Positions 1 through 64,000 of a stretch of 64,000 nucleotides of DNA are shown piece by piece. The stretch lies in sequence record AJ697969.1. The stretch is one strand, 5' to 3'. Positions within the stretch are counted from its first letter, which is position 1; every line of letters starts with the position of its first letter. The notes under the pieces were generated by a model. The model had not been told where the DNA came from. It did no database searches and saw nothing but the letters and a program-made list of their open reading frames with translations. Source of the DNA: Pseudomonas phage EL. Both the position numbers and the translations under genes were made by a program.

Positions 1-87
1 ATTTTAACTTGCATGTTCTTTGAGGTCTATATCACTAGGGTGAATAAGGCATTGGTTTCCTTAGTCAATTAAAGGAGGATATGCTCT

Positions 88-609
88 ATGCTGGCGATAC
101 TAGACGAAAGTCTTGAGTTGGCTAAACGTTTCGAAAACGTGATGGCCCGCATAGATAATTCAATGGCTTTTGATCCCGAATGGAGGAGCTCAGGGAATAT
201 GTACGAGGGTGCTGTAGGACTTCAACTCCCAGTGGGTAAAGTCTTTAAAGCACTGGATCCTAAAACAGGTCGTCGTCTTATTTTGATCGGTACGGACTGT
301 GGTACCGTGGTGATCTTCGAACATAACGGTCGTGACAAGACCGGATCCAAGTTTGCCTTGGCGTATAACGCTGACCCTGCCTTAGACTTTATGTTGGGAG
401 GAAGTCGGCTCTCAATCGCCCAATTTAGTCTGGCGATTACGGATTATGATATCGAAGAGAACATCGGTATCAGTCTCCGTCGCTTGATTCAACAGGTGAA
501 CCGGAGCACGCAGGATAAGAACAAGGAAGAGAAGATCATAAAAACCCCAAAGGGAATACCCCCGTCTAAAGTACTGTCAGGGTTCTTTGGTTGGGGGGAG
601 TCTGCTTAA
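88..609 (+). CDS. hypothetical protein (173 aa)
   Basis: ORF with strong Shine-Dalgarno AAAGGAGG 8 nt upstream of ATG; no recognisable motifs. Confidence 0.55.
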   Translation: MLAILDESLELAKRFENVMARIDNSMAFDPEWRSSGNMYEGAVGLQLPVGKVFKALDPKTGRRLILIGTDCGTVVIFEHNGRDKTGSKFALAYNADPALDFMLGGSRLSIAQFSLAITDYDIEENIGISLRRLIQQVNRSTQDKNKEEKIIKTPKGIPPSKVLSGFFGWGESA

Positions 610-671
610 CACCTAAACGAATGAAACCCAACATCCACAAGGATGTACTTTCGCACACATGAGGATACTCC

Positions 672-1127
672 ATGAAAACGTTTTTCCTGTCTATTTCAAC
701 CGTCTTCACTTTCCTGTTCTTGCAACTGGCCAATGCGGCGGGTAATGAAGAAATCATGTTCAACTGCACCTTGAAGGACGGTGCTGAGGTCAAGCTGACC
801 CAGATTCCTCAAGGTGACCTGTGGACCCTGACCATCGGGTACCCGGAAAAAGTCCAAGTCAGTTTTACCAAGCCTGGGAATGACATGGGTCGGCAGTTCT
901 CCTACCATCGCGATAGCAATCTCGCTACCCGTGAAGTCTTCATAACCAACCCGACGGGTAACTGGTTCTATACCCTCGGGGTGGATGATAACGGTAAGGC
1001 TAAAAGCGGTTATATCCAAGTTATGAACAGCGGAACAGAAACAGCCTACGAACATTGTGTGACAGGAAGCCTTCGTGAGCAGTTCGAAAAAGAAGGTGCC
1101 TTTGTCAACATGACGGTTGTGGATTGA
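672..1127 (+). CDS. hypothetical secreted/exported protein (N-terminal signal-peptide-like hydrophobic segment ...FLFLQLANA/AG)
   Basis: ORF; N-terminal MKTFFLSISTVFTFLFLQLANAAG resembles a Sec signal peptide with AxA cleavage site. Confidence 0.5.
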   Translation: MKTFFLSISTVFTFLFLQLANAAGNEEIMFNCTLKDGAEVKLTQIPQGDLWTLTIGYPEKVQVSFTKPGNDMGRQFSYHRDSNLATREVFITNPTGNWFYTLGVDDNGKAKSGYIQVMNSGTETAYEHCVTGSLREQFEKEGAFVNMTVVD

Positions 1128-1134
1128 ACCTGTT

Positions 1135-1183
1135 GGGGGAGTGAGCGTTTGCTCCCCCTGTTCCAATCTTTATTTTTTTTTTC
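1135..1183 (+). terminator. hairpin GGGGGAG...CTCCCCC followed by T-run (putative rho-independent terminator)
   Basis: inverted repeat then TTTATTTTTTTTTTC immediately after stop of 672..1127; the T-run is somewhat distant from the stem. Confidence 0.4.
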
Positions 1184-1200
1184 TAGAAGGGATACCACCA

Positions 1201-1881
1201 ATGGAAGCCGATGCGAAAACCCTTGGAGAAATCAAATTACTGTCTGACATCAAACTTATCCTAAACGGCAGAATTCCCACGGATTTAGTACACAAGGTCT
1301 TTAACCACTTGAAGCATAATCATCAGGATGGGTATGACCACTACTACTTGCTGGATTCCCTCAACGTCGCTAAGCGTCTAATAGACCACCAGGATAATCT
1401 AACAGAACATGATGTTTTGCTTATCTACACTATTATCCTGTTACTTGAGACGGGTCGTCCTATTACGAAACGTCATCCCTATGAAGTCTCTCCAGGAGTA
1501 GGGTGGATGTTTCTTCGGTATTATGCGGACGGGATCTTTACACCTGAGGACGAACGTTTCATTTCACAATCCTGTCGGCCTATCAAAGCAGATACTATTC
1601 GAATGTCTTCCTACACCTTCGTTGAGTTGGTCATTCACACCACTAAGCGCTTAACGGATGTCGTCAATCAGAAGTATCAAAAGCTGTACGACGAGTTTGC
1701 TGTACTCACTGGATTACCCCCTTGTTCTAAGAAATTGAATAAGGCCTTTTTGGAGGAATATGGTCCTAAAGGTAATCTATGGGATGGGTTCACCACTTCA
1801 ACTAAGGACATTTTCGCTTTAGAAATATCCAACTTCAAGAAGAAAGTCGGTCCATTCGTGGACGAACTTAACGTTCGATGA
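1201..1881 (+). CDS. hypothetical protein (227 aa)
   Basis: ORF; start moved to the ATG at 1201, downstream of the terminator hairpin that the 1117 ORF extension would read through. Confidence 0.5.
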   Translation: MEADAKTLGEIKLLSDIKLILNGRIPTDLVHKVFNHLKHNHQDGYDHYYLLDSLNVAKRLIDHQDNLTEHDVLLIYTIILLLETGRPITKRHPYEVSPGVGWMFLRYYADGIFTPEDERFISQSCRPIKADTIRMSSYTFVELVIHTTKRLTDVVNQKYQKLYDEFAVLTGLPPCSKKLNKAFLEEYGPKGNLWDGFTTSTKDIFALEISNFKKKVGPFVDELNVR

Positions 1882-1893
1882 GAGGATAAACCT

Positions 1894-2298
1894 ATGTACA
1901 ACGTTATCGCAAATGCGGTGCTTCTGACCACATATGCTGTAATCGTGCTGCTAGTTGTTCAGCGCTATCTAGAAGCTAAGGGTATGCGTTACTCCATTAA
2001 GCGAATAGAGAACGGCCGTATTTTTAGCTTCTCGTTAGGGGTATACGCAGGGAAGATACGGATCCTGCATTCTCCGGACTGTACAGACCCGATCTTCAAA
2101 CGCCGTTATGATGGATGGGAAGTGACCTTTCCTGAACACTTTACGGAAGAGCAGATGGACCATTACATCATGCACCACGAACCCTTTGGGGAACACAATG
2201 CGTCTCATTCGAAGGATTTTGTTGTCTTCAGAGAAGTCATGATTCGCAAGAACAATGAGGTTTCGTGCGTAGATGGGAATATCTTCTGCCAAGCGTAA
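1894..2298 (+). CDS. hypothetical protein with N-terminal transmembrane helix
   Basis: ORF; hydrophobic N-terminus VLLTTYAVIVLLVV. Confidence 0.5.
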   Translation: MYNVIANAVLLTTYAVIVLLVVQRYLEAKGMRYSIKRIENGRIFSFSLGVYAGKIRILHSPDCTDPIFKRRYDGWEVTFPEHFTEEQMDHYIMHHEPFGEHNASHSKDFVVFREVMIRKNNEVSCVDGNIFCQA

Positions 2299-2311
2299 TG
2301 AACCCATACAG

Positions 2312-2362
2312 TACCCTCCCTACCCCGCAAAGGGTAGGGAGGGTATGCAGTACACCTTTTTT
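2312..2362 (+). terminator. 14-bp stem hairpin TACCCTCCCTACCC/GGGTAGGGAGGGTA followed by T-run, between convergent genes
   Basis: perfect inverted repeat with 6-nt loop, then TTTTTTG. Confidence 0.45.
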
Positions 2363-2364
2363 GT

Positions 2365-3273
2365 TTAACCCATGTACAACTGACCGGCAGTGCCGTCCAC
2401 TTGGGCTTTCTGATCGATCATCCGTTCGATGGTACCGGATGGCGACGAGGTGACAGCCGCAGAACGCTGTTTGAAGCCCGGAGGGGCAGCAATGGCATCC
2501 GGGTTGTACAGCGGAAGGAGTTTCAACATCTGACGAGCAATCTGTTTCACAGCCAGGGTGTCGAATTCCACCAAACCGGTGAACTCCATGGTGATCTGAC
2601 GGATTGCGCCTTCTTCGCTCTTGTTACGTTTGATTTCAATCGGAACAGAGGTACGGGGCATCATACCAACCACCAAGGCAGCGTGAGCAATGTCCTTCAT
2701 GGTGTGGGTGGGTTCGAAGTAGATGCACGAGACCGATACTTCATCGATCAGCATGTCACCCGGATTATCCAGGATGACAATCTTGGCGTTCAGGACTTCC
2801 GAATCCATGACCAGCCATTGTTGCCAGACCTTGAACATCTTGGTGAACACTTCACCGATGCAATCGTAACCAGTATGCGTGACTTGACCCATCGAACGGG
2901 TAGCGCCCGACGGAATGGAGAGTACGTGACCCGTCCATTCCATTTGGGCGAACTGAACTTCAGTCATGTCACGGAGACCTTCGAACGACTGAGAACGGTT
3001 TTCAAACCACGCCTTACACAGCGAATGCAACGCAGTGCCACCCGGCAGTCGGGAGAAGGCAGCAGGAGTCGAGAGGACAATACACCACCCCAGTTGACTG
3101 ACGTGAGGTTGTGCGCTGACATACTCGAAGACGTTACCAGCCCAACCGTACATACCCCCGAATTGGGCGTTAATAACCGGACGGTTTTGCAGGTCCAGAG
3201 CCCGTACGAAGGGATCGGACTTCGGGAGTAGGGTCGTACTGGACCGATGAGGGAAGTTCGTTTCATTAGCCAT
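2365..3273 (-). CDS. hypothetical protein, probably virion structural (302 aa)
   Basis: ORF with optimised codon usage; GAGGA RBS 7 nt upstream; directly downstream of the 722-aa structural-like gene on the same strand. The plus-strand antisense ORF looks like translation noise. Confidence 0.55.
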   Translation of the reverse strand: MANETNFPHRSSTTLLPKSDPFVRALDLQNRPVINAQFGGMYGWAGNVFEYVSAQPHVSQLGWCIVLSTPAAFSRLPGGTALHSLCKAWFENRSQSFEGLRDMTEVQFAQMEWTGHVLSIPSGATRSMGQVTHTGYDCIGEVFTKMFKVWQQWLVMDSEVLNAKIVILDNPGDMLIDEVSVSCIYFEPTHTMKDIAHAALVVGMMPRTSVPIEIKRNKSEEGAIRQITMEFTGLVEFDTLAVKQIARQMLKLLPLYNPDAIAAPPGFKQRSAAVTSSPSGTIERMIDQKAQVDGTAGQLYMG

Positions 3274-3283
3274 CTTTCATTCC

Positions 3284-5452
3284 TCAGGCCGCAGTAGTGG
3301 CCAGATCCTGTTGGTTGTAAGCGTAGAGATCGAATTCCATCATGTACTTGGCTTTGTTAAACCAAGCGTGGAGAATCACACGCAGTTTCGCACGGGATCC
3401 GAGCGTTCCAGTTTCGTAGAACGTTTCTGCGACGATGTTGGAGACTTCACCCCCTACTGCGTTACGGCACGCGCTCTCGATCTCGTCTTTCATGATGGAG
3501 GCGTAGTTATCTGCGGTGATGGTACGGTCACCACAAACGATGCGCCATTGATCCGCGGAGATCTTCTCCATCGCCACGCACAGGAACGGGTTAGCCAGGT
3601 CCTTGAGGACCGAGTCGGGGTTCGGGTGAATGGTGGGGAGGCCCGGACGGTACGTTTGAACGTTCCAGTCCCAAGGCTTCAGGGAGATATGGCCGTTGCT
3701 GAAGTTCTCAGCCGCCACTTCATCTTCTTCGAAGACGATGTTGGGGGAGTGCATCAGACGGAGTTTACGGTTATCCGCATGATCCGGTGCGTTCGGAGTG
3801 ACGATCAAACCGTCGATGTTACCTGCCCACAGCGCAAAGGCATAGGCCAGGTCGATGTTACCCGAGAAGTACCAGCCGGTCGGTTCATCGGTGACTTTCG
3901 CTTCGATGAGGTTCACAGCTGCACGGCAGGCTGGGGTACCCCACTTCTCAGACTCGACCGTCATGCGCAGTCGATTGGTGATCATTGCAGCCCGAGAATA
4001 GATCTCTTCGAGACTGTTCTTCTCACCCGGTCTCCAGACACAGGCGTCTGCCACAACCAGAATGTCCTTACGGGCACCCAGGAACTGTTCGGCGATATCT
4101 TTTACTTCTTGGGAATAACCAATATCCCAGAAGATCGATTGACGGTTACGGGTGGTGTCTTTCATTTCCACACCATTCACGTAACTGGTCAGATCCGCCA
4201 CCATCAGTTTGTTGGTGATTTCCCACGCCTGAAGGTGAGTGAGAGGACGCTCGGTGTTAGTCAGCAGACCAAAGGGATCGTTGACTGTCGGCTTGGTAAC
4301 GTAATCAGGTACCTTACCGTCCTTATCCAGGAACGGCGAAATACCGCCCGAGGATTTAATAGCGCCGCTCAGGTCCCACTTGATAACACCCGAGGTGGTG
4401 ATGGCGTAGTAAGGCGCGCCGTTGTGGTTGGTGCAGGTGAACGGGTTCATCTGCTTGTAGTACTCACCGGGAACACCGACTTCTACCAGGGTATCATTTT
4501 CCGGCTGTTCCACCACATACATCATCTGACACAGGGTGTCGATGTTGTCCTGGTAAACGACCAGGTCGTTGAACGGAGCCGGAACCGGGTTACCCGGGGC
4601 GTTCTTGTTACGACCAGTAAAGGAGCCGAAACCCGTTTGCAGGCTGTACTGAACGCCGTTGAGGGACACCGGGAACAGGGTGAACTTGGCACTTTCCTGT
4701 TGGAGGGTGGTTTTCGAATACACACGAGTCCCATCGACTCCATCGGTGAACTGACGGAGGTCGTAAGGGAAAGTCCCCGTGGACCGAACGAATTCGGAAA
4801 TGGAACGCCAATTCAGCGCGTCCGCACGGACACCCAGGTTAAGGCCCGACTTGTTGTATTCGTCACCGACACCAGCCACCCCTTCGAACAGGGGGAGTAC
4901 CAGGGTTTCAGGGGTATCACCACTGGCGGCGATGGTGCGGACTTCGAGCGCGCCGGGTTCTTTACCCGCTGCGGCATCATCGATTTTGATTTCGATGTTC
5001 AGACCGTTCGGGTAGGTTTTACCCGGGATCGGAATACGCTCGCCGTTTTCGTTATACTTCCAACGGCCGTTGGCATCTCGTTCGTAGGCCTGAACTTCCA
5101 CTTTCTGAACAAACGCAGAGAGCGAGGCTTTCGAGACCACTTCGTTGACCGAGAGGCGGCGAATGCCGATGGTATTCTGGCGACCCAGGGCGAGCGCCTG
5201 GATCAGGACCGACGTTGGGCCGTAGTAGGGCGACTTCTCGTCGAAAATGTCACCAAAGATCTTTTTGACGTCTTGGGGGGCTACCCATTGGGTGCCTGCT
5301 TTAGACGCCAGTTTTCCTTTGGGGAAGATACCGTGGATAACAGGAAGGTGGAGCGGGGTGGTTGGCGGGGACGTGTCATATTCTGGAATAGAGTTGTCCC
5401 GAATCCCACTAATGTCCACCTTTCCAGGGACGATTCTGTTGAAAACAGTCAT
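3284..5452 (-). CDS. large virion structural protein candidate (722 aa; e.g. tail sheath or capsid class)
   Basis: ORF with highly optimised codon usage; start chosen at MTVFNRIV (ATG complement at 5450..5452) because GAGG lies 6 nt upstream on the minus strand. The longer ORF to 5539 has no RBS. Confidence 0.55.
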   Translation of the reverse strand: MTVFNRIVPGKVDISGIRDNSIPEYDTSPPTTPLHLPVIHGIFPKGKLASKAGTQWVAPQDVKKIFGDIFDEKSPYYGPTSVLIQALALGRQNTIGIRRLSVNEVVSKASLSAFVQKVEVQAYERDANGRWKYNENGERIPIPGKTYPNGLNIEIKIDDAAAGKEPGALEVRTIAASGDTPETLVLPLFEGVAGVGDEYNKSGLNLGVRADALNWRSISEFVRSTGTFPYDLRQFTDGVDGTRVYSKTTLQQESAKFTLFPVSLNGVQYSLQTGFGSFTGRNKNAPGNPVPAPFNDLVVYQDNIDTLCQMMYVVEQPENDTLVEVGVPGEYYKQMNPFTCTNHNGAPYYAITTSGVIKWDLSGAIKSSGGISPFLDKDGKVPDYVTKPTVNDPFGLLTNTERPLTHLQAWEITNKLMVADLTSYVNGVEMKDTTRNRQSIFWDIGYSQEVKDIAEQFLGARKDILVVADACVWRPGEKNSLEEIYSRAAMITNRLRMTVESEKWGTPACRAAVNLIEAKVTDEPTGWYFSGNIDLAYAFALWAGNIDGLIVTPNAPDHADNRKLRLMHSPNIVFEEDEVAAENFSNGHISLKPWDWNVQTYRPGLPTIHPNPDSVLKDLANPFLCVAMEKISADQWRIVCGDRTITADNYASIMKDEIESACRNAVGGEVSNIVAETFYETGTLGSRAKLRVILHAWFNKAKYMMEFDLYAYNQQDLATTAA

Positions 5453-5561
5453 GGCAACCTCGTGGGGGAAAAGTTTGAAGCAATCGTATGAACCCATTTT
5501 CAGGGCCGTACAGTGTAATAAGGCACTGTCACATAACATGTTATTTTAAGGAATATCTACC

Positions 5562-6440
5562 ATGCTGATCAATGCCTATGACACCACGGTCGGTAAAGTG
5601 ATCCGGGCGTCTCACCACGTGGACGAAGTCATTAAAACCCTTCATCTGACCAATAATCTGTCTCCCACTAAGAAAGACAAGGTGTACGTTATTACGCACG
5701 CCACCAGCGTTCCATTTTCAACCATTGCTTTTCCGATTACCTTGCAGACCCATACCCGCCAAACCATTACGGTGTATGACGAACGTCCGTACCGGGATAA
5801 ACAGAACCGAGTCACGAACCAGAATGACCTGACCATTATGCGACTGGCGGCGTTTCTACAGCAGGATGTTGCCGAGTTGAACTTCAGCCCGGTTAAGCTG
5901 AGTCGCAATATGGTAACCAAAGCCTTTAGTGACGCGTTAACCCAACGGTTAACGATGCGGGGTGGTTTGGATATCGTAGAGTCTTCGACCCTGAAGGTGT
6001 TGATTGGGTATTATGTGGTTAGTCTTCAAGAGAACCCGAACAATGACCTGGTCTTTGTGGTTGAGAATGTCCTTCGTAATGTGTACGGGATGGAAAAAGA
6101 CTTTGTATTGGGGGTCATTGCTGATCTCCCCCATCTGAGTAAGCTGGAAGACCTCCTCAGTGAGATTCGTAAGAATCCTGTGTTGTATAAACTCAAAGGG
6201 ATGGGTCTTAAGGACTTCATTGCTGTGGTGGGTGGATTGGCCTTTACGGGGCTGGGGAAACAGGTCTTTGAAGCTGCGTCTGAAGCACCTTGCTTGTTGA
6301 CGGCCTTTGTCTATGGCGCAGCACGTTTCAGGGCGCTGAATAAAACACCGCTGGGTATGGCATTGGATCCTAAATACAACAAAGGGATCCTGGATACCTT
6401 CCTTAAGAACATCGATTACACGTATGATCTCAACGGGTAA
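5562..6440 (+). CDS. hypothetical protein (292 aa)
   Basis: ORF, first of a tightly packed plus-strand block 5562..10992. Confidence 0.55.
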   Translation: MLINAYDTTVGKVIRASHHVDEVIKTLHLTNNLSPTKKDKVYVITHATSVPFSTIAFPITLQTHTRQTITVYDERPYRDKQNRVTNQNDLTIMRLAAFLQQDVAELNFSPVKLSRNMVTKAFSDALTQRLTMRGGLDIVESSTLKVLIGYYVVSLQENPNNDLVFVVENVLRNVYGMEKDFVLGVIADLPHLSKLEDLLSEIRKNPVLYKLKGMGLKDFIAVVGGLAFTGLGKQVFEAASEAPCLLTAFVYGAARFRALNKTPLGMALDPKYNKGILDTFLKNIDYTYDLNG

Positions 6441-6445
6441 CAGTT

Positions 6446-9058
6446 ATGACCATGAAAGGGTTTGATACGGATAACCCATTGCTGGCCTACGCGACAGACC
6501 ACCTGTGGGGTAACCCGGAAGAGAATAACCAGTACCAGGTGCGTACAGTACGGCTCAGTGATTACTACGGAGATGTGGACAACTTCTCCTTTATGGGCAA
6601 ATGGCGGAGTTTGCCTAAGCGGGATACGTTCTATTACGTCTTTTCTGTAGGGGGGTTGGATGCAGGCTATTGGAACTTCCATACCAACTTACTGAAACGG
6701 AATCCCTTAGACCGGTGGATGAACCTGGCCGAGCTGTGTAAACGCCGGGGTGTTCAGCTGGATATCTACAACACCAAAGGGTACCAGTACAGCCGGAATA
6801 AAGCTTGGGTCATGATGACGTACGATAAGCTTACGTTTATTGCCCTGGAGAAGTATAATACCTACCCTATGCCAACGGGTCAGGAAATGTTCTTTCGATG
6901 CTACACCGCTTCCAGTGAGGTGGCGAAGAATGAACAAACCGCGAATGCTGCCAGTAACCCGTACGTCTATGAAACCATGGTGTACGAGAGTCAGGCTGAA
7001 CTGGCGGTCTTTAATAACCGGTACTTAGCCTGTAAAAGCAAACCTGGGTTTACCGGGGTGACGGTGAATGGGGTTTATTGGCACAGTAATCCAGGGTCGA
7101 TTCCTAACTTGGTCCTAGGGGATGTAGTGGAGTTCTTCCATGACCCCACTGTGATCCGTACGGAGCTGTACGCGTACAACACCCTGCAAGACTTCTATTC
7201 CACCTTGGATAAGAAACGGAAACTGATCCTGCATCCTCCTAAACGCCCAGGGGACTTTACCCTTCGGTATTTTGATGACAACGATTACTACCTGTTGGGT
7301 AAAGGGTCGACAGGTCTGTATTTCCATCGGAATGCGGTGAGTACGATTCGTCAGTTGACCCATGTGGATGTTGCCATTGCGGATGACCAGATCCAAGCCG
7401 CCAGTAATTACCACAAGGACCTCAGTGAGGTGAAGGATATTCGTATCCTGGTATTGGTTCGTAAAACGGATTGGGAATACCCTTGGCCGCATGATAATCA
7501 ACGGATCCGTTACCTCTACCGCATGACTGATGAAAACATCCTTAAAGCCATGACAGGTGATCGAGCAACGGTGCCGGAGTGGACCGCTCCTAATCTGGAA
7601 GCCGGGGTGGTGATGAGTTTTACCCGGAGTCAAATGAAAGCGCTGACCGTAGAGGGTGCTCGTAAAGCGGTGGGGTACAATGCGGCAACTCGGGTCCTCA
7701 GTGAAACCCCCCTTAAAGCGGTATACGAGGCGGGTGGTCGAGGGGTTGAGATCCCCATCAGTTACCGAGTCAGTTGTACCGCTTGGGAACATGATGAGAA
7801 CGGGTGCCTGTTGGAATACCACAATGTCAACAATATTCGGTACTACGCACCTCGGAATCCGAAGTGTCAACTCGTTGAGTTCACCTGTGGTCAATACGGG
7901 CGAACATTGGACTATGTGGTAACCAATACCGATCTACCCTTAGACCCCTTTAATGGGTTCAGGGTGTACACTGCTCACTTCAACGTGGATCGAGGTGAAA
8001 TCACCGGTGCGTTAACGGATGTCACTGGGGATAAGAAGATCTACGAGGTGGTTAATGAGGTCTTAGTCTGGAAAGGATTGGATCCCGTTAACCAACGTGG
8101 GGTGGTAGTCTTCAATACCCGGACCTTGACCTATGGGTTTGAACTGGATCACATTGATCACAGCTTGAGCTTTGCCATTACCCACATTTATGAACCGGGT
8201 GGATTGGCGGTGCCTCTGATTCCTGCTCAAATCGATATTTGGATGAACGGTCATCCATTGATTGATAATGTCGATTGGATCTTTGACAACGGGTACTGCT
8301 ACATCATCAACAAACAGTTCATCCGACCGGGTGCTCAACAGTTTGTGGTACGGTGCCATGACCTGTGGGAGGATAAGGAACGTCCTAAGGTAGAAACCGA
8401 ACTCGGGTTCGTGGACGGTGGGGTGATTGGACGGTTTAAACGGTATAACCTGAGGGAAGACCGGGTAACACGTACCGTCATTGGAGGTCGTTTGGTGGTA
8501 ACGGACGACGTGCCTACGGCCGAGCTGTCTTCTCCAGATAACCTCTGGAATCACCTCAATGGGTTACCGTACATGGTCAAACATGTCTTCCAACCCATTA
8601 AGTATGTCGTACCCTATGACAACTTCCCAGGGTATAAAGAGAGTCGGGAGATTGATCAACGGGTGAGTGACTACTTGACGGAATACTGTCCTAAGCCGTT
8701 GGTGGATCCGGTGATACCGACCCTTCAGGATAAGTACCGGTTGTTCAGCCCCTTCCTGAATGTGGTGGTGAATGCGATTAAGAACCGGTTGTTGGTGGTT
8801 CCGAATCGAGTAGACGGTGAAGAGACGTACAGTCCTCAGTTCATTGAGGAACAGGTCAGTCCGTACAAGTGGTGGTTGAAGTATGACCCGGTGATCCGGG
8901 ACTACGACCTCCGCTATTTTGCCGTTATGCCCTACGCGAATGATGAACTGCTCTCGGTAACACCCAACCAGTTTGTCTTCATTAAGCAAGTGAACGACCT
9001 TTACTTGAAGTCTGTCTGTGTCATTGAAGGCCACTTTGAAGTAAGTAACAGTGACTAA
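6446..9058 (+). CDS. hypothetical large protein (870 aa), likely virion or assembly protein
   Basis: long ORF 5 nt after the previous stop; all antisense ORFs on the minus strand look like noise. Confidence 0.6.
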   Translation: MTMKGFDTDNPLLAYATDHLWGNPEENNQYQVRTVRLSDYYGDVDNFSFMGKWRSLPKRDTFYYVFSVGGLDAGYWNFHTNLLKRNPLDRWMNLAELCKRRGVQLDIYNTKGYQYSRNKAWVMMTYDKLTFIALEKYNTYPMPTGQEMFFRCYTASSEVAKNEQTANAASNPYVYETMVYESQAELAVFNNRYLACKSKPGFTGVTVNGVYWHSNPGSIPNLVLGDVVEFFHDPTVIRTELYAYNTLQDFYSTLDKKRKLILHPPKRPGDFTLRYFDDNDYYLLGKGSTGLYFHRNAVSTIRQLTHVDVAIADDQIQAASNYHKDLSEVKDIRILVLVRKTDWEYPWPHDNQRIRYLYRMTDENILKAMTGDRATVPEWTAPNLEAGVVMSFTRSQMKALTVEGARKAVGYNAATRVLSETPLKAVYEAGGRGVEIPISYRVSCTAWEHDENGCLLEYHNVNNIRYYAPRNPKCQLVEFTCGQYGRTLDYVVTNTDLPLDPFNGFRVYTAHFNVDRGEITGALTDVTGDKKIYEVVNEVLVWKGLDPVNQRGVVVFNTRTLTYGFELDHIDHSLSFAITHIYEPGGLAVPLIPAQIDIWMNGHPLIDNVDWIFDNGYCYIINKQFIRPGAQQFVVRCHDLWEDKERPKVETELGFVDGGVIGRFKRYNLREDRVTRTVIGGRLVVTDDVPTAELSSPDNLWNHLNGLPYMVKHVFQPIKYVVPYDNFPGYKESREIDQRVSDYLTEYCPKPLVDPVIPTLQDKYRLFSPFLNVVVNAIKNRLLVVPNRVDGEETYSPQFIEEQVSPYKWWLKYDPVIRDYDLRYFAVMPYANDELLSVTPNQFVFIKQVNDLYLKSVCVIEGHFEVSNSD

Positions 9059-9069
9059 AGGGGATATTC

Positions 9070-10794
9070 ATGTTTGACAACAAACCCAGCACGAGTGCTG
9101 AGCGAGCGGTGGCGGGTACTGATTTGGCTCCTGAGAATGACGGCCAACGGTACAGGATCCATTATCTGCCTGACATCTATGATCCGGACAAGCATCCGCC
9201 GGAGGACATTGTTAAGTACGTGGTTCCCCGGGAACGGGAATTGGTGATCGATGTACCCAATAAACAGTTCCTGGAGGTGATTCATGTGGATTACCAGGGG
9301 AAGACCTTGAAGTCTACCTTGGTTCCGTGGGAACCTCGGACCAGTGAGGACGGTACCACAACTGAACAAGACTGGATCTTCGGTCTACGAGGAGGTCCTC
9401 TGTTGGGTGAAGCCTTGCTGAGTGTGGACTACAGCCAACGACCTAACGTAGCGCGTGTTGACAGCACCATCATGCGACCCGGCGCAGCGTACGCTAAACT
9501 CTACCTCGGTAACGACGCCAGTGACAACGGTCGGATCATCAGTGCCCAGTACGACAAGTCGGCGAATATGATCAGCAACAAGGTACCTACCAAGTTGGCT
9601 GAGATCGTAGACCGTACGAACCTGGAGATTATGACCACGGGTCCTTTCAGTGTCACGGAGAACGAGGAGGCCCTGAAAGACGGTACGCGTTGTACGTTGG
9701 TGTTCTATGACGAGGGGGGTAACTTCATTCCCCCGGTTCAACCTGTAATGGTCCAACATTGTGCATACATGCGGGATCACCAGATTGGTACCAAGTATGT
9801 CACGGAGATTGAACTGCTCACACCGTGGTTTACCAATACAGTCAATGCGGAGAAGATTATCATTCCGGTGAACGTATTGGTAACGGCTATTGAGTTCAGG
9901 GCGGTGATTCATTACTCGGATGGCAGTACCAGTGCGCCCATGCCGGTGAACGGTGAACGGTTCAACCTGTATGGGTTGAATGAATGGCGCCCCACCTGGC
10001 CGGGTCAAGAGGGTGAGATCGTTCTGACCCTTAAACTGGCAGCGAATGAACAGCATTACATTGCCAAACCCGGGAGTCCCGATCACATCAGTCGAACCTA
10101 TTCGGTAGAAGCCGGTCCTGTTAAAGGCGCGTACTCGCCGAAGATCTACACCTTCCCGCAATGGGATCCGAGTATTTCGGGGTATCGACTCCAACATTGG
10201 CTGTTGGATCTGGATCGGAAAACGGCCATTGATGTGACCGCTCAAGTGAAGTTCAATGAGAAGAGTGAAGTCTGGCGGCCTTCTGCCTACGGGGTTGCTC
10301 AATCGTTGATCTTTAACTTGAACCTGAGGGATGTATCGAGTCAGTACGAGAGTGTGATCTTCCGGCAGTACACCACCATTGTGTTGTATAAAGACATCAA
10401 TGGGCCGGGTAAACGCTTTGACGTGTCCTTCTCGCAGAATAAACCGTCGTACGAAGCGAAGTTCATTGTCGCTAAGAACGCCGGAGCTGCTACCACGGTC
10501 AATGTGGCCAACGGGTACGGTAATCAAACGGATTGGCTGAAAGCGTTGTATTGGGGGGTCGAACCTAGCTTCAATCGGTTCGATGAAGAGAAAGCTCCTT
10601 TACCCACTCATTTCTACCTGGTTCATGAAGACGGGCGTTCCTGGCGGTATCCGATCTCGGATTGGAATAAGAACAACGCCATCAACATTGAACTTCAGAA
10701 GGGTAAGACCTGGTTCCTTCGTTGGGTGGAACGCCAAACGTCTGGTGATGAGAAGCAACTGGCCGTTACTGGTGTAACGGTTGAATTTCCTTAA
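9070..10794 (+). CDS. hypothetical protein (574 aa)
   Basis: ORF with GGGGAT RBS-like sequence upstream. Confidence 0.6.
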   Translation: MFDNKPSTSAERAVAGTDLAPENDGQRYRIHYLPDIYDPDKHPPEDIVKYVVPRERELVIDVPNKQFLEVIHVDYQGKTLKSTLVPWEPRTSEDGTTTEQDWIFGLRGGPLLGEALLSVDYSQRPNVARVDSTIMRPGAAYAKLYLGNDASDNGRIISAQYDKSANMISNKVPTKLAEIVDRTNLEIMTTGPFSVTENEEALKDGTRCTLVFYDEGGNFIPPVQPVMVQHCAYMRDHQIGTKYVTEIELLTPWFTNTVNAEKIIIPVNVLVTAIEFRAVIHYSDGSTSAPMPVNGERFNLYGLNEWRPTWPGQEGEIVLTLKLAANEQHYIAKPGSPDHISRTYSVEAGPVKGAYSPKIYTFPQWDPSISGYRLQHWLLDLDRKTAIDVTAQVKFNEKSEVWRPSAYGVAQSLIFNLNLRDVSSQYESVIFRQYTTIVLYKDINGPGKRFDVSFSQNKPSYEAKFIVAKNAGAATTVNVANGYGNQTDWLKALYWGVEPSFNRFDEEKAPLPTHFYLVHEDGRSWRYPISDWNKNNAINIELQKGKTWFLRWVERQTSGDEKQLAVTGVTVEFP

Positions 10795-10806
10795 GGAGGA
10801 AACAAA

Positions 10807-10992
10807 ATGACCAGTACGGTTAACGTAACCGCTCATTGTACCGAAGATAAGGAAGTAGTGGTTCGGGTTCAGACGCCTGAAGATATCTCGCAAGAGGTTA
10901 TTCTTCAGAACGGTGAGAAGACGGAAGTGGTGGTGTTCGGCGCTAAGCACGTCATCATTCACGAACGGACTCGGTTGGAACCCGAAGGTTAA
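10807..10992 (+). CDS. small hypothetical protein (61 aa)
   Basis: perfect SD AAGGAGG 8 nt upstream of ATG. Confidence 0.45.
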   Translation: MTSTVNVTAHCTEDKEVVVRVQTPEDISQEVILQNGEKTEVVVFGAKHVIIHERTRLEPEG

Positions 10993-11017
10993 CGGCGGTT
11001 GATCCTATAGTTAAAGA

Positions 11018-11065
11018 GTAACCCTGGGCGGCGCCCAGGGTTACTTGATTGTTATAGGGTTTTCG
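11018..11065 (+). terminator. hairpin GTAACCCTGGGCGC/GCGCCCAGGGTTAC followed by T-rich tract
   Basis: 14-bp GC-rich palindrome then TTGATTGTTATAGGGTTTTCG. Confidence 0.4.
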
Positions 11066-11077
11066 TGGAGTTGATGT

Positions 11078-14000
11078 ATGACAGACGAACAAGACACATC
11101 CCTTTCCTATGCTAAATGGTTGGTTAAGTACCTGAGATGCAACAACCTGCCCAAAGAACTGATCGATGATAAACGCCTCCGTATTGATTGGGAGGCTCGA
11201 ACAGACGATGAAACCCTTTTAGCTCACTTCAATGAAGACAGCTTAAGTGGTATTAAGACTGTTCGTTTTCTCAAGGACTTTTTCAACTACCAAGCGGGTT
11301 ATGATCGGGAGACCCGGAATACCAGTTTCCTCAGAACCACCGAAGTGTTCAGGCAACAGGGGATCAATAACTTTTACTTCATCCTCCAATTGAACAATCC
11401 CCTGTTGAAAGGGGTGGATCCCTTTGATCCTAACCTCACTCCTGAGCAACAGGTGTGGGTCCTGGAGGAGTGTCGGAGTAACTTTTGGTACTTCCTACGG
11501 GAAGTTTGCCGGTTAAAGCCGAATCAGCCCTTCTTAGCGAACCGGGGGAATATCAGCTTTATTTGGTCGTATTTGAATCACATTACCACCTACATGATCA
11601 TGCCGCGGCAACAGGGTAAGCAGCAGCGGAACAGTGCTAAGGTTCGTATTGTGCCTAAGGATACCCTGAAGACTATTACCCCTCAGGATACTTGGAAACG
11701 GATTGAACACCTACGGGTGGGGGATCAAGTCCTGGACCGTTCCGGGAAGCCGTGTCAGGTGATTGGCATTCATCCCCAGGGTAAACGCCGGTTGTATCGC
11801 GTCATTACCAGTGACGGACGAGCCACGGATGTAGGGACTGAACATCTGTGGACCTTGAAGGATTATTCCAACTGCCTCAATGGACGTGCACTCTGGAATG
11901 ACTATTCGACCGTTGATGTCATTAACCTGTTGAAGAAGAAGGTTAAACTTCAATTGCCGTTACCGGCTCCGGTACCCGGGAGTGAACAGGACCTACCTAT
12001 TGACCCGTACGTTCTCGGGTTGATCTATTGCGGACAAGATCAAGACGGTAAGGTTATTATCCCCACGCGTACGGATGCGGTTAAACAGTACGTAGTTGAT
12101 CATCTCCCTCGGGGGGTAACAGTTATTCAGGGAGTGGCTAACAGTTGCTTAGAACGGACTGATAACCAACCTTATTTATTCAACAGGGAACACGGTTTAC
12201 CGGATCAATACCTAGAAGCCCCTTTAAACGCCCGGAGAGACCTCTTACAGGCGTTTTTAGACGTTAGGGGTAAGGTTGGTAGGGGTAAGGTCTTTATAGC
12301 CTTAAATCGCGTCCTAGGAGGTCAACTGGCGTATTTAGCCCGTAGTCTAGGTGGAACCGGTAAAGTCACCAAGAACGGAGTAGAGATTACCCTACCGGAA
12401 GAGGTGCCTCCGTTCAAGTTCAGGGAAGAGAATGTCGTCTTTGATAATCGGTTGCTGATCGAGCGGGTGACTTTCGTAGGGGATGACGATTGTACCTGTA
12501 TTGAAGTCGATAACAGTGAACAGTTGTATTTGACCGATGACTTCATTGTGACCCACAACACGGTATCGGTTCAGGTGATTGACTTCTGGTTAACGTACAT
12601 CATGGGCCGGGGGTATACGAGCCACTTGATTACCTTGAAGTCGGATAACCGAGCTCAGTTCATTGCGGCTATTAAGCAGATACGGAGTTCCATTCCCTCG
12701 TATTTGATTAACTCGACCTACAAGGACAAGGATGCTGGTACCAGTCTGACCTACAAGGCCTTTGGGGAAGATAACGTTAATACGCTGTACATTAACGTCC
12801 CTCAGATCAGTCAGGATGCAGCAGGGGATCTCGGTCGGGGGTTACGGGTAGGGACTACCAACTACGATGAGTCCGGGTATATTCGGTTCATCGACACCAT
12901 CATTGACGGGTGTTCCCCGTCCTCGCTAACGGAAATGGCGTTGTGCAGAGAGCAGGGGTTGCCGTATGGGATTACGCACATTACGACCCCCAATACCACG
13001 CTCCATCCCAGCGGGGAGTTTATGTTCAATAAACTCATGAGTGCAACGGAGTGGCGGGAGAAGTTCTTTGATTGCTTCAGTGAGAGTCACTTGAGGCAGA
13101 TGTTACTCAGGGCTTCCCCTACGAAGACAACCTCTCCGTCAGTCTCCATGGTGTACAATTACCTTCAACTGGGTAAGGACAAAGCCTGGGTGCGGGAAAC
13201 CATTGACCTGCTAGGATTGAGTTTGGCGAAAGCCAAGATCGACTTATTGCTCATGTGGGTGGAAGATGGGGAGAATCGGTTGTTTGACGATGTGACCCGG
13301 GAAGCCATTAACAACATGAAGCGGGACGTGGTGTGGAGTAAGGAGTATCGGGACTGTAACCTGTACGTGGACTTCTTTGTGACCCAACAGGAATTGTTGG
13401 AGATGGCAAAGAAGGAGTACAATGACCATTTCCTGATTGGTGTGGATACGTCCTCAGCCATTAACAAGGATGCCTGCACCATTGTGATTCGCAGTATGAA
13501 GACGGGTAAGGTCATTGGGGTGGGACGATATCCCTTAACCTTCTTGGATGATGTCACAGCCATTGTTGTGGATTTGCTGGACGTGATTCAGAACAGCACC
13601 TTGATCATAGAGCGTAACTACGCACATCACATGATCGACAGTCTGTTGATTATGCTGCCGGCTAAGGGTATGGATCCCTTTAAACGGGTCTTTAACCAAA
13701 TCTACCAAGACACCGTCAATAACGCCAAGGAGTTTGAGGAAGTCCAGAACACCAAATTTGCTTACCGGAATAAAGCGTTCTACCTGAAGTATAAACAATA
13801 CTTCGGGTTCGTGACGACCAAGACCACTCGGGACGTCCTGTACGGCCTCATCCAAGAGGCGGTTGGGAATACCGGGTACGGCCTCTGTTATGCGAAGCTC
13901 GCGGATGAATTGATCAACCTGAAACTCAAGGGGGATCGAATCGACCACGATGCGAAGCAGCACGATGACTTGGTCATTGCGTGGCTACTGAGCTACTGGT

Positions 14001-14344
14001 TCATTAAGCTCGGGGAGAACAAGTCCTTGTACGGGATCCCTCCGGGGATTGCCTTAACGGACACCCGTAACCTACTGAACTCTGCTCAGAACCAAGGACG
14101 AACCGAGTATGAGCCGTACGTGGTTCAACTCATCGATAAAGTCCGGAGTAAGGTTCACAGCCTAACTGAAGAACTGATGAGCACCCAGGACAATATCTTA
14201 GCACTTCGTCTAGAGGTGGAGATTCGGAAGTTAGCCAAGATGTTGCCTCCGGAACAGAATCGCATGATGACCATTGACGTGCTGTTGGAGAACGCTAAAG
14301 TGGAACGCAACAAACGCCTACTGCAACAACGCAGAACAGCATAA
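11078..14344 (+). CDS. terL: terminase large subunit, interrupted by an in-frame intein
   Basis: Extein N-part ends ...MPRQQGK and C-part resumes TVSVQVIDFW, reconstituting a T4 gp17-like Walker A (RQQGKT). The C-terminal region FLIGVDTSSAINKDACTIV ... HDDLVIAWLLSYW is the RNaseH-like terminase nuclease domain. Confidence 0.8.
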   Translation: MTDEQDTSLSYAKWLVKYLRCNNLPKELIDDKRLRIDWEARTDDETLLAHFNEDSLSGIKTVRFLKDFFNYQAGYDRETRNTSFLRTTEVFRQQGINNFYFILQLNNPLLKGVDPFDPNLTPEQQVWVLEECRSNFWYFLREVCRLKPNQPFLANRGNISFIWSYLNHITTYMIMPRQQGKQQRNSAKVRIVPKDTLKTITPQDTWKRIEHLRVGDQVLDRSGKPCQVIGIHPQGKRRLYRVITSDGRATDVGTEHLWTLKDYSNCLNGRALWNDYSTVDVINLLKKKVKLQLPLPAPVPGSEQDLPIDPYVLGLIYCGQDQDGKVIIPTRTDAVKQYVVDHLPRGVTVIQGVANSCLERTDNQPYLFNREHGLPDQYLEAPLNARRDLLQAFLDVRGKVGRGKVFIALNRVLGGQLAYLARSLGGTGKVTKNGVEITLPEEVPPFKFREENVVFDNRLLIERVTFVGDDDCTCIEVDNSEQLYLTDDFIVTHNTVSVQVIDFWLTYIMGRGYTSHLITLKSDNRAQFIAAIKQIRSSIPSYLINSTYKDKDAGTSLTYKAFGEDNVNTLYINVPQISQDAAGDLGRGLRVGTTNYDESGYIRFIDTIIDGCSPSSLTEMALCREQGLPYGITHITTPNTTLHPSGEFMFNKLMSATEWREKFFDCFSESHLRQMLLRASPTKTTSPSVSMVYNYLQLGKDKAWVRETIDLLGLSLAKAKIDLLLMWVEDGENRLFDDVTREAINNMKRDVVWSKEYRDCNLYVDFFVTQQELLEMAKKEYNDHFLIGVDTSSAINKDACTIVIRSMKTGKVIGVGRYPLTFLDDVTAIVVDLLDVIQNSTLIIERNYAHHMIDSLLIMLPAKGMDPFKRVFNQIYQDTVNNAKEFEEVQNTKFAYRNKAFYLKYKQYFGFVTTKTTRDVLYGLIQEAVGNTGYGLCYAKLADELINLKLKGDRIDHDAKQHDDLVIAWLLSYWFIKLGENKSLYGIPPGIALTDTRNLLNSAQNQGRTEYEPYVVQLIDKVRSKVHSLTEELMSTQDNILALRLEVEIRKLAKMLPPEQNRMMTIDVLLENAKVERNKRLLQQRRTA
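11621..12559 (+). mobile_element. intein with LAGLIDADG-type homing endonuclease remnant, inserted in the terminase P-loop after GK
   Basis: ends ...LYLTDDFIVTHN with +1 Thr; internal HPQGKRRLYRV...DGRATDVGTEHLW Hint block; LGLIYCGQDQDG and LLQAFLDVRGKV LAGLIDADG-like blocks; first residue Gln (non-nucleophilic). Confidence 0.65.
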
Positions 14345-14352
14345 GACCTGAC

Positions 14353-14400
14353 CCTCCTGGAGCCCGTGTGGGGCTCCAGGAGGTATCGGGTTATTTCTGC
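14353..14400. terminator. hairpin CCTCCTGGAGCCCC/GGGGCTCCAGGAGG plus T-rich tract between convergent genes
   Basis: 14-bp perfect inverted repeat, then TATCGGGTTATTTCTGCTTC. Confidence 0.5.
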
Positions 14401-14437
14401 TTCAGAAAGGGCGGTATAACCCACTTAGTTACAAGGG

Positions 14438-14734
14438 TTACGCTACAGCAAGCAGTGCATGTTCCAGTTCTTGCAGAGTGTGACCTTTAGCCGGCTTGCC
14501 GTTGGCCAATAGGTTGAAGGCTTCAGAGGCGGTGGTATGATCCAGATACCAACGGTAGTTCGGCGAGTTTTCGTCGAACATCGGCGAGCGGGAGGGTTCA
14601 CCTGGTGGTGTAGGGATCCAAGGGAAGATCATGAACACCCGGATTGACGCTGAACCACTTTCCACCATCACACTAACCATGGTGTGCGTATGGCACGAAC
14701 AGAGAAGCTTTTGGGTCAAGGGGAGTGCGTGCAT
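14438..14734 (-). CDS. hypothetical small protein (start uncertain; longer ORF to 14857 overlaps upstream gene)
   Basis: ORF; internal Met at 14734 has GGAG upstream and avoids a 76-nt overlap. Confidence 0.35.
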   Translation of the reverse strand: MHALPLTQKLLCSCHTHTMVSVMVESGSASIRVFMIFPWIPTPPGEPSRSPMFDENSPNYRWYLDHTTASEAFNLLANGKPAKGHTLQELEHALLAVA

Positions 14735-14781
14735 AGTGTCTGCTCCTACGCAGTCTGCATGAATAAATTCCTTGTAACTGG

Positions 14782-16143
14782 TTATTCGAAATAATCCTTG
14801 GACAGTACGCGCAGTACAATGAACAAGCACAACGCCGTACGAGTGGTTAATACCCACTGAGGGGTTTTACGTCCGGTAATGGCAATCACAATCTGATCAC
14901 CTAATTCCCGAATCGTCTTAACCATGTCATTCCGACTCCGACTCGCCCCGTAAGCACCGCGCATCTTGATCAACACGTTGTAGACTTTACTGCGTTTGAT
15001 GTTGTTGGCGTGCAGGTAATCAAACAGGTGCAATACGACCGTTTCAGCAAACTGTTTGTACTCAGGGGTTTTGGGGTTGTTGTACCGCTTAGGGAACTCT
15101 TGCAGGGTATACGTCAGCATGTTCATCCGAACATCCTCCAGTACACTGGCTGCATAGTTCATTAACTCTTCCTTGTAGAACGAGGTTTCCTCTGTCAGGA
15201 TACGGTCCAGGTACTGAACGTGTTGATTCACGTCTTTCGCTACCGACTTAATGGTCAGTTCATCTCCGAGGTTAACCTTAGAGTTCTCCAGTTTAACGAT
15301 GTTGGTCTTGTTCTTGACATCGTGGAAGACTTTGTTAATGTCGTTAATCGCCCTTCTAAGCCTGTTCTGAATATCTCCTACCATGTAAACGATTTTCTTA
15401 TCATCGTTCATCTGGGTAAAGGCTTCGTAGTGGATACCGGTCTTAGGGTTCAGGATAAACTCCGCCCGAGCCTCAATCAACGCCCTCCAGCTTCCATACC
15501 GTTTAATGTCATACTTCAAGCTCAACCGGTTATAGGTCTCCAAGACCACCTCTTTACGGGCGGTAAAGGGGTAGTCGTTGTGAATGATCGAAGTGAGGCA
15601 TTTGTAGTGGTACATGCACACCACATCTTTCATGGCTTGATGTTTAACTTTCTCCGGTAACTTCGAATGATGAATCCGGTACAGCAAGTAAGGAATGGTC
15701 ATATTGAACGCATCCCCTACGACCGCCCACTCTTTCTTGATGGCTGCCGCGTTGTGGAGGTTCTCTTTGAGTTCCTCTTCATCCAGGTCAATGATGTCAT
15801 TGAACCATTGGTTACGGTCTGCGGTGGTAAAGGTGATCTTCTGCAACCCTAGGTACGGGCTCCCAAAGAACTCCATGTGGTCCACCACACCCATACGGCG
15901 GGTAATGAACGCATACACGTACTTCTGAAGATCACTCGCCCACCGAGGGGTAATCTCCAAGTACGTCGCCAGTCGGGTAAAGATCTCCAGAATGGCATGG
16001 TTACTCTGGAATTCCACCCCTGACAGTAAAGCTTCATTCCCTTCCACGCCTAAGAGGTCACTATCAGGAGTCTTTGCCTCTTCAAAGAGACTAAAGATAT
16101 CCTGGTCCCCTACGAGGTCTTCCGTTCCGTCTAATACTAACAT
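14782..16143 (-). CDS. hypothetical protein (454 aa)
   Basis: ORF; start set at MLVLDGTED (ATG complement 16141..16143) with GAGG ~9 nt upstream, directly after stop of the upstream gene at 16160. Confidence 0.55.
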   Translation of the reverse strand: MLVLDGTEDLVGDQDIFSLFEEAKTPDSDLLGVEGNEALLSGVEFQSNHAILEIFTRLATYLEITPRWASDLQKYVYAFITRRMGVVDHMEFFGSPYLGLQKITFTTADRNQWFNDIIDLDEEELKENLHNAAAIKKEWAVVGDAFNMTIPYLLYRIHHSKLPEKVKHQAMKDVVCMYHYKCLTSIIHNDYPFTARKEVVLETYNRLSLKYDIKRYGSWRALIEARAEFILNPKTGIHYEAFTQMNDDKKIVYMVGDIQNRLRRAINDINKVFHDVKNKTNIVKLENSKVNLGDELTIKSVAKDVNQHVQYLDRILTEETSFYKEELMNYAASVLEDVRMNMLTYTLQEFPKRYNNPKTPEYKQFAETVVLHLFDYLHANNIKRSKVYNVLIKMRGAYGASRSRNDMVKTIRELGDQIVIAITGRKTPQWVLTTRTALCLFIVLRVLSKDYFE

Positions 16144-16159
16144 TGAAAACCCCTCTTGG

Positions 16160-17008
16160 TTAATTCCGACGTGGTGTTGCCATCCGTATTGCTTCAATAC
16201 GGGCTTGTTTATCCGACCACGTCATGCAGTTGATCCATGTGTTCTTGAAATACTCTTTGTATTGGGTCCACGCGTCACTGTAGGCCTGTATATCGTCCCG
16301 TATGGCGTCTAGGGGAACGCCTGAGCGATAAACCGCCTCTTGGGTAGGTCGCCTACAGGTTTTGTAAATATACGCCTTAACGGCCAATTCAACGAGCTCT
16401 GCGAACTGCCGGTAATGACGAGGGTGAATACTGCTCATCCCTTCATCGTATTCCAAGATTACTTTAGCACTCATGGAATACGTTCCCGCATTTAACCCAA
16501 AGATCACAAAGCAGTTATTACCGGTCATATGGACATTGGTGAACGTGACTGGCATACTGCGGTTAGAACTCAATCCCCCCAGTAAGCCATCCATCATGTC
16601 ATTCAGTACTCCGGACCCACACATCGTGTTCTCATTCACCCCGGCTCCTAACTGACCAACTGCGGAACTCATACTCCCCAGGTAGACTTCTGTCACACTG
16701 ATGATTTTAGCACCCCGAGTCGTCGCTTCCGGTACGTTCACCTCTACACACCCATTCCCCCGATCACGAATCATGGATCCTCCCAGATCCAACAACTCCG
16801 TCTTCCCACCCCCTACGTTACATTCCGGTAGAACAATACGGTGAATCACTTTCTCCCGTATACCCTGTTCCACGGTTGTCTGGTTAACCAGGTTATACCA
16901 ATTCCCCGCATAGTTCGCATTGGGGGTTTCAAAAGCGAGCTTCAACAAGTACTCATCGATATCACTGCCACTTACGACACGATTGATAGCATGGTCTACT
17001 GGATTCAT
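16160..17008 (-). CDS. hypothetical protein (282 aa)
   Basis: ORF; its 5' end faces the 650-bp divergent noncoding region. Confidence 0.55.
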   Translation of the reverse strand: MNPVDHAINRVVSGSDIDEYLLKLAFETPNANYAGNWYNLVNQTTVEQGIREKVIHRIVLPECNVGGGKTELLDLGGSMIRDRGNGCVEVNVPEATTRGAKIISVTEVYLGSMSSAVGQLGAGVNENTMCGSGVLNDMMDGLLGGLSSNRSMPVTFTNVHMTGNNCFVIFGLNAGTYSMSAKVILEYDEGMSSIHPRHYRQFAELVELAVKAYIYKTCRRPTQEAVYRSGVPLDAIRDDIQAYSDAWTQYKEYFKNTWINCMTWSDKQARIEAIRMATPRRN

Positions 17009-17009
17009 T

Positions 17010-17658
17010 TAAGGTGACCTCGTCTAACAAACCTTAACGGGTTTATATAAACCCGTTAACTAGGATTAGGGAATCATAACATCTTCCAGTAATTCATTAT
17101 TCGGTTTCCATTATATGTTCCACTTACCCAATTCTCATTTTGGAGGAGGGGGTAAGATTCTTTAGGACTGAGCGACATGAGCCTACGGCGAGTGGAGTGA
17201 AGGAGTAAAGAATCTTGGGGGAGGAGGCCCTACCGAAGGTAGAGTCCAGAGAAGAGAAAAGAGAAAATCCGAAGGAAAAACCTATTACTCCGTAATAGCT
17301 TTTGCTCTTTATATAAGCCCCGGAGGGGCTTATAAGGCAATAAAATTTAACTTTAGTATTTATTATTATTATAGGAAATTGCTTTTTTATTTAAAAAAGG
17401 AAAAATGAAGAGGAAATGAAAATGGGAAAAATACCTTTTAAATATTCCCTAAATTTCATTTGCTATTAAAGAAGTACCCCTTTCAAAGTCAATTACCCCG
17501 ACCGGCATTCCCGAACAGGGAAGCCGGCGTATAGGGTTTATAATGCAATACTGAAATAGGGTTAATGGATTTCAGTTCTACATTATCATTGGGTAATGAA
17601 AGAATACAGTTATTCGTATTGATATGTTTTGTTAAACCCAGAAGAGGAAGAGTGTGTA
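17010..17658. promoter_or_regulatory. 650-bp divergent intergenic regulatory region with palindromes, a long-range inverted repeat, purine mirror repeats and polypurine tracts
   Basis: no convincing ORF; perfect palindromes at 17034..17059, 17283..17299 and 17311..17337; inverted repeat AAGATTCTTTA (17154..17164) / TAAAGAATCTT (17206..17216) flanked by mirror repeats GGAGGAGGGGG / GGGGGAGGAGG; polypurine runs 17248..17282 and 17393..17433. Confidence 0.4.
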
Positions 17659-18207
17659 ATGACAACGATTGCTTATCGTGACGGTGTAATGGCGGCGGAT
17701 ACTCGTGTGGTCAACGGGGCCGATATGATCAACCTCGGAGAGCAACGTAAGATCCACGAACCGGGGGAAGGAGAGTACTGGAGTGTCAATGGTGACCGTA
17801 TTATCTGTTTTGGTTTGTCGGGGAGTCTGTCGGATCTGTTGGCCTTTAAAGAACTGTTGAGTGAAGGGATTACCTTTAAGACCAAAGCACCTGACCACCT
17901 CGTTGGGGACTCGAATATGCTCTGCGTGGGTGAACAGGGTAATGTTTGGCTGGTTTCAGCATTTAAACAACGAGACGGGAGTATGGTGTTTACGGTGTCA
18001 TGCGTACAACCCCCGTTTGCAATTGGATCGGGGGGTATTTACGCCAGTTCGGTGATGGCGGTGGGTAAAAGTGCGGTGGATGCAGTTAAAGTGGCGTGTA
18101 AGTTGGATATCTTTTCTGGCGGTCGTATTGATACCTGGGAACTCCCCCCTATTCCAGAAACCCCCAGTAAGCGCCCTGAACCGGCCGCCGATAAGACGGC
18201 AAAATAA
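17659..18207 (+). CDS. HslV / proteasome beta-subunit-like Ntn-hydrolase peptidase
   Basis: MTTIAYRDGVMAADTRV (Thr directly after initiator Met, as in HslV TTIVSVRRNG...AGDGQ); FAIGSGGIYA matches the HslV AIGSGGPYA motif; GLSGSLSD ~ GFAGGTAD; RBS GAGGAAG upstream. Confidence 0.7.
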   Translation: MTTIAYRDGVMAADTRVVNGADMINLGEQRKIHEPGEGEYWSVNGDRIICFGLSGSLSDLLAFKELLSEGITFKTKAPDHLVGDSNMLCVGEQGNVWLVSAFKQRDGSMVFTVSCVQPPFAIGSGGIYASSVMAVGKSAVDAVKVACKLDIFSGGRIDTWELPPIPETPSKRPEPAADKTAK

Positions 18208-18399
18208 TCCCTAGGGGGTAAGACCCTCAGAATGTAGGCGATGGAAACTAGAGTGTGTAGGTATTTTATGCCGATGACCTGCATTCACTCCATCGCCGGT
18301 CCTGGTGGGAAGGTTAGGAGTGTTAGACACCCACCACCCCTCAACTGCCCAAGCCTATTCTGTCAGGCTTGAGAGGGTTGCCTACAAAACGCTCCGCCC

Positions 18400-18460
18400 C
18401 TCCAGCTCTATGTCACTATGATGTAGAGCTGGAGGTCTTACTTCTTTTGTTTTTTATTTA
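18400..18460 (+). terminator. rho-independent terminator (stem CCTCCAGCTCTA/TAGAGCTGGAGG plus T-rich tract)
   Basis: 12-bp stem, 12-nt loop, then TCTTACTTCTTTTGTTTTTTATTT. Confidence 0.55.
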
Positions 18461-18560
18461 CCCAGGAGGGAATATCTTATACCGTTAAAGTGACCTGTTT
18501 CCACGCCATGGTTCTCTAGGTCACTGTAAGGGTACAACGTTATTGATCCTCTTGGATGCG

Positions 18561-18617
18561 CTAACGGGTGGTGTTATGGTCATATCGGCGGTTGCCCACC
18601 CGTTAGTCTTTTTTTTG
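18561..18617 (+). terminator. rho-independent terminator (stem CTAACGGGTGG/CCACCCGTTAG plus T8 run)
   Basis: 11-bp stem then TCTTTTTTTTG; lies inside the spurious N-terminal extension of the 18543 ORF. Confidence 0.65.
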
Positions 18618-18713
18618 ATTACGCTAGATAATTTGAAACCTAAATTATTAGCAGGCTATTGGAGAATAGTCCTTTTTAATGACTTCCCTGTAAACCAAAG
18701 AGAGCGATTCGAT

Positions 18714-19676
18714 ATGTCTCAGATTCAATACTACCTCATGGGCGGCGCGGGTATCAACATTGGTGCGGGTTTGAAAGAATATTCCCGTACGCGTGTGAAC
18801 AGTGATGCGGGGATGGTAGGTTTCGATACCAGTGATAAGAACTTCACGGCCGCGTTCCCCATTGAGCAACTCGAAGGGGTGAACGGGAGTGGTAAGGATT
18901 CCACCAAGCACTATGACAAACTCCTCCCCTTCGTAGCGGCTAACCTGAAGAAACACCGTCCCGGTGTTCACAACATCATCGTAGCCAGTACCGCTGGTGG
19001 TACTGGGCGTGTTATGGCGATGATTGCGTTGCGCCTGCTGGTCGAGTCGGGTAAAAACGTCATTCTCTGCCTGATCTCGGAACACACTTCCCTGGTGGAT
19101 AAAGAAAACGCAGTCAATGCCCTCCGTTCCTTTGCTAACCAGTGCCAACCCAATCAGCTGAACCGTCCGGTGTGCTACATGGAGTTCCTCAATACGCCGA
19201 ACCTGACCCGTAAGGAAGTCAACCTTCAGGCGATTGATTCACTGAATCTCCTGAGTCTCCTCTTTGATCCCGGTAATACGGAAATCGATGAGGAAGACAT
19301 TAAACGCTTCTTCAATTACTCGGCGGGGGGTAAAACCAGGCCGGCGTTGAGTCGTATTCATTTCTACGACCAGGATGGTGCAGCGGACTATACCGGTAAG
19401 GTACCGGTCTCGGTCGCCAGCCTGTACCCGAACAACGATGACGTGGTTCCTCGGTTTATGGGATCGGTTTACCGGACGACGGGTATTTTCTCCCCCAACA
19501 GTGATCGTCCGGAGGACATCAAAGAGCTGCACGTGACCCTCGATCACGGTGAAGCCCTGGAAGAACTGGAGAAAGAGATCGAAGGGCTGGAAACGGTTCA
19601 AGCTCAAGCTGCCGTTGACTTCTCTCAACAGAAGGACATTTCGGAAGGATCGAACGATCTGGGCTTCATGCTGTAA
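18714..19676 (+). CDS. phuZ: PhuZ-like phage tubulin/FtsZ-family GTPase
   Basis: MSQIQYYLMGGAGINIGAG (tubulin/FtsZ G-box N-terminal glycine loop) and IVASTAGGTGRV (tubulin T4 signature GGGTGSG-like); size 320 aa with acidic C-terminal tail, as in PhuZ. Start at 18714 chosen downstream of the two terminators. Confidence 0.8.
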   Translation: MSQIQYYLMGGAGINIGAGLKEYSRTRVNSDAGMVGFDTSDKNFTAAFPIEQLEGVNGSGKDSTKHYDKLLPFVAANLKKHRPGVHNIIVASTAGGTGRVMAMIALRLLVESGKNVILCLISEHTSLVDKENAVNALRSFANQCQPNQLNRPVCYMEFLNTPNLTRKEVNLQAIDSLNLLSLLFDPGNTEIDEEDIKRFFNYSAGGKTRPALSRIHFYDQDGAADYTGKVPVSVASLYPNNDDVVPRFMGSVYRTTGIFSPNSDRPEDIKELHVTLDHGEALEELEKEIEGLETVQAQAAVDFSQQKDISEGSNDLGFML

Positions 19677-19692
19677 GACAGACAGTGAATCG

Positions 19693-19752
19693 CTAAGGTA
19701 GGGAGCTCACGCTCCCTACCTTAGCCTTTATTACGCTTTGGGGTATTTTTTA
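19693..19752 (+). terminator. hairpin CTAAGGTAGGGAGC/GCTCCCTACCTTAG followed by T-rich tract
   Basis: 14-bp stem, 4-nt loop, then CCTTTATTACGCTTTGGGGTATTTTTTA. Confidence 0.45.
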
Positions 19753-19814
19753 TAATGAGTTTTTACTAAAATGGGCATTATTATACAGGCTTAATTAAAT
19801 ATAGGGGTTAGAAG

Positions 19815-20108
19815 GTGTCTATAAGCTTCTCTGTTGATTTATCAAGGGGTTACCTATACCGACCTACCGGTTCAGGTAAAAACGTCGTGTTAAGGAAAAT
19901 AGACCGGTTTGACGTGGTACACTGTTTACAGGCATTAGGGTACCACAACCTGAACGAACGCAGTCTGAATCGTCGAGCTATGGTCTTTATTCCGTCTCTG
20001 GAGGAGGACATCACGAAATTCACGATCGGTGTACCGAGTGATGCACAGGTTCGTATTCGTGGGATTGGGAAGTGCTCCCAACGGTTATTGATTACATTTG
20101 TTTATTAA
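19815..20108 (+). CDS. hypothetical protein (GTG start, weak)
   Basis: ORF only; no good RBS. Confidence 0.25.
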   Translation: MSISFSVDLSRGYLYRPTGSGKNVVLRKIDRFDVVHCLQALGYHNLNERSLNRRAMVFIPSLEEDITKFTIGVPSDAQVRIRGIGKCSQRLLITFVY

Positions 20109-20122
20109 GGAGACCTTGTCCC

Positions 20123-20689
20123 ATGTTACTGTTCAATGTGAAGGAGATGGCGAATGGTATCCTCATGCCATCTGAATTGTCTCGGGTAGAACGGGAGACC
20201 ATTATTAAGGACTTGATTGAAACGGCCTTGAGTATCTTCAATAACCCTTCTTTGTGCGACGGGATCCTGGATGACCTGTTGGAGCATTATGAGTTTAACG
20301 TAGGGATACTGAATACCGACCGTATCGTTCTGGATCTCGTAAAGGTCATTAAACACACCGCCCGTAAGCTGGGGTGGGACAGTCGTTTGAAGGCGAAGGT
20401 GGAGTTCAAGCAGGTCGGGAGTGGGTATCATAAAGCCCGTATTGTAATGGATTTGGATGAAACCCTCCAAGCGTTGTCTTCGAATGTAACAGAACCGGTT
20501 CGCCTCAACGACGTTATTAGTGACCATCCAGAAGTCGAGATGCTCAATGAAATCATTTCACTACGATCTAGCAAAGCCCCAAGGAGAGTTCCGGTACTAC
20601 CAGATCGACGTCCAGTGGTTGTTAAAGGAAATCAGGAGTCAGGTTGGGTACCTGGTTACCGGGAGCATTACCGGAAAATCGGTTACTGA
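20123..20689 (+). CDS. hypothetical protein (start at MLLFNVKEM with AAGGAG RBS)
   Basis: ORF; C-terminal 50 aa are Arg/Pro-rich and overlap the next ORF in another frame. Confidence 0.4.
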   Translation: MLLFNVKEMANGILMPSELSRVERETIIKDLIETALSIFNNPSLCDGILDDLLEHYEFNVGILNTDRIVLDLVKVIKHTARKLGWDSRLKAKVEFKQVGSGYHKARIVMDLDETLQALSSNVTEPVRLNDVISDHPEVEMLNEIISLRSSKAPRRVPVLPDRRPVVVKGNQESGWVPGYREHYRKIGY

Positions 20690-20978
20690 ACATTACGACG
20701 AAGTAGCCTTAGGGGTCCTACAGAAAGCCATTGATGAGTGTTTAGTCTTTAACCGCGGCTTTGAGTTGGAAGAGTCTCCTAACGTCTTTCCTCGTAGGCA
20801 AGCGGATAAGTATCTACTACCGGACGATCGAAATGAGTTGGTGATTGATGCAGTAGCTCATTTAAGCCGTTTAATAACCCTCCCCAGCCCCTATACTGCG
20901 TTTAGTCACCCGGTGGTGTACCGGGTGCTGCCGAATGGCAATCTCTTAGTTGGGATCGATAAGAGGGATTTATTATGA
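20520..20978 (+). CDS. hypothetical protein (overlaps the previous ORF by 170 nt in +1 frame)
   Basis: ORF; possible frameshift relationship with 20123..20689. Confidence 0.35.
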   Translation: MTIQKSRCSMKSFHYDLAKPQGEFRYYQIDVQWLLKEIRSQVGYLVTGSITGKSVTEHYDEVALGVLQKAIDECLVFNRGFELEESPNVFPRRQADKYLLPDDRNELVIDAVAHLSRLITLPSPYTAFSHPVVYRVLPNGNLLVGIDKRDLL

Positions 20979-21334
20979 TTACGAAAACCATTCCCCTCGC
21001 GTTGGTGAACCGTTGTTTTACGAACGCTGGCTTAAAGCCTGAGCAGACCTATTCGGTGATAGCGACCCTGGTACATATCTGGCGAATGAATGATCATAAC
21101 GAGGGAATGACCCGGGAGTTGATTTTCAATGAATTGGAATTGGATGAACTGACCGCTCAAACCCTGTGGAACACTCTTCAACAGCCATTACTGGCGATTA
21201 GTCAGCAAATTCGTGAGTTAGCACTGGCTGGGCGATTGGTTAGCTGGAAAGTTCTCCCCCTCACCATTATCTTGGAGATAGAAGATGAAAACCTTGTCCC
21301 ACTCAGTACCTATACCCCCGTTGACCGATCATAA
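20975..21334 (+). CDS. hypothetical protein (119 aa)
   Basis: ATGA start/stop overlap with the previous gene. Confidence 0.45.
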   Translation: MITKTIPLALVNRCFTNAGLKPEQTYSVIATLVHIWRMNDHNEGMTRELIFNELELDELTAQTLWNTLQQPLLAISQQIRELALAGRLVSWKVLPLTIILEIEDENLVPLSTYTPVDRS

Positions 21335-21608
21335 GGAATTCCTGGGGGCGTATAAAGCGTTGTTGAACGCTTTACAGATCCAAGAGAACATTCCTTTCCC
21401 GTTGTCTGCTGGCTTTACGCATCCGGTTGAAAAAGAGAACCAGGCGCTCACCACCCGCTTCTTTCACGATAAGAGCTTGTTCCAACAACTCAAGTTGAAC
21501 CATCCTTTACTTCGGTTACTGGAAGTGAGGGTCCACAACCACATGGCCACCTTTATTTTCGGTTACCCAGAGATCGGTCAAGATGAAAAAGCGTTTCCTC
21601 CGAGTTGA
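21285..21608 (+). CDS. hypothetical protein (107 aa)
   Basis: ORF overlapping its neighbours by 50 and 26 nt. Confidence 0.4.
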   Translation: MKTLSHSVPIPPLTDHKEFLGAYKALLNALQIQENIPFPLSAGFTHPVEKENQALTTRFFHDKSLFQQLKLNHPLLRLLEVRVHNHMATFIFGYPEIGQDEKAFPPS

Positions 21609-21963
21609 TTATGAGCGGATAGCTGAATACGTGTTAGACCGTTCGTTGAAAACTGACGACCTGCTGGTGGATACACCATCGAATGTCATTGACCTGTACC
21701 TCACCCACGCCTTACTTGCTCGTCATTTAAAGCACTTGGAAGCCGCCCTCCAACCATTCAATAGGAACGGTGAATGGGGGTCTTCCCTGGAGATTGAGGG
21801 TGAAGACGAGGATCCCCAATTGACCGAAGTGTTGTTTTCCGATCAAGGGGAAGACATCGTCCACACCTTCCAGGTGAGCTTACGACCGCGTGCGGTGGTT
21901 CACCTTCAGGGTAGAGTCGTGGTGTTACCCCTGATCAAAATAGAAGTGCTTACACGAGGTTAA
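21583..21963 (+). CDS. hypothetical protein (126 aa)
   Basis: ORF. Confidence 0.4.
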   Translation: MKKRFLRVDYERIAEYVLDRSLKTDDLLVDTPSNVIDLYLTHALLARHLKHLEAALQPFNRNGEWGSSLEIEGEDEDPQLTEVLFSDQGEDIVHTFQVSLRPRAVVHLQGRVVVLPLIKIEVLTRG

Positions 21964-21964
21964 T

Positions 21965-22387
21965 ATGGCAGTTACTCCCAGACTCAATGACATTGTGGAT
22001 TTCCAATTGGTACGTAATGGCATCCTTGGGGATGAACGGGTGGGGGTGTTGGTCATCTCAGCCTCTATGACGTATCAAGCGGCTAAGGCCATGGATCCTC
22101 AGATCAATGTAAAACACAGTAACCTGTTTCAATACTTCCAGAATAAAGTGGGTGGGGTAGACGATCCTTCCAAGTATCCGTACTTCGCGGTACAACTCAC
22201 CAATGGGCAATTTGAGGTCATTGGTGTCCCCTGGGTGAACGATGCGACCTTTAAGACTATCGAAGGGCGTATTCGCACCTACACGATCACCAATTACCAG
22301 GAATCCATGGCAGGCCCTATTGCCAACATGCTGCGTAACCTGGGTGCGAGTTATACCGTGCATGATACCACCACGACCAAGAATTAA
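21965..22387 (+). CDS. hypothetical protein (140 aa)
   Basis: ORF starting 1 nt after the previous stop; followed by a strong terminator. Confidence 0.5.
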   Translation: MAVTPRLNDIVDFQLVRNGILGDERVGVLVISASMTYQAAKAMDPQINVKHSNLFQYFQNKVGGVDDPSKYPYFAVQLTNGQFEVIGVPWVNDATFKTIEGRIRTYTITNYQESMAGPIANMLRNLGASYTVHDTTTTKN

Positions 22388-22391
22388 TTCA

Positions 22392-22441
22392 CTACCACAT
22401 CCTCTATTTAAACGGGGGATGTGGTAGAACCTTTATTTTTT
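22392..22441 (+). terminator. rho-independent terminator (CTACCACATCC/GGATGTGGTAG plus T-run)
   Basis: 11-bp stem then AACCTTTATTTTTTCG. Confidence 0.6.
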
Positions 22442-22488
22442 CGTCCCGTGTCTTTTTTAATAGACGTTTTGAACAGAGAGAAAGTCGT

Positions 22489-24591
22489 ATGAATGTTCCA
22501 GCGACTCAAGAGACTGAACCTTATCAGTCACCCTTTATAGAGAAAACGTATGTAAGTAATCGTAATTTCCTGAAAGCGTACCACTACTTAGCGGCCCGTT
22601 ACCTCTCCATTGTGTACGGGTGGGACTATGAGAACCTGCTAGAGATTTGTGAGAAGGTCTTCGTACCGAATGAGAATGGGTTCAAAGAAGCCAAGTTCGG
22701 GGTCTTTAAGAAAGACAAGTACGGAGACCGTGTCCCGACGGTAATGGGAACCCGGGAGTTCTTTAACGCAGTCCAAGAGAACAACTGGCACCTCTCCCCA
22801 TCCTTGGTCGCGTATACCAATACAGAGGAAGAACAATCTGTTAACGCGGCGGGCACCGAAGAGTTTATTGAGTTCCGTCGGTTGTACAAAGGTAAGAAAC
22901 AAGCCGCTAAAGACGTTGGGGACGAGGAAGCGGAGAAGGCGTTCCATGAAATTCAGAATGCCTTAAAGATCTTTAATAATTCTCAATCCGGCGGGATGTC
23001 GTCATCCGGTACCCCTTTGTTCAATAAGTCCGGTCATACGACACTCACCAGCACCTGCCGAGCCCTCACCAGTACGGCTAACCTGATCAATGAACGGTTA
23101 ATTACCGGTAACCGCTTGTTGTTAACTTACAACAAGACGATGGAACTGTTCGTCAGTCAGCTCCAGTTCGCCGACCGTGATTTAATCCAATCGGTGATTG
23201 ATGAGTACGGGATGACGTACGCCACGGTCGACCAGGTCATGGACATGGTGAGACGGTGTACCGCGTACTACTGGGATAACCCTGTTAAACTCAGGGCTAT
23301 TGAACAGTTCTTGAGGGATCTCACCCCCTTAGAACTGACCATTATCCTCTGTACCCAGGATTTGAGAGGGCTGTATACCACCAACCCAGATCTGATTAAA
23401 CGGTTCTTTAAGGAATGGTGTGATATCCCGGAGTTTCCGGAAGGGGTTAAGGAAGAGGATTATCCTAAACCCTTGAATGGGGATTATTACATCCTGTGTT
23501 TAACCAAGCTTGGGGAAAAGTCCAGTAAAGCCCAAATCAACTTCTTGAATGGTTATCACATGGAGGTTGAGAAACGCTGGGGGAACTTCATTAGTGCGTT
23601 CCTCAAATCTTCTATCCCTCCCACCGACATTTACAGCGTCAAAGAGTTGGTTCGTGAAAACGTAATGACCTCTGATACAGACGCCTGTATTTACAGCGTG
23701 GATCAACTGATTCAAGAGTTCTCGACTGACCCTACGGTTTCGTTGAGGTTCAATGGCGTTCTAACCTTCTTCATTCGCAACATTGCGATCGACCAGCACG
23801 CTAAACTTAGTCGCAACATGAATGTGGCTAAGAAGTACGAGCGTCGGTTGAACATGAAGAATGAGTACTTGTATGCGTCGTATGTCACGACCTCCATGTC
23901 GAAACACTACTTCGCGTTGCAACTCATGGTGGAAGGGGTCTTGAATAAGAAACCGAAGTTGGATTTGAAGGGTGTTCACTTACGAGGGGTTAAGATTGCG
24001 GAATTGGTGAGGAAGTTCACCGGGAAACTCATGCGGAAAATCTTGAATGCACTGTACAGCCGTGAGAAGCTGGATGCGCCTAAGATTTTGAGGGAAGTGG
24101 CTGACATCGAGCGTCAGCTGTTTGCCAACCTGGAAGAAGGGGGTTGGGCGTGGTTAACGATTGAAGGGGTTAAGGACCCATCAGCCTATACAGACCCAGA
24201 GAGTAACGAACGGTACATCAACCATTTGTTCTGGGACGAGGTATTGGCTCCTAAGTATGGAGATACCCCCCCATTCCCATATAAAGCCTACAAGATCAAC
24301 CTGACCTTAACCGGTAAGAAGAAACTGGAGGGTTTCTTTAACAGCATCGAGGACCCGAATTATAAAGCCCTGTTGATGGATCACCTTAAAGGACGAGATA
24401 AGCTGAGTTCCATCTATATCCCTACCGATCAGATTGATCAAATGGGTGGAATCCCTAAAGAGTTTATTCCGTTTATTGACAAACGCCAAATCGTTAGTCA
24501 TAACCTAAAATCCATTTATGCGATTCTAGAAGCGTTAGGACTCTTTATCTTAAATGCTAAGGTAACGAGGCTGGTTTCTGATGAACATTGA
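22489..24591 (+). CDS. hypothetical large protein (700 aa)
   Basis: long ORF; no recognisable catalytic motifs. Confidence 0.6.
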   Translation: MNVPATQETEPYQSPFIEKTYVSNRNFLKAYHYLAARYLSIVYGWDYENLLEICEKVFVPNENGFKEAKFGVFKKDKYGDRVPTVMGTREFFNAVQENNWHLSPSLVAYTNTEEEQSVNAAGTEEFIEFRRLYKGKKQAAKDVGDEEAEKAFHEIQNALKIFNNSQSGGMSSSGTPLFNKSGHTTLTSTCRALTSTANLINERLITGNRLLLTYNKTMELFVSQLQFADRDLIQSVIDEYGMTYATVDQVMDMVRRCTAYYWDNPVKLRAIEQFLRDLTPLELTIILCTQDLRGLYTTNPDLIKRFFKEWCDIPEFPEGVKEEDYPKPLNGDYYILCLTKLGEKSSKAQINFLNGYHMEVEKRWGNFISAFLKSSIPPTDIYSVKELVRENVMTSDTDACIYSVDQLIQEFSTDPTVSLRFNGVLTFFIRNIAIDQHAKLSRNMNVAKKYERRLNMKNEYLYASYVTTSMSKHYFALQLMVEGVLNKKPKLDLKGVHLRGVKIAELVRKFTGKLMRKILNALYSREKLDAPKILREVADIERQLFANLEEGGWAWLTIEGVKDPSAYTDPESNERYINHLFWDEVLAPKYGDTPPFPYKAYKINLTLTGKKKLEGFFNSIEDPNYKALLMDHLKGRDKLSSIYIPTDQIDQMGGIPKEFIPFIDKRQIVSHNLKSIYAILEALGLFILNAKVTRLVSDEH

Positions 24592-24637
24592 GGGTGGGTT
24601 TACGCTCAGAAACGAGGCGAATCAATAACACTGACAT

Positions 24638-24685
24638 ACCGAGAGAGGAGGCCCTAAGCCTGCCTCTCTCGGTAGTTTTTATTTA
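24638..24685. terminator. hairpin ACCGAGAGAGG/CCTCTCTCGGT plus T-run between convergent genes
   Basis: 11-bp stem, then AGTTTTTATTT. Confidence 0.55.
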
Positions 24686-24746
24686 ACTTTTTCAATAAGC
24701 TTATTGGGTAAGTCAATTTCTTGACCTCCCACAAGATGGCAGCGTG

Positions 24747-25847
24747 CTATTTCTTGAGGTTAATACGGTTTAGCGTATTCAACTCGTCTGCCAGTTCCAA
24801 GAACCATCCTTTGAAGTACGATTCAGGGATACGTTGGTAGTTATTCACCCGTTTCAAATGACTTCGTTCCACCACACTGTTAATGTCAGCCGCGGGGTAA
24901 TTCCCGTGGTTGCAAATACTCAAGTAGATGGAATACAGCTTCATTAAAGCCGGTTCCCAAACCCAACTGGTTTGCGTAAACAACGCGTTCTTACCCGCCG
25001 GAACGTAGTTGAAGTAGGGTTGTTTATAAATCGACTCAAGGGTAACGAGGAGGTGTTCCAGGTTAAAGAGTCTGCGTCCTGTTAAGGCCTCTCCCAGGAA
25101 AGCCAGGTAGAGGTCCATTAACCGTTGTTCACTGACCGTATTAAACACCACCTTATCCGAGTTCATCACACTCTTCAGTGGTTGTTGGTGAACGAAGTGA
25201 TCGTAGAGGGTGTTAATGACCGTAAGTTGGTTATGAATCAACTGGGCGTTGGCTAAGGGGATCTGGGCGACAAAGGCTCGTATACCCGTATCCCGCTCGT
25301 AGTCCATTTGCTGGTACGCCCACCACGCAACAGCCAACTCCACCAGGTCCACGCCTATAATGGCCAAGTCATTGATCTGTCCGTTAACCGTCTTATCCCG
25401 GTTGAGTGGGTGGGAATAACTTCGTTCGGTAACCGTAGAACACAACGGTACCACAGGACACATGGATACAAAGTCAATAGGAGCACTGTATTGCTTGGTA
25501 TTCTCAATCAGACACCAGTGTTCCCGTACACTATTCCGGTAGAACCCATTGGTGATTGCTTTACCCACATGACCCAACGAGGTAATATTAAACAACGTAC
25601 ATAATGAATACGCCCGGAACCTCGTATAACTGACCACGTAGGAGAGATCCCAATCCTTATTGATGCTTAACTGTTGAAGTAATCCTACCAGGACGTGTTC
25701 GTTCTCGGTATGGAACGGCTGTGCCCTGACGTAGTGGAAAAAGGCTTTACGGTTAAACGCTGTTTGCCGTTGCAGGTTACCCAAGTCACCGAACCGTAAC
25801 CGGGGATAAACCGTGTTAGACGGTTTAGGGAATGACAAGGTTAGCAT
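24747..25847 (-). CDS. hypothetical protein (~366 aa; start at MLTLSFPKPSN, upstream extension looks non-coding)
   Basis: ORF; the first 49 codons of the longer ORF have junk-like composition. Confidence 0.45.
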   Translation of the reverse strand: MLTLSFPKPSNTVYPRLRFGDLGNLQRQTAFNRKAFFHYVRAQPFHTENEHVLVGLLQQLSINKDWDLSYVVSYTRFRAYSLCTLFNITSLGHVGKAITNGFYRNSVREHWCLIENTKQYSAPIDFVSMCPVVPLCSTVTERSYSHPLNRDKTVNGQINDLAIIGVDLVELAVAWWAYQQMDYERDTGIRAFVAQIPLANAQLIHNQLTVINTLYDHFVHQQPLKSVMNSDKVVFNTVSEQRLMDLYLAFLGEALTGRRLFNLEHLLVTLESIYKQPYFNYVPAGKNALFTQTSWVWEPALMKLYSIYLSICNHGNYPAADINSVVERSHLKRVNNYQRIPESYFKGWFLELADELNTLNRINLKK

Positions 25848-26125
25848 GTGAGTATTTTTCCAGTGATGAACTATTATATAGCACACCACGGTCTCCCGGT
25901 TCGTCCGGGAGTCGTTGGAGTGCAATTTCGAAAATGGTATGAGTTTGAACAAGTACCTATAGCATTTCAGCCTAAAAAGCCGGAATGTGACCAAGTGCTA
26001 GAATTTTTCAAACCCATATTACCAGTGTGAATCGCCACAAGGATATTTGTGTGTGTAGGCAAACACTACGCGATTCCGCTATAGCGAAGCAAACCCTTTC
26101 TTAAGAAAACGATGGAGTTTACCCC

Positions 26126-28138
26126 ATGGCTGTGAATAAAGGTCGTTCGTCCGAATCCACCACTCCGAACTCTTCCTGGACCGATGAAGAAGCCGGCGAT
26201 AACGGTTTGAGCGCCAGCGTACGTCAAGACACCACCGGTCTGTCGGGCCTCTTCAGCCTGACCTCGATGACTTCGGACAACCGCAATATGGTGGAAGTCT
26301 CCGAAGTCGCCAAGATCCTCAAGGAACGTTTCACCCGTATCGCGGAGGCTACCACTCCGGAAGCTCAGCGCAACATCGTTCCGAACGTGGATGAAATGAC
26401 CGCCGGCATCTCCAGCATCCTCCCGGGCCTGGTACTGCACAAAGTCATCAACAACAAACTCTGGGTAATGGGTGTCCTGTTCTCCAACAAGGACCTGACC
26501 ATTTCCTCGGAGCCGATCCGTATCAACACCCTCAACGGTATCCAACAGCAAATCTCGGTGCCGCTGACCCCGACCAACTACGCCAACGAAGCGGTCATGA
26601 AGAACTTGGTGTCTTATTACACCCGTGTGGCGGAACAGCAAGGTGCGAAAGGGGTTGAAGTCATCAACATGGTCGTGGTTGACCTGGAGATGCTGAACCA
26701 CCCGGAAGCCGGCGATCCCAAGGACCGTCCGGCCAAGCTGGCGGGTTACCTCACCAACCAGTGGGAAACCGGTGTTCTGGTCCGTGCGACCATCGAGATC
26801 GCCAGCGCTGGCGTTCCGCTGCCGTCCCCGTTCGCGGATCCGAAGCATCCCTTCGGTAAAGACGGTTGTGCGGAAGCGCGGGTTACCGCTATCCAAGAAC
26901 GTGTTACCAAGGCGTTCACCCTGAGCGCTGCGAACATGGAAGTGGTGGCGGCTACCATCAGCGACCTCAACCGTAGTGGTGGTGTCTCTTCCCAGAACAA
27001 CAGCAAGGAGATCGCACGCGCTACGGCTATCGTCAGCCTGGCAGGTATCACCATGCAGGCTCACCAAGCCAACCTGGCTGCCAGCCGCGGTGCCGCTCAG
27101 CACAATGACCTGATCAATCAGTTCCTGAACCTGACCGGTGGTGTTTACCCGCACGGCTACCGTCCGCTGCACCCGGTGATCACCATGGAAACCGCGTACG
27201 CCGGTGAAATGATGAACTTCAACCAGGGTCTGTTCCCGTTCTTCTTCGGGCTGTACCTGCTGATGACCACCAACACCGACTACGTCTTCTCTGAAGCACT
27301 GCGTAAGGTGAGCGTGGGTCAACGGGGTAACCTGAGTGCACTGGAACCGCGTATCGACAGTCTGCTGGGTGGTGTGAACCCGCCGAACCGTCTGAAACTG
27401 AATGACAAAAACATCACGGATATCGATGTTGTTAACCAATGGATTCGTCAGAACGTTTCGCAACACGCGATCTTCCGTTCGAACATCGTCCTGAATGGTC
27501 CGGATTCCGCGATCAACAACTTCCTCAGCCGGCTGAGCCAGCAAAACCGTTCTAAGGAAGTGGGGATTGTGGTATCGGTGATCGATGCGATGACCAAGAA
27601 CAAGTTCTCTCAGATCATCGAGCAGAACCGTTCGGCGCGCACCGGTTGGACTCCGGAAAAACCGGTCCTGCACCGCACCCCGATCCTGGTGGTCAACGGC
27701 TTGGCTGAAGCGCCCAATGGTAAGAAACTGAATACCTTGGAAGTGGATGAAATGCTGCTGGGCCACTACAAAGGTGCGAACGGTGCCCAGGCGATGATGA
27801 ACTACCTGGCGGTCATGTACGGTGTTACCAACGAAGACCCCAAAGCCCGTTGCCAGAAGCTCAACCTGGAGCTGAACCAATCGCTGTTCAACGGCGCGGT
27901 TCACATCAACAGCTACTCGCAAGCGGCGGTCTGGGATCCGAACTTCATGGCAGCCCTGGCGCAAGCTATGGAAAGCCTGGGTAGCATGAACGCAGCGAAC
28001 TCCGCGGCCAGCTTCCGTCCGAATCAGGCTGTTTATGTGCCGGGTGCAGGTCTGGCTACTACTGCCTTTGCAGGTGGTAGTTCCCTGTCCAACCCGAACC
28101 TCATGAACGCCTTCCTGGGCGGTTTTGCGTTCGGCTGA
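26126..28138 (+). CDS. highly expressed 670-aa protein; candidate major structural protein (phage-nucleus shell/chimallin-like or capsid) - function unproven
   Basis: Strongest codon optimisation in the window (CGT/CTG/AAC/ACC/GGT/CCG almost exclusively); GGAG RBS; own strong terminator; disordered acidic N-terminus and Gly/hydrophobic C-terminal tail. The 632-aa antisense ORF is an artefact of codon bias. Confidence 0.65.
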   Translation: MAVNKGRSSESTTPNSSWTDEEAGDNGLSASVRQDTTGLSGLFSLTSMTSDNRNMVEVSEVAKILKERFTRIAEATTPEAQRNIVPNVDEMTAGISSILPGLVLHKVINNKLWVMGVLFSNKDLTISSEPIRINTLNGIQQQISVPLTPTNYANEAVMKNLVSYYTRVAEQQGAKGVEVINMVVVDLEMLNHPEAGDPKDRPAKLAGYLTNQWETGVLVRATIEIASAGVPLPSPFADPKHPFGKDGCAEARVTAIQERVTKAFTLSAANMEVVAATISDLNRSGGVSSQNNSKEIARATAIVSLAGITMQAHQANLAASRGAAQHNDLINQFLNLTGGVYPHGYRPLHPVITMETAYAGEMMNFNQGLFPFFFGLYLLMTTNTDYVFSEALRKVSVGQRGNLSALEPRIDSLLGGVNPPNRLKLNDKNITDIDVVNQWIRQNVSQHAIFRSNIVLNGPDSAINNFLSRLSQQNRSKEVGIVVSVIDAMTKNKFSQIIEQNRSARTGWTPEKPVLHRTPILVVNGLAEAPNGKKLNTLEVDEMLLGHYKGANGAQAMMNYLAVMYGVTNEDPKARCQKLNLELNQSLFNGAVHINSYSQAAVWDPNFMAALAQAMESLGSMNAANSAASFRPNQAVYVPGAGLATTAFAGGSSLSNPNLMNAFLGGFAFG

Positions 28139-28161
28139 TACGAGAGTGTGCTGAAAGAGTG

Positions 28162-28222
28162 AAGGTTAGGGGGCTTTCGGGCTCCCTAACCTTTATTCCG
28201 CTTTTGTCTTTTTGGAGTTTAT
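28162..28222 (+). terminator. rho-independent terminator (AAGGTTAGGGGGC/GCTCCCTAACCTT plus T-rich run)
   Basis: 13-bp stem with one G-U/mismatch, then TATTCCGCTTTTGTCTTTTTGG. Confidence 0.55.
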
Positions 28223-28225
28223 TCG

Positions 28226-29668
28226 ATGGAACTACCTGAACTGACTCCGAGTCTTTCGTTGGCCATTAAACGGTTAACGGAATACAGTGAAGAAGTGCTG
28301 GATCCCCTTAAGGACTTTGTCGGCTACGCCAGTAAGCTGGATTTTTCCTTGGAGGATGATCCTCGGTTCTCGATGCCGGCCTATCCCGATTTTGAAGACT
28401 ACGACTACCTGCACGATACCAGCCGTCTTAAGCAAGTCTACCTGAATGACTTCGATTTCAATCTGGAAGAAGACCGAGAAGCCCTCAGTCGTTTAACCCG
28501 GATGGAGTTTGAGGGTAATTCGTTTGATACCGTTGCGCGGTGTTTGTGTAAGGACGGCAAGGGACTCCGGGGTAACTACCTCCTGGGTACCGAACGGGTG
28601 TGTCCACGGTGTGGGAGTAAAGCAGAACTCTTCTTGGATCAAGGGGAAGACACCCGGATCTGGCTCAAATGCCCCGAAGGGGTGAAGAAGTTCGTTAATA
28701 TCGGGTTCTTTACGACCTTCTTTAACAATATCAGCATAGGAAACCCGTCCCCCAAGATCAATGTACCGCGTTACTTCATTGATCCTCTGTATCGAACCAA
28801 GGTTAAGAAGCAACGGAATGGAACCCTCATTGCCATTAACCAGATGCTCGGTGACTTGGAGATCCACCATGTCGACCTGAACACGTTCTATGATCACTGT
28901 GATCGGATCATGGAATACATTCTGGTAGGTCCAGGTGAGCGCTGGTCGAAGTACCGGGGAGGGGAAGGTGCTGAGATCCTGGAACTGTATCATCGGTATA
29001 AACACATCGCGTTCTGTAATTACATGAAGGTACCCAGTCGGTACTGCATGGTGCTGGAACGGGTGGGTAAAGAAGTCCGGAGTTATGAGCATCAGCCTGA
29101 AACAGCGAAGCTCTATAACGCCATTGCGGATACCATGAAGTCCAGCAATTGTTATCAGCTCACTGAAAAGGACTTGCAACGCAATGTGGACATTGTGGGT
29201 AAGAACCTGGTGGCGTTAGCTGATCAATTCAGGAGTGTCAATAACCCCAAAGCCGTGTTTAATAAACACGGGATCAACCGTAAGCATGTGTGCGCAGGTC
29301 CGGTGCCATTAACGGGACGGTCGGTGATTACCTCTCAAACGGGTATTATTAATCACTCTGAAGTGATTATGCCGTGGAAGATGGTCGTTACCATCCTGGA
29401 ACAACCCATTACGAACCACCTCTATCGGTTAGGGCATACCCCCCGGAGTGCCCGTAAGCTGATCTATAACGCGGCCTATCGGATCGTTCCAGAAATCGAT
29501 GCGTTCTTACGGCGTGCGGAGGAGAGTCGTAAAGTCCTGGTTCAAATGGGGCGTAACCCCTCGATTGAGTACCTCAGTCGGCGCACCAATTACCTGAGGG
29601 TGAACCGGGATCTGGAAGATGAGAGTATTAAGATCCCCATTACTTCAGTCGGTCCTTACAATGCTTAA
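28226..29668 (+). CDS. RNA polymerase beta' subunit, N-terminal part (exon 1), ending exactly at ...YNA of the NADFDGD catalytic motif
   Basis: RCLCKDGKGLRG...VCPRCGS matches the beta' N-terminal zinc ribbon (E. coli ECLCGKYKRLKHRG..ICEKCGV); C-terminal ESIKIPITSVGPYNA aligns to KAIQLHPLVCAAYNA(DFDGD). Confidence 0.65.
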   Translation: MELPELTPSLSLAIKRLTEYSEEVLDPLKDFVGYASKLDFSLEDDPRFSMPAYPDFEDYDYLHDTSRLKQVYLNDFDFNLEEDREALSRLTRMEFEGNSFDTVARCLCKDGKGLRGNYLLGTERVCPRCGSKAELFLDQGEDTRIWLKCPEGVKKFVNIGFFTTFFNNISIGNPSPKINVPRYFIDPLYRTKVKKQRNGTLIAINQMLGDLEIHHVDLNTFYDHCDRIMEYILVGPGERWSKYRGGEGAEILELYHRYKHIAFCNYMKVPSRYCMVLERVGKEVRSYEHQPETAKLYNAIADTMKSSNCYQLTEKDLQRNVDIVGKNLVALADQFRSVNNPKAVFNKHGINRKHVCAGPVPLTGRSVITSQTGIINHSEVIMPWKMVVTILEQPITNHLYRLGHTPRSARKLIYNAAYRIVPEIDAFLRRAEESRKVLVQMGRNPSIEYLSRRTNYLRVNRDLEDESIKIPITSVGPYNA

Positions 29669-31082
29669 CAATGATTACCCTATTCCTCTACCAGGAGGAA
29701 TTCGTGCAGATAGAAAGGATATACACAACTCCTATTGAACATCCAGAGGAAGTTGGGTTTTATAAACATCCAACATTGCCGATTTGGTTGTCTAAAGACG
29801 ACGATCGGATCCTCACAGAAACAGGTTTCGTGGAACCAAGCATAGGCGGCGAATACAAGTACTACATTCGTCAGCACCTCCATGTGTTGAAACTAGAGAC
29901 ATTTCTTGAGAAGCCCAGCTCAACTATCAAGTTGTGGGGGAATCACAGGGATGGCGACAAGCGCAATAATCACCTGGAAAACTTGGAGTGGTGTACTCCG
30001 TCAATGAATTTGATCCATGCGTTTAAGACCGGTCTTAGGTCGGATAACCTTCCCGGTTTACTCACCGATCTAGAAACAGGTGAGGTCAAATCATTTACGA
30101 GTTTAAGGGAATGCGCTACCTACTTAGGTATCAATCCTGGTACACTCACTGTTTACATGAAATCTGATAGAAAGTATCCGCTCAAGTTTAAGTACTCTGT
30201 GCGTCTAATATCGGAAGAGCCTAGCAAACTGACTGCTGACGACATTGGTAAAGTAAGGAAGGGTGGACCCAAACCTTGCAAGATCGTCAATAAACTCACT
30301 GGCGAAATAAAGCATCTGGCCTTTGAGAAAAGCATTCAGGAACTGTTCGGTTTATCTGAGAGACGTTATCAGCGTGCTTTGAAAGAACGTGGATACGAAG
30401 ACTGGATTTTCGAAGAAGTGAAGACGTATGAAGAATACGTCGAGTGTTTAAAGGATGATAAGGCGAAGACTGTAAAGTCTAACCGACATCTTTCTTTAGT
30501 CAAGGAAAAACAGTTGGCTACAGCTAAGAAGATTGTGGTTACTAACAATCTGACAGGCGAAATAACTGAATTCGACAATCTTAGTGACTTCTCAATGGAG
30601 AATGGTTTCATGATAAGCGAGATCAACCGCGCTTTGAAAACCAAAGATTCATGGAGAGAATTCACATTTAAATATCTGGAATAGGGTAATTGTTAAAGGC
30701 TCACCAGGCACGAAAGTCCTGGATGAGAATCTCTTTAATTGCTGGAACACCCACAAAAGTGAACCACCTTACGTAACCGTAAGGGGACGAAAGTCAGAAA
30801 CAACGGTTCACCTGTCCTACGCTAACCAATAACGCTAAGGGATACTGACAAGGGGCAACCAGCAGCGAAGCCTGTTGTTATTCAACAGGAACGTTCAACG
30901 GCCATTCGATGACCCGTAATCTGATTACGGCGAGAAGTAGGGTAGCAAGCTAATGGCACCCGAAACAGGAGACACCTAATCCCTAACCGGGAATGGTGAT
31001 GATATGGTCTGACCACGGTTTAATAGACCGTGCAGGTGTCTGTGCACACCGGGTAATGAGTAGCGTCATTACTGGACAAGTG
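29669..31082 (+). mobile_element. putative self-splicing group I intron carrying an HNH homing endonuclease ORF, inserted inside the beta' NADFDGD codons
   Basis: 5' exon ends in U (gcT); the proposed intron ends in G immediately before gat ttt gat ggt gat (DFDGD); the 3' ~400 nt (30685..31082) is non-coding and full of GNRA (GAAA) tetraloop hairpins and nested stems; HEG has divergent AT-rich codon usage. Confidence 0.5.
29671..30684 (+). CDS. HNH homing endonuclease with C-terminal NUMOD-like DNA-binding repeats
   Basis: WGNHRDGDKRNNHLENLEWCTPSMN is a classic phage HNH motif (H-N-H with invariant Asn); three helix-turn-helix-like repeats (ECATYLGINPGTLTVYM, ELFGLSERRYQRALKERG, MENGFMISEINRALKT); codon usage distinct from neighbours. 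Confidence 0.75.
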   Translation: MITLFLYQEEFVQIERIYTTPIEHPEEVGFYKHPTLPIWLSKDDDRILTETGFVEPSIGGEYKYYIRQHLHVLKLETFLEKPSSTIKLWGNHRDGDKRNNHLENLEWCTPSMNLIHAFKTGLRSDNLPGLLTDLETGEVKSFTSLRECATYLGINPGTLTVYMKSDRKYPLKFKYSVRLISEEPSKLTADDIGKVRKGGPKPCKIVNKLTGEIKHLAFEKSIQELFGLSERRYQRALKERGYEDWIFEEVKTYEEYVECLKDDKAKTVKSNRHLSLVKEKQLATAKKIVVTNNLTGEITEFDNLSDFSMENGFMISEINRALKTKDSWREFTFKYLE

Positions 31083-31274
31083 GATTTTGATGGTGATTCC
31101 ATGTATGCCATCTTCTTGATTGACTTGGAGTCTAAAGCGAAAGCCTACGGGGGATTAGGTCATCATCAGGTATTGGATAACAACGTTCCCTTCAAGATCA
31201 GCAAGTATGCGGGACAAACCGCTACCAACCTGATGAACTTCAATACCCTCATGCTACAGAAACCGATTGAGTAA
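31083..31274 (+). CDS. RNA polymerase beta' N-terminal part, exon 2 (begins DFDGDSMYAIF...). Alternatively an independently translated fragment 30993..31274 if the gene is split rather than spliced
   Basis: ITGQV-DFDGDSMYAIF matches the beta' Mg-binding motif NADFDGDQMAVHV; in frame with ORF 30993..31274. Confidence 0.5.
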   Translation, partial: DFDGDSMYAIFLIDLESKAKAYGGLGHHQVLDNNVPFKISKYAGQTATNLMNFNTLMLQKPIE

Positions 31275-31283
31275 GGAGGTGAA

Positions 31284-31931
31284 GTGTCGATGCGAAGTGC
31301 TAATGCCTTCAGTCACGCGATCTCAGGCAGTTTTACCGAAGAGTCCATAGCCAAGTACGCCGACTACGTAAACAACTCTACAGCGCTCCTACAGAACGCT
31401 GGAGGCTGGTTGGGGGAACAAGCCAAGAAGACCCTGGATTGTTTTACCAGCTTCGTAAACTCCCGCGCGTGGGAAATGGGTAAACGCCTGTTGAATAAGA
31501 ACGACGGGGAGTACGTCGGTCGGTATTCCATTGGCTACCTGGGGAGTATTGAAGCCCTCCAAGGTGCTGAGGGATATATGCGGGACTACATCATGGCCAA
31601 TCCCACCATGATGCAGCTGTACCTGGACGGTGAAATTGAAGGGTATGGTGGGGAGTTCAGTAAGTTCTGTTCAGGTGTTGGGGAGGAGAACCTCTTCTAT
31701 CGCCGCAGTATGAATGGGTTGCTGAATTTGACCACTGTGGATGATAAACCGCATCTACGCCATACCCATTACCACGACAGCCTAGGTGGTAAGATCTCCT
31801 TCAGGGAACGGTGTGATGTCCAGAAAACCTGGGCGGCCATCGATCACCATCGGGCTAAATCCCTGTTCGACCTCACCAGTCCTGCCGGGAATAAGCTGAA
31901 GAGCGCTGAAGAAGAAACCACCGAGGAGTAA
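31284..31931 (+). CDS. hypothetical protein (215 aa)
   Basis: ORF with GGAGG RBS (TAAGGAGGTGAAGTGTCGATG). Confidence 0.5.
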   Translation: MSMRSANAFSHAISGSFTEESIAKYADYVNNSTALLQNAGGWLGEQAKKTLDCFTSFVNSRAWEMGKRLLNKNDGEYVGRYSIGYLGSIEALQGAEGYMRDYIMANPTMMQLYLDGEIEGYGGEFSKFCSGVGEENLFYRRSMNGLLNLTTVDDKPHLRHTHYHDSLGGKISFRERCDVQKTWAAIDHHRAKSLFDLTSPAGNKLKSAEEETTEE

Positions 31932-31934
31932 GGT

Positions 31935-31996
31935 GTCTAAACCAAGCAGGGGTGGTTCCCTGCTTGGTTTATTATGACCTTTTATTTTGTCTTTCT
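31935..31996 (+). terminator. rho-independent terminator (AAACCAAGCAGGG/CCCTGCTTGGTTT plus T-rich run)
   Basis: 13-bp stem, 6-nt loop, then ATTATGACCTTTTATTTTGTCTTTC. Confidence 0.5.
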
Positions 31997-32030
31997 ATAG
32001 AGAGCCTTCTTTCTTTAGGGAGTTAACAGT

Positions 32031-32438
32031 ATGGCGCGGTTTTGCGTAGGGACAATGGACAGTAAGTTAGGGTGGGAGACTCAGTCTCCTGATACCGCTA
32101 TTTCACGTCATGTGACCTATTGGTTTACCAGTCGAGAGAACCAAGGTAAACTGATTGGAGGTGTGCCTAGTTTCTACATGATCTTTAAAGACTTCGCTCA
32201 ATACCCCGATCAAATGGTGGAACAAGTCCAGGACAAATTCAAGGCGTACCTGGAGGAATTGTTCGACGAAGTCATGGTGGGTGTAAGTCGACAAAATGTT
32301 ACTGGGAGTGTCAATAATTACAGGCTCATACTGACCGCTCGTGTCGTAGTGGACAATATGAAGTATGACTTGGCGCAAACCATTCTGATCACCGGTGAAC
32401 TGTACAAAGTTCTGGACTTAGAGAGACTTAAACGATGA
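32031..32438 (+). CDS. hypothetical protein (135 aa)
   Basis: ORF. Confidence 0.5.
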   Translation: MARFCVGTMDSKLGWETQSPDTAISRHVTYWFTSRENQGKLIGGVPSFYMIFKDFAQYPDQMVEQVQDKFKAYLEELFDEVMVGVSRQNVTGSVNNYRLILTARVVVDNMKYDLAQTILITGELYKVLDLERLKR

Positions 32439-33268
32439 CTGACAAACACAACGAAGACTTCCGGGGTAAAGTTCCTGATCATATCCAAGAGATGCACCTG
32501 GAGAATGACCTTGGTTGGTTGAAGGACTTGAAAGTCCACGAACTGGATGGTAAACTCCTGCTGGGTGAGCCGGGGGAAGAACTCCCCTTTAACGTGAGTC
32601 ATGTGATTGAAGAGAAGGAATTCGTTCAGAAATGGTTGATTCCCTTTGCGCTGGGGAATTCCACCGGAGTGAACTACTTCCCCTTCCAGGAATGGTGCTC
32701 CTTTACCTTTAACGGAACCCGGTCTGTATTGGTGGTTGCCCGGGATGCTGAAACCGGTAAATACGAACCGACTCTCTTGGTTCCGCCGATTATTTCCAAC
32801 TCCCTGACTGCGGATGACCGGTACAAGCTCCGGATGGCCTCGCTGGCTATTTACAATATCAGTGAAGACAACCGCCAGAAAGAGAATCTGAACGCCAGCT
32901 TGAAGGTTGCGAATGCCTTGGCGGATAGCAAAATAGGTCTGGAAGCTAAACCCACGACCTTGACGGATTTGATTACTCCGGCCTTCTTTGAGAAGTTCTC
33001 GGTCGTTCCGGAAGTGGAGCGTAAGGTTTACTGGATCCGGGATGTTATCCGGAAAGGAACTGAAACCAATCCCGACGACCTGACTCGTGCCCGGGAGTTG
33101 TTCTTTAAAGAACACAAAGGTGAAACCCTGACTCAGGAAGAGTTGAAATTCCTAAACCAACTGAGTTTAGGGGATTATGAGATTGAAGACCGTCTGGCTG
33201 ACGCACCGAGTGAACAGGCGGATAGCGAATCGCCAGACGATCCCAACTTCGATCCGTTGGCGTGTTAA
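32435..33268 (+). CDS. hypothetical acidic protein (277 aa)
   Basis: ORF with ATGA overlap with the upstream gene. Confidence 0.5.
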   Translation: MTDKHNEDFRGKVPDHIQEMHLENDLGWLKDLKVHELDGKLLLGEPGEELPFNVSHVIEEKEFVQKWLIPFALGNSTGVNYFPFQEWCSFTFNGTRSVLVVARDAETGKYEPTLLVPPIISNSLTADDRYKLRMASLAIYNISEDNRQKENLNASLKVANALADSKIGLEAKPTTLTDLITPAFFEKFSVVPEVERKVYWIRDVIRKGTETNPDDLTRARELFFKEHKGETLTQEELKFLNQLSLGDYEIEDRLADAPSEQADSESPDDPNFDPLAC

Positions 33269-33290
33269 GGTAGTAAGGGGTAGATTATTC

Positions 33291-34406
33291 ATGCGGATTC
33301 TTTGGACTTCCGACCACCATACGCTGCACCAGACAACCCCCACTACTCATGTACTGGGGAATATGTCGACGTTTTACTTTAAAGATCACGATCTGAACAA
33401 TATTGATCTGTCGATCTTTGGTGGGGACCTCACAGAACGCATGGTAGAGGCCCCTAATCCTGATTTCATTAAACTCAAGGAATGGGCCAAGGTTTACCTG
33501 AACGCGTGTGACAAGGCCCATACAGCCGTTCTAGTACTGGAAGGAACCCACTCCCACGACAGGGGTCAGCCTAAACACTTGGAGACGCTGGCTCCCGAGG
33601 GAATGGATTTCCGGTATGTGGATGCCTTGTCCATTCAGTATTACCCCCAATTCAACAATCTCAGTATTCTCTGTGTTCCTGACAACATGGGAACCCTGAC
33701 ACCTGATGAGATTTGGGACAAGACTGTCGCATTGCTCAATGAACACAAACTGAAGCAAGTGGACTTGATTGTGTTTCATGGTGCGTGGGAGCATCAATTG
33801 CCGGTGCAAGTACGACACAAGGCTCACCAGTTAGCCCGATGGGAAACCATTGTTAAGTACTTCATTCTGTCGGGTCATATCCACGTCCCCTCTGAAGTGG
33901 GTAAGATGCGGTGTTCGGGTTCCTTTGACCGTACAGCCCACGGGGAAGAACACCCGAAAGGGGGGTATTTGGTTGAGCTTGACCTGGAGAAGGAAACCGC
34001 CACTTCAACCTTCCAGGAAAATAAGAACGCCCTTCCGTATTTAACTCTGAAAGTCAAGGAAGACATTACGACCGAACAATTGGTCTTGGACCTCCAGCAG
34101 TTCATCCGCCGGAAGAAACTCCCGTACCACAGCCAAATCCGGGTCATGGGTGGTGCAGCGGATATCGTTAAACCGGTTATACGTATCTTTGAGAAAGAAT
34201 TCCCCTACTTTGGCTTTAAAGCGGAGAATGCGAAAGCCAAAGAACAGCATGTCCAAGACGACCTGTTCAATAACCAAACGTACGACTACCCTCAGTTAAC
34301 GAAAAAGAACTTGGCATCAGCCCTGTTACCTGAATGTCAAGGTGTCTTCGAGAAGGAAGGGATCTCTGATGAAGAAGCCTTGAAAGTCCTGGAGGAATTC
34401 CTATGA
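33291..34406 (+). CDS. SbcD/Mre11-like calcineurin-family metallophosphoesterase nuclease
   Basis: ordered phosphoesterase motifs ILWTSDHH (DxH), IFGGDLTER (GDxxxR), VLVLEGTHSHD (GNHD-like), IVFHGAWEH, LSGHIHV (GHxH); start set at MRILWTSD. Confidence 0.55.
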   Translation: MRILWTSDHHTLHQTTPTTHVLGNMSTFYFKDHDLNNIDLSIFGGDLTERMVEAPNPDFIKLKEWAKVYLNACDKAHTAVLVLEGTHSHDRGQPKHLETLAPEGMDFRYVDALSIQYYPQFNNLSILCVPDNMGTLTPDEIWDKTVALLNEHKLKQVDLIVFHGAWEHQLPVQVRHKAHQLARWETIVKYFILSGHIHVPSEVGKMRCSGSFDRTAHGEEHPKGGYLVELDLEKETATSTFQENKNALPYLTLKVKEDITTEQLVLDLQQFIRRKKLPYHSQIRVMGGAADIVKPVIRIFEKEFPYFGFKAENAKAKEQHVQDDLFNNQTYDYPQLTKKNLASALLPECQGVFEKEGISDEEALKVLEEFL

Positions 34407-35200
34407 GAAGTACAGGTGCTTTGGGAATGTCCGTAGGGACATCGTTGGCGTTTGAGAGTGATGCGGCTTCTCTAATACGTAATTCGGATACCATCCTGCT
34501 GAACCTTATGACGCTAATACGGAATGCGTATGACGCGTATGAGACCAAAGAGGAAAAGGATCAACTGACATCAGATCAACTGGTAGAGGCGGTTACCAGT
34601 GATCTGAAGATCCTGGCAAAATGGATGGAAGAGACGCGTAAAAGTAAACCGGTTGAACTGGTGGTGTATTATCCCACCTATACGGGTCTTAAGACCCGTT
34701 TCCGTCATGCGGATCTCAAACTCCCTACGACGAAGAATCAAATCCGGTACGATACCCTCTCGAAAGAGGCAGCAAAGAAGCTGTATACGAAATACGAGAA
34801 ACTGTTGTCTAAGACAGACATCGGTATGCCTGAATTCAAAGGGCGGGGTATTGTATTGACGCACCACGTGGTGGACCTCGCGGTATCGAACAGTGTTGGA
34901 CGTTTAATACTGTTGGAGTCGTATACGGGTAAAACCAAACCCTTTACCCAGTGGTACACTAAACTGACGGGAGGGGAGGATCTGTTTTACATGCCGTTTA
35001 ACCGGTTCACCATCCAGATCTTTGGTGACCGTTCAACCAATTTCATGTCGTCCTCAACAGGGATTAAGGAGCTGGTGAAGAAACTGGCGCTGGATAATAA
35101 GTGGACATCTGCCACAACACTGGGACGAATCAGAAGTCATATCAACAACCTGCCACAAGGGGTAGATCGAGCCGGTCTACAACTGATGCTGAACGGTTAG
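34403..35200 (+). CDS. hypothetical protein (265 aa), translationally coupled to the nuclease gene
   Basis: ATGA overlap with the previous stop. Confidence 0.5.
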   Translation: MRSTGALGMSVGTSLAFESDAASLIRNSDTILLNLMTLIRNAYDAYETKEEKDQLTSDQLVEAVTSDLKILAKWMEETRKSKPVELVVYYPTYTGLKTRFRHADLKLPTTKNQIRYDTLSKEAAKKLYTKYEKLLSKTDIGMPEFKGRGIVLTHHVVDLAVSNSVGRLILLESYTGKTKPFTQWYTKLTGGEDLFYMPFNRFTIQIFGDRSTNFMSSSTGIKELVKKLALDNKWTSATTLGRIRSHINNLPQGVDRAGLQLMLNG

Positions 35201-35269
35201 TCTCCCATCTATTCTCACTGAAAATTCTATCTTTATTGGTTAGGAATTTCGAATTTAAGGTAACCTCTC

Positions 35270-35968
35270 ATGAGTGACAATCAACATCGCAAGTTTACCC
35301 CCCGTAAGAAAACCCTCCTGAATGACTGGAAACAGCCTCATCCAACGACCTTGGAACCTTTGCCGGGAGCAAAGTACCCGGCGCAGGGGATGTTCGAGTG
35401 CAAGAACAGTGGGGCGTTTCCCATTGTCTTCAAGATCAACGACGGCATCTTTGAGAAAGGTTCCAACAGTAACCACAAAGAAGTCGAACTGAACTATTCG
35501 GATCGGGGCGCGCTCTTCGAAGCGATTATTGAGGCCTCGAATGATGCGAACTTTGGGTTCCGTCAGATCCCGATTTCGAAGAAGCAGATGATCTTCTCGG
35601 GTGGGAGCGCGCGTCAATCGGAGAACCCGATTGTTCAAGCGACCTTTACCATCATCCGGGATAAGAACGGTGTTATCCACCTGGGGTACACCAAAGGGGA
35701 TTACAAAGTCCCGCTGGTTTTCCGTGGTTCCAACTTCACGACGGTATACGTCAAGAATGAAGCCGGTGAACGCGTTGAAGACCAGGGTCTGATGTCCCGT
35801 TGGGTAGCTCGGGCCTGGGTGCGTTTCCACCAGGATCTCCTGAATGAGATCGAGCAGGCGGCTTGGGAACCCCCGAAACCGCGTGACGGTGGGGTAAATA
35901 ACAACCGGCAGCCTTCCAATGACTCCAGTTCTGCCACCCACGATGACTTCGATGACGTGGAATTCTAA
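35270..35968 (+). CDS. abundant hypothetical protein with acidic C-terminal tip ...DDFDDVEF (possible SSB-like protein)
   Basis: optimised codon usage; C-terminal acidic-Phe tip resembles the SSB DDDIPF tail; followed by a strong terminator. Confidence 0.5.
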   Translation: MSDNQHRKFTPRKKTLLNDWKQPHPTTLEPLPGAKYPAQGMFECKNSGAFPIVFKINDGIFEKGSNSNHKEVELNYSDRGALFEAIIEASNDANFGFRQIPISKKQMIFSGGSARQSENPIVQATFTIIRDKNGVIHLGYTKGDYKVPLVFRGSNFTTVYVKNEAGERVEDQGLMSRWVARAWVRFHQDLLNEIEQAAWEPPKPRDGGVNNNRQPSNDSSSATHDDFDDVEF

Positions 35969-35980
35969 TTAGACCAAAAA

Positions 35981-36025
35981 GGGTAGGAGGGGTTGCCCCT
36001 CCTACCCGGTCTATTCGTTTGGTTA
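35981..36025 (+). terminator. rho-independent terminator (GGGTAGGAGGGG/CCCCTCCTACCC plus T-rich run)
   Basis: 12-bp stem, 3-nt loop, then GGTCTATTCGTTTGGTT. Confidence 0.55.
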
Positions 36026-36085
36026 GAATATTTTAAACCTACATTATCTTCCCGTAATCCTGGACTATTCTGTTTGGAGTGAACC

Positions 36086-37639
36086 ATGTTTAACATCGAG
36101 GTTAAGCGGAAATCCAAGAAGACGATTAAAGCCATCATTGTTTCGTTGAATGAGAAGAGCCTCCGCTTTAACGGTGATGCAACAATCAAACTTGAACGGG
36201 TGATTAAAGAAAAGGATGCGAGTGATCCTAATCTCTTCAGTTGTTTCAACGAGTATGTGGAGAACATCTTCGATACGGATAAGAAGATTGAACTCTTTAA
36301 GTTGTATGAAAAGGCGTATCAGATTGCCGAAAGTCCTACGTATAAGGACTACCGGGTTGAAATCGCTGAAATTAAACCGATTATCAATGCTATTCTAAAC
36401 CTCATTGATGTTCCCAAGTACTGTAGCTTCATCCAGTATTCCGAACACATGGTCGTTCCTCCTGACCTGAGCGTTGCCTCCAGTAAGGGGGATTACCCGG
36501 AACAAACAACCATTACGGATTACGATTATAAAGAGTTGGTTAAGCTGACCTTTGTGATCCGTTCGGTTTATCCGATCATCTTCTCGTTAATTGCTCGCTT
36601 CGATGCGGCAATGGGAACAGGGTACAGTGAGCAGGTGTGTGGGAGTCTGATTAAAGATAACGCCCACATCGTTAACCTGTATGGGTGGAAGAAGCTTCAG
36701 ACCTATGTGAACTTTGCCTTTGGTAAACGAGGTATACCCCAGCAAGCAGACAGCATTGGGAGTGTAGAGTATTTCGTGGAGCGGGTGCTGTATGATACCC
36801 TCTTCTCCCGGCTGTGCTGTGCGGTCATCCCCGAAACCGAAGAAGGGAAGCACCTGGCCACCGCCATTAACGCTTCGGTACGCCATCATGGATCGATTGG
36901 GGGTGGGTTTAAAGCCAAGGATGCCCGGGAAGGTGAGGATGATAAGCGGTCCCTGTTGGAACGGTATCATATCAACGAAGAGATCAAGGCGGCAAATGAA
37001 ACCGTAGACGCTGAGTATTTCAGTTTAGGGTTGTTTGACGAGAATGACAATGAACGGTACGTGGATCGGTTCAAGATCCCGTGTCTGGGCCTAGGTATAA
37101 AGAATCCCCAGCTGGTGGAACAGGTCTACGACAACATGCCCCCGAACTGGGACATCACGTTGGACAATCATGTCATTACGTTGCTTCAACTGACGTTCGT
37201 CGATGCGATCTCTCCTATGATCTTCTGGAGTTGTGACGGGCATCAACTGCGGGCAGCCATTGCCTTGGCTCAGGTCCGTTTGAGCGAACAAGGGTATCAT
37301 TACCTTCCGTCGGTACTGGGAGCGAGTAATAATCCCGGAGGCATGCGATCCCTTTCGGATGGTTTGCGGTTGAACACCGAAGATAAAGAATTCCTGGTCA
37401 GTATTTGTGACATCCAAAGTCGTAATGACGAAGGACGGTCCTTTAATGAAGCCGTGGAGGTCGCAACGGAGTTCTTGGAAACCTTTGGGAATGGGCAATG
37501 GAAATCGAACCTGGAATATGGGGTATTGGATGATCCTGAAGTCTATCAACGGGTAGAACGCGCTGCGTTGTTCGACCTGGAGATTGATTTGGAAATCAAG
37601 AATGAGTTCATGCGGTTAGTTAGACAAGTCAATACCTGA
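36086..37639 (+). CDS. hypothetical protein (517 aa)
   Basis: ORF; preceded by the AACCTACATTAT motif 47 nt upstream. Confidence 0.55.
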   Translation: MFNIEVKRKSKKTIKAIIVSLNEKSLRFNGDATIKLERVIKEKDASDPNLFSCFNEYVENIFDTDKKIELFKLYEKAYQIAESPTYKDYRVEIAEIKPIINAILNLIDVPKYCSFIQYSEHMVVPPDLSVASSKGDYPEQTTITDYDYKELVKLTFVIRSVYPIIFSLIARFDAAMGTGYSEQVCGSLIKDNAHIVNLYGWKKLQTYVNFAFGKRGIPQQADSIGSVEYFVERVLYDTLFSRLCCAVIPETEEGKHLATAINASVRHHGSIGGGFKAKDAREGEDDKRSLLERYHINEEIKAANETVDAEYFSLGLFDENDNERYVDRFKIPCLGLGIKNPQLVEQVYDNMPPNWDITLDNHVITLLQLTFVDAISPMIFWSCDGHQLRAAIALAQVRLSEQGYHYLPSVLGASNNPGGMRSLSDGLRLNTEDKEFLVSICDIQSRNDEGRSFNEAVEVATEFLETFGNGQWKSNLEYGVLDDPEVYQRVERAALFDLEIDLEIKNEFMRLVRQVNT

Positions 37640-37673
37640 AAGTATCATCCGTAACTAGACAGAGGAAACAAAC

Positions 37674-39110
37674 ATGTCCGAAATGTTGGTGACATTGACC
37701 CGAGCCATTTTTGGTATGGGGAATAGCAACCACGATCACGTTCATCGTCATAACCAACTCAACCTGGACAGCACTGAGGTGGATGACCTCATCATGGAAC
37801 AGGTCAATGGAGGTGTTACCGCGGGTACCCTGAACCGCATTGCTGCCTCCAGCGGTAACCTGTCCCAGCGTCCTCAAGGCTACGTCTCCGTCGAAGAAGG
37901 CTTCGGCGTACGGCGTGGAATTGGACAACTCACGTTCGTTATTGAAAGCAATTCAAACTTCCATTCGGAAATGTGTGTGGTGGGGTACCTCTTTGGAGGC
38001 ACTGCGTCGGAACAAGGTATCTCGGATGACACCATGTTCGTTCCGGTACGGACTTGGTCAACCTTGACGACCAATACCCATGACAGTCAAGGCTTCCCGA
38101 TGACCAAGCGGATGATCGACAGTTCCCATCAGTTCCTCATGGGATCGGTGGATCAGAACAAAGACCTGAAAGCCGTACGTCCGTTGGATGTCGGGAATGA
38201 AGCCTTGGGGTTTGCCGCCAGTGAAGAAGATGGTTCTGAGATGATGTATGCCGGGACGGTGGGGAGCGACCTCAAGAACAACACCTTGATGTCGAAGACC
38301 CTCAACCTCAACCCCACGCATTATTCCCGGGAGTTGCTCAAACTGGCCACCAATGCAGGGTTCCACTCCTCCAATGGCAGTTCGTTGGAAGTGGAACTGT
38401 CCAACGGATTGATCGGCGAATCGATTGGAGAACTCTCCCCGCTCGAAAACCCTTTCATGCGGGCAATGATGCAATCCACCGGTCAGTACATGTTGGGTGG
38501 GTTCCAGGGGTTCAGTATTGGGGAAATCTATCAGGTCTTCGATAACCTGTTGGATGTCATGAACCTCAACCTGTTGAATCCCAGTTCCTTTGCGGAAGAC
38601 AACACCCTGCTCACCAGCAGTGAATATGGGTCTGCGGGTAACCATGAGGTGATTGCTACGGAACTGGCGATGATGTCGGTTCACCTGATGTTGCAGTGTG
38701 GTCTCTCCAGCCTACGGTTCTCCGCCACCAATAACCTCATGGAATATAGCACGATCATGGATGATGGTGTGGGTGTCGCTTTCGTCATCGGTGAAGCCAT
38801 GTCCATGTTGGACAATGACATGTTCGTGGAAAACCGGGTGGAGGACTTCAAGCGTCTGATTGCCCAACACTTCTTCTCGAAATACTCGGGACCTCATGTT
38901 CATTTGAGAACCTTGATGAATATTGAAGTGGAGTGTTACATGTTTGGTGAGATCGTTATTACGATTTCGTTCAATGGGGAAGCCAACGAGAAAACCTTCA
39001 CCAACGCTACCTACTACATTAATCATACCAGCAGCAGCATTGCCGGTAATGAAAACGGCCTGTTGGAAGCCAAGAACTTCCTGACCGGTATTCGTGAATA
39101 CTTCAGCTAA
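37674..39110 (+). CDS. hypothetical protein (478 aa)
   Basis: ORF with GAGGAAAC RBS. Confidence 0.55.
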   Translation: MSEMLVTLTRAIFGMGNSNHDHVHRHNQLNLDSTEVDDLIMEQVNGGVTAGTLNRIAASSGNLSQRPQGYVSVEEGFGVRRGIGQLTFVIESNSNFHSEMCVVGYLFGGTASEQGISDDTMFVPVRTWSTLTTNTHDSQGFPMTKRMIDSSHQFLMGSVDQNKDLKAVRPLDVGNEALGFAASEEDGSEMMYAGTVGSDLKNNTLMSKTLNLNPTHYSRELLKLATNAGFHSSNGSSLEVELSNGLIGESIGELSPLENPFMRAMMQSTGQYMLGGFQGFSIGEIYQVFDNLLDVMNLNLLNPSSFAEDNTLLTSSEYGSAGNHEVIATELAMMSVHLMLQCGLSSLRFSATNNLMEYSTIMDDGVGVAFVIGEAMSMLDNDMFVENRVEDFKRLIAQHFFSKYSGPHVHLRTLMNIEVECYMFGEIVITISFNGEANEKTFTNATYYINHTSSSIAGNENGLLEAKNFLTGIREYFS

Positions 39111-39124
39111 GAGGATAACCGCTC

Positions 39125-40561
39125 ATGCACGAAACCAATGAACTGAACAAACTGTACGAAGCGATGTGTTTGTCGTGGGGCGCGCAGGTTAAAGAACAGG
39201 GACGACTCGTCTTTATGATCGATGGGGAAGAATTCCCACTCCGTATTGATGGGATGACCCTCCACCTTCCGCTGAGCGAAGTCCTGGATGGGAACTGCGT
39301 GGATAAGGTCTTCTTCCACCCGGCCTGTGAAAACATCGTGTCGAAAGAAACGGAAGTGTTCAAGATCATCCGGCGGATGACCTGTATGAAACTGCTGGAT
39401 ACCTTCCGTCGTATTCCGATGGTGTTATTCACCGTTGCAGGCCATAAGCCCAAGAGTACCTGGAACCAACGTATCCACGACATGCTGGAGCCCCTTAAAG
39501 GTGCCAAGCGTGCGGTACGGGATGAACTCAACGCATTGTTCAGCCGTATGCATGTGGAAGTGGAAGAGAATGGGTTGGATAACCGTTTCATTCACTTCAA
39601 GGTATCTAAGGGCGGTGGTACCAGTAAGACCACGGGTCAACGGATCTATTACAAGACCCGTCCGGAGTTTCCGTTCTATACGGAAATCGTTCGTCGTCTG
39701 GCACGTTCGGATGGTCAATCGGATAACCAGACCATTGAAATCAATAACCACACGGTCTCCCGAGCGGCACTTCGTCTGGCCGCCCATATCTTCCAGAACG
39801 TCCTTCCGGCGGTAAACAGTCCCAGTGACTATGAGTTTGAATCGACTTCCCCGGTGGCGTCTCGTCTAGTGTCCTACATGGGGTGCTATGCGGAAATCGC
39901 AGATCAATTGAATAAGATCCAGAATACCTTCCGATCTGATTTCGATAAAGCCGGGTTGTACCCGATTGATCTGAGCTGGACGGAACGCCTGGAAGAACTA
40001 CCGGATATTTATCGCCAAGTCCCAGTACTGGATTACAACAGCCACAACACCCATGATGAAGTCCAGCATCAAGCAGTGAGTCGGAATGACATGGGTGGTC
40101 TGCTGTCGGTTACCAGTACCAACCAACAGGGTGTTTCTCAACATCAATCCCAACCGCAGCACGTTGCAGGAATGAGCGGGGACTATGACGTATCACCTCC
40201 GCAGATGCAAGCGGGAGACCGGTATGTCCGTACTGAGATCGATTACGTCGGTCAACGCGTTCTCCACCATGCGGTTAACCAAACCACCAATAACCCGGTC
40301 GTCTACATCTGTAGCCGTAAAGGGAACTTCCTGCAACGCTCTGAAACCAACATGATGCTCCAGCAAATGGGTATGTTGGGTGGGATGGGTGGTATGATGG
40401 GTGGAACGATGCTGGCCAACGGGATGGTTCAACTGCCGAACGGTATGATCGTGAATCCGCAGATGATGGGGGGTGTTTCGATGCCCACACCTACCGCCGC
40501 ACCGAGTGTATACCCGGACGCCGGTATGGGGTTTGACCTGGGAGCCCCAGGTATCTTCTAA
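39125..40561 (+). CDS. hypothetical protein with Met/Gly/Gln-rich low-complexity C-terminal tail
   Basis: ORF; C-terminus ...MMLQQMGMLGGMGGMMGGTMLANGMVQLPNGMIVNPQMMGGVSMPTPTAAPSVYPDAGMGFDLGAPGIF. Confidence 0.55.
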   Translation: MHETNELNKLYEAMCLSWGAQVKEQGRLVFMIDGEEFPLRIDGMTLHLPLSEVLDGNCVDKVFFHPACENIVSKETEVFKIIRRMTCMKLLDTFRRIPMVLFTVAGHKPKSTWNQRIHDMLEPLKGAKRAVRDELNALFSRMHVEVEENGLDNRFIHFKVSKGGGTSKTTGQRIYYKTRPEFPFYTEIVRRLARSDGQSDNQTIEINNHTVSRAALRLAAHIFQNVLPAVNSPSDYEFESTSPVASRLVSYMGCYAEIADQLNKIQNTFRSDFDKAGLYPIDLSWTERLEELPDIYRQVPVLDYNSHNTHDEVQHQAVSRNDMGGLLSVTSTNQQGVSQHQSQPQHVAGMSGDYDVSPPQMQAGDRYVRTEIDYVGQRVLHHAVNQTTNNPVVYICSRKGNFLQRSETNMMLQQMGMLGGMGGMMGGTMLANGMVQLPNGMIVNPQMMGGVSMPTPTAAPSVYPDAGMGFDLGAPGIF

Positions 40562-40577
40562 GCAACAATAACCTTAC

Positions 40578-40630
40578 CAGTACCTAGCGGGATATCCCGC
40601 TAGGTACTGTGTTTTCTCTATTTTATTCCA
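40578..40630 (+). terminator. rho-independent terminator (CAGTACCTAGCGGGA/TCCCGCTAGGTACTG plus T-rich run)
   Basis: 15-bp stem then TGTTTTCTCTATTTTATT. Confidence 0.55.
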
Positions 40631-41044
40631 GTATTTTTACGCTTGGGTCGTATTACTACGTGCAACGGCCTGGGTCAAATGGGCCTCGTCAATTATCTTG
40701 TAACTTTGCATGCCCGCACAATCCATAAAGGGATCTTCAATCCCATTCAGATAGGCGGTGACCCACAGCATATGGTTTTCAACCCCTTGAACCCTCAGGA
40801 ACCGATAGAAGTCATACCGATAGGCATACAGTTGTGCGTGAGAGACGATTGGAATCTCCTGGGTTTGACGGAGGAGTATTTCCCGTTCGGACCGCACCAA
40901 GACTTTGAACCGTTCAGTAAAGAAGAAATCACGTCCTTCACTGAAGTTAACAATAGACAGTGGCATGGAGAAGATCCTTATCGATGCAGCTAACCATTTT
41001 TGAACCTATATTATTTCTGTGACCCGACATAAGGAATTATCCCA

Positions 41045-42187
41045 ATGGAATACTTAACGACCCAACGAAGTCGATTGTATCCCAACCTGGATACTCGTCT
41101 GGTATTAAACAAAACCATAGGGTGTTCACGTTTCATATGGAACGCTCTACTGGGTAATCATAAGGAAGAATACGGTCTTTGGGTAGAGGATCCAGAAACT
41201 CATCCTAAACCGAGTTGTTCTTTAAGTTCCTTTAATCAAAAGCTGAACGAACTTAAAGTTGAATACCCCTGGTTAAATGAGGTCAGTTCTGTTGCTTTAC
41301 AACAAACAGTTCTTCATTTAACCAAGGCTTTTAGTGAGTTCTTCCAGGGTATTCATGGTTATCCAAAATTTAAATCTAAACGAGATCCCGGTGGATTTAA
41401 CCTCAGTAGTGCAGCGGGAACTTTAGCCAAGGACGGCAAGATTCGAATCCCCAAGATAAAGGGATACACCACCTGTCGACCTAAGCTCCCGTTGGATCAG
41501 GAAATTAGGAACTACAGCATTGTCAAAGACCGGGTTGGGAATTACTTTGTCAATTGCTTAGTAACTAAACCTTGTCTACCGAATACGGCTAAAGGTCAAG
41601 GACTGGTGGGGGTTGATCTGGGGATTAAATCCTTAGCGGTGGCGAAGCGGTCTACAGGTGAAATCTTTACCTTGGAGAATCCTCGAACCTACATGAAGTA
41701 CCACCGTAGACGTGTACGACTTCAACGGCGATTAGCCAAGAAACAGAAAGGGAGTCAAAACCGTAATAAAGCTAGAATTAAACTGGCCAAACTAGAACGT
41801 AAGGTCGGCAATATTCGCAAGAACACCCTGGATACCTTCACCTCTAAACTGATTAGCGAAAACCAAGTAATCAGTATTGAGGATTTGAATGTTAAAGGGA
41901 TGCTGAAAAACAGCCGGTTGGCTAAGCATATCCAAGACTGTGGATTTAGCACCCTCCGGAGGATGTTGGAACACAAGGCTAAACGGTATGAATCACCGGT
42001 TATTATTAGCCTGGTCCATCGATTTTACCCCAGCACCCAGTGTTGTTCAGCGTGTGGTATTAAACGTGAGATCAAACTGACCCTTAATGACCGGGAATGG
42101 ACCTGCGCTGAATGCGGGACCTCTCACGACAGAGACATCAATGCTGCAACGAATATCCTGTATGAAGGACTTCGGTTAGTGGTCTGA
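41045..42187 (+). CDS. tnpB: IS200/IS605-family TnpB (OrfB) RNA-guided nuclease
   Basis: RuvC-I GVDLGIKSLAV, RuvC-II VISIEDLNVKGM, zinc finger CCSACG...CAECG, RuvC-III HDRDINAATNI; 380 aa; AT-rich codon usage unlike the flanking phage genes. Confidence 0.85.
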   Translation: MEYLTTQRSRLYPNLDTRLVLNKTIGCSRFIWNALLGNHKEEYGLWVEDPETHPKPSCSLSSFNQKLNELKVEYPWLNEVSSVALQQTVLHLTKAFSEFFQGIHGYPKFKSKRDPGGFNLSSAAGTLAKDGKIRIPKIKGYTTCRPKLPLDQEIRNYSIVKDRVGNYFVNCLVTKPCLPNTAKGQGLVGVDLGIKSLAVAKRSTGEIFTLENPRTYMKYHRRRVRLQRRLAKKQKGSQNRNKARIKLAKLERKVGNIRKNTLDTFTSKLISENQVISIEDLNVKGMLKNSRLAKHIQDCGFSTLRRMLEHKAKRYESPVIISLVHRFYPSTQCCSACGIKREIKLTLNDREWTCAECGTSHDRDINAATNILYEGLRLVV

Positions 42188-42361
42188 TAGAAAATTTACT
42201 CTTTGGAGTAACTACCGAAGCCTACTCGGGATGTTAAGCCTGTGGAGCATCAGTGCGGTTAAGCTGAGCAATGAAGCAGGAAGTTTGAGGTTAAAACATT
42301 GGGATAAAGACAGTCTTAACTCATTATTGAAAAGACTGCTGTTGACTGTAATGGAGCCGTT
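42188..42361 (+). ncRNA. candidate TnpB omega-RNA (reRNA) / IS right end
   Basis: 174-nt non-coding tail immediately 3' of tnpB with several hairpins (e.g. CAGTCTT...AAGACTG); position matches where omega-RNA scaffolds of TnpB elements lie. Boundaries not determined. Confidence 0.3.
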
Positions 42362-44668
42362 ATGAGTAAAGAAAAATTGAATCAGGACCTGAAAGGTGTA
42401 AGTAGTGAGATCCGTGCCGCACTGGGTGCAGAGGATACGGATCTTACCCCTGACAGTGCAGCGGGTCAATTCCTCCAGGAAGTCCGTTACAAGTATCCCT
42501 GCGGGGAGAATCAAATCCATCCTGCTTTAGTGGGTGTCAGCAGTAACCTGATTCTCTTCCCGCACGAAGCCTCCGCGGGTCGTCTCTATATGGCGGGTAA
42601 CATGATCCCTAAATCCGTGCCGACCGAAGGAGCGGGTGAACGGATGATGGTAACCGGGTACGAATTTGAGGAACATTACGGTGGAACGGCTCGTAAGGTC
42701 GAAGCCCCTGCGAATATGCTGGTGGAAGAGATCTTCTTCGTTCAGAGTCTGGTTCCGGGTAAGGATACGGATGACTGGAATTCGATTTACGTGGTCTTTA
42801 AGAACGACGAACAGAACGCCTACGACCTTCTGGAGCTACCTCGGTATAACACCCATAACCACTACGTTGGGTTCGAATATAAATACGATAAAGAGAAACT
42901 CCGTAAGCTCCGTAAAGGTGCCACTTTCGCTAAAGGGACCGTCTTCGCTAAGAGTCCCCGTATCAGTGAGAATGGGGAATGGTGTTTTGCAATGCCGACC
43001 TTGGTAGCCGCCTATTCGGACCAAAGGACTGAGGAGGATGGCGTGCTTATCACCCGTTCCTATGCGGAACGTTCGGCTTGTATGTTCAAGCACGAGTTCA
43101 GCTATGAATGGAATGAGGATGAATGGATTCCTCTGATGCTGTACGGAACGGACGAGAACCCCCAACCGCTCCCTGAGTCGGGTGATAACATCCGTGAGGA
43201 TGGGATCGTCATGGGCTTCCGTCGCCGCATCAAAGAGAACGCGCTGGTTTCCCTGACCAAGAAGTCCCTACGAGAACCGGATCTGGTGTACGACAAGTTG
43301 TTCTATGCGCCGGTGGATGCGGTTGTGATGTCAGTCACTGTTCGGTCGGATCGGATGAAGAACCGGTCCAATAACCGGGGAACGGATTACATCGAACAAC
43401 ACCACAATGCCATGCTGGACCGCTATGAGAAACGCCAGAATGAAATGTGGAACAATGTGATCCGGTGGTACGAAGGGAAGATCGCTGCCAACCGCGGGGA
43501 AGACATTCCCATTACCTTTGACCTCGATACCTTCATTCGGAACGCGTATGGTAACTATACCCGCAATGGGTTGGGTCGTATTAACCCGTTGGCCCGAGTG
43601 GAACGGTGGGATAAACTGAAAGATTGGAACGTGACCATCGAACTGAAGGAACGGGTCAAAGGTCGTGTTAAATTCAAGTACGCGGGTTTGAACGGTGACA
43701 AAGGGGTGTGTGTACGGGTCATTGAAGACGACGAAGCTCCCACCTATCCGGATGGGACTCGGGCGGAGTTCATTAAAGATAACGTACCGGCGTTCCGTCG
43801 CCAGATCTTTTCGTTGCTCATGGAACTGAGTATCAACTATGTGAACATGAACGTTCAACGGGAAGTCAGACACCTACGGCTACAAGGGGATTATGAAGGC
43901 GCTTTCCAGGCGTTGATGACGTTCTATGAAACCGGTTTCCCTGAATTCAGTGAATTGGTTGCTCATGCGTTGGTTACGGAGGAGGAGAAACGTGAGCACG
44001 TCGACGATGTCTGTCGCCGGAAGATTTCCGTGCATGTGGTCAGTAACACGAAGTTGTATGGCGTGAACCTGATCAACGCCCTGCGTCGTCAATACCCGTA
44101 TAAGCCGCAGAAAGCCATTATCGTGAACGCACTGGGAGAACGGGTGGAAACCGAGAACCCTATCCTTATCAGCTGTCAGGACATTATGCTCCTGGATAAG
44201 TTTGGTACGGACATGAGTGCGCAGAGTATGCCGAAGGCTAACCTCTTTGGTATGCCAGCGAAGATGAACGAAGGCAGTAAATACGCCACCCCCATGAAAG
44301 ACAGTAATAACAAGAATACCGGTGAAACCGAAGGCCGGTTGCAAGTCAGTCACGCGGGCGGGCAGGAAATGATCAAGCAACTGGCTCTGGCGTATTCCCC
44401 CGAGAACCAGAAAAAAGCCTCCCAACGGGTTATTCGTGCGGATGATCCGTTTGAGATTCCTCGGTTGATTAAACCGGAGGAGTATTTGGGGAATCGGGCG
44501 TTGAAAATGGCGGTGGGAATGTTGTCGGATTCGGGTTATCGGCTGCGAGCTGAACTACCCAGTGATCGTCGGGAATATCCAACCTTTAACATGGATGAAA
44601 TCCCAGGGTTAGATGACGAGACCTTGAAGCAGCTTCAGTCATCCGAGAAACCCACTCAAGAACCTTAA
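42362..44668 (+). CDS. multisubunit RNA polymerase beta subunit, C-terminal half (separate polypeptide)
   Basis: [27 protein letters not shown] ~ [39 protein letters not shown] ~ [30 protein letters not shown] ~ FGGQRFGEMEVWALEAYGA. Confidence 0.7.
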   Translation: [768 protein letters not shown]

Positions 44669-44707
44669 CCCCATGATAGACTCACGGTATGGAGAGGAAT
44701 GTAACTC

Positions 44708-47700
44708 ATGGTAATGAAGATCAAACTCCGTGAATGGGCTAATTTACCAGAAGAAACTGTTCTCCGTTGGTTAAACACCCGCCGGTGGGTGGAGGTCACG
44801 GATGACCTGGACCAAGTCGCTCTAACGGATACCTACGCTCTGATCATTACCTGGCATGGAATGATCATCCACCGGCATTATAACGATGTCCCCTATTCCA
44901 TTAAGGAGATGGTACCCAGTAACAAGGTGGAAGGGGGTGAAGACACCGTCTATAACGATGGAACCAACGCGACGCCTATTAACCAGTTCTTAAAGGTCAT
45001 TCTTCCTACGATTATTGACCCGGTGGAAGTGGACGGGATTAAACGGCTTATTCATATCTGGCAGAATAAGCTGAATAACCTGCTGGTGGTGATGAGTGAA
45101 CGTTACGTTATTTCAGCCACCGCTGAATCCGTAGCGGAGTTCATGGAAGATGAAGGGATCTCTGGAATACGGGACCGTGTCCTGAGCAAGGAGATTTCAA
45201 TTGATGAGGGTGAGCGGGAGTTTGCGGATTATGTCCGGACCGCTCATTCCATTGCCAACAACACCCTCACCCTGCTGTCGCGTACGGGCGGGGTGGCCAT
45301 TAACCAGGCGTATCAGAAGACGATCATCCGGGGTAAAGTCTTTGACCTGAACAACTCGATCATGCCGAATGCGATTACGGTTCCGTATGCGCATGGGATT
45401 ACCAACCTGGCTGATATGCTGGGTGAACGGAATGCAGCAGGTAAAGCCGGGGTTTTGTCTTCAAAGATAAAAATCCCTGGTGGATGGAAGACCATGGGTA
45501 ACATCCGGGTGGGTGATGAAGTCGTTACACCCGATGGAGGTACCGCTAAGGTGCTGGCAGTTCACCCACAAGGTGTAACCAAGGTTGTACGGGTGCACTT
45601 CAAAGACGGTCGATATACTGACGTTAGTCCAGATCACCTGTGGAAGGTTAGACGTCATCATTGGTGCAACGATAAAGCCATGGCTAAACTCACTCGGGAG
45701 GAAGTGGAAGAACGTGTATGGCGAGTCATCACCACCAATGAGTTGAAAGACTATATTGGTCTGTCAACTAAGGTATACGTCCAACTGATTGAACCTGAAA
45801 GAAATGCCGATAAACCCTTCAAAATTCACCCGTATGTGCTCGGTGTCTTGTTGGGGGATGGATGCATTAGTCAAAAGGCTGTGGATATCACCAAACCTTA
45901 TCAACAGCTATTCGATAAGGTCCAATCGCTATTGCCAGAACATTTGGAATGTGTTTGGCGACCCAACCGTAAAGGTGATGGAGAACCTAAAACGTTTGGG
46001 ATCCGTTTTAAAGATCGTCGGTCCGAACAGCACATCAACTGGCATATCCGTGATGGCCTGAAGGAACTGGGCTTGTATGGAATGCGGTCGTGGGGAAAAG
46101 TCATTCCCGAAGAATATCTTCACGGATCGGCTAAACAACGTTTGGAGCTCCTCCAAGGACTGTTGGACACAGACGGAACTGTGGACAAACACAAATCGGT
46201 TAGCTTTAGCTCTTCGTCTAAGTTACTCTCCCTCGGAGTGCAATACTTGGTCAGAAGCCTAGGGGGGATGGCACGTCTCCAAGAACGTACTCCCCACTAC
46301 ACCCACAATGGAGAAAAAAGGGAAGGTCGTACGGACTATCGGGTTTATATCCGATACCCTCGACCAGAAGAACTCTTCACCCTAGACCACAAACGGGAAC
46401 GTGCGGTCTCGCACCAGCATACGGAAACCCTGAGACTGCAAGTAACTCATATTGAAGAACGTCCTGATGAGGAGACACAATGCATTACGATCGATCATCC
46501 TGATCATCTGTACATTACAGACGACTTCATTGTCACCCACAACAGCCTAACCAATAACGGCAAGGCCCTGAAATCATCGGAATGGTTCCACCGGAAGGTA
46601 CACATCCTGTCCGCTGTGGTGGCGGATATCGATCATTTCATGGACTGTGGAACGACCACTACAGTGCCGATCCGAATTCCCAATATGCAAGCGGCAATGG
46701 CACTGTTGGGTAAATTCAGGGTAACCGATACAGGAGAATTAGAACTCATTGATCAAACCACGGTGTGGTCAATTAAGCCAGGGGAGTGGGTTAATATTCG
46801 TAGTGTGGCCTTCTGTAATCACTACAATAGTGCTTCACCCTGCCGGGTATGCTACGGGATGATGGCGAGCTCTATCCCGTATAACGTGATGATGAAGAAA
46901 GGGGCTGATGTCGGGATGTGGTGTACCACCTCGATCTGTAACCCCATCGGCCAGGGAATGCTCTCCACCAAGCATTTCATTAGGAATGCAACGACCCGTA
47001 AGTTCGTTCCTGCGACTAAGGATAAGAACGTTATCTATTCCAATGGTGACGATATTTTCCTGACTAAGGAACTCTGTGCACCGGGCACTGAATTGGTGCT
47101 CAAAGCCGATATTGTAAACATCCTCTCGGATATCCGTTCCTTGGATGTTCTGGACAACTTGAGCCTGGATAAACTCCCGTACTTCTCTGAAGTCACATTC
47201 CGCTATGAAGTCGAAGACATCATGATGGGGGGTAAAACCCTCCAGCAGCATGCGGCTTGTACCTCGGTGTCGTCTCGGAATGCCCGGTTCTCGTTGGAGT
47301 TCCTGAACTATCTCCTGAGTAAAGGTTGGGCGAACGAAGGTAAGAAACATATTACCGTTGATTTGAGTGAATGGAATACGCTCAGTCCTATCTTCACACT
47401 GCCGTATGTTCGTGAAGACTTGGACATGCACCGGGCTCGGGTAGAGAACTTCATCACGTTCAATAAACGCAATAACGCCTGGAGACAGCAGATCGTTACA
47501 CCCCGTCTCTTTGGTGAGGTCTTAGCGGAATACTGGGGATTGATCAACCAGGAAACGAAAGGGATTAACATCATCCATCCTGAGGTCTTGCTCTATTCCA
47601 CGTTGTGTCGGGATCCCATGCGCGGGGATTATTCCCTGGCGAATGGTAAAGGACCTAAGTATTTCGTGAACTTCCAGGAGTGTATCAAAGGCAGGGGGGC

Positions 47701-47818
47701 GGGTATGCTCATGATCTACGAGAACCAGCAAAATGTGCTAAGTGATCCTAAGACATTCCGTGTGGTAAACCGTCAGGGGAGTCCGCTGGAGTGCTTCTTT
47801 AGCTTAGCGGTGAGTTGA
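44708..47818 (+). CDS. multisubunit RNA polymerase beta' subunit, C-terminal part, interrupted by an intein in the bridge helix
   Basis: after in-silico splicing, [28 protein letters not shown] ~ [28 protein letters not shown] (bridge helix); [21 protein letters not shown] ~ [45 protein letters not shown] ~ [25 protein letters not shown] (trigger loop). Confidence 0.75.
   Translation: [1036 protein letters not shown]
45446..46543 (+). mobile_element. intein with full LAGLIDADG homing endonuclease, inserted after GK in the beta' bridge helix
   Basis: starts [17 protein letters not shown] (Ala1), Hint block [39 protein letters not shown] motifs [13 protein letters not shown] and [12 protein letters not shown], ends [12 protein letters not shown] with +1 Ser. 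Confidence 0.7.
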
Positions 47819-47845
47819 GTGGGTGACCCCGTTCGTTAGTGTGGA

Positions 47846-47880
47846 CCTCTTAAGGGGGTCCTCGGAATCCCCCTTAAGAG
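47846..47880 (+). promoter_or_regulatory. 13-bp-stem hairpin whose 3' arm contains the Shine-Dalgarno (AAGAGG) of the helicase gene
   Basis: CCTCTTAAGGGGG / TCCCCCTTAAGAGG inverted repeat ending 1 nt before the spacer to ATG 47882; no downstream T-run. Confidence 0.35.
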
Positions 47881-47881
47881 G

Positions 47882-50170
47882 TTGATTATGCGAGCAACAG
47901 CAACTATCAGCAAAGCGAATCATTACTTCAGAATCAACGGGTTCTATGAGGAATTCGCGGTTCGGGTAATCCTACCGTTTTGTAAACTGAATCTCTGCAA
48001 GATGGCTAAGAAGCCAATACCGGGTACCCGGAAGCAGGCGTGGTTTGTTCAACACGTCTTTGCTCGGTCGAATTATGACAAGAGTGAATACCGGCTACCC
48101 ATTGAAACCCTTAAAGAGTTTGTGGAATTTGCGGGCTACCGGGGGTATAAAGAATCCCGCTTGAAGATTCAGGATGAACCGGAGATCGAAGGCAAGGATG
48201 TTGTATTCGAATTCAATCCAGGGTTTGATCAGTTCAGGGAAGGTCAAGGTGAATGGATTGAGTACATGCTGAGCGATGGGCACCTGAAGGTCAATAACGC
48301 CTCCACAGGCTTTGGGAAGATGCAACCGCTGTACGCGAAGATCAAAGTCCCGGGTGGTTGGAAGACAATGAGGGAGATGACCGTCGGTACCGAGGTCATT
48401 GCAGCGGATGGTACGGTCACTCAGGTGACTGGTGTTTACCCACACGGTAAACAACCCATTTACCGTTTGCACTTCGAAGACGGGCGTTATACCGATGCAG
48501 GACTGGATCACCTGTGGAAAGTGTTCACAGAGGAGACTCAGGCATGGACAGTCGTTAATACCCGTTCCGTACAGACCCTGTTGGCGAAAGAGCCGGATGG
48601 GGTATTTATCCCTCTGTGTGAGCCTGAAGACGGTCCGGAGAAGCCCTTTGTAACGGACCAATTGGAAGGTTCCCGCCAACAACGGTTGGAACACCTACGA
48701 CGACTCATGGATGAGAAAGGGTATGTGCGTGATGACGGTAGTCTGTCCTTTTCCAGTGAGGATGAGGTGGAAAGCACTACGGTTCAATACCTGGTTAGGA
48801 GTCTAGGGGGTATTGCCCGAAAGGTACCGTCTACAGGACTGTACCGCCGCAGGCAATACCGGGTGTACATCAAGCACCCTCGTCCTGAGGAACTCTTTAC
48901 CCTGACGAATAAGGGTGGCTACCTGACATCAAAGTCGGGTAACCAGTCCCTTAAGCTCCGGGTGAACCGCATTGAATTCATTGGGGAACATGAAGCCCAG
49001 TGCATCTCTGTAGCACACCCGGATCGTCTGTACATCACGGATGACTTCATCGTCACCCACAACACCTATATGGCCATCCACAGCATGGTGAAGATTGGTA
49101 AACGGACCTTAATCACCATGCAACCCCGTTACCAGATCAATTGGGTACGGGAACTCAACAAGATCGTTAAACTCATTCCAGGGGATCTCTTAATCTGGGA
49201 GAATACCCTGGAATCGTTGTATGAGTGTTTAGAAGACGGGAAGTTTGATCCTAAGATCATTATTATTCCGATGTCTCGTATTGAGGTCTTCCTCCGTAAA
49301 GGGAAAGAGACCCGAGACGGGTTACACATGGATGATTTGATCAAACGGATCAATCCGGGATTAAGGATCATTGATGAAGGGCATGAAGCGATTCATCAGA
49401 TCTTCTTGTCCTTAATGTTTGGGAATATCAAGAAACTCTTCCTGCTCTCAGCCACCTTGAAAGCAGACGATCCCTTTACGAACAAGATGTACCAGTACTT
49501 GTTCCCTAAACGGTTACGGTTAAAGGAGGCGGAACCCGAGCATTACATCGATGTAGTGGCGTACCTGTATCGCCTCAACACCCGTCGTTATCATCTCAAG
49601 ACGGAGCAGTTTGGAGCGTATAACGATAAGACGTTTGAAAAGAGCATCTTAAAGTCGGGTGTACTCCTGGCATTCTACTTTAAATTGGTCAATAAGGCCT
49701 TTAAGGAGTATTACCTCAATGTGAGGCGTGAAGGAACGAAGTGTTTGTTCTTCTTCTCCAGGGTCAGTATGTGCGATGCCATGTTGGAACTGTTCAGGAA
49801 AGAATATCCCGGCTGGGATTTCGAAACCTTTACTGGGGACGATTCCAAGCTGAAAGATAAGAAGGACAAGTACTTAAAGCACGAGATCATCATTACAACT
49901 CCGAACAGTTGTGGAACAGGTAAGGATATCGGGGGGTTGGTGACGGTGATCTGCGCCCACACGGTTGCGTCGACTCAGGCTAATAAGCAGATCATTGGAC
50001 GACTCAGGGCGTTGTCGGGTAAGTTCAATAATGAGATCGACCCTGCCTTTGTGTTCCTGGTGTGTTTGGACTTAGCGAAGCACGTGGAATATTTAGCCAA
50101 ACGGGAACAGGTGTTCTTTGAGAAACAGAAGACCTTCAAGCGTATCAATTCGGAATGCTCCCTGGACTGA
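47882..50170 (+). CDS. SF2 DEAH-box helicase interrupted by a mini-intein in the Walker A P-loop
   Basis: extein junction [17 protein letters not shown] reconstitutes GxGKT; downstream IIDEGHEA (DEAH box); AAGAGG RBS. Confidence 0.7.
   Translation: [762 protein letters not shown]
48320..49063 (+). mobile_element. mini-intein (248 aa) with degenerate homing endonuclease, inserted after GK of the helicase P-loop
   Basis: starts [17 protein letters not shown] (Met1), Hint block [30 protein letters not shown], only the second LAGLIDADG half remains ([16 protein letters not shown]...[10 protein letters not shown]), ends [12 protein letters not shown] with +1 Thr. Confidence 0.65.
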
Positions 50171-50210
50171 GGTCCCAGGGGGTTTCCCTTTATGTCGGGG
50201 TACCGCTACT

Positions 50211-50636
50211 ATGCCGCTATTCAAACGTCAGCCCATGCTGATCATTTCATGCCCTAACATCGGACAGATCAGCTGGGTAGCCACCCAGTTGGTCGAGGAC
50301 TCCCTTTACCACATCTTTGCGGATGGTTCACTCGTTGAAGATGATATTCTGGAAGAATGGTTAGAAACCGAAACCGAAAACATCCTTTTTGATGAAGAGG
50401 GACAGGTTAAAATGTCCCCCCTACTGCACGAGCAGGAATATTGGAACCTGGTTAAGGATCCTCACGCCATGACCGAGTTTTACATGGACGAAGCCCTCGG
50501 TATTCTGGATCACCTTTTCCAGTTAAATAAGGACAAGCTCGCAGAGGTGTCAAATACGCTCTCTGTTGAACGTTACTGGGTAATCCGACATCTCCCTAAC
50601 CATTGGCTCATAAAACTCTATGGTGACCCTAAATGA
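50211..50636 (+). CDS. hypothetical acidic protein (start uncertain)
   Basis: ORF; no clear RBS for any of the candidate starts. Confidence 0.4.
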   Translation: MPLFKRQPMLIISCPNIGQISWVATQLVEDSLYHIFADGSLVEDDILEEWLETETENILFDEEGQVKMSPLLHEQEYWNLVKDPHAMTEFYMDEALGILDHLFQLNKDKLAEVSNTLSVERYWVIRHLPNHWLIKLYGDPK

Positions 50637-51013
50637 CCTATTCCTGCAACCCTCACAGCCGTACTGTTAAGTCCCAGAACATCAGAACCCCCGGAATGGA
50701 GTTTTTGCGTCAGAAATTCATCCTGAAGATTCTGGTAACCGAACGGGTTCGATGCTTCATGGATGAAGTGAACTTTGATATGTCGGGTGAATTTATCCGT
50801 AAGTTCATTACAGTGCCTCCGGAGTATACGGAACCTGAAACCATCGAACAGTACATCCAAACCGAAGTCCTGGACATCATGGAAGCGTTTAAGCAGTATG
50901 AGGAGAACGCAGTGTACCAGGAGGATTTAAAAGCCCTGTTGCCGTATAAAGGCCATCGGTGGCATCTGGTGTCTTCAACAGACTCCGGAGTCCTGATTAC
51001 AGTCGAGGCGTAG
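50633..51013 (+). CDS. hypothetical protein (126 aa)
   Basis: ATGA overlap with the previous gene. Confidence 0.45.
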   Translation: MTYSCNPHSRTVKSQNIRTPGMEFLRQKFILKILVTERVRCFMDEVNFDMSGEFIRKFITVPPEYTEPETIEQYIQTEVLDIMEAFKQYEENAVYQEDLKALLPYKGHRWHLVSSTDSGVLITVEA

Positions 51014-51018
51014 GGTGT

Positions 51019-51498
51019 ATGAAGTCTGTTATCATTAACCTCGATCCTGATACCCGAGCGGAGCTGTATGCGGATGTTTCCAATACACTCATGGATTTCA
51101 TCCTGATAGAAGCCTTAACGATCGCTTTAAAGGACTATTCGTCATCCGTAGAAACGCTCCAAGACGCAATAGCGGATCCTGAATACTACAAAAATGATCC
51201 GGATACGAACATTGAACAGTCAATTGAATTACTGCTCGATGTACTGAAAGAGCTAGACCGACAGGACGGAGAAGATGTTGAGTCTCCCTTCTACGACGTG
51301 TCCAGTTATTCGGATTGGCTCAGGGATAAACTGTGTTTAGCCATTAGCTCCATAACAGATGCTAATAGCCCCTTGGATTTCATGATGTTGAATGATGTCC
51401 TCACTCTTCCTGAACTCAGTAAACAGTTCAACTTCCAAGGGAAACACCTGAATAACCGTGTTGTCATGTTGCTAACCGGAGTCGATGACCATCTCTAG
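51019..51498 (+). CDS. hypothetical acidic protein (160 aa)
   Basis: start at MKSVIINLD 5 nt after the previous stop, with GAGG upstream. Confidence 0.45.
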   Translation: MKSVIINLDPDTRAELYADVSNTLMDFILIEALTIALKDYSSSVETLQDAIADPEYYKNDPDTNIEQSIELLLDVLKELDRQDGEDVESPFYDVSSYSDWLRDKLCLAISSITDANSPLDFMMLNDVLTLPELSKQFNFQGKHLNNRVVMLLTGVDDHL

Positions 51499-51510
51499 AC
51501 AGTACACATA

Positions 51511-51564
51511 TACTACCTCCCTTCCGCAAGGAAGGGAGGTAGTAGTCGTTTATTTATTTATTTC
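51511..51564 (+). terminator. rho-independent terminator (TACTACCTCCCTTCC/GGAAGGGAGGTAGTA plus T-rich run) between convergent genes
   Basis: 15-bp stem, GCAA loop, then GTCGTTTATTTATTTATTTC. Confidence 0.55.
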
Positions 51565-52859
51565 AATGCCATCTCCAAGTCTAAGAGGTTCGTACGGCTG
51601 CCCGCTGTGTGGTGTGCCTTCATGCGCTGCAATAAAAATGCAGTAGGAATCAAGACCACCTCAGAGCTGAGACGATGCCCTAAAGCCCCTAGACCTTCCC
51701 CACAACAGGTCTTACAATAGTAACCGTCCTTTAGGGTACAGAACTGAGGGACTCTGGCTTGTACGGGTTTATTAACGTAACGATCCAGGTTTTCAGCGGT
51801 GAGCTGTATCAGGACTTTCCCATCCTGGATCCACGTTCCTACCCAGTATCCTTTATTGGTTGGTAGGATCGTAACGGTTTCGGTCACCGGGGTACCGCAA
51901 TCCACGACATCCTCGCTAACGGCCGTACGGCCTATTAGACGCAACGTTTCCTTAACCCTAGCCCCACCTTCACCGGTGGACATAGAACGGCTGTAAGAGC
52001 CCTCTACGGCCGTGTTAATGTAGTCTGCCAAGAAGTTCGGATCCCAACCCTCCGCCAGGGAGTTAGGGAGCAGTACCCAACCGTCTCCTGAGGCATTGGG
52101 TTCAATACCGAAGGAAATGAACATCCGTTTACGCGAGTTGTCAATAAACTTCTTTGCAATAAAGAACTTACGGCTAGGACCAGACATTACGATCTTCATG
52201 TCCAGCGCCACACACTGATCAATAATCGAGGTAGCAACAACCGGATCATTGAGTTCGTCTTTATGCTCTTTAAAGAGACGATCCCTGAGTTTAATGACTT
52301 CAGGACTCACCGTTAGGGCATCTACTCCACCCGGTTTAATGAAGTGAGACCCTAACCCTTCCAGGAACTGGCAGTTATGGGAGAACTTCAAACACTGGTC
52401 TACACTGGCCTTCCCTTCAGGTACCGCTTCCCCCGGTGGGGGATTATCCACCATGAGAGTTTCCAAGATCTTCAAGATAACCGGTTTGGTGAACTCCTGG
52501 TTAAGGTAGGGTTGGGTCTTCCCGAAGCATTCCCAGAAGAGGATAACGTTGAAGAGTAAGAGTCCAAAGGTAGTCGTGACCGCTTTACCTTGCAACACGG
52601 GATGGAAGTCTCCCGGGAGTTCCAGGATTTCATCCATGTAGAACAGGGGTTCATTCACCTCCCCATTTACGGTATGGGTAGAACCCTCTACCACGACATT
52701 GAACCGATTATCCTCCACAAAGACAGCATAGGGGTATTTCTTGAACTGTCCAGAGGAATCTTCGTCTTCAAACTGGATAGTAATAATCGATTGAATAGCC
52801 GCCTTTTCGTTATAGGCTCGGTTATTCAGAAAGAGTTTAAGGTAGTCGAGTTTAGTCAT
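51558..52859 (-). CDS. second RNA polymerase beta'-like subunit, C-terminal fragment (bridge helix to trigger-loop start), intein-free
   Basis: [29 protein letters not shown] ~ [54 protein letters not shown] ~ [27 protein letters not shown] ~ [12 protein letters not shown]. Confidence 0.6.
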   Translation of the reverse strand: [433 protein letters not shown]

Positions 52860-53785
52860 GGGAGTTCCACTCGCTGAATAAGGTCTTCAATACGGGTCAA
52901 CGTCAGAGGGTCTTCAATGACCGAATAGAGGTATTGGGTCATCTTATCCTTAAGCCATTCGTTATTGATTTCAGACACCAGGAAGAACCCAATAACCTCC
53001 TTGGCATACTGAAGGGTACTGTCTTCCGTTTGTTGAGCCAGGAGAACTTCCAAGTTACGACTGTAGAAACTCAGGAAGCTCTTTACACTCCCTCCCAGTT
53101 GTCCGTTCTTCTTAACGTGTTCAAAGGCCAGAGTTCCTTCAATAAGGGTTGCATTCGCCCGAATACGCTGTTCAATAGGGGTGGGAACGTTCTCAATCTC
53201 CTCGGGGTTAAAGAGAGCGTCCTTAATGGCTTTAAGGGTGACTTCTGAAACATCCTCAATAAAGGTTTCGTACTCTGACAGATCGAGGTCTTCACCCAGG
53301 TAGAGTTGCATCACCAGGAACAGTCGGTTCACAGGGGGGATGTCATACGCCTCCAAGACGTGTTTAAGACCAATCAGGTCTTCGTACTCCTGCAACTCCA
53401 TAAAGAACGACAACAACCGAGTTAAAGCAGGGAGGTTGTCTTCACCCAGGAAATCGTGATTGAAAACGAACCCTAGCTGTTCCAGCACATCGATTATATT
53501 GGTCGTTAGGATCAAATACACCTGATGCTTCTTAGCCGGGATTTCCAAAGCTTCATTAATCAACAGATCAGTCAGTTGACTGGGCATCAAGGACTCAGGT
53601 TGACTGAGCATAATTAAATTAAACGATTCATCCAATTCTTTAGCCTGATTGGCGGGTATGGCGTTCCGGAGTTCTGACCAGAGACCCCCTACCAGGGTGT
53701 CAGCCAGGTACGCTCCCTCTTCCAGGGTAACAGATTCTTCATGCTCAATAATCATTGGGTTAACTCTCGTAAAGTGCGTTTCCAA
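52856..53785 (-). CDS. hypothetical acidic protein (309 aa)
   Basis: ORF with ATGA-type overlap with the downstream beta'-like gene. Confidence 0.5.
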   Translation of the reverse strand: METHFTRVNPMIIEHEESVTLEEGAYLADTLVGGLWSELRNAIPANQAKELDESFNLIMLSQPESLMPSQLTDLLINEALEIPAKKHQVYLILTTNIIDVLEQLGFVFNHDFLGEDNLPALTRLLSFFMELQEYEDLIGLKHVLEAYDIPPVNRLFLVMQLYLGEDLDLSEYETFIEDVSEVTLKAIKDALFNPEEIENVPTPIEQRIRANATLIEGTLAFEHVKKNGQLGGSVKSFLSFYSRNLEVLLAQQTEDSTLQYAKEVIGFFLVSEINNEWLKDKMTQYLYSVIEDPLTLTRIEDLIQRVELP

Positions 53786-53800
53786 AGGGAATCATAGCAT

Positions 53801-54670
53801 ATGTCGACTAAACAGCAACAGCGTCGGGTTAAGAAACTCAATAAACGCAAGCAAGTGAGTAAGCAAAAACAACGGGCTAAGAACATCCAGGACGCTTACC
53901 TCCGACAGGACTTTGGTAAAGGCTACCAGGGGGAGGCCCTGAGTAAGGATGCCTTGTACGATAAGGTCAGGGGTGAAAACAAAGCCTTCTCGGTACGCGA
54001 CCTTATTAATAACCGTCAACGTCTGGCTGAGCTGGCTGAACAGATGAAGCTGACGGGTGATGAGGACATCCCTCAGCTCTTCAGTGGGGAAGAACTCCTC
54101 AACGCTATCAACGACATGATTACCGTCACCATTAAGCTCCACAGTGGGGTGATCGTGTACAACCGTCTGGTTGAAGAACGCCGCTTTGATATCAGTGAGG
54201 ATGACCGTGCCTTACTGGAGAACTACGAACGCAAAGTGGTGGAGTTTGCGGAAGATGTCTCAGTCGTCACGACCCTGCATGAAGCAGGTCAACAACCCGA
54301 GGATTACTTTGAAGTCGTCCTTAACCTGGCCGATGTCATGGCAGCCCTCAGTGAGGAGTTTGGGGAACCGGTTCTGGATCTCATTACCCAACAGGGTGAT
54401 CTGATCGAAGCCTATGCCGTTGAACACAAACCTGAAGGACTGTCTGTCTACGATTACATGTGTCAACTTCATAGTGAACGTATTACGGTTATCCAACAGT
54501 TGTACGGTGAGAGCCGGCTGAATGACGTCTTTAACGAATTGCACACCCTGGAGCAGGAACTCCCAGATTCCCCTGAAGAGATCCCAGGTGATAACCTCCC
54601 CTTCCCTGAGAAGGAAGAGGTTGGCGAATTCATCGCTATTTCCAACGATCCTGTCATTAACCCCCAGTAA
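53801..54670 (+). CDS. hypothetical protein with strongly basic Lys/Arg/Gln-rich N-terminus (possible nucleic-acid binding)
   Basis: MSTKQQQRRVKKLNKRKQVSKQKQRAKN... Confidence 0.5.
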   Translation: MSTKQQQRRVKKLNKRKQVSKQKQRAKNIQDAYLRQDFGKGYQGEALSKDALYDKVRGENKAFSVRDLINNRQRLAELAEQMKLTGDEDIPQLFSGEELLNAINDMITVTIKLHSGVIVYNRLVEERRFDISEDDRALLENYERKVVEFAEDVSVVTTLHEAGQQPEDYFEVVLNLADVMAALSEEFGEPVLDLITQQGDLIEAYAVEHKPEGLSVYDYMCQLHSERITVIQQLYGESRLNDVFNELHTLEQELPDSPEEIPGDNLPFPEKEEVGEFIAISNDPVINPQ

Positions 54671-54682
54671 GGGACTGTTTGT

Positions 54683-56407
54683 ATGTCTGAGAATGTAACC
54701 CCGAACGAAAACCCTGAACTGACTCCCCCTTCGGAGTTGAGCAAAGCTGTTGAACAAACGATTCCCAAAACGGAGCCTTCCAGCCACTTTGGCTTCATGG
54801 ATACCCACACGCCTCAGAATACACCCATGAAGGAGGTGGTGGAACCGCTCAACCCCATTACCAAAGAACTGGTTGAAGACGATCGAGCTAAGGGGTTCAC
54901 CAGTATCTTCCTGGGGGTTGGTAAAGAAGAGAATGAGAAAGCGGCTGAACTGATTACCAACTGGAGTGCGTGGAACACGTTCAAAGAATTGAATAAGGTA
55001 GGGGAGGTTTCCCCAACAGTCTTTGCATCAGCTAAGCAAGACTGGGATGCCTTTGTTCAAGAGAACTACCCGGATGTGAATCCCAATGAGTTGGAGAAGA
55101 CCGCTAGTGATCTGTTCAAGTTCATGAACAGTCTTCAGGAGAACCTCCAACTTCGTACCCGCATGGTGCGGGAAGAGAATATTACCAACGCCTCGCGCCG
55201 GTGTGATAAACTCACCACGACCGATATCGTTGGTAAAACCCCGTCGGTGAATAAGAAAGGGTTGAGTATTGCAGATCGCATGATTCGCTCGACCATTCGT
55301 TCGTCGGGGGGTGTATACCAGTATAACCAACTGCTGCGTAATTCGTTCCTGAGTATTACGTGGGAACGTCCTCAGAAGCTGGAAGTCGCCGATCTCATCA
55401 ACAACATTAACCGCCGTATTCGGGGGTATGTACGACGGGTCGGTGGGAACGCCATGGCGTTGTCTTACATCGCGGGATATATTGAGATCTGGGATTGGTT
55501 GAAGCCCCGCTTGGTCAGCAGCAGTGTCAAAGGCCTGGCGGATTTCGATGACCTCAGCAAGGTGATCCGTATTACGGACATGCCGGTGATCTGTGCAGGT
55601 CTCTTGGCGTCGATCACGGATGACGGCGTCCAAATGGACCTCCGCTGCATGAACCCCAGCTGTGACTGGTATCAGTTCGATCTCATTGATCCGACTAAGT
55701 TGGTGCAGCGTCGTCCGTCGATTGAAACCGATGAAGAAGCCGCCTTCTTTGGTAATATCTTCAGTGGGCGTGAACAACACACCGTCGATGAAATCCTCAA
55801 GATGATCGAACAGTCCACCTACGGGATGGACAATCGGTACGTGTACAACGAGGATCAATCCATTCGTCTGAAAGTAGGACCTCCCAGTCTGTCGGATGCC
55901 TTCGCTACCTTCGACTATTTCGTAGGGCGTGTAGATAAGCAGTTGGCGGATATTAGCAACAAAGTCAACACGGAACAAGACCTGGAAGAGCAACGTCTCC
56001 TTCTGCTTAACAGCTTGAGTGGGGCGGAGTACATGCACTGGGTGGAAGAGTTCGCTATTATGCCACCTCCGGGTGAGGACAGTGAACCCCAGGTCATTAA
56101 GCGGGCCAAGGAAGACCCTAACGAGTTCAATAAAGGTCTTATGGACTCCCTGCTGACCGATGAGGTGATGAATAAGAACTTGGTGTTGTTCGTCTACAAT
56201 AAAGCGCCTTATCTGACCCGGACCTTTATTGGTGTCCGTAACTTCGTGTGTCCGAAGTGCGGTACGGAGTCGGATGCTCACCAAGAGGATCGTAAACTCG
56301 GGTATACCCCGATCGATGCCTTTATGAGTTTTTTTATCCATTCCCAGCTGATGTTGATGAATCTGGCGATGGAGCGTCAAAAGGTAAACAACGAAGCCCT
56401 CTCCTGA
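54683..56407 (+). CDS. hypothetical protein (574 aa)
   Basis: long ORF; the 450-aa antisense ORF looks like noise. Confidence 0.55.
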   Translation: MSENVTPNENPELTPPSELSKAVEQTIPKTEPSSHFGFMDTHTPQNTPMKEVVEPLNPITKELVEDDRAKGFTSIFLGVGKEENEKAAELITNWSAWNTFKELNKVGEVSPTVFASAKQDWDAFVQENYPDVNPNELEKTASDLFKFMNSLQENLQLRTRMVREENITNASRRCDKLTTTDIVGKTPSVNKKGLSIADRMIRSTIRSSGGVYQYNQLLRNSFLSITWERPQKLEVADLINNINRRIRGYVRRVGGNAMALSYIAGYIEIWDWLKPRLVSSSVKGLADFDDLSKVIRITDMPVICAGLLASITDDGVQMDLRCMNPSCDWYQFDLIDPTKLVQRRPSIETDEEAAFFGNIFSGREQHTVDEILKMIEQSTYGMDNRYVYNEDQSIRLKVGPPSLSDAFATFDYFVGRVDKQLADISNKVNTEQDLEEQRLLLLNSLSGAEYMHWVEEFAIMPPPGEDSEPQVIKRAKEDPNEFNKGLMDSLLTDEVMNKNLVLFVYNKAPYLTRTFIGVRNFVCPKCGTESDAHQEDRKLGYTPIDAFMSFFIHSQLMLMNLAMERQKVNNEALS

Positions 56408-56502
56408 TTGGCGGTAAAGCGATTCACAATCCGGAGTTCTCGGCGGTTTACTTAAACCTCCAGAAGCAAGATCTCAGTGGTCTCAAGGAAGAGACTATCC
56501 TG

Positions 56503-56877
56503 TTGAACAACCAAGCGTTGCATGACATCAACATGGGATATGTCTCACCCCGTAATCTCCCCCCTCACCAATCGATTAAGTTCTTTCCGTCTGAAGTCAG
56601 GTATTACCACCCCTTCTCGTATGAGAGTATAGGGGAGTATTACGGGACTTTTCGGCTGGATGAATACCTGCCCTTAAGGGATTACTTGGAATTGCCCGCT
56701 AACTGTGCAGACACGTTGGTTAAGGCCGTTCAAAAGGGACGGGAAAAACGGTTGGTAATGGAGAAAGAGCATCTGAAGGAAGAGGAAGAGAAACAGGCGA
56801 AGAATGGGGGTAAACGAACCGCCTCGGAGTCGGTTTCTATGGATGCATTACTGGATCAATTGTCTAAACTTCGTTAA
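56503..56877 (+). CDS. hypothetical protein (124 aa)
   Basis: ORF. Confidence 0.45.
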   Translation: MNNQALHDINMGYVSPRNLPPHQSIKFFPSEVRYYHPFSYESIGEYYGTFRLDEYLPLRDYLELPANCADTLVKAVQKGREKRLVMEKEHLKEEEEKQAKNGGKRTASESVSMDALLDQLSKLR

Positions 56878-56884
56878 GAGAATG

Positions 56885-56925
56885 GGTAACCTGGGGGCCT
56901 AGAGCCCCCAGGTTATCTTATGACA
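56885..56925 (+). terminator. hairpin GGTAACCTGGGGGC/GCCCCCAGGTTATC with weak T-tract
   Basis: inverted repeat right after stop of 56503..56877. Confidence 0.35.
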
Positions 56926-56979
56926 TACATGGTGACACCTCGTCTCTATACCGCTGTCTAACTGAAAAGGGCCCTCCTA

Positions 56980-57588
56980 ATGTCCAACGATTACAAAGCA
57001 CCTGAGGTTACTGACCTCGGTAAGAAAGAAGAAAGTCCGAAGACCCAACCTACGCCTTCCATCCCCAATACGGTGGCTAAGGCTCAGGGTGCTAAATTCG
57101 AACCCGTACCTCTCCGTATTGGCATTGGCCAAATGGTCAATGGCAAAGGTAATGCGGTCACGGATATCATGAAAGAACGGATTGACCGTCACCTGACCTA
57201 CCTGGCCGGTAAGAAAGGCTTCACCAGTGATAGTGAACGGGAGGATGAACAAACCTCCTTTATCGAGATCATTGGTTCTACACTGACCCTTCCGTTTCCC
57301 CAGTACGTCATCGTTACTGACTACCTGTTGGCGGTTATCCGGGAGAACCGGGAAATCTTTGCCAACGGTACGGCATTCCGCTTTACCTACAAGCTCCGTA
57401 AGGAGTACCCGATAGAGAACGTTAAACTCTATCACACCTACATGACCTTCCTGACGTTCATCGCGGGTAACTGGGAAGCTCGTCATCGCCTTAACCGCAT
57501 CATTGATCTGGGAACGGCTATCCGCGATCTTCCTCGTAAGGGCAAAGAGAACGCCACCCAGTACTTCAATAAGCTGCAAAACGTTTGA
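56980..57588 (+). CDS. hypothetical protein (202 aa)
   Basis: ORF; the minus-strand ORF 56977..58578 is Leu/Phe-rich antisense noise. Confidence 0.5.
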   Translation: MSNDYKAPEVTDLGKKEESPKTQPTPSIPNTVAKAQGAKFEPVPLRIGIGQMVNGKGNAVTDIMKERIDRHLTYLAGKKGFTSDSEREDEQTSFIEIIGSTLTLPFPQYVIVTDYLLAVIRENREIFANGTAFRFTYKLRKEYPIENVKLYHTYMTFLTFIAGNWEARHRLNRIIDLGTAIRDLPRKGKENATQYFNKLQNV

Positions 57589-57624
57589 TTTCCCTTTAGA
57601 CTCTTTATCCAAGGAACGCTTCCA

Positions 57625-58701
57625 ATGGACAGTGTTGTACTTACCGAAGAAGACGGTAATGGTTATGAAATCCCGGATCTCCCTCATATCGGGATTGTGT
57701 ATGATGCGCTTAACGATACCCTGGATCAAGTGGATCGGGGTGTTGCAGGTACGGAAAGCCTGACCGCCTCCCAACAGTACCTGGTGGGTGCACTCGCTGC
57801 GAACCGACCTGGTTACTCGGTGACCGGTAACGAAGGCTTTATGGCCAATATCGGTGCAGGTCTTAAAGCCGCGTATGACTACGTGGTGAAGATGTTCAAG
57901 AGCCTCTGGGACTTCTTCTTCAAGCGTGATGTCTCTCAGAAGACCTCGGATGCTAAGAAGGAGATTGATGACCTCCAGACAAAACTGGAGGTGGTTCAGA
58001 CCGGGGGTAAGACGGAAGCGGAAACCCAGGAAGCCCTGCACTCCATGAAGGTCCAGGTTAAGGAACAGGCACAATCTGGCTTTAACATCGACGGGGTAGA
58101 CGCAGAAGAATGGGTGGAGAAAGAGACGAAGGCCTCCGCTACCCATGAGGAGAAGAAAGTCGCGGTTAAGACCCTGGCCAGAGAGCTTCCTAAGGTCAAC
58201 ACCCGGGGCAAGAAACGCCTCCAAGGTGTCATTGAGCGGATGATCAAAACTCAGCAATATTTGGTCAGTGTGATTGATATCGCCGATAAAGAAGCTCGGG
58301 AAACCCTGAATGAAAACCTCATGCGGGTAACGGACTCTATGAAACTCCTCCGCACCAATGTTCATCAGTCTACTGAGCAACTGAGTCGAGTGAAAGACGT
58401 CAAAGACCTGACGGCTGTACACAACGTCATGAACGGTGTTATTAAAGAGATCGATACCTTTAAGAATGCTGCTCAGGCCGTGCAGAGTGTTCGCGGCAAA
58501 ATGGCTGACAAGATTAAGATCGTTGAACAGCAATTGGCCGAGGTGGCTAAAGGTGGAGGTGACACCAAAGCGACTCAAGCAGCGCTGGATGAACTCCGCA
58601 AGATCATGAACTTCCTGGTTAAATGCGGTAAATGTATTACTAACATCATTGAAGACAGTGTGAAGCTCCAGAAAGCCTTTAATGGTGTCTTCGGGCTGTA
58701 A
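57625..58701 (+). CDS. hypothetical coiled-coil protein (358 aa)
   Basis: heptad-like K/E/Q-rich composition. Confidence 0.5.
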   Translation: MDSVVLTEEDGNGYEIPDLPHIGIVYDALNDTLDQVDRGVAGTESLTASQQYLVGALAANRPGYSVTGNEGFMANIGAGLKAAYDYVVKMFKSLWDFFFKRDVSQKTSDAKKEIDDLQTKLEVVQTGGKTEAETQEALHSMKVQVKEQAQSGFNIDGVDAEEWVEKETKASATHEEKKVAVKTLARELPKVNTRGKKRLQGVIERMIKTQQYLVSVIDIADKEARETLNENLMRVTDSMKLLRTNVHQSTEQLSRVKDVKDLTAVHNVMNGVIKEIDTFKNAAQAVQSVRGKMADKIKIVEQQLAEVAKGGGDTKATQAALDELRKIMNFLVKCGKCITNIIEDSVKLQKAFNGVFGL

Positions 58702-58712
58702 CCCTGGTAACC

Positions 58713-58752
58713 CTTACTACCCCTCTCCCCGTGAAGGGAGAGGGGTAGTAAG
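58713..58752. terminator. bidirectional hairpin CTTACTACCCCTCTCCC/GGGAGAGGGGTAGTAAG between convergent genes
   Basis: 17-bp perfect stem with 6-nt loop. Confidence 0.55.
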
Positions 58753-58757
58753 GTCTA

Positions 58758-60563
58758 TTATGCGGTGTCTTGCACGGGTTCTTCCGTATCGATGTTAATA
58801 CGGGATTTACGGTTACGAGCGTTCGCTTGCATCTCCTTAAGCAGTTCCTCTCGACCTGTTTCCACCATTAACCGTTCAAACTCATCCTTCAATTGATCTA
58901 ATTGAGGGAATCTAAACAAATCATGGCATAATCCAATGGCGTTCGCTTCTGCACTGCTCGCAAAGTTCACCCCAATCTGCCTGAACTTATTGCCGTCAGC
59001 GCCTTGAATCCGAAACACTTCCATTTGTGTGGTACGATTCCCGACGTTCAATGCCAAGGTCGCGTGAGGGTACGCACCTTCAACATCGATATCGGACGAA
59101 TCTGTACGCCCAGTGCTGTATACATCAGCGAGTCCATGGAAGAGCTGAGCGCCGACATCCGCATTCTTCTCGGTATCGAGTAACGCAATCCAGTTTGACA
59201 ACGGAGGCAGTTTATCAATAATGGATTGATCGCGTTTACGAGGGGTACTCCCCCACACAAACCCATACCGGCGTGCAAAGAAACTCAAGGTATCACTGAC
59301 CAACTTGGGTTGAGAGACGTAGTTAAAATACTCCGAATACTTCAACAACATAGGAAGTGACAATGACAAGTCATTGGTCTTCTCATTGATCTCTTCAATA
59401 ACGAAGTCATCCCCAATGTTGTACATGCAATACAGATACGGCCATTTCCGTTGCATGTAACGGTGCCACTGAGGCGTACCCGGTCGGATATGAGCACCTT
59501 CTTCGGTATACAGTTTACCCGGTACGTTCACATGCTTCGCTGCTCCTTCTAACGAAACATCAGGAAGTTTACCTTCAGACGGTTGACGCTTAATGCAGAA
59601 GAACGACATCGCGTCTAACCATTGCCAGGTGGCCATGGTTCGAACAGTGGGCCATTTCTCTTGAGGTTCCAAGGGCATTTTAGAACCGTCTTCCTTGACT
59701 TTGTGGGTTCTCCCTAAGTTCAGCTCGTAATACCGAAATTCCTTAGGAATACTGGGATCGCAATACACATCCTCCAATCGATACCCTTCATTCCTAAGGG
59801 CTTCCTCATTCTTGGTCATGTCGTATTCAGCATTCCAACTGGCGACCCAGTCCGGTTGCCATTCGTGCATCTTGTTGATACACGCCACCACCACTTGACC
59901 TGGGGTATCAAAGAGTTCGTATTGAACCACACACTGACGCCGTTTAAGGTGTTCACTCAACCACTTGCCTTCAGCGTCTTTAAGGTGCTTAAGAATCGTG
60001 GCGTCATCCGGTTCTTTAAACCAACTCCGTACGGCTGCAAAATACGCCTTACGCTTCATGGTAACCGAGGCCATCATAATGGGGTTACCGGGAGCATCCA
60101 TGTCGGTTTCAACGTCGTACGCTGCTACGGTAAAGGGTTCCTTCTCCTGATGTTCTCCATATTTCTTAAAGAACTGGTGTTTAATGTGCACCGGAGGGGT
60201 TTGGTCTAAGCCGAAGACGTAAGGACTTTCTTTAGCTTCCGCTAGACTGGCTTTATAATCTGCTCGTCCATAGAGCTGTTTAATCACATTAAAGGCAATC
60301 TGTGCCCGGGGAGCCTTGTACTCCCGACACCAGGATTCTTCAATGTAATCTTTATGCTGTTTGTACTTCCGTTTGTTCTCTTTAACAATGTAGTACGGTT
60401 GCTTATAATCCTTAATCGAAATAAACGATTGACTTCGACCACCATCTTCATGAATATTGGTGATCTTTACACACGTTAAATCACTGCCCCTGTTGAACCT
60501 GCTGACCGAGTAATTACTGTGTTTGCAGACTTTAGCGACAATGGGTGAAGTATTCTCGACCAT
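58758..60563 (-). CDS. family-B DNA polymerase, N-terminal fragment (3'-5' exonuclease domain plus palm motif A); C-terminal part presumably encoded elsewhere
   Basis: FTVAAYDVETD (Exo I DxE), YCMYNIGDDFVI (Exo II-like), SDIDVEGAYPHATLAL (motif A Dx4YP-like); no motif B/C before the stop. Confidence 0.5.
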   Translation of the reverse strand: MVENTSPIVAKVCKHSNYSVSRFNRGSDLTCVKITNIHEDGGRSQSFISIKDYKQPYYIVKENKRKYKQHKDYIEESWCREYKAPRAQIAFNVIKQLYGRADYKASLAEAKESPYVFGLDQTPPVHIKHQFFKKYGEHQEKEPFTVAAYDVETDMDAPGNPIMMASVTMKRKAYFAAVRSWFKEPDDATILKHLKDAEGKWLSEHLKRRQCVVQYELFDTPGQVVVACINKMHEWQPDWVASWNAEYDMTKNEEALRNEGYRLEDVYCDPSIPKEFRYYELNLGRTHKVKEDGSKMPLEPQEKWPTVRTMATWQWLDAMSFFCIKRQPSEGKLPDVSLEGAAKHVNVPGKLYTEEGAHIRPGTPQWHRYMQRKWPYLYCMYNIGDDFVIEEINEKTNDLSLSLPMLLKYSEYFNYVSQPKLVSDTLSFFARRYGFVWGSTPRKRDQSIIDKLPPLSNWIALLDTEKNADVGAQLFHGLADVYSTGRTDSSDIDVEGAYPHATLALNVGNRTTQMEVFRIQGADGNKFRQIGVNFASSAEANAIGLCHDLFRFPQLDQLKDEFERLMVETGREELLKEMQANARNRKSRINIDTEEPVQDTA

Positions 60564-60647
60564 TCCTTAACCCTGCATTTTATGATTGCTTTGGAGACTA
60601 TACCAATAGGGGTATAGGTCGGTATTTACAGTAGGAGTAACCCGTTA

Positions 60648-62009
60648 ATGTTGGACATGAGTTTTATTACCCGAAAGGTAGCGGGTACGGAGTTCATTGA
60701 GTTCCAGAATGCCACCTTTAAAGACGAATTAACCGCTTGTTTGGATCAGTACATTACGATTACTGATAAGCGTGTGGTATTATCCCCTGATTGCCAAGTG
60801 GACGTACTGGGACTCATTAAGAAACACACCGGCTTTAGCAACATAAAGCTGGAGTTGAACGACAGTGGTAACCTGTACATCGACGCGGGGTATTTCTCCC
60901 CGAACCATGTTCTGAACAACACGGGTACTGATGTGTTGATTCCAGCCTCTAAGACTACCCTGTATCGGTGGTTTGTGGAGAACAAGAACAAGATCTTTAA
61001 AGGAGGTGTTGATTACCGCTCCGGTAAAGTGACTGGTTCGTTCCAAGACGTCCCCTTGACTATTGGGATCAATGTCAACCTGCATCAGTTCTTCCCGTTG
61101 GATAAGATCACCAAATGGAAAGTCTCCATGGGGGGCGCGCTAGCGGGTGGTATTGCTCACGAACTGGGACATGCCTTTGGGGGGTGTGCGCTCCTGCTGA
61201 CTCACCTGGAAGACAACCTGGTAGCCCGAGCTGGCTTGGATCAGTACCGTAAAGCCACCAAAGCAGAAGAACGGGTGATTATCCTGAAAGACACCGCTGC
61301 TATTCTGGATGTCCCAGAAGCCAAGTTGGAGGAACTGAAGAGCTTTGCCGCCCAAGAAGATGGAGAGAACTACCTCCTCTACTACACCAAACTGCTCTCT
61401 CAACGGAATAACCGTCGTGCCCTGTCAGTTGGGGTTCCTGAGATGACCAGTGAAGTGATTGCGGATATGTACGCCATTCGTATGGGCTTCAGTAAGGAAG
61501 TGATTGCTGGGATCAGCGCTTTGGTGGACCGTGGTGTTTTTACCATCGCGACGGAGACCTTCCTGTTCGGTGCCGTTGCAACACTCTTCTTGTTTTGGCC
61601 TACAGCCGCTGTCACTATCATTGTTACCGGGGGAACGACGGCGCTGGGGGGTATGTTGTGGGGGGTCTTTGCCCTCAGTTCGGCCTTCGCGTATTTCCAA
61701 GCCGGGTATTCCGGGGTCTACAATTCCGACCACCGCCGTATGGAAGATGCTCTGCGTCAATTGATTGCTAAACTGAAAGCCAGTAAAACTGTTTCCAGTG
61801 AGGAACGGGTACGGTTGATTGACGACATCACCAAAGCCCTGGAAGCGGTTAAGAAACTTAAACCCTGGTACGACAACACTGTCCTCTACCGCTTTATTGG
61901 TTGGGTTTTCTCAGGCAGCGATTTCCGTAAGCAAGAAATCGAACACTTTACTCAATCCCTTAATAACCATGAACTGGCAGTCTTGTCCAGTCAACTGAAA
62001 ACGCTCTAA
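60648..62009 (+). CDS. putative membrane-anchored HExxH zinc metallopeptidase
   Basis: GGIAHELGHAFGG zinc-binding motif; C-terminal hydrophobic helices TFLFGAVATLFLFWPTAAVTIIVTGG / GMLWGVFALSSAFAYF. Confidence 0.5.
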   Translation: MLDMSFITRKVAGTEFIEFQNATFKDELTACLDQYITITDKRVVLSPDCQVDVLGLIKKHTGFSNIKLELNDSGNLYIDAGYFSPNHVLNNTGTDVLIPASKTTLYRWFVENKNKIFKGGVDYRSGKVTGSFQDVPLTIGINVNLHQFFPLDKITKWKVSMGGALAGGIAHELGHAFGGCALLLTHLEDNLVARAGLDQYRKATKAEERVIILKDTAAILDVPEAKLEELKSFAAQEDGENYLLYYTKLLSQRNNRRALSVGVPEMTSEVIADMYAIRMGFSKEVIAGISALVDRGVFTIATETFLFGAVATLFLFWPTAAVTIIVTGGTTALGGMLWGVFALSSAFAYFQAGYSGVYNSDHRRMEDALRQLIAKLKASKTVSSEERVRLIDDITKALEAVKKLKPWYDNTVLYRFIGWVFSGSDFRKQEIEHFTQSLNNHELAVLSSQLKTL

Positions 62010-62019
62010 GGAGTTTATA

Positions 62020-62466
62020 ATGTCTCACCTCGCCCATGTAAACGATTACCGGGGTTACCTGACCAGTCAAGGGGTTACGTGCCCGTATGCGTTGACCACG
62101 GCCTGCCAGGAAGCCTACATCCGCGCCATTCTCAAACGCCATGCTCGTTCCCAGGACAGTTTCACCCTGGCAGAAGACGAAGAGAATAGCATCTGGGTGC
62201 AGCTCGATAAGTGGAATTCGGTGTATCCGATCAATGCTTCCTTCATCGTGGAATCGGTTAAACTCCGTCTGACCCGTATTCGCGGCTGTCTGATGAAAGA
62301 AGGTAAAACACCCGGTAATGCGGAATTCGATGTGTATCTGGATGTGAAGCGAACCTGTCCCGAGTCGGGTGACACCACGGTGGATAAACTCGATGCCACG
62401 GACAATGATCTGTTCTGTGAGCTGGTTCATTTCCTCTACAATGAATTGGTGAAAGGCAATGAGTAA
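62020..62466 (+). CDS. hypothetical protein (148 aa)
   Basis: ORF with AAGGAG RBS. Confidence 0.45.
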   Translation: MSHLAHVNDYRGYLTSQGVTCPYALTTACQEAYIRAILKRHARSQDSFTLAEDEENSIWVQLDKWNSVYPINASFIVESVKLRLTRIRGCLMKEGKTPGNAEFDVYLDVKRTCPESGDTTVDKLDATDNDLFCELVHFLYNELVKGNE

Positions 62467-63976
62467 TCCAGTGAGTTCGTATTTCCAATTGAGTGATCCG
62501 GTTGACGGCGTGCTCCCAGGTGATGATAAACAACTCATTGACCTGGATGAGTACTACGAAGAAACCGGTCAACCCGTGGTGGATGCGATGGTCCAAGGGA
62601 GTGAGAGCCTCGCGCTCAATCGCTTCTCTCGGGACATTGCTATCCAACTCAAACTGAAGAATGCGTATGAAATGGATCCTTTCCCAACGGAACGTAATGC
62701 CGTGATGGGAGCGGAAGGGTTTATCTCTACCATTACGGAAGGGTTCAAGAAGTTCATTGAAGGGATCATCAAGTACATCAAGATGGCCTTTAAATGGGTT
62801 ATGGAACACATTAAAGGTCTCCTGGGCTTCCGTAAGAGCGCGCGTATTAACCAGGCGATTAATGACTCCTTTGAGAACCTCCGGGAGGAGTTCCGTCAGA
62901 CCTTGAACGGTCTGGGCTTCCCAAGTGCGAATTACAACCTGGAGAAGTTCATTGGGGAGTTCCCTAATGCCACCGACCGCATTGGTCAACTGACGATCCT
63001 CCGTACAAAGTTCGAAACCGATGAAGAGAGTATCGAGGCTCTTCGTAAAGTCTTCCCACTCTTCGAACAAATCATTGGTAAACTAACGGAGGCTTCTGAC
63101 AAGGCAATACGTGCGTCTGAAAACCTTAAAAGGACCATCCGTAACGAATACAACGCTACCCGGGGTCGGGCTCACCTCCGAGAGTACGTAGACGGTGCGA
63201 ACTCCCCTGAGGTTAACCGAGTCCAGAAAGCGGTGTTGGAAACCCTGACCTTCGTTAAACCGGATGGTTTAGTGGAACAGATCGGTCAGCTCCTGGAAAC
63301 CCTCTACAAGGTGAAGTTCGAAAACGAGGCGTTGAATGAAGGGTTCCATACCGTCCGAGAGACCCTTAAAGAGAACATTCAGGCTCAACGGGTGAAGTTG
63401 ACTCGGGTGAACACTCCGGTGATCATGGATCTCGTTCAGCAGCTCAACGCAGCGTATCTGACGATCTCGGATAAGGCGATCGACATGTCTCGGATTCGTC
63501 TGAGTGAGTTGGGTAATCTGGTGGATGTAACCGATGCTGAGAAGGTCAAGAGCATTGCGGGATACTACCAAGTCCCTGGACTCCTCAGTGATTACCAGGG
63601 CGTGGCGGTTGCCATGCGTAACTTCAGCCAATATTGCCAATCTGTAACCAGTCAGCTGTTGGCGGTTGAAAACCAAGTAGCAGCGTTGGTGGGTTGGTAT
63701 CACCGTTCTCACATGTGGTATTACCATGGTCTGCTGGATGACATTGAAAAGCTTCGTGAAATCAATATCCAAGCTCGCGAGGCGGGGCACTCTCCTGTGG
63801 CGAATGCGGAGGGTTATCCGACATTGACGTTGGATTTTATTCCGGAAGCGGATGCAAAGACCTTCCTGGAGAAGATGAGTGGGACGATGAAAATCGTGAT
63901 TGAAAACGACATTGGTGAGCTTCGTTCCAAGTACAATGCCTTGGCACGACAAACTGGATGGGGGAGACCCGTATGA
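62459..63976 (+). CDS. hypothetical protein (505 aa)
   Basis: ORF overlapping the previous gene by 8 nt. Confidence 0.5.
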   Translation: MSNPVSSYFQLSDPVDGVLPGDDKQLIDLDEYYEETGQPVVDAMVQGSESLALNRFSRDIAIQLKLKNAYEMDPFPTERNAVMGAEGFISTITEGFKKFIEGIIKYIKMAFKWVMEHIKGLLGFRKSARINQAINDSFENLREEFRQTLNGLGFPSANYNLEKFIGEFPNATDRIGQLTILRTKFETDEESIEALRKVFPLFEQIIGKLTEASDKAIRASENLKRTIRNEYNATRGRAHLREYVDGANSPEVNRVQKAVLETLTFVKPDGLVEQIGQLLETLYKVKFENEALNEGFHTVRETLKENIQAQRVKLTRVNTPVIMDLVQQLNAAYLTISDKAIDMSRIRLSELGNLVDVTDAEKVKSIAGYYQVPGLLSDYQGVAVAMRNFSQYCQSVTSQLLAVENQVAALVGWYHRSHMWYYHGLLDDIEKLREINIQAREAGHSPVANAEGYPTLTLDFIPEADAKTFLEKMSGTMKIVIENDIGELRSKYNALARQTGWGRPV

Positions 63977-64000
63977 ATCGTGAAGTGTGTGAACTGGGTA
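63973..64000 (+). CDS. 5' end of the next gene (partial)
   Basis: ATGA overlap; runs off the window. Confidence 0.3.

Follow-up and report, generated by a model that had tools for sequence, protein, structure and literature searches.

A probable class 3 intein in the terminase P-loop of Pseudomonas phage EL, with a degenerate homing endonuclease domain

Class 3 inteins are defined by a non-nucleophilic residue 1, the WCT residues at positions B:12, F:4, and G:5, and a Ser or Thr at +1 (Tori et al. 2010, PMC2807308). Their prototype is the DnaB intein of mycobacteriophage Bethlehem (MP-Be DnaB), and their occurrence in phage terminase P-loops has been on record since 2010 (PMC2807308). The WCT residues at the same three positions have also been described together with a Lys|Thr site in the P-loop of TerL that is called "classic", and class 3 was explicitly assigned to TerL1-c, -d, and -e (PMC5050341). 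Here we analyze a terminase gene interrupted at such a site in Pseudomonas phage EL, within a window (the whole stretch of DNA under analysis) of 64,000 nucleotides from record AJ697969.1. Sequence comparison, structural modeling, and analogy with characterized inteins make it highly probable that the insert is a class 3 intein at the classic TerL P-loop site, that it splices out, and that it is most likely a homing-dead, vertically inherited passenger.

The ORF at 11078..14344 is, judging from its sequence, the terminase large subunit, and it is the one terminase copy in the window. Its 1088-residue product is identical at every residue to CAG27105.1/YP_418044.1 of phage EL; it is gp11 of this phage, a protein already known. 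Membership of the terminases follows from the match to PHROG 2 ("terminase large subunit"), which has E = 3.6e-54 for the insert-free (spliced) sequence versus 4.8e-48 for the precursor, and from the Walker A motif PRQQGKT, which is regained once the insert is deleted. Sequence searches with the spliced terminase and extein sequence gave no useful match in Pfam or PDB. Hence, the likeness to T4 gp17 that an earlier sequence-only reading saw in the P-loop holds at the level of the motif and of the PHROG 2 match, and does not extend to Pfam or PDB. The gene is divided as follows:

11078..14344, + strand: gene for the precursor of the terminase large subunit (1088 aa and 124.9 kDa; the coordinates include the stop codon), matching PHROG 2.
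11078..11620, + strand: N-extein, 181 aa, ending in ...PRQQGK, the first half of Walker A.
11621..12559, + strand: predicted class 3 intein, 313 aa, 35.2 kDa, from Gln1 to Asn313.
12560..12562, + strand: Thr+1, the first C-extein residue, with a predicted double role as Walker A Thr (GK-T) and second splicing nucleophile.
12560..14344, + strand: C-extein, 594 aa plus stop, with the remaining ATPase domain and the nuclease domain.

The insert (nt 11621..12559) consists of 313 in-frame codons (codons 182-494) placed between the Lys and the Thr of Walker A. It starts with QQRNSAKVR and ends with FIVTHN, followed by Thr, the flanks being ...MIMPRQQGK on the N-terminal side and TVSVQVIDFW on the C-terminal side. 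Its deletion yields PRQQGK|TVSV. Five homologues lack the insert (P0091, P0100, P0104, P0108, and P0109; 775-780 aa, 51-55% extein identity) and align across the junction without a gap, reading PRQQGKTVSAQ, PRQFGKTVSAQ, or PRQQGKTVTAQ. Because of these gapless alignments, the junction is known to the single residue. The sequence-only reading had placed an intein exactly between GK and T, with extein halves rejoining as RQQGK|TVSV, and had named the alignment of an insert-less homologue as a check; the five homologues bear out both the position and the rejoined sequence. The spliced product is predicted to contain the junction peptide ...MPRQQGKTVSVQ..., in which GK|T is a trypsin cleavage site, and the unspliced precursor the reporter peptide ...FIVTHNTVSVQVIDFWLTYIMGR. 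GC content leaves no foreign mark on the insert (0.492 vs 0.490 in the exteins). A search within it for an antisense or out-of-frame endonuclease ORF found only unsupported, mechanical ORFs of 79-80 aa on the minus strand.

A start of the intein about 10 residues downstream was suspected, since the alignment with the gp41-1 intein begins at intein residue 19 and since IVPKDT resembles the canonical block A sequence CLxxDT. It was rejected because the insert-free homologues set the junction at GK|T, and because short family members such as P0056 ("LQRLSNLIRMDNGSW") place the additional residues in a loop inserted behind strand 1, which excludes an N-terminal extension as their source.

By its sequence and its modeled structure, the insert is an intein with a Hint fold and blocks A, B, F, and G, as had been proposed for the Hint blocks; from the essential P-loop that it interrupts and from its catalytic residues, we infer that it is excised and the exteins ligated. 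A phmmer search of PDB matches it to the gp41-1 intein (7e-7) and to the class 3 Msm DnaB intein 6bs8, the alignment with the latter pairing ctCIEVDNseqLYL...THN with vrCVEVDNpehLYL...THN. The AlphaFold model of the insert (pLDDT 97.1, pTM 0.93) retrieves with Foldseek PI-SceI (2e-12), 6bs8 (2e-6), and the TliVMA, PI-PfuI, gp41-1, and Prp8 inteins, with I-DmoI matching the central domain. In Pfam, precursor and insert match only PF05203 (Hint), at 20.3 bits, which is below the cut-off of 32.1, so that the intein would escape Pfam alone. The two parts of the splicing domain are:

11621..11956, + strand: N-terminal half of the splicing (Hint) domain, with blocks A and B in intein residues 1-112.
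12446..12559, + strand: C-terminal half of the splicing domain, with blocks F and G in intein residues 276-313.

The N-terminal half carries, between strand 1 and the invariant Trp25, the clade-specific loop insertion of about 9-10 residues (IVPKDTLKTITPQDT). A loop of some 10 residues after the N-terminal strand could in principle alter the geometry of the active site.

The class assignment draws on a set of 108 homologous inteins located at the same terminase site, with extein identities of 26-100%. The residues that matter for it are:

11843..11851, + strand: block B core His75-Leu76-Trp77 (B:10-B:12), aligned with HqW of 6bs8; Trp77 is the W of WCT.
12497..12499, + strand: Cys293 (F:4), predicted initiating nucleophile and the C of WCT, invariant in 108/108.
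12551..12559, + strand: Thr311 (the T of WCT), His312 (penultimate), and Asn313 (putatively cyclizing), at G:5-G:7 and invariant in 108/108.

His75 and Trp77 are invariant as well (108/108), and every one of the 108 members has Thr at +1. In the alignments, Cys293 falls on the Cys in block F of 6bs8 and on D107C, a residue engineered into the gp41-1 variant 6riz. Residue 1 is free of such constraint: it is M in 23 inteins, L in 22, A in 14, F in 13, E in 10, Y in 8, G in 6, P in 5, Q in 3 (phage EL has Gln), D in 2, and C and S in one each, i.e., it is non-nucleophilic in 106 of the 108. The EL intein thus combines Gln1 with Trp at B:12, Cys at F:4, Thr at G:5, and Thr+1, as class 3 inteins do. 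In this class the Trp stands two residues behind the block B His, and the +1 residue is Ser or Thr and only rarely Cys; the Cys of block F is obligate, forming a branched intermediate that thiols can resolve and permitting N-terminal cleavage even when the +1 nucleophile is missing. Class 1 would have Cys, Ser, or Thr at position 1, where EL has Gln, the start being fixed by the insert-free homologues; class 2 would lack both the N-terminal nucleophile and WCT, and WCT is present and invariant. At block B:7, where Thr or Ser is usual, the EL intein has Gly, which is compatible with class 3, since B:7 is dispensable in these inteins (PMC2807308). That 108 inserts at the same site have invariant catalytic residues in common excludes chance. 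The remarks made earlier on the two ends of the insert, a THN terminus followed by Thr and a first residue that is Gln instead of Cys or Ser, both hold; as a pattern of sequence, Gln1 is a class 3 signature and no anomaly.

The steps of splicing can be proposed after the class 3 scheme established for the Bethlehem DnaB intein. Translation would give a 125-kDa precursor with an interrupted ATP-binding loop. The thiol of Cys293 (F:4), aided in its positioning by His75 and Trp77, would attack the Lys181-Gln182 bond, and the N-extein would be held on Cys293 as a thioester branch before its transfer to the hydroxyl of Thr+1. Cyclization of Asn313, assisted by His312, would free the 35-kDa intein, and an O-to-N shift would then restore a normal Lys-Thr peptide bond and with it PRQQGKT, the presumed end product being an active terminase of 775 aa and 89.7 kDa. 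Because Cys293 would start the reaction and no nucleophile is needed at residue 1, this position is free to vary, and is Gln in EL. Selection is expected to preserve the splicing competence of the intein, since packaging of phage DNA would be impossible without splicing.

Alternative readings of the same residues concern the first step and the boundaries. In a class 2 (KlbA-like) route, Thr+1 would attack the N-terminal junction directly and Cys293 would merely assist. This route shares with class 3 a non-nucleophilic residue 1, and in a homology model the +1 side chain and the Cys of block F are at about equal distances from the scissile bond (PMC2807308). Class 2 is, however, defined by the absence of WCT (PMC2807308), whereas W77, C293, and T311 are invariant in 108/108 inteins and the Cys of block F has its aligned counterpart in 6bs8, an experimentally characterized class 3 DnaB intein; we regard this route as very unlikely. 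A standard class 1 intein with other boundaries, for example starting at Ser186 (intein residue 5) and leaving QQRN in the terminase, is extremely improbable. Ser is indeed common at intein positions 5 and 6 (37/108 and 62/108, respectively), but it is unconserved, position 6 of EL being Ala and many relatives having no Ser, Cys, or Thr there, and it was rejected as a hidden class 1 nucleophile for this reason. Moreover, GK is directly followed by T in the insert-free homologues, so that an alternative boundary would leave surplus residues in the P-loop.

One may also ask if the insert splices at all. It might be a decayed, non-splicing remnant or a domesticated domain, with the 1088-residue polypeptide serving as a functional (or non-ATPase) terminase. 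The homing endonuclease is already degenerate, the database entries give a 1088-aa product with no intein annotated, and a literature search yielded no direct splicing data. Against this, the terminase is an essential motor with a single copy in the window, and its ATP-binding loop would be disrupted by 313 residues lodged between the Walker A Lys and Thr. Furthermore, residues with a role only in splicing (C293, N313, H312, W77, and Thr+1) are invariant even among highly divergent relatives, whereas the rest of the intein drifts down to about 28% identity, which is the pattern one would expect if splicing is under selection. This makes retention of the insert highly doubtful, and a class 3 intein that splices out is the reading that we prefer.

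The central part of the intein comprises:

11957..12445, + strand: homing-endonuclease domain of the LAGLIDADG type, degenerate, spanning intein residues about 113-275.
12005..12049, + strand: remnant of LAGLIDADG motif 1 (PYVLGLIYCGQDQDG), with the catalytic Asp of intact relatives (LGVLLGDG) deleted.
12233..12271, + strand: remnant of LAGLIDADG motif 2 (RRDLLQAFLDVRG), with the catalytic Asp replaced by Arg; intact relatives have LLQGLMDTDG.

The two-fold alpha-beta-beta-alpha-beta-beta-alpha fold is kept, as seen in the order of secondary structures in the model and in the Foldseek matches to I-DmoI and to the endonuclease domain of PI-SceI. The motifs have decayed to LGLIYC-GQ (vs LGVLLGDG in intact relatives) and FLDVRG (vs LMDTDG). 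The proposal that the insert contains LAGLIDADG-like blocks is therefore right for the fold, while the motifs themselves are degenerate and have lost both catalytic acids. Pfam finds no LAGLIDADG match in the EL terminase intein; the paralogous gp39 intein passes PF14528. Active endonucleases have two motifs ending in a catalytic Asp or Glu, which is not the case here, and both acidic motifs are absent from 89 of the 108 family inteins, including the one of EL. To judge from these sequences, the domain is probably not an active homing endonuclease, and homing is probably dead because both catalytic acidic residues are lost.

The distribution of the intein is in line with this. The same split gene is found in seven isolated, viable phages, and the intein is present in all 74 matches with extein identity of at least about 63%. 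Alleles free of the insert are seen only beside clades whose LAGLIDADG motifs are intact. Pairwise identities of the intein correlate with those of the exteins (Spearman 0.80), with the intein diverging faster (for example, 57% vs 81% identity for P0002), and between EL-like isolates pN/pS is similar in intein (0.04-0.07) and exteins (0.00-0.09). The intein thus looks fixed and vertically inherited in the EL clade. With both catalytic acids lost and the fold kept, it has most likely become a passenger, fixed and passed on vertically, that no longer homes. By analogy, one could imagine that such an endonuclease-less, fixed intein under purifying selection has been co-opted as a conditional switch in the PhuZ-encoding, EL/RisingSun-like jumbo phages, redox- or metal-sensitive splicing at Cys293 holding back activation of the packaging ATPase until infection has reached the appropriate stage or compartment. 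The analogue is found in M. smegmatis, whose class 3 intein in DnaB responds to stress. We consider co-option improbable.

The genome of phage EL was sequenced in 2005, and we take it that InBase lists "PhiEL ORF11", "PhiEL ORF39", and "PhiEL ORF40" inteins for this phage. Besides the terminase insert, the window harbors two sister inteins of class 3, one in the gene for RNA polymerase beta and one in a helicase gene. The second host protein is the same as CAG27133.1, whose accession is offset by 28 from CAG27105.1, which equals the difference between 39 and 11; the gene of the third host is adjacent. Because of this protein identity, offset, and adjacency, the three inteins of the window are very probably the three PhiEL entries. 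The EL terminase intein is real, well understood, already known, and conforms to the textbook. No intein is annotated for the window protein in the public GenBank, RefSeq, and UniRef records, and a search of the open-access literature turned up no paper on the EL terminase intein or on any Chimalliviridae terminase intein. Dozens of jumbo-phage orthologues are equally without intein annotation in public records, and the insert is probably the reason why several of them carry a wrong label, "ATP-dependent DNA helicase" or "DarB-like antirestriction". The general biological import is small, as the class was defined in 2010, partly on P-loop inserts of phage terminases and helicases. In practice, phylogenies and size comparisons of jumbo-phage terminases should use the spliced 775-aa sequence. 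The family also provides a natural series of the homing cycle, from polymorphic forms with active-looking endonucleases to fixed forms with dead endonucleases and perfectly conserved splicing residues, and phage EL, with its three related inteins of class 3, offers compact candidates for protein-engineering tools free of an N-terminal Cys.

Among the described systems, the Bethlehem DnaB intein (PMC2807308) has in common with the EL intein WCT, a His-Asn C-terminus, and Thr+1, and its residue 1 is Pro, as non-nucleophilic as the Gln of EL. Both are encoded by phages, lie within an ATPase, and have an embedded LAGLIDADG domain, with similar sizes (341 aa vs 313 aa in EL). The host protein is a helicase in Bethlehem and a terminase in EL, and splicing was shown biochemically for the former, whereas for the latter we infer it; EL differs further in the loss of both LAGLIDADG catalytic acids and in the extra loop of block A. 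The TerL1-a inteins of mycobacteriophages (Kelley et al. 2016, PMC5050341) interrupt a large terminase at the same place, with the invariant Lys of Walker A on one side and the nucleophilic Thr on the other, a position called "classic" for P-loop inteins in that study, but in an unrelated terminase family (Pfam terminase_1) and in unrelated hosts. Mycobacterium smegmatis DnaB intein 1 (class 3, 6BS8) belongs to the nearest solved splicing domains in both sequence and fold. It aligns residue for residue with EL at HxW of block B, C-[VI]-E-V-D-N...LYL of block F, and THN, although it is a 139-residue, endonuclease-less splicing domain from a bacterial helicase, with about 12-13% identity over the structural alignment. 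The best whole-chain structural match is PI-SceI, the yeast VMA1 intein (Foldseek E = 2e-12, TM 0.64-0.68 on the query), which resembles the EL intein in its two-domain architecture and ATPase host, and differs from it in being eukaryotic and class 1 (Cys1 and Cys+1); it is a full-length intein whose LAGLIDADG endonuclease is active, and it has an additional region for DNA recognition.

The terminase large subunit gene carries an in-frame insert of the same composition as the exteins (GC content of 0.492 and 0.490, respectively), which runs from QQRNSAKVR to FIVTHN between ...MIMPRQQGK upstream and TVSVQVIDFW downstream.

11078–14344, + strand: terminase large subunit ORF, 1,088 aa
11621–12559, + strand: in-frame insert (intein), exactly 313 codons, residues 182–494

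As a full-length precursor, the protein falls in PHROG 2 (terminase large subunit; E = 4.8e-48), and the match improves to 3.6e-54 when the insert is removed. Because Pfam and PDB sequence searches do not recognize this divergent terminase, its description as T4 gp17-like in the sequence-only reading holds for the Walker A motif (SRQLGKT in T4 gp17) and not beyond it. Among 120 relatives listed from a search over 5.8 billion proteins, 108 (approximately 1,030–1,150 aa) have an insert at the same site. Five closer relatives lack it (P0091, P0100, P0104, P0108, and P0109; 775–780 aa, 51–55% extein identity to the EL protein) and read PRQQGKTVSAQ, PRQFGKTVSAQ, or PRQQGKTVTAQ at the junction. The same reading, which proposed that an intein splits the P-loop, expected homologs without the insert to align across the junction, and these do. 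Since they align straight over it, the boundaries can be taken as fixed by sequence comparison at Lys181|Gln182 and Asn494|Thr495; a class 1 intein with shifted boundaries is excluded by the same homologs. Lys|Thr is the "classic" P-loop insertion site of inteins (Kelley et al. 2016, PMC5050341).

The inserted segment is an intein that houses a LAGLIDADG-type domain, so that the Hint and LAGLIDADG-like blocks noticed earlier are confirmed by sequence searches, model, and structure comparison. In the PDB, phmmer matches it to the gp41-1 intein (7e-7 and 8e-5), the class 3 DnaB intein of M. smegmatis (6bs8, 1.5e-3), MchDnaB-1, and, weakly, PI-SceI. The AlphaFold2 model built from a 52-sequence alignment (mean pLDDT 97.1, pTM 0.93) has a central α-β-β-α-β-β-α repeat between β-rich termini. 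Its top Foldseek matches in the PDB are full-length intein-endonucleases, namely PI-SceI (2e-12, TM 0.64–0.68 on the query), TliVMA, PhoVMA, and PI-PfuI, followed for the splicing domain by the mini-inteins 6bs8 (2e-6, TM 0.71–0.77 on the target), MchDnaB-1, gp41-1, and Prp8, and then for the central domain by I-DmoI. Pfam finds Hom_end_hint alone and below threshold (20.3 bits versus 32.1), which accounts for the absence of intein annotation from every public terminase ortholog record examined. The intein-bearing terminase is called "putative ATP-dependent DNA helicase" in EL UniRef, RisingSun, Joad, phiKT1019, and phiKT1028 and "DarB-like antirestriction" in Aphrodite1, PDCC-1, and Miami, and many further records say "hypothetical protein"; the helicase and antirestriction labels are likely misannotations arising from the similarity of the intein to helicase inteins.

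Residue 1 of the 108 aligned inteins is Met (23), Leu (22), Ala (14), Phe (13), Glu (10), Tyr (8), Gly (6), Pro (5), Gln (3), Asp (2), Cys (1), or Ser (1), and is therefore essentially unconstrained and non-nucleophilic. Invariant in the 52-sequence alignment are W25, G42, D65, H75, W77, C293, T311, H312, and N313, and the first C-extein residue (+1) is Thr in 108 of 108. Counting from His75 at block B:10 places Trp77 at B:12. Thr311 is G:5; Cys293, in CIEVD, replaces the usual F:4 Asp and pairs with the block F Cys of 6bs8 (vrCVEVDNpehLYL...THN). Class 3 inteins are defined by the triplet Trp B:12/Cys F:4/Thr G:5 (WCT), a non-nucleophilic residue 1, and Ser or Thr at +1 (Tori et al. 2010, PMC2807308; Kelley et al. 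2016, PMC5050341). By these sequence features the terminase intein, with its Gln1, is class 3, and the Gly at B:7 in most family members fits the class 3 variant of block B. A class 2 splicing mechanism is very unlikely, the WCT triplet excluding it by definition. A start some 10 residues further downstream was dismissed, the extra residues being a loop after strand 1 that is found in the EL clade only, is missing from shorter members such as P0056, P0057, and P0062, and is modeled confidently (block mean pLDDT 93).

11648–11692 (intein residues 10–24): clade-specific loop insertion IVPKDTLKTITPQDT, between the first block A β-strand and invariant Trp25

In the class 3 pathway proposed here, Cys293 would attack the Lys181–Gln182 bond to form a block F thioester branch, the N-extein would pass to Thr+1, Asn313 would cyclize with the assistance of His312, and an O-to-N shift would restore the Lys–Thr bond. 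Splicing of the 124.9-kDa precursor would thus release a 35.2-kDa intein and leave a terminase of 89.7 kDa in which the PRQQGKT loop is whole. A remnant that no longer splices is hard to reconcile with the data, as Walker A would stay interrupted, and Asn313, His312, Cys293, and Thr+1 are invariant. That splicing occurs is supported indirectly, by the split P-loop of an essential motor encoded by a single terminase copy in the window, by the same arrangement in at least seven isolated, viable phages, by splicing residues that remain invariant although overall intein identity drops to approximately 28%, and by an intein pN/pS of 0.04–0.07 among EL-like isolates, comparable with the exteins.

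In the EL terminase intein, LAGLIDADG motifs 1 and 2 are degenerate (LGLIYC-GQ and FLDVRG, versus LGVLLGDG and LMDTDG in intact relatives), so that both catalytic acids are missing. Both acidic motifs are lost in 89 of the 108 inteins and kept in 15, all in distant clades with at most approximately 45% whole-protein identity. Among the matches listed, the intein is present in all 74 relatives with at least approximately 63% extein identity; alleles that lack the insert have as their nearest neighbors clades whose endonucleases look intact (for example, P0108 shares 79% identity with P0081, which bears the intein). Divergence of the intein tracks that of the extein (Spearman 0.80 for the distances), the intein evolving faster. 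This pattern fits the standard homing cycle of invasion, fixation, and endonuclease decay, with splicing kept by selection. Non-synonymous changes are sparse in the decayed domain (pN/pS 0.10–0.32, from small counts), a scarcity that probably reflects a need to fold for splicing. Relative to the EL-like isolates L002, L003, and L004, synonymous differences cluster at 11078–11956, which spans the N-extein and the opening 112 codons of the intein (pS 0.15–0.19, versus 0.015–0.09 in the C-extein), and this cluster may represent a patch of recombination.

The window contains two more inteins of class 3 type.

44708–47818, + strand: RNA polymerase β-subunit gene with the second intein (PHROG 3015, E = 1e-217 after intein removal)
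about 45446–46543, + strand: second intein, 366 aa (AGVLSS...HLW...QCITID...IVTHN|S)
47882–50170, + strand: DNA helicase gene with the third intein (PHROG 16)
about 48320–49063, + strand: third intein, 248 aa (MQPLYA...HLW...QCISVA...IVTHN|T)

The third also divides a P-loop, exactly at TGFGK|T, and its endonuclease domain is partly deleted. The second is inserted after ...GERNAAGK and, unlike the terminase intein, keeps both acidic motifs (LLGDG, LLDTDG) and passes the Pfam PF14528 threshold, and may therefore still be mobile. It shares 40–44% identity with inteins from the terminases of other jumbo phages (P0076, P0080, P0112, and P0117) but only 27% with that of EL's own terminase, which suggests, from sequence identity, that the family moved between different host genes sharing the GK|S/T site.

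The terminase precursor (1,088 aa) does not differ from CAG27105.1/YP_418044.1 of Pseudomonas phage EL (211,215-bp contig). Close relatives are placed in Elvirus and encode the PhuZ tubulin, whose gene lies approximately 4.4 kb downstream of the terminase gene and marks a nucleus-forming jumbo phage. In the isolate MIZ-Pa99 (L001) this gene is at 16637–17599 of L001, equal to 18714–19676 in both the record and the window; the record is filed as Straboviridae, at odds with the Elvirus placement of near-identical relatives. We found no paper specifically on EL's inteins in the open-access literature; the EL genome paper of Hertveldt et al. in 2005 reportedly mentions LAGLIDADG endonucleases tied to inteins. 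InBase presumably lists "PhiEL ORF11," "ORF39," "ORF40," and "Helicase" inteins. This listing is supported by the further inteins in the RNA polymerase gene, whose product is identical to EL CAG27133.1, and in the next gene, as the accession offset (27133 − 27105 = 28) equals 39 − 11. The terminase intein is a standard member of the class defined in 2010.

Follow-up and report, generated by a model that had tools for sequence, protein, structure and literature searches.

What is contained in the gap of ∼650 bases between two divergent genes of an EL-like Pseudomonas jumbo phage? The phage (Elvirus, Chimalliviridae) is nucleus-forming and has a genome of ∼210 kb, of which a stretch of 64,000 nt, here called the window, was analysed. 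The gap had been singled out in a sequence-only reading as a non-coding region standing out by its size, and it is indeed the largest in the window and among the two largest of the ∼210-kb genome. We consider it probable that the gap is a transcription hub and that a structured non-coding RNA not described before is encoded at its centre; besides this unannotated RNA gene, the gap is likely to contain three promoters and a terminator (Table 1).

The region is matched at 96–99% identity by eight records of P. aeruginosa Elvirus phages of ∼210 kb; one of these records is a fragmented assembly of 184 kb. Our comparison set consisted of six Elvirus genomes and five uncultivated relatives. The 282-aa protein encoded to the left of the gap is a homologue of PhiPA3 gp037, and in KTN4 it is annotated as a putative virion-associated protein. 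The equivalent gap in phiKZ is only 136 nt long, and in Erwinia phage RisingSun the homologue of the 282-aa protein is placed behind tail genes, without a gap. In the L011 and L015 clades, different hubs occupy the same slot.

Table 1. Features of the gap and its flanks (window coordinates; promoters, untranslated regions and RNA elements are predictions).
Feature	Position	Strand	Remarks
Gap	17009-17658		left flank, gene 16160..17008 (-); right flank, HslV-like gene (+) with ATG at 17659
Gene for 282-aa protein	16160..17008	-	conserved chimallivirus-wide; first in leftward three-gene block
Palindrome 1, TTAACGGGTTTATATAAACCCGTTAA	17034-17059		stem-loop within leftward 5'UTR
Predicted 5'UTR of 282-aa gene	17009..17075	-	67 nt; includes palindrome 1
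Late-type promoter motif, ATGTTATG	17075..17082	-	phiKZ-like T-3 A T G+1; predicted start G17075
Late-type promoter motif, ATTATATG	17110..17117	+	predicted start of non-coding RNA, G17117
RNA 5' domain	17117..17230	+	conserved; P1, arm 1, P2, arm 2
P1, pyrimidine-rich leader	17123-17136	+	base-paired with arm 1
Arm 1, GGAGGAGGGGG	17143-17153	+	purine mirror repeat
P2	17154-17216	+	63-nt hairpin; long-range inverted repeat AAGATTCTTTA (17154-17164)/TAAAGAATCTT (17206-17216)
Arm 2, GGGGGAGGAGG	17217-17227	+	mirror image of arm 1
RNA 3' domain	17230..17311	+	lineage-variable
Small hairpin CTACC-GAA-GGTAG	17230-17242	+	counterpart small hairpin in every lineage
20-nt A/G run	17248-17267	+	predicted pairing with CTTTTGCTCTTT (17299-17310)
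Hairpin TCC-GAA-GGA	17268-17276	+	
Palindrome 2, CTATTAC-TCC-GTAATAG	17282-17298	+	
Palindrome 3, TATAAGCCCC-GGA-GGGGCTTATA	17312-17334	+	GC-rich hairpin, C(GNA)G triloop
AT-rich spacer	17335..17495	.	composition conserved in relatives, sequence not
17-codon ORF	17416-17469		upstream AAGGA/GAGGA; within AT-rich spacer
Hairpin H2, CCGGCATTCCC-GAACA-GGGAAGCCGG	17502-17527	+	followed by box TAGGGTTTATAATGCA at 17532-17547
Common phage promoter motif, TTCAGTTCTACATTAT	17571..17586	+	genome consensus TTTTAAACCTACATTAT; conserved in relatives
Predicted 5'UTR and ribosome-binding site AGAGGAAGAG of HslV-like gene	17587..17658	+	
HslV-family peptidase gene	17659..18207	+	flanks gap on right
PhuZ tubulin gene	18714-19676		downstream of HslV-like gene

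Across the six Elvirus genomes, positions 17129–17355 form an invariant block of 227 nt, and 5–11% of the columns in the rest of the gap are variable; the block is not unique in length, as a neighbouring gene has an invariant run of 217 nt. A covariance model found a single copy of the element in each genome, without exception directly upstream of the 282-aa gene and in divergent orientation to it, and recovered it in five lineages beyond Elvirus, where the neighbouring protein is merely 65–76% identical. In the resulting alignment, which is fitted to the model and comprises six to seven independent lineages in total, 90% of helix cells are paired as compared to 41–54% when the partners are slid, compensatory changes occur in 18 of 27 pairs, and none of 500 shuffles reached the observed values. 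The helix cells hold 25 G-U combinations against a single A-C, and the plus-strand RNA is therefore the folding molecule. Folding energies are −75.7 kcal/mol (z −3.4) for the plus strand versus −58.8 kcal/mol (z −1.9) for the minus strand. Distant relatives retain the inverted repeat, palindrome 3 and the mirror repeats, the changes in them being compensatory or co-ordinated, and the palindrome 3 hairpin is 100% paired in five lineages with compensatory changes in five of its six pairs; only Elvirus has palindrome 2 and the A/G run. That the RNA exists, its strand and its architecture are predictions well supported by the comparison, and the suggestion that the gap is a source of small RNA is supported in the same way: the candidate is a covariation-supported structured RNA of the plus strand, with a promoter-like start of its own and hairpin ends.

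The same data bear on the palindromes, operators having been among the roles proposed for the gap. Their stems co-vary, their centres and loops change and G-U is tolerated on one strand only, a pattern of RNA hairpins and not of operators. A reading at the level of DNA only would dispense with a functional RNA altogether: the palindromes would form cruciforms and the mirror repeats H-DNA, and these structures would serve as operators or topological elements. Such a reading accommodates the perfect palindromes and the 11-nt perfect homopurine mirror repeat with its conserved symmetry, mirror symmetry being the defining requirement of H-DNA, but not the one-strand bias of the helices toward G-U over A-C, which argues for selection on one RNA strand, nor the conserved stem of palindrome 1 around a variable centre, nor the presence of UUCG and GNA loops, which stabilise RNA or hairpins. 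The mirror repeats bracketing the inverted repeat are present as described; because the spacer between them is a 63-nt hairpin, the proposal that they could form H-DNA is unsupported as stated. H-DNA would have a short spacer, whereas here the halves lie 63 nt apart and both the intervening helix and those around it are selected at the RNA level. We regard a role for DNA structure only as very unlikely.

No known family accounts for the element. Rfam searches of the window at gathering and permissive thresholds gave no relevant match, the best E-value in the gap being 0.86, far below threshold, and the homologous sites of L009, L018, L079 and L076 gave nothing in Rfam. A scan for tRNA and tmRNA found none. 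Viral and bacterial collections were scanned for exact patterns of the two arms; among the matches listed, the already-known phage contigs were the only real occurrences, and when 100 of the at least 162 loci from these scans were rescanned with the covariance model (all 80 bacterial or archaeal loci among the matches listed and 20 of 42 viral ones), a true homologue was absent. There is no second copy of the RNA in the genome or at the RisingSun locus. The RNA appears to match no described RNA family and to have no bacterial homologue among the matches listed. Elsewhere in the window, at 30681–31032, Rfam matches a group I intron.

The inverted repeat had been located correctly, with both arms as claimed, and so had palindrome 1; some other coordinates in the sequence-only reading were off by 1–4 nt. 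Palindrome 2 is present with its position displaced by one (it had been placed at 17283..17299), and palindrome 3, given as 17311..17337, is real but shorter. Of two reported A/G-only runs, the 20-nt one is uninterrupted and the other (17393–17432) is broken by a T. P2 carries tandem G-A internal loops and an apical GCC-UAC-GGC. Palindrome 3 lacks a following U-tract and may lie inside the RNA or, in a short form of it, at the 3' end; the predicted length is uncertain, at ∼220 nt if the RNA ends there and ∼430 nt if it runs to the terminator.

The two purine arms match as a mirror over 9–12 nt in four of six lineages; in L076, 10 of 12 positions match, 7 of them consecutively from the base of P2, and in L018 the arms are one G out of register. 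They also change jointly between lineages: in L069 each arm has one additional A, and in L076 each has six G. The conserved mirror symmetry itself needs an explanation, and it suggests that the arms may contact each other as a purine zipper, a triplex or a quadruplex-like arrangement. All-RNA triplexes of the purine motif are disfavoured in vitro. G-quadruplexes within an arm are predicted in Elvirus and L069 only, and no convincing complementary targets for the arms were found in the phage genome.

How would such an RNA be transcribed? The late promoter of phiKZ, used by the non-virion RNA polymerase, is 5'-TATG-3' with the start at the G (PMC7598289). Both outward-facing starts in the gap, 17075 (−) and 17117 (+), which lie back to back and 42 bp apart, have this TATG as a T-3 A T G+1 core; unlike in phiKZ, the core is extended by AT(G/T)N, an Elvirus feature derived here from sequence, and the starts are predicted. 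The leftward motif reads ATG(Y)TATG(A/G) in most relatives and is degenerate in L018 (ATGTTATAG), so that its TATG core is retained in six of seven lineages, L018 having TATAG; the rightward one reads AT(T/G)NTATGT in six of seven lineages and is degenerate in L076 (ATTCTATTGT), where TATG, kept in the other six, is replaced by TATTG. The genome has 24 copies of ATKNTATG, half of which (12 of 24) are at most 150 nt upstream of a same-strand gene as compared to a background of 6.8%, and for the plain NNNNTATG pattern the proportion upstream of genes is 8.5%. Genes downstream of ATKNTATG sites include baseplate and several virion structural genes. Late timing, use of the non-virion polymerase and a G start at ATKNTATG are motif-based predictions, as are the start sites, ends and timing of the RNA itself.

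The third promoter probably belongs to a different class. Early promoters of jumbo phages, used by the virion RNA polymerase, have a motif of ∼10 nt upstream of operons that is specific to the phage, highly conserved and accessible to bioinformatic searches (PMC7598289). AAACCTACATTAT behaves as such a motif, being the sole over-represented upstream word in the genome, and 8 of 11 sites of CTANATTAT lie within 150 nt of a start, one of them at 17578–17586. The common promoter at 17571–17586 probably serves the HslV-PhuZ operon and is probably of the early, virion-RNA-polymerase class rather than the middle one. The idea of a promoter cluster for the divergent genes is therefore in agreement with promoter motifs that face both directions and have comparative support. 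In a scan for sigma-70 promoters the number of sites did not exceed that in shuffles, which is of little relevance because phiKZ, the type phage of the family, does not depend on the host polymerase (PMC7598289).

Several other candidate elements were discarded. TTTATTACGC showed no enrichment as a promoter and is a terminator tail, and TTATTATA, considered as an AT-rich promoter, has just two copies in the genome. An inverted repeat at 17550–17576 that overlaps the hslV promoter has one arm varying without compensation and is not a conserved hairpin. TAACGGGT, common to palindrome 1 and a hairpin at 18561–18606, was considered as a protein site, but its 7-mers are frequent genome-wide and the sharing is a coincidence. 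In palindrome 1 itself, the outer 8-bp stem (TTAACGGG/CCCGTTAA) is invariant across Elvirus and the centre varies; the hairpin is missing from relatives outside the genus.

Downstream of the RNA lies the stretch with the lowest G+C content of the whole genome over 150 nt (17326–17475, 22%), and beyond it hairpin H2. H2 resembles the other gene-end terminators of this genome, which consist of a hairpin and then TTTAT(T); the distance from H2 to GGGTTTATAAT is 8 nt, and a consensus terminator scan made no call for H2. Its position is conserved in five lineages, in four of which it is more stable on the plus strand, the two strands being about equal in the window. H2 and its box are predicted to end plus-strand transcription that begins inside the gap.

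The spacer also holds the one coding candidate that had been put forward, a 17-codon ORF that exists, at 17416–17469 and not at 17420..17473. That this ORF, or the 34- to 58-aa ORFs of some GenBank records, should be what the gap encodes is hardly credible. The AAGGA/GAGGA upstream of the ORF is what one would look for in a gene, and small CDSs are annotated in the gap in the MIZ-Pa99, HHBS8_1 and vB_PQ1 records, but the annotations conflict from record to record, two records annotate nothing there, and the ORF is broken by a 1-nt indel that shifts its frame in four of six Elvirus genomes and is not conserved in L009 or L018. Within the RNA, substitutions are paired across helices and do not follow codons. 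Several of the small "hypothetical protein" CDSs in these records are probably spurious.

The same low-GC stretch brings in a serious rival, if in our judgement an improbable one, namely that the locus is a transcription-primed replication origin, in which the promoter at 17117 would yield a G-rich transcript, an R-loop at 17326–17475 would prime the leading strand and the hairpins would position or process the primer. The elements of a promoter-plus-unwinding-element origin of the T4 oriF/oriG type are present (motif 17110–17117, low-GC 17326–17475), and the spacer stays AT-rich in all lineages while its sequence drifts, as an unwinding element would. The element is single-copy, G-clusters lie on the non-template strand directly after the start, RNase H, a helicase and a UvsX-like recombinase are among the products of the phage genes, and a jumbo-phage review makes no mention of any replication origin. 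The 20-nt polypurine run of Elvirus would fit as well, but it is not conserved outside this genus; cumulative GC skew shows nothing special at the gap, there are no conserved iterons, and strong selection on RNA structure together with a dedicated terminator after the spacer fits an RNA gene at least equally. A more specific form of the proposal, to be judged less probable still, has a late or middle phage promoter making a G-rich structured primer RNA, with RNA and AT-rich spacer together forming the origin and the mirror arms locking the R-loop by contacts of the triplex or quadruplex type, made either between the two arms or to the DNA strand that is displaced.

In another rival reading the RNA is a cis-acting leader, its 5' domain being a riboswitch-like sensor or a polymerase-modifying element (like HK022 put) that would decide whether late transcription continues past palindrome 3 and H2 to reach the HslV-PhuZ operon. 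An aptamer with its expression platform is usually laid out in this way, with a conserved 5' domain and then a variable region that has a hairpin at its end, and the RNA is co-oriented with the HslV-like gene wherever that gene was identified (the window, L009 and L018). However, ∼320 nt, two hairpins and an independent promoter separate the domain from the gene, no alternative anti-terminator pairing is conserved, and Rfam gave no riboswitch match, so we find this quite unlikely.

We thus return to the RNA gene, for which the following scheme may be proposed. The leftward late-type promoter would fire at 17075 into the virion-protein operon, palindrome 1 forming a stem-loop in the 5'UTR of the mRNA, and the rightward one would fire at 17117 to give the non-coding transcript. 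This transcript would fold into a leader paired to arm 1, P2, arm 2, a variable middle and the GC hairpin of palindrome 3, and the AU-rich stretch and the terminator at 17502–17547 would insulate it from the HslV-PhuZ operon, which would use its own copy of the common phage promoter at 17571–17586. The RNA would be made late by the phage non-virion RNA polymerase and act in trans as a stable RNA; this late, stable, trans-acting function is a guess. Its conserved working surface would consist of the two arms, G-rich and Shine-Dalgarno-like, which the base of P2 would keep in register; the most plausible role of this surface is to bind, or to act as a decoy for, a protein or the 30S subunit. Against the decoy idea stand the predicted pairing of arm 1 with the leader, a GGA frequency no higher than dinucleotide composition gives and the lack of a complementary target for the arms in the phage genome.

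Nucleus-forming jumbo phages are intensively studied as candidates for therapy and as models of how viruses replicate in compartments, and their non-coding RNAs have barely been catalogued. The locus offers a testable object, a single-copy, covariation-supported RNA with predicted start and ends, in which mirror-image purine arms flank the base of a hairpin whose length is constant. If trans-acting, it would represent a new family of phage RNAs, probably with the translation or RNA-binding machinery of the host as target; as a primer, it would show where the origin lies, and the origin reading, if true, would give the first defined origin of the Chimalliviridae together with priming that depends on RNA structure. 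The analysis also provides two usable Elvirus promoter consensus sequences, ATKNTATG and AAACCTACATTAT.

Among known systems, transcript-primed origins include T4 oriF/oriG, the T7 primary origin, ColE1 RNA II and mitochondrial CSB II, with priming from an R-loop. By analogy, the EL locus may be likened to T4 oriF/oriG, the T7 primary origin and ColE1 RNA II in having a promoter, a G-rich structured transcript and an extremely AT-rich segment, but a standard terminator follows the AT-rich segment of EL. The EL RNA resembles the protein-sponge RNAs CsrB, RsmY and RsmZ in being purine-rich and ∼200 nt long, with 7–9 GGA and several GGAGG, and the host uses RsmA/RsmN; unlike in the sponge RNAs, its GGA are mostly in internal loops or arms instead of hexaloops (in the window, one GGA is in a hairpin loop, a triloop), and there is no Rfam match. 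A role as an RsmA sponge was rejected, as GGA is not above what dinucleotide composition gives (shuffle p 0.06–0.70).

Small RNAs of giant Pseudomonas phages have been detected by ONT-cappable-seq, among them sRNA005 of 201phi2-1 and its counterpart upstream of phiKZ gp182 (PMC11512511). Homology to the sRNA005/gp182 locus was rejected because the neighbouring gene differs: RNAs of that type sit in the 5'UTR of a tail gene (gp182/gp277), whereas the EL RNA is divergent from the PhiPA3 gp037 homologue. The EL RNA nevertheless resembles the sRNA005 type (PMC11512511) in that both are short non-coding RNAs of chimalliviruses with a phage promoter, a nearby hairpin and a position conserved between genera.

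The non-coding gap at 17009-17658 is the largest in the window and among the two largest genome-wide; the sequence-only reading had already remarked that the region stands out. To its left, after the large terminase gene, lies a leftward three-gene block, the first gene of which codes for a protein of 282 aa that is conserved among chimalliviruses (PhiPA3 gp037; KTN4 "putative virion-associated protein"); to its right a rightward operon opens with genes for an HslV-family peptidase and for the PhuZ tubulin. Over 861 bases around the gap, the window is 96-99% identical to eight Pseudomonas aeruginosa phage records (MIZ-Pa99, GXNNE2, GXNNA8, HHBS8_1, HHBS47_1, phiRU, PaBa1 and vB_PQ1; seven of ~210 kb and one fragmented 184-kb assembly), and those with a full lineage are classed as Elvirus, in the Chimalliviridae (relatives of phiKZ among the nucleus-forming jumbo phages). 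The first 64 kb of MIZ-Pa99 are colinear with the window. The GenBank records of MIZ-Pa99 and vB_PQ1 (PV472050.1 and PQ516283.1) have oddities. MIZ-Pa99 is labelled Straboviridae, yet over the 861-nt region it is 98.7% identical to the window, and Elvirus records match that region as well; it also encodes PhuZ and split RNA polymerase subunits. The genes of vB_PQ1 (184 kb, 488 features) are broken up, with PhuZ in two pieces, for example, which suggests indel-rich sequencing.

Loci encoding homologues of the 282-aa protein were gathered from viral contigs and metagenomes, and many retain a divergent gap of 400-700 nt beside the HslV-like gene. Two of them, L009 and L018, have in mid-gap a sequence whose homology to 17114-17230 can be recognised; there the stem of the inverted repeat is swapped for other complementary sequence (AAGATTCTTTA/TAAAGAATCTT in the window, AGAGTAA/TTACTCT in L009, GGTAAGG/CCTTACC in L018) while the hairpin that it closes (P2) keeps its length of 63 nt and its G-rich flanks. 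A covariance model made from these sequences finds exactly one copy per genome, always divergent from the 282-aa gene and 70-200 nt upstream of it, and adds the lineages L079, L069, L076 and a truncated L008. In the resulting alignment, which is model-fitted and comprises 6-7 lineages, 90% of cells are paired as compared to 41-54% with the partners slid, 18 of 27 pairs show compensatory changes, and none of 500 shuffles reaches the observed values. Because helix cells hold 25 G-U against 1 A-C and folding is markedly more favourable for the + strand than for the - strand, the folding molecule is + strand RNA, not DNA or the opposite transcript. We conclude from covariation that the gap probably encodes a structured RNA of a new family, found in EL-like chimalliviruses only and set within a standard promoter/terminator arrangement. 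Across six Elvirus genomes, the block 17129-17355 (227 nt) has no changes, against 5-11% variable columns elsewhere in the gap and ~10% in the HslV gene; as an invariant run of 217 nt also occurs in the neighbouring gene, the block is suggestive rather than decisive.

Positions of features in and near the gap (RNA elements are predicted and numbered 5' to 3')
Feature	Position	Strand	Remark
Palindrome 1	17034-17059		
ATKNTATG octamer	17082-17075	-	TATG inside; faces outwards, left part of gap
ATKNTATG octamer	17110-17117	+	TATG inside; faces outwards, left part of gap
RNA element 1, start		+	at UAUGU
RNA element 2, P1	17123-17136 with 17143-17153	+	pyrimidine-rich leader pairs with purine arm 1
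RNA element 3, P2	17154-17216	+	63-nt hairpin; tandem G-A internal loops; apex GCC-NNN-GGC or CCC-UUCG-GGG
RNA element 4, purine arm 2	17217-17227	+	
RNA element 5, small hairpin		+	
RNA element 6, lineage-variable stretch		+	in Elvirus, 20-nt purine run, palindrome 2 and their pyrimidine partner
Palindrome 2	17282-17298		corrected position
RNA element 7, palindrome 3	17312-17334	+	corrected position; GC-rich hairpin, C(GNA)G triloop
TTATTATA	17366-17373	+	hub spacer
17-codon ORF	17416-17469		corrected position
Hairpin H2	17502-17527		
CTANATTAT	17578-17586	+	exact match
ATTTTATG motif	18263-18270		in 18208-18713 stretch
Terminator-like hairpin	18561-18606		T8 tail; in 18208-18713 stretch
Promoter motif	18637-18648		in 18208-18713 stretch
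TTATTATA	19778-19785	+	35 nt before gene 19815

P1 is a 14-bp helix with several G-U pairs in L018. The palindrome 3 hairpin stands at an equivalent place in five lineages with differing sequences, 100% paired and with 5 of 6 pairs compensatory, although these hairpins were picked by position and the pairing test is thus partly circular. Nothing else in the locus is as unusual, or as poorly explained, as the pair of purine arms. Their mirror-image match spans 11 nt in the window, 12 nt in L069 and 9 nt in each of L009 and L079; in L076 it covers 10 of 12 positions, the 7 next to the base of P2 without a break, and in L018 the register is off by one G. A change in one arm is accompanied by the same change in the other (L069 has gained an A in both, GGAGGAAGGGGG/GGGGGAAGGAGG; L076 has six G in both), and in the window, L069 and L076 each arm fits its own partner better than that of any other lineage. 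Neither ordinary base pairing nor a dimeric protein has any use for mirror symmetry, which is instead what two antiparallel purine strands would need for in-register contact. Such contact might take the form of a purine zipper, of a hairpin-type quadruplex or, together with P1, of a triplex. Purine-motif triplexes made wholly of RNA are generally unfavourable, and quadruplexes within an arm are predicted for Elvirus and L069 only.

The suggestion that the gap holds promoters for the divergent genes also found support, with outward-facing octamers at both predicted starts and a common motif at 17571-17586. The motif CTANATTAT has four exact copies in the window, each on the + strand between genes, with a start codon following after 31-74 nt. 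In a pseudo-genome (the window plus the rest of MIZ-Pa99), AAACCTACATTAT is the only over-represented word upstream of genes, and 8 of 11 copies of CTANATTAT lie within 150 nt of a same-strand start. According to a review of jumbo-phage transcription, the motif that bioinformatics can detect in every such phage belongs to the early (virion polymerase) class (PMC7598289), and 17571-17586 is therefore probably the early promoter of the HslV-PhuZ operon. The late promoters of phiKZ have in common just T-3 A T G+1 (PMC7598289). ATKNTATG has 24 sites genome-wide, 12 of which have a same-strand gene starting within the next 150 nt, where the background is 6.8% (binomial p ~1e-8 by our own arithmetic; plain NNNNTATG, for comparison, 8.5%), and several of the genes downstream are annotated as baseplate or virion structural. 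Both octamers in the gap are kept in most relatives (neighbouring protein 65-76% identical), each being degenerate in one lineage. From the predicted leftward start at G17075, palindrome 1 would lie in a 67-nt 5'UTR; because its outer 8-bp stem is invariant while its centre varies among Elvirus genomes, this Elvirus-specific hairpin appears to behave as a stem-loop and not as the operator that had been proposed. No Elvirus transcriptome was found in the literature searched, and start sites, ends and timing are therefore predictions.

An AT-rich spacer comes after the RNA; 17326-17475 has 22% G+C, the lowest 150-nt value in the 210-kb genome (next locus, 31%). The spacer drifts in sequence even inside Elvirus, and all lineages keep its AT-richness. 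TTATTATA has only two copies in the genome, both on the + strand in AT-rich intergenic DNA. Five lineages have H2 at a conserved position but with differing sequences, and in four of the five the + strand version is the more stable (in the window the two are about equal). GG(G)TA(A)GGGTTTAT comes after it. At other gene ends of the genome, hairpins likewise precede TTTAT(T), often with an AAACCTA promoter copy close behind, and we read H2 as a putative standard terminator. As no + strand gene precedes it within the gap, the + strand transcript would start inside the gap and be insulated from hslV. The mature RNA is predicted to end either at palindrome 3 (~220 nt) or at H2 (~430 nt).

All sequences listed by the sequence-only reading are present, palindrome 1 and the long-range inverted repeat at the positions it gave, and palindromes 2 and 3 and the 17-codon ORF displaced by 1-4 nt. 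Its observation is confirmed and its interpretation partly supported: promoters and a small RNA have held, and the ORF as a coding candidate has not, as it carries a 1-nt indel in four of six Elvirus genomes and lacks a counterpart in relatives. Small CDSs placed in the gap by some GenBank records vary from record to record. In Rfam searches, taken to an E-value of 10 for the gap and of 1 for the homologues, no family matched, and neither tRNA nor tmRNA is present. The giant-phage sRNA005 of 201phi2-1, located upstream of phiKZ gp182 and said to be conserved in EL (PMC11512511), sits at a different gene and was rejected as the same RNA. Pattern scans of viral and bacterial collections yielded, among the matches listed, only chance matches besides known phage contigs, and the covariance model had 0 matches in 100 of at least 162 loci from these scans.

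The slot itself, not only this RNA, appears conserved, because other clades keep a long gap with different structured content. In the uncultivated phages L011-L014, L016, L017 and L021 (~3300-4000, - strand) and in L010, L015 and L020, the 400-700 nt between the HslV-like and 282-aa genes contain long hairpins, a CCTATATATTCTATTTG box and an AT-rich palindromic core of their own (ATATATATTTATATATAT) flanked by CGCGC-rich repeats, and the covariance model has no match in these gaps. The equivalent gap of phiKZ is just 136 nt, and Erwinia phage RisingSun has no such gap upstream of its 282-aa homologue. In L009 (2180-3544, - strand), two tandem HslV-like genes (227 and 220 aa) rather than one lie downstream of the hub.

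Other stretches also drew attention. A second long one, from the HslV-like gene to PhuZ (18208-18713, 506 nt), has several GC-rich hairpins and tiny CDSs that differ among GenBank records, and may hold further non-coding transcripts. Outside the window, ~350 non-coding nt of MIZ-Pa99 (82433-82780; 22433-22780 of the piece L090) carry a long pyrimidine tract then a purine tract (GAGAGAGAGGGAAGAGAGGGAA) and a CCCCC-GGAA-GGGGG hairpin, preceded by ATTGTATTG; this looks like a second purine/pyrimidine-rich structured RNA candidate. A group I intron at 30681-31032 (+; Rfam RF00028, 54.9 bits, above the gathering score), between ORFs 29671-30684 and 30993-31274, presumably interrupts one gene. Two ~400-nt gaps (50171-50617 and 31932-32317) of ordinary G+C are coding-like without an ORF of at least 70 aa in a crude gene call, and could be short genes, frameshifts or unusual starts.

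Best supported is a structural reading, an independent and stable non-coding RNA, probably late, whose conserved surface would be the two G-rich, Shine-Dalgarno-like arms where P2 begins and ends. Our guess is that the RNA may act in trans as a binding or decoy site. An RsmA/CsrA sponge, first suggested by the 7-9 GGA motifs per RNA, was rejected since their number equals the expectation from dinucleotide composition; GGAGG is enriched in the window copy only. The phage genome has no extended complementary target. A cis-acting leader for hslV-phuZ is less probable, given the distance to that operon and the two hairpins and separate promoter lying in between. A serious rival to the trans-acting RNA is a transcription-primed origin, in which the promoter would be followed by G-clusters on the non-template strand and then by the most AT-rich DNA of the genome; the phage encodes RNase H, helicases and a UvsX-like recombinase, and the polypurine run is present in Elvirus only. 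Promoter, G-clusters, polypurine run and AT-rich DNA together are the build of the T4 oriF/oriG, T7, ColE1 and mitochondrial CSB II origins.

Follow-up and report, generated by a model that had tools for sequence, protein, structure and literature searches.

An AACCTA-N-ATTAT element upstream of operons in Pseudomonas phage EL is very probably an early promoter of the virion RNA polymerase class

We propose that the recurrent AACCTA-N-ATTAT element of Pseudomonas phage EL is, very probably, the early promoter of the EL-like (Elvirus) jumbo phages and belongs to the class read by the virion RNA polymerase (RNAP), the enzyme, the timing, and the +1 position being taken over by homology from related phages. 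The statistics of the motif, its restriction to one strand and to intergenic DNA, its conservation at orthologous positions, and its match to the published EL consensus are demonstrated by the analysis described here, which began with a 64,000-nt stretch of the EL genome (AJ697969.1; hereafter the window) and was extended to related genomes.

The motif itself was already known. An EL promoter consensus, WTTTYAAACCTACATTATY, appears in Table 2 of PMC7058600, where it is credited to Hertveldt 2005 (J Mol Biol 354:536), and the present result confirms known biology. The gain in knowledge is small, since the EL motif was published with the genome in 2005 and the class has been mapped experimentally in phiKZ, AR9, and 201phi2-1. 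We add two small points: i) a downstream N4-GTGa extension puts the EL consensus in register with the rest of the family; and ii) EL-like phages and Erwinia phage RisingSun carry the motif at conserved positions. The window also acquires a usable annotation, six putative early transcription units with predicted start sites (Table 1), among them those for PhuZ, the nuclear shell, and non-virion RNAP subunits.

As we picture it, the promoter would have two parts, a block rich in T (about -23 to -21) and the core AAACCTAnATTAY (about -19 to -7), which resembles an extended -10 element, with initiation predicted at or beside a conserved G seven nt past the core. Recognition would most likely be by the multisubunit virion RNAP that is injected with the DNA, without a host sigma factor; from these sites the enzyme would go on to transcribe the earliest genes, which in the window would comprise gene 88 (of unknown function), an HslV-like peptidase, the PhuZ tubulin, the nuclear-shell protein, a gp68-like subunit of the non-virion RNAP, and the operon for the beta/beta' subunits of that same polymerase.

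Table 1. Putative early promoters in the window, with the TnpB element that adjoins one of them
Feature	Span	Strand	Core (position)	Predicted +1	Downstream gene	Mismatches to published EL consensus
Early-promoter site, overlooked earlier	16..46	+	GGTCTATATCAC (24..35)	G 42	gene 88..609	
Early-promoter site, degenerate	17567..17597	+	GTTCTACATTAT (17575..17586)	G 17593	HslV-like peptidase gene, 17659..18207	3
Early-promoter site	18629..18659	+	AACCTAAATTAT (18637..18648)	G 18655	phuZ, 18714..19676	2
Early-promoter site, overlooked earlier	26003..26033	+	AACCCATATTAC (26011..26022)	G 26029	nuclear-shell (chimallin) gene, 26126..28138	3
Early-promoter site	36028..36058	+	AACCTACATTAT (36036..36047)	G 36054	phiKZ gp68 homologue (fifth non-virion RNAP subunit), 36086..37639	0 (exact match)
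Early-promoter site	40995..41025	+	AACCTATATTAT (41003..41014)	G 41021	non-virion RNAP beta-like gene, 42362..44668, behind inserted tnpB	2
IS200/IS605-family TnpB-only element (context only)	41018..42277	+			(within the element: tnpB, 41045..42187)	

Occurrence of the motif in the window and in related genomes

An earlier note on this DNA, made from the sequence alone and without tools, recovered a genuine regulatory signal when it pointed to near-identical 12-mers upstream of four genes. All four are present, three of them (AACCTAAATTAT, AACCTACATTAT, and AACCTATATTAT) at exactly the coordinates it gave and the first, TTCTACATTATC, at 17576..17587, one base to the left of the 17577..17588 it reported; the part which this 17576 site has in common with the other three is confined to CTACATTAT (17578..17586). 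Two sites had been overlooked, one upstream of gene 88 and the other upstream of the nuclear-shell gene, so that the window holds six. The 12-mers had been placed 35-80 nt before start codons, which is roughly so (83, 77, 50, and 42 nt from motif to ATG), and behind a terminator or a non-coding stretch, which is correct for all but one: a terminator-like hairpin with a T-run (18587..18612) directly precedes the 18637 site, a similar hairpin (35981..36007) directly precedes the 36036 site, and the 17576 site sits inside a 650-nt non-coding stretch, but the 41003 site lies directly 3′ of a stop codon with no terminator between.

How strongly the motif stands out depends on the form in which it is sought. 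In the window AACCTANATTAT has 3 matches where 0.05 are expected, a number reached in 0/100 shuffles; the 9-mer CTANATTAT alone is weakly enriched (4 matches, 1.22 expected, 4 being reached in 9/100 shuffles), and the 12-mer with 2 mismatches is not enriched in the window at all (17 matches, 15.7 expected). Only when it is sought exactly or in an extended form is the motif informative. With a tolerance of up to 3 mismatches, the 19-nt consensus published for EL has 5 matches where 0.09 are expected, all on the + strand and all intergenic, in a window of which about 7% is intergenic. A G lies 7 nt past ATTAY in all six window sites. When a weight matrix was built from 15 sites that all lie outside the window, the six window sites ranked first (scores 16.1-32.5), and the next match scored 8.8. 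The site before the nuclear-shell gene has the top window score both with this matrix (32.5) and with a second independent one, from RisingSun (29.6), and the site before gene 88 scores 22.9 and 27.4, respectively; the 18637 and 41003 sites reach 16-18 with the matrix from sites outside the window, within the best-match range of shuffled windows (maximum 19.7), and support for these two therefore comes from position and orthology. An unbiased search for enriched k-mers put TTTATT/T-runs and GGTAGGG/CCCTACC at the head of the intergenic words, these being the tails and stems of terminators; AACCTA ranks lower, with 24 of its 66 occurrences intergenic, and the promoter is therefore not the commonest intergenic signal. 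In an Rfam scan of the window the only match was a group I intron; the motif sites gave none.

EL-like phages, phiRU among them, match the window at 97-99% identity, and MIZ-Pa99, the complete genome of which served for a genome-wide scan, does so at 98-99%. All seven exact matches in MIZ-Pa99 are on the + strand and all seven are intergenic, in a genome with 7.6% intergenic DNA. The earlier note had asked whether the motif is similarly frequent inside coding regions, and it is not: the approximately 92% of MIZ-Pa99 that is coding contains no exact match. With the weight matrix 21 sites are recovered in this genome, where chance would give about 0.85 scoring above 14; every one is on the + strand, and 20 are intergenic, 16-116 nt upstream of a CDS. 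One site lies inside an ORF annotated on the minus strand; for one, no gene of 180 nt or more follows within 764 nt. The consensus of the 21 is TtTcAAAcCTAnATTAy-N4-GTGa, in which CTAnATTAy is near-invariant, the G 7 nt after ATTAY is present in 20, and the three positions of TtT, at -23 to -21 from the conserved G, are T in 17, 14, and 18 sites, respectively.

Conservation is evident at two distances. Among close relatives none of 291 motif positions carries a substitution, as against 16 of 1002 flank positions. In RisingSun, which belongs to another genus and whose chimallin protein is 48% identical, the motif is found upstream of the orthologous PhuZ, shell, gp39, and gp43 RNAP genes, RisingSun gp39 being the counterpart of gene 36086.

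Kinship with mapped early promoters, and other readings

All RNAP-encoding jumbo phages are described as having such a motif upstream of their early operons (PMC7598289). Set against the EL consensus as tabulated in PMC7058600, ours is the same motif and differs in nothing essential; the downstream N4-GTGa is our addition, together with members that are more degenerate, for example GGTCTATATCAC at 24. The early motif of phiKZ consists of an extended -10 box with a T-rich stretch upstream of -19 (PMC8244752), its core being TATATTAC behind a T-rich block, and its promoters can be written as TTTcAgAtcTATATTAC-N4-GTG, one of them upstream of gp68. The layout common to phiKZ and EL is TTTcA-N3/4-(C)TAyATTAy-N4-GTG, and in both the sites lie on the main coding strand, before early operons, with one ahead of the gp68 gene. 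The two types differ in that AAACCTAC of EL corresponds to AGATCTAT or the like in phiKZ; the EL element contains GC, in a genome of 49% GC as compared with 37% for phiKZ; the core mostly ends in T in EL but in C in phiKZ; and start sites have been mapped experimentally in phiKZ but are predicted for the EL type. In AR9 the early promoter is AAATATATATTAT-(6N)-G+1 (PMC5312081), which has the same 3′ half as EL, TAnATTAT, and, past a spacer of six nt, a conserved G that mapping has shown to be the +1 in AR9, but is wholly AT-rich, belongs to a uracil-containing genome, and has another upstream half. CTAnATTAy aligns with TATATTAC of phiKZ and with TATATTAT of AR9. The predicted early promoters of OBP, N1M2, and 201phi2-1 read TTTYARR...ATATTAY-N4-GTG, stand at early-operon starts, and have been regarded as phage-specific (PMC7058600, Table 2; PMC11512511); the sequence that separates the T-block from the TATTAY core differs by lineage and is C-rich in EL and RisingSun. 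The EL element, then, has a highly conserved, AT-rich, TATATTAY-like sequence of roughly 10 nt centred near -10 and a T-rich stretch upstream of about -19, as do phiKZ-like early promoters, and like them it lies outside genes (in 20 of 21 sites), upstream of operons and in their orientation; by homology the timing would be early. Transcription from phiKZ-like early promoters typically begins at a G some 6-7 nt past the core, and in the EL type the conserved G is the predicted start.

We wish to stress that gene identity alone leaves the class of a promoter unfixed, because in 201phi2-1 the beta and beta' genes of the non-virion RNAP use middle rather than early promoters (PMC11512511). The EL sites could likewise be middle or late promoters served by the non-virion RNAP, which we think very improbable: the middle motif of phiKZ is different, being weak, AT-rich or TACT, and placed around -22 to -24, and so is its late motif, TATG at the start site (PMC7598289; PMC8244752), whereas the EL element aligns position by position with the early elements of phiKZ and AR9; it precedes genes for non-virion RNAP subunits, whose expression must predate the non-virion RNAP; and none of the 21 MIZ-Pa99 sites has an annotated structural gene downstream. 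A host sigma-70 promoter with ATTAT as its -10 box is highly improbable, despite the superficial likeness of TAnATTAT to TATAAT and the location of the sites upstream of genes. The core follows the T-rich block by a mere 6 nt or so, the conserved AAACCTA and N4-GTGA correspond to no sigma-70 elements, and transcription in phiKZ-type phages is independent of the host RNAP (PMC7598289); consensus scans of the + strand found no hexamer pair with 16-18 nt spacing that overlaps the four sites of the earlier note.

The evidence consists of sequence and position, and the distance from motif to ATG varies from 16 to 116 nt, as might be expected if the motif were no promoter but a site to which a phage regulator binds, or an element of the 5′ UTR acting in the transcript, that stands upstream of genes by chance. 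Variable distance to the ATG is, however, normal for promoters. Moreover, the sequence and spacing are homologous to those of elements with experimentally mapped starts in phiKZ, AR9, and 201phi2-1, and the motif typically follows terminators, at the starts of operons, all of which makes a non-promoter element very improbable. Mere repetition of an AT-rich word, to which the marginal enrichment of the 9-mer and the lack of enrichment of the 12-mer with 2 mismatches might point, has a negligible probability and is already refuted by the motif statistics: in its exact and extended forms the motif greatly exceeds expectation, keeps to one strand and to intergenic DNA, and is conserved at orthologous positions across genera.

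The earlier note had suggested a class-specific promoter for the phage's own non-sigma RNAPs. Strand-specific intergenic occurrence, the lack of sigma-70 geometry, retention at orthologous positions in another genus, and an architecture equal to that of the mapped phiKZ and AR9 early promoters all speak for this suggestion, and they support sharpening it: the promoter would be of the early class that the virion RNAP reads. The motif itself had already been published for EL.

Genes downstream of the sites

The peptidase gene was assigned to the HslV family by a family search. Pairwise BLASTP between phiKZ gp68 and the product of gene 36086 was not significant (E = 0.53), and homology was established by the PHROG family that they have in common, phrog_3209, which both match along their entire length. 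The RNAP beta-like genes have homologues in phiKZ gp71 (for gene 42362..44668) and gp74, and the annotation of MIZ-Pa99 includes further RNAP subunit genes, the nuclear shell protein, and PhuZ. Such a genome, with split beta/beta' RNAPs (both virion and non-virion) and a phage nucleus, is of the kind in which phiKZ-like early promoters occur. The genes downstream of the motif, including those for non-virion RNAP subunits, fit the early class, and homology suggests that they would be expressed early.

The TnpB element at the 41003 promoter

The earlier note had given the 41003 site to tnpB. As a promoter the site stands, but it is not tnpB's own: it belongs to the operon of the non-virion RNAP, as the promoter of the beta-like gene (42362..44668) from which it is now separated by a tnpB element that was inserted later. 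The insertion lies 3 nt past the promoter core, without target duplication, and the encoded TnpB has OrfB_IS605, Cas12f1-like TNB, and HTH domains (Pfam). The element is present in 2 related genomes and absent from 6; MIZ-Pa99 and HHBS8_1, relatives with an empty site, have this promoter about 76 nt upstream of the ATG of the RNAP gene (in the MIZ-Pa99 allele with a spacer one nt shorter), and in RisingSun the orthologous site precedes the gp43 RNAP gene.

The closest relatives of this TnpB are found in other nucleus-forming jumbo phages. In Klebsiella phage Miami GATATTATTTAG lies 24 nt before the ATG of the relative; in Stenotrophomonas phage BUCTxx100 the sequence ATATTGT-AAAG-GTGA overlaps the ribosome-binding site and is ambiguous; and upstream of the relative in Raoultella phage VB_ZK_P1 nothing similar to the early-promoter core was found. 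These three yield no general rule that TnpBs of jumbo phages stand behind early-promoter cores.

For the EL element itself, we consider it possible, though unlikely, that the site of insertion was targeted or is adaptive. The element would depend on a borrowed promoter of the virion RNAP because genomes of these phages are not transcribed by the host RNAP; it would thus have its tnpB mRNA and guide RNA within minutes of the start of infection, and at co-infection it would home into empty-site relatives, with the 5′ UTR of the RNAP gene as guide target. The element sits exactly between the core of the 41003 promoter, which would drive the essential operon of the non-virion RNAP, and the predicted +1, and its left end recreates the consensus initiation region, TTCT-GTGA.

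Occurrence of the motif in the window

The four sequences upstream of the HslV-like gene (17659..18207), phuZ, gene 36086, and tnpB, from which the earlier note had read the motif AACCTA-N-ATTAT, are all present in the window, although the first begins one base to the left of where it had been put. The 12-mer AACCTANATTAT is found 3 times in the window compared with 0.05 expected, and 0 of 100 shuffles attain 3 copies; chance recurrence of the motif was excluded. The 9-mer CTACATTAT by itself is weakly enriched (4 found, 1.22 expected), and the 12-mer with 2 mismatches is not enriched in the window, so that the signal resides in the exact or extended motif. A test matrix trained only on 15 sites of the near-identical (98-99%) EL-like phage MIZ-Pa99, all outside the range of the window, places six window sites at the top of its ranking, the next match scoring 8.8; the window thus holds the four sites and two more, one ahead of gene 88 and one ahead of the chimallin (nuclear shell) gene 26126. 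When the matrix was built from Erwinia phage RisingSun alone, which belongs to another genus, the top four window matches were 26011, 24, 17575, and 41003 (window starts of the motif cores), with 36036 fifth and 18637 seventh.

Motif sites, with scores from the 15-site matrix, and other features in the window
Feature	Position	Score	Predicted +1	Predicted 5′ UTR (nt)	Remark
Site upstream of gene 88	24	22.9	42	46	
Site upstream of HslV-like gene	17576..17587 (matrix start 17575)	24.5	17593	66	TTCTACATTATC; only CTACATTAT common with the three AACCTANATTAT copies
Site upstream of phuZ	18637..18648	17.6	18655	59	AACCTAAATTAT; exact match to AACCTANATTAT
Site upstream of shell gene	26011	32.5	26029	97	
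Site upstream of gene 36086	36036..36047	23.8	36054	32	AACCTACATTAT; exact match to AACCTANATTAT
Site upstream of tnpB	41003..41014	16.1	41021	24	AACCTATATTAT; exact match to AACCTANATTAT
IS200/IS605-family TnpB-only element	41018..42277				In 5′ UTR of non-virion RNAP beta-like gene
Hairpin-TTTATT examples	1128..1200, 19677..19814, 22388..22488, 28139..28225, 31932..32030				

Distribution and conservation in related phages

The window is 97-99% identical to, and co-linear from position 1 with, EL-like P. aeruginosa jumbo phages, among them MIZ-Pa99, HHBS8_1, and phiRU. The gene content of these phages includes PhuZ, a protein of the nuclear shell, and a number of split RNAP beta/beta′ genes. 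A genome-wide motif check was run on the assembled complete MIZ-Pa99 genome (209,813 bp, 240 annotated CDS) as proxy. AACCTA.ATTAT occurs there 7 times, always on the + strand and always in intergenic DNA, which makes up 7.6% of the genome. A 31-nt weight matrix, iterated until it converged, gives 21 sites that score >17, compared with about 0.85 expected above 14 in first-order Markov genomes. The + strand carries all 21, 20 are intergenic and lie 16-116 nt upstream of a CDS, and 0 of 21 precede a gene annotated as structural. The consensus of the 21 is TtTcAAAcCTAnATTAy-N4-GTGa, with a G 7 nt past ATTAY in 20. Two strong MIZ-Pa99 sites outside the window (PV472050.1, 102326 and 164411) have no obvious downstream gene, one being followed by a 764-nt stretch in which no CDS reaches 180 nt and the other falling within an annotated minus-strand ORF; they may be promoters of non-coding RNAs, or mis-annotations.

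Close relatives differ at 0 of 291 positions within the 31-nt motif windows, versus 16 of 1002 in the flanks. The RisingSun comparison is more telling: its gene order is syntenic, its chimallin has 48% protein identity, and the motif stands at the orthologous place upstream of i) PhuZ (TTTTTACCTCTATATTACCAGGGTG); ii) the shell gene (TTTTCAACCCTGTATTATTAACGTG); iii) gp39, which corresponds to window gene 36086 (TTTTCAGCACTACATTATTAGTGTG); and iv) the gp43 RNAP (TTTTAGCACTATATTATTAAATTG).

Probable promoter class and layout

The motif has already been published for EL, and the promoter class is well characterised. The predicted EL promoter is WTTTYAAACCTACATTATY (PMC7058600 Table 2, which cites Hertveldt et al. 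2005), and a search of the window with it gives 5 matches at 0-3 mismatches, compared with 0.09 expected, namely the four sites first noticed and the chimallin site. The early motif of phiKZ combines an extended -10 box with T-rich sequence upstream of -19 (PMC8244752), and a motif of this type precedes early operons in every RNAP-encoding jumbo phage (PMC7598289). The phiKZ TATATTAC elements, for example aatttcagattTATATTACtaagGTG, have the same layout as the EL-type motif, as does aaatttgagatcTATATTACtaacATG immediately upstream of gp68; gp68 and window gene 36086..37639 are both full-length matches to phrog_3209, and the non-virion RNAP subunits gp71 and gp74 of phiKZ have their homologues in window genes 42362..44668 and 44708..47818.

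The best-supported reading is that the sites would be early promoters of the injected, sigma-factor-free virion RNAP; enzyme, timing, and exact +1 are taken here from homologous, experimentally mapped systems, and the sequence facts from the present analysis. The class-specific phage promoter proposed earlier is supported by the genome-wide strand and intergenic pattern, the orthologous conservation, and the published consensus, and the proposal is narrowed to the early virion-RNAP class. Middle or late promoters of the non-virion RNAP are unlikely because the phiKZ motifs of those classes differ from the EL-type motif and because the sites stand ahead of non-virion RNAP genes, even if data from 201phi2-1 indicate that gene identity is no proof of promoter class. 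Sigma-70 promoters are not supported, since 0 hexamer pairs overlap the sites and the conserved positions of the motif are not sigma-70 elements. A binding site other than a promoter is less likely, with nothing specific in its favour.

In early virion-RNAP promoters of this kind the T-block would span roughly -23 to -21 and the core roughly -19 to -7, with transcription predicted to start at the conserved G or adjoining it. A typical intergenic region runs from the stop codon through a GC-rich hairpin, TTTATT tail, T-block, core, N4-GTGa, and UTR to the ATG.

The tnpB insertion and other elements

Compared with MIZ-Pa99 and HHBS8_1, the window has about 1.26 kb extra, which starts 3 nt past the ATTAT of the 41003 core and lacks a target duplication; the product of tnpB (41045..42187) is a TnpB with OrfB_IS605, Cas12f1-like TNB, and HTH domains. 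The insertion is shared with phiRU and IR-QUMS-PaBa1 only, and six relatives have an empty site. In these the promoter precedes the ATG of the RNAP gene by about 76 nt, so the 41003 promoter is that of the non-virion RNAP operon, and tnpB is a hitch-hiker. TTCT-GTGA at this site happens to come from the left end of the element. The closest TnpB relatives (51-54% amino acid identity) are in other chimallin-encoding, nucleus-forming jumbo phages, and no consistent association of TnpB with the promoter core was seen in the three checked.

The RNAP subunit gene 28226..29668 is directly followed by an HNH/NUMOD1 homing-endonuclease ORF (29671..30684) and a group I intron (Rfam RF00028, 54.9 bits, 30681..31032), which suggests that the RNAP gene in 28226..31274 is split by the intron. 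The non-virion RNAP beta′-like ORF 44708..47818 encodes 1036 aa versus 677 aa for phiKZ gp74, and the stretch surrounding its LAGLIDADG homing-endonuclease domain (aa 466-539) has no gp74 counterpart and is probably an intein. With the TnpB element, three different mobile elements would thus lie in or beside the window's non-virion RNAP genes. The MIZ-Pa99 RNAP gene 41025..43388, counterpart of window 42362..44668, has its annotated start 19 nt past the start of the promoter motif; a shared ATG about 57 nt downstream of 41025, used in HHBS8_1 and in agreement with the window ORF, is more plausible as the start codon.

Intergenic regions throughout the window have GC-rich hairpins that are followed by TTTATT(TTTT) and whose stems are often GGGTAGG/CCTACCC. 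No 6-mer is more enriched in intergenic DNA than TTTATT (56 of 174 occurrences), and 33 of 60 intergenic copies in MIZ-Pa99 directly follow a hairpin of dG <= -12 kcal/mol. The combination has the look of a terminator signature specific to the phage. RisingSun has a similar hairpin-TTTATTT upstream of gp29, and T-rich runs upstream of the DNA polymerase gene and gp34. Unusually long ORF-free stretches on either side of the HslV-like gene (17009..17658, 650 nt; 18208..18713, 506 nt) include strong hairpins such as 18399..18435. In related records nothing but tiny ORFs is annotated there, which makes the stretches candidates for non-coding RNAs or for small genes that lack annotation.

Follow-up and report, generated by a model that had tools for sequence, protein, structure and literature searches.

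The proteasome homologues closest to the gene studied here form the PPH clade, which was described by Fuchs et al. in 2021 (PMC8665760) and is routinely annotated in phages. PPH proteins combine a proteasome-beta fold with Thr1 or Ser1, Asp17, Lys33, a glycine loop and an oxyanion-region glycine that is conserved. They lack a propeptide, helix H2 and the C-terminal elements S12/H5, are ~140 aa long, and come from tailed phages and prophages of Proteobacteria, where their genes are unlinked to any AAA+ gene. HslV (ClpQ) is a dodecamer built from two hexameric rings and has H2, and its gene normally adjoins hslU. The 20S beta subunits (beta5, beta5i) have a propeptide that they remove by autocatalysis, an alpha-type partner, H2 and H5, and Anbu forms coiled coils with a long C-terminal helix H5. 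BPH (PDB 5ovs, 5ovu), the nearest characterised standalone relative, is encoded by a chromosomal, stress-linked bacterial gene, assembles as a tetradecameric double ring, has H2 and a long acidic pore loop, and is inert in standard peptidase assays (PMC5777263), so that intact catalytic residues are no guarantee of measurable activity. Connectase, an archaeal protein ligase (PDB 6zw0), carries a two-helix lid beside its active site, its specificity-determining insertion being located at S3/S4 (PMC8665760).

We analyzed a stretch of 64,000 nucleotides of Pseudomonas phage EL (AJ697969.1; the whole stretch is called the window below), in which one gene encodes a protein of the PPH clade, a compact group of N-terminal-nucleophile threonine peptidases within the proteasome-beta/HslV family. 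The assignment was made by the described features. Like PPH, the EL peptidase has the proteasome-beta fold in its predicted model, the catalytic set and the glycine loop; it lacks the propeptide, H2 and S12/H5, its gene is from a tailed phage of Proteobacteria, and no AAA+ gene is linked to it. Unlike PPH, it is 182 aa long, a length that we take as typical rather than defining. It shares the fold of HslV at ~24% identity, but it has no H2, its H3-H4 connection is shorter, the pocket and pore residues of HslV are not conserved in it, and the EL genome is without hslU. It differs from BPH in having neither H2 nor the acidic pore loop and in being a phage gene, from the 20S beta subunits in lacking the propeptide, the alpha-type partner, H2 and H5 and in a core that is ~20-40 residues shorter, and from Anbu in lacking the long H5. 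RPC identity is unlikely, since the extra C-terminal domain is missing, and AAH identity is unlikely as well, because H2 loss has been described for PPH and RPC only (PMC8665760).

The EL peptidase is not new: RefSeq names it 'peptidase HslV family [Pseudomonas phage EL]'. With that name and the family in print, the gene call itself adds nothing new, yet it marks a real gap. The searchable literature yielded no measurements of activity, oligomerisation, substrates or timing of expression for the EL peptidase or any PPH. Phage EL is tractable for such questions, having a culturable host, a single-copy gene, no unfoldase of its own and a gene that is predicted to be transcriptionally isolated, and its case bears on whether viral proteasome homologues act alone or borrow a host unfoldase. 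Our overall explanation, which we hold to be reasonably probable, is that the EL protein is an Ntn threonine enzyme, probably ring-forming, that works independently of an unfoldase.

Gene, catalytic residues and family matches

The gene and the parts of it that concern the enzyme are as follows.

17659..18207, + strand: CDS of the PPH-type proteasome-like threonine peptidase, 182 aa (phage EL YP_418048.1; UniProt Q2Z166)
17644..17652, + strand: Shine-Dalgarno-like GAGGAAGAG, 7-15 nt 5' of the ATG, by direct reading of the sequence
17662..17664, + strand: codon of Thr2, predicted N-terminal nucleophile after removal of Met1; at least 90% conserved in 119 homologues
17698..17700, + strand: codon of Asp14, equivalent to proteasome Asp17; invariant in 119 homologues, aligned to AADSR of beta5
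17749..17751, + strand: codon of Lys31, equivalent to proteasome Lys33; invariant in 119 homologues, aligned to Lys33 of beta5 and HslV
17755..17799, + strand: S3/S4 insertion, residues 33-47, HEPGEGEYWSVNGDR (alignment A2)
18025..18033, + strand: codons of Gly123-Ser124-Gly125, the GSG loop of the proteasome/HslV active site, aligned to the GSG of beta5 and HslV
18142..18204, + strand: Pro-rich basic C-terminal tail LPPIPETPSKRPEPAADKTAK, with the motif PxPExPSxRP common to the nearest relatives

The first-pass annotation had read a threonine-peptidase ORF beginning MTTIAYRDG... at this place, and both the ORF and its N-terminus proved correct. ATG 17659 is the true start, since the Shine-Dalgarno-like core GAGGA lies at 17644-17648 and the aligned homologues start with M-T-T there; on the same grounds, TTG 17629 was rejected as a start. 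A few homologue ORF calls have apparent N-terminal extensions. In the alignment of homologues, the nucleophile follows directly after Met1, leaving no propeptide, and Thr2 is aligned to Thr1 of proteasome beta5 and HslV.

Across the 119 homologues, D14, K31, G123 and G125 were invariant, and M1, T2, T3 and S124 were at least 90% conserved, which includes the position, Thr2, whose conservation had been set beforehand as one of the refutation tests for the first reading. The AIGSGG.YA motif of HslV that had been noticed earlier was recovered as FAIGSGGIYA (G123-S124-G125), aligned with IAIGSGGPYA of E. coli HslV; the numbering of the E. coli sequence used agrees with the residues cited in PMC6429459. 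G52 and G55 lie within a conserved GxxG stretch after strand S4, and either may be the equivalent of Gly47. All 20 jumbo-phage paralogues kept the active-site residues, with one Lys-to-Arg change and either Thr or Ser at the nucleophile position. Among Elvirus isolates, the gene had a dN/dS of 0.12-0.29, and none of the 20 substitutions fell on catalytic residues; as judged from these substitution patterns, the gene is under purifying selection and functional.

In database searches, the EL peptidase matched PHROG_1040 at an E value of 5.9e-39, and its Pfam Proteasome score was below threshold (E 0.25), PF00227 being matched by 53 of the 119 homologues. A single-sequence search of PDB sequences returned nothing relevant; the family profile alone succeeded, reaching proteasome beta5 at 3e-12 and HslV at 1e-10. 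The NCBIfam HslV models (TIGR03692 and PRK05456) did not match the EL peptidase, whose sole NCBIfam match was arc_protsome_B (E 0.17), and among the 119 relatives the archaeal proteasome-beta model was matched by 46 and the HslV models by 26-27, weakly. PADLOC gave no defence-system match for the protein. Of the earlier description as HslV/proteasome-beta-like, membership of the proteasome-beta family thus stands, whereas 'HslV' is a nominal label, as there is no NCBIfam HslV match and no H2.

Predicted fold, insertion and tail

An AF2 monomer model of the EL peptidase (pLDDT 95.5, pTM 0.89) has a proteasome-beta-like, Ntn-hydrolase core, and the fold check proposed for the first-pass annotation thereby came out in its favor. 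DSSP assigned a single helix (57-69) between S4 and S5 of the model, followed by coil at 70-84 and then a strand. With only this one helix, H2 is absent, and alignment A2 has a gap opposite HslV H2. Residues 70-84 (GITFKTKAPDHLVGD) are not acidic. The last regular element is the strand 157-161, after which the chain continues as a coil tail, so that the C-terminal S12/H5 is absent as well. Helices H3 and H4, which make the ring-ring contacts in proteasomes (PMC8665760), are present and uninterrupted.

The excess over a PPH of ~140 aa consists of the 15-residue hairpin insertion at S3/S4 and the 21-residue Pro-rich tail, and the core without them (33-47 and 162-182) is ~146 aa. Both extra parts are common to a jumbo-phage and P22-like subgroup of PPH, and the insertion is missing in minimal ~140-aa PPH. 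In the model, the insertion appears as a strand at 41-43 running into the strand 46-55, i.e., a short beta-hairpin, and its residues E39, W41 and G45 are invariant in alignment A3, which covers the jumbo-phage subgroup. The last 22 residues are predicted as coil with a pLDDT of ~75-90. In the nearest relatives, the tail reads PPKPEVPSVRP (P0002) and PDKPETPSKRP (P0003) in alignment A2, and similar Pro-rich tails are found in the paralogues of L009, L010 and L017.

The insertion is at the same S3/S4 site beside the active site as that of connectase, which raises the possibility of a sequence-specific processing enzyme or transpeptidase, in which the insertion would be a substrate-selecting lid on a monomer or a small oligomer. 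The exact coincidence with the specificity site of connectase and the invariance of E39, W41 and G45 within the subgroup would fit such an enzyme, and Fuchs et al. expected that the new homologues would include some with unusual quaternary structures (PMC8665760). According to the same authors, some insertions may block ring assembly (PMC8665760), and the S3/S4 insertion might prevent that of the EL peptidase. However, the EL insertion is a short beta-hairpin where connectase has two helices, many PPH members have no insertion at all, and the ring-contact helices H3 and H4 are intact. We consider a processing enzyme of this kind quite unlikely.

The shared fold also bears on a proposal in which the EL protein would co-assemble or compete with host HslV or HslU and poison quality control, its own catalysis being secondary. 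Besides the fold in common with host HslV, the gene's own upstream region and terminators (see below) are compatible with this, as are the two to three tandem paralogues of relatives, which show subunit diversification. On the other hand, the whole catalytic set is strictly conserved across the family, which indicates that catalysis matters, and an identity of ~24% to HslV together with the missing interface helix makes mixed rings unlikely. An interfering subunit is therefore very improbable to us.

Search for an unfoldase partner and mode of action

The first-pass annotation had seen no HslU-like partner nearby. We confirmed this for the window and extended it to the rest of the genome by way of phage MIZ-Pa99, which is 99.3% identical. 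In the window, a strict Walker A motif was absent from every ORF of at least 100 aa. A Walker A scan picked up no genes other than SbcC-like, thymidylate kinase and DnaB-like ones, together with two near-matches of the GKQ type. In tblastn against the window and the remaining ~150 kb of MIZ-Pa99, neither E. coli HslU, E. coli ClpX nor phage RAY gp116 had a homologue (best E 0.26-1.4); the same HslU query matched RAY gp116 at 3e-32 as a positive control. The whole-genome annotation of MIZ-Pa99 lists no AAA+ partner for the peptidase either. Erwinia phage RAY gp116 was also considered as a homologue of the peptidase and rejected, its record being a 569-aa HslU-like ATPase. A nuclear location of the EL peptidase, which was based on the nucleus-localised RAY gp116 ('HslVU family', Prichard et al. 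2023), was dropped accordingly.

A host unfoldase could nevertheless be hijacked: HslV-like hexameric rings of the phage protein would dock Pseudomonas HslU, either as a hybrid ATP-dependent protease or to divert HslU, and it is the host's HslU that would be needed, as EL has no HslU-like gene. Proteobacteria generally carry HslUV, HslU is present in every known host, and the hosts of PPH-bearing phages were all Proteobacteria among the matches listed. A strong resemblance to HslV is seen in the N-terminus MTTIA and in the AIGSGGxYA motif. Moreover, at least six enterobacterial nucleus-forming phages carry both PPH and an HslU-like gene, e.g., ChrisDB, SPAsTU, MET_P1_082_240 and pEa_SNUABM_4, from Erwinia and Salmonella, which makes a partnership within the family plausible.

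However, the residues that HslV uses for docking are not conserved. The HslU-tail pocket of HslV is formed by F54, F57, A79/K80 and Q114 (PMC6429459), which in alignment A2 correspond to L61, K64, nothing (H2 being missing) and C115 in EL, an approximate mapping from a MAFFT alignment at 24% identity, and the basic pore residues R86, R89 and K90 of HslV (PMC5777263) have no EL counterpart there. The relatives match the archaeal proteasome-beta model more often than the HslV models. Most of the sampled PPH-phage lineages are without an HslU-like gene among the matches listed, the Pakpunavirus, P22-like, Rhizobium, Aeromonas and Caulobacter PPH phages being absent from these matches. Where a phage has both, the PPH and HslU-like genes are ~100 kb apart, and the C-terminus of the RAY HslU-like protein is extended and different, in place of the ...SRFIL docking tail. 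The argument from the pocket residues was likewise made for BPH (PMC5777263). We thus regard hijack of host HslU as unlikely.

A standalone, BPH-like mode is better supported and more likely than pairing with host HslU, given the lack of an AAA+ partner in the EL genome, the lack of H2 and the non-conservation of the HslU-tail residues. The unfoldase-independent enzyme that we favor would work as follows. Host methionine aminopeptidase would remove Met1, and the free amino group and the hydroxyl of Thr2 would then act on peptide bonds as a nucleophile-base pair, the way they do in HslV and in the beta subunits of the 20S proteasome. By analogy with the family, the subunits would probably form rings around the active sites, and the peptidase would probably act without a dedicated unfoldase. 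Substrate choice or assembly would likely be determined by the S3/S4 hairpin (E39, W41, G45), which is beside the active site, and by the Pro-rich tail. The most likely role in the infection is to cleave a restricted range of proteins or peptides, from the host or the phage.

A bolder version, to which we give a rather low probability, is that the EL lineage has a partner-less, specialised peptidase whose hairpin and PxPExPSxRP tail select host or phage targets, and that the tandem paralogues of relatives are hetero-oligomeric 'mini-proteasomes'. The targets might then include, e.g., defence or quality-control factors during the nucleus-based infection. If true, a virus would here encode a proteasome that needs no unfoldase and has substrate-recognition elements of its own.

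Phage distribution, neighborhood and flanking DNA

Proteasome-like peptidases had been called rare in phages at first, which was overstated. PPH relatives were found in 184 of 50,697 phage records, from more than 20 host genera, and in 276 IMG/VR contigs (profile from the six-sequence alignment A3), and BFVD gave 32 fold relatives. EL itself has one PPH copy, and no further proteasome-like gene turned up there.

Across 80 PPH loci, there was no conserved neighbour gene, lineage-specific synteny aside. In small phages, the homologues lie near packaging or head genes: phiM5 has the order terminase, PPH, portal; Proteus phage RS51pmB has PPH directly 5' of the terminase; and in Caulobacter CcrSC PPH adjoins the terminase. 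The EL gene for the large terminase is also upstream of the peptidase gene, its end being 3.3 kb away. These contexts are what speaks for a morphogenetic protease acting on the prohead or virion proteins. Other contexts differ, however, with PPH near nucleotide/RNA metabolism genes in DSS3P8 and near tRNA genes in SPN3US. A separate head maturation protease is annotated in MIZ-Pa99 (203397-204260), and SPN3US relies on gp245 as its prohead protease (PMC10052503). The EL gene adjoins phuZ in a block of replication-compartment genes and is the first in the phuZ-to-DNA polymerase block. A morphogenetic function is extremely unlikely in our view, and the gene is accessory and non-structural.

The DNA on both sides of the gene has the following features.

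17009..17658, no strand: divergent intergenic region of 650 bp, between leftward genes (phrog_3179, phrog_2921) and the peptidase gene
17034-17059 and 17308-17335: two palindromes with a TTTATATAA core, within the intergenic region
17578..17587, + strand: tentative promoter core CTACATTATC, 72 nt 5' of the peptidase ATG
18301..18398, + strand: conserved non-coding element 3' of the peptidase gene, conserved at the DNA level
18399..18455, + strand: strong intrinsic terminator, a 17-bp stem (18399-18435) and then a T-rich tract
18587..18616, + strand: weaker second terminator-like hairpin, a stem (18587-18604) and then T8
18625..18648, + strand: promoter-like motif TAGATAATTTGAAACCTAAATTAT 5' of phuZ, at the start of the next transcription unit

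The position of the gene between an upstream regulatory region and two terminators, as first proposed, was borne out by the 650-bp intergenic region and by the strong (18399-18435) and weaker (18587-18604) hairpins. The intergenic region contains an AT-rich island at 17323-17477, the largest of only three in the window, and at the equivalent site eight metagenomic relatives have an intergenic region of 370-575 bp that likewise has an AT-rich minimum. Folding of the palindrome at 17308-17335 gave z values of -3.6 and -4.2. The site at 17578..17587 is identical to the core of a promoter-like site 5' of ORF 36086, but the full 24-nt promoter-like motif does not match there, and a sigma-70 promoter scan of the peptidase-gene flanks was at chance level (3 found versus 3.4 expected). 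The 24-nt motif itself has four matches in the window versus 0.02 expected, all of them 5' of + strand genes (phuZ, chimallin, ORF 36086 and ORF 41045), and the one upstream of phuZ is kept in relatives.

Together with this promoter-like motif of phuZ, the terminators at 18399-18435 and 18587-18604 indicate, at the level of sequence, that the peptidase gene is a separate transcription unit. The strong stem has a dG of -29.3 kcal/mol (z -6.5), and its counterpart in relatives keeps the hairpin and T-tract structurally, but not the sequence. Relatives also have a hairpin and T-run at the position equivalent to 18587..18616, which is the most variable stretch in the Elvirus isolates compared. A hairpin directly 3' of the peptidase stop was not above shuffled sequence (z -0.25).

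The DNA of the element at 18301..18398 is conserved in relatives whose flanking proteins share just 35-54% identity, and among Elvirus isolates it has 0-1 substitutions per 114 nt versus 1.3-8% in the peptidase CDS. Compensatory changes were seen in its helices, which were assigned by hand. It may possibly be a structured RNA, as the 3' UTR of the peptidase mRNA or as a small RNA in its own right. Covariance model R1 of the element matched EL, L010, L012, L016 and L017 at 74-102 bits; it found no further copies in the EL-type genome and no match in the more distant relatives L009, L011, L014 and L015. The element belongs to no Rfam family, and neither ARAGORN nor Rfam (up to E 10) detected a tRNA or known RNA family in the peptidase flanks. 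The pattern GAGGGTTGCCTAMAA hit 93 DNA stretches over viral contigs (80 loci listed), among which only the four contigs known before were recognised and, at the loci listed, no new relatives of the element were identified.

The 506-bp gap at 18208-18713 was also considered as a decayed second PPH copy, which was rejected: with tblastn and an HMM of the paralogues, the gap scored no higher than shuffled sequence (at best -2.0 bits versus a shuffle median of -2.1). Relatives keep a similar gap 3' of their last PPH copy, and the metagenomic relatives carry two to three tandem PPH paralogues at the equivalent locus.

Identity, fold and class of the peptidase

The window covers the left end of the Pseudomonas phage EL genome. 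The gene under study is already annotated and belongs to a published, uncharacterised family:

17659-18207, + strand: peptidase ORF, 182 aa

Its translation has 100% the same residues as YP_418048.1, CAG27109.1 and UniProt Q2Z166 (source contig, 211,215 bp), the first of which carries the RefSeq title "peptidase HslV family [Pseudomonas phage EL]". The region is 96.9-99.3% identical to eight Elvirus genomes, in four of which the gene bears the name "HslV family peptidase", and the EL-type genome also encodes chimallin, PhuZ and an EL-type GroEL chaperonin. The ATG at 17659 is the preferred putative start codon over an upstream TTG, because it is preceded by a GAGGA box at a distance of 10 nt and because the aligned homologues start with M-T-T there.

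In single-sequence searches, the EL protein reached Pfam Proteasome at an E value of only 0.25, had no HslV match in NCBIfam and retrieved nothing relevant among PDB sequences; its match to PHROG_1040, a family specific to phages and titled "peptidase HslV family", reached 5.9e-39. A database search gave 365 homologues, mostly of 140-170 aa, and the alignment of 119 of them was used for conservation counts and a profile. D14, K31, G123, G125 and A129 were invariant in the 119, and M1, T2, T3 and S124 were at least 90% conserved. The profile matched the proteasome beta5 subunit (E = 3e-12) and HslV (E = 1e-10), pairing Thr2, AaDsr, Lys31 and AIGSG with Thr1, AADSR, Lys33 and SVGSG of beta5. Individually, 53 of the 119 homologues matched Pfam PF00227, 46 the NCBIfam archaeal beta-subunit model and 26-27 its HslV models. 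AlphaFold2 run on the same alignment gave a pLDDT of 95.5 and a pTM of 0.89. The first-pass annotation had recognised an HslV-like Ntn-hydrolase with Thr2 as its nucleophile; with the fold and the conservation of Thr2 both checked, that observation is real and the proteasome/HslV-like assignment correct.

The proteasome-like peptidases of phages (PPH) form a clade of about 140 residues placed in group I together with HslV and BPH, carried by tailed phages and by prophage regions of Proteobacteria; they are without a propeptide and the C-terminal S12/H5, and helix H2 is missing uniquely in PPH and RPC (Fuchs et al. 2021, PMC8665760). The EL model has one helix (57-69) followed by coil (70-84) at the HslV H2 position, H3 at 126-134, H4 at 139-149, and a final strand (157-161) before a coil tail, a predicted architecture exactly the same as that described. 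Compared with a minimal PPH, the EL protein has in addition a 15-residue S3/S4 insertion (residues 33-47), in which E39, W41 and G45 are invariant across the jumbo-phage subgroup, and a Pro-rich tail, PPIPETPSKRPEP, the motif of which is also found in the nearest relatives. Its assignment to PPH rests on these described features rather than on clustering with the references of Fuchs et al.

By tblastn, the family was found in 184 of 50,697 phage records, including jumbo phages (Elvirus, SPN3US-like and Erwinia phages), Pakpunavirus (PAK_P3, KPP10), phiCbK-like Caulobacter phages, Rhizobium, Aeromonas and Vibrio phages, roseophages, and 40-50-kb Klebsiella, Proteus and Escherichia phages. A pattern-limited scan confirmed PPH in 276 IMG/VR contigs, and in BFVD the fold is shared by 32 representatives of viral clusters (E ≤ 1e-3). 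The earlier view that such peptidases are rare in phages is thus overstated: although uncommon per genome, they are widespread and the family is already named.

Unfoldase partner or standalone action

No HslU-like partner had been noticed near the gene, and this held. No window ORF of at least 100 aa contains a strict Walker A motif, and in a relaxed Walker A scan the only genes returned were of SbcC-like, thymidylate kinase and DnaB-like type, together with two near-matches of GKQ type in window ORFs. The search for such a gene elsewhere, made in the 99.3%-identical genome of phage MIZ-Pa99, was likewise negative: the annotation of the remainder of that genome lists no AAA+, Clp, Lon or HslU gene, and tblastn of HslU, ClpX and RAY HslU-like queries against it and the window gave E values of 0.26 or worse. 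The HslU and ClpX queries were the E. coli proteins; as a positive control, the same HslU query retrieves RAY gp116 at 3e-32.

RAY gp116 was itself considered as a peptidase homologue and ruled out, its record being a 569-aa HslU-like ATPase. It localises to the phage nucleus (Prichard et al.). Encoded at L090:1353-3062, it shows 46% identity to the E. coli HslU N-domain and has a long, different C-terminus in place of the HslV-docking ...SRFIL tail. The matches listed place HslU-like genes in nucleus-forming phages of Erwinia and Salmonella, RAY-like, SPN3US-like and others, so that many enterobacterial phages of this kind encode such an AAA+ protein. At least six of these genomes (ChrisDB, Huxley, pEa_SNUABM_4, pEa_SNUABM_43, SPAsTU and MET_P1_082_240) also encode PPH, about 100 kb apart. 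No Elvirus was among the matches listed, nor did a local tblastn recover such a gene from the EL-type genome; Elvirus phages carry PPH only, in contrast to the at least six genomes with both.

The first-pass annotation had left the choice between a host unfoldase and standalone action. HslV receives the HslU C-terminus through F54, F57, A79/K80 and Q114 (PMC6429459), and its pore is lined by basic R86, R89 and K90 (PMC5777263). In an alignment of the EL protein and its relatives with E. coli HslV, F54, F57 and Q114 are replaced by L61, K64 and C115 in EL, and deletions stand opposite A79/K80 (the missing H2) and opposite R86, R89 and K90. From the same residue pattern, the structure authors argued that BPH became independent of HslU; they found neither a partner nor in vitro activity for it (PMC5777263). 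Standalone action appears more likely than hijacking of host HslU, because the pocket and pore residues are changed or deleted as in the BPH argument; this reading draws on a low-identity alignment and on a helix absent in the monomer model. The interest that remains lies in the role of a viral proteasome homologue that lacks an unfoldase, and EL would be a good system for asking about it.

Gene neighbourhood, tandem copies and selection

Across 80 IMG/VR loci, we found no family-wide conserved neighbour gene and no AAA+ neighbour. About 25 of these loci are P22/lambda-like elements of about 40 kb, and in those inspected PPH lies just upstream of or beside the genes for terminase and portal; in RS51pmB, it directly follows the lysis genes. 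Contigs of 126-234 kb that encode the proteins closest to that of EL (34-40% identity) keep the EL synteny, with phrog_2921 and phrog_3179 leftward and PPH, phuZ, seven small genes and DNA polymerase rightward. EL has a single PPH copy; its nearest non-Elvirus relatives (IMG/VR jumbo-phage loci L009-L017, around 10001-12300 in each) have two or three tandem diverged paralogues. Every tandem copy retains the glycine loop and the catalytic set (Thr or Ser, Asp, and Lys, which is Arg in one copy), and the arrangement suggests possible hetero-oligomers or diversified specificities.

Within a 2.7-kb region compared among Elvirus isolates, divergence is highest in the peptidase gene (1.3-8% nucleotide differences). 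Its dN/dS is 0.12-0.29, compared with 0-0.06 for phuZ, and no catalytic residue is among the 20 amino-acid changes. The gene is under purifying selection, with weaker constraint than on its neighbour. In phage GXNNE2, the gene has a dS of 0.22 and 20 amino-acid changes, and the adjacent phuZ a dS of 0.047 and none; since the peptidase gene is so much more diverged, a recombination patch limited to it is suggested.

Candidate control regions and conserved non-coding elements

The following features lie upstream of the gene:

17009-17658: divergent intergenic region, 650 bp
17034-17059 and 17308-17335: two palindromes with a TTTATATAA core, flanking the AT-rich island
17140-17290: purine-rich stretch, flanking the AT-rich island
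17323-17477: AT-rich island (~20% GC) with GGAAA(A)AT-type repeats, the largest of only three in 64 kb
17578-17587: 10-nt core CTACATTATC of the 24-nt promoter-like motif listed below, 72 nt before the ATG

The region may serve as a divergent promoter or have a part in replication. Eight metagenomic jumbo-phage relatives have a 370-575-bp intergenic region with an AT-rich minimum at the same position.

Downstream features and promoter-like motifs are as follows:

18301-18398 (to 18455 with the strong terminator after it), + strand: conserved non-coding element
18399-18435, + strand: strong terminator (z = -6.5) downstream of the peptidase gene
18587-18604, + strand: weaker terminator hairpin with T8, then the phuZ promoter-like motif
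18625-18648, + strand: TAGAWWWTTTNNAACCYANATTAY, upstream of phuZ
25999-26022, + strand: TAGAWWWTTTNNAACCYANATTAY, upstream of chimallin
36024-36047, + strand: TAGAWWWTTTNNAACCYANATTAY, upstream of ORF 36086
40991-41014, + strand: TAGAWWWTTTNNAACCYANATTAY, upstream of ORF 41045

The 24-nt motif TAGAWWWTTTNNAACCYANATTAY occurs four times in the window against 0.02 expected. Each copy precedes a + strand gene by 31-104 nt, and the motif probably represents a class of phage promoter; ahead of the peptidase gene there is the core alone. This core is similar to TATATTAC, the early-promoter motif of phiKZ. The proposal that the gene is a separately controlled unit is reasonable in view of the terminators at 18399-18435 and 18587-18604, but the hairpin directly after the stop codon was not significant.

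The gap between the last PPH gene and phuZ, 440-590 nt in EL and five relatives, aligns as DNA with 53% mean column identity; the flanking proteins are just 35-54% identical. Within it, 18301-18398 is nearly invariant in Elvirus, where isolates differ by 0-1 substitutions per 114 nt. RNAalifold gave a closing helix with compensatory changes and then the terminator. Helices Pa, P1, P2 and P3, assigned by hand and by eye, are fully paired in all sequences examined with differing base pairs, Pa and P1 together making a would-be pseudoknot; the structure evidence comes from only 4-6 independent sequences. A covariance model scored EL, L010, L012, L016 and L017 at 74-102 bits and matched nothing else over about 485 kb. 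The segment has no Rfam family, and its single-sequence folding energies were no better than those of shuffles (z = -0.4 to -1.2). The segment could act as a small RNA or as a conserved element of a 3′ UTR, a lead rather than a finding. In SPN3US (L005:1775-1847), a tRNA-Trp directly follows the PPH homologue, and then another tRNA-like gene; RNA genes therefore also lie downstream of PPH in a distant relative.

A second conserved non-coding block (18456-18616, + strand; GGAATATCTTATACCG ... CATGGTTCTC ... GGTCAC) ends in the weaker hairpin and T8; the relatives, too, have a hairpin with a T-run there. The MIZ-Pa99 record (PV472050.1) annotates several "hypothetical proteins" of 30-58 aa within intergenic regions corresponding to those around the peptidase gene. 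Its taxonomy line reads Straboviridae (Pantevenvirales), yet the phage is Elvirus-like and encodes chimallin and PhuZ, so that this placement looks like a mis-assignment.
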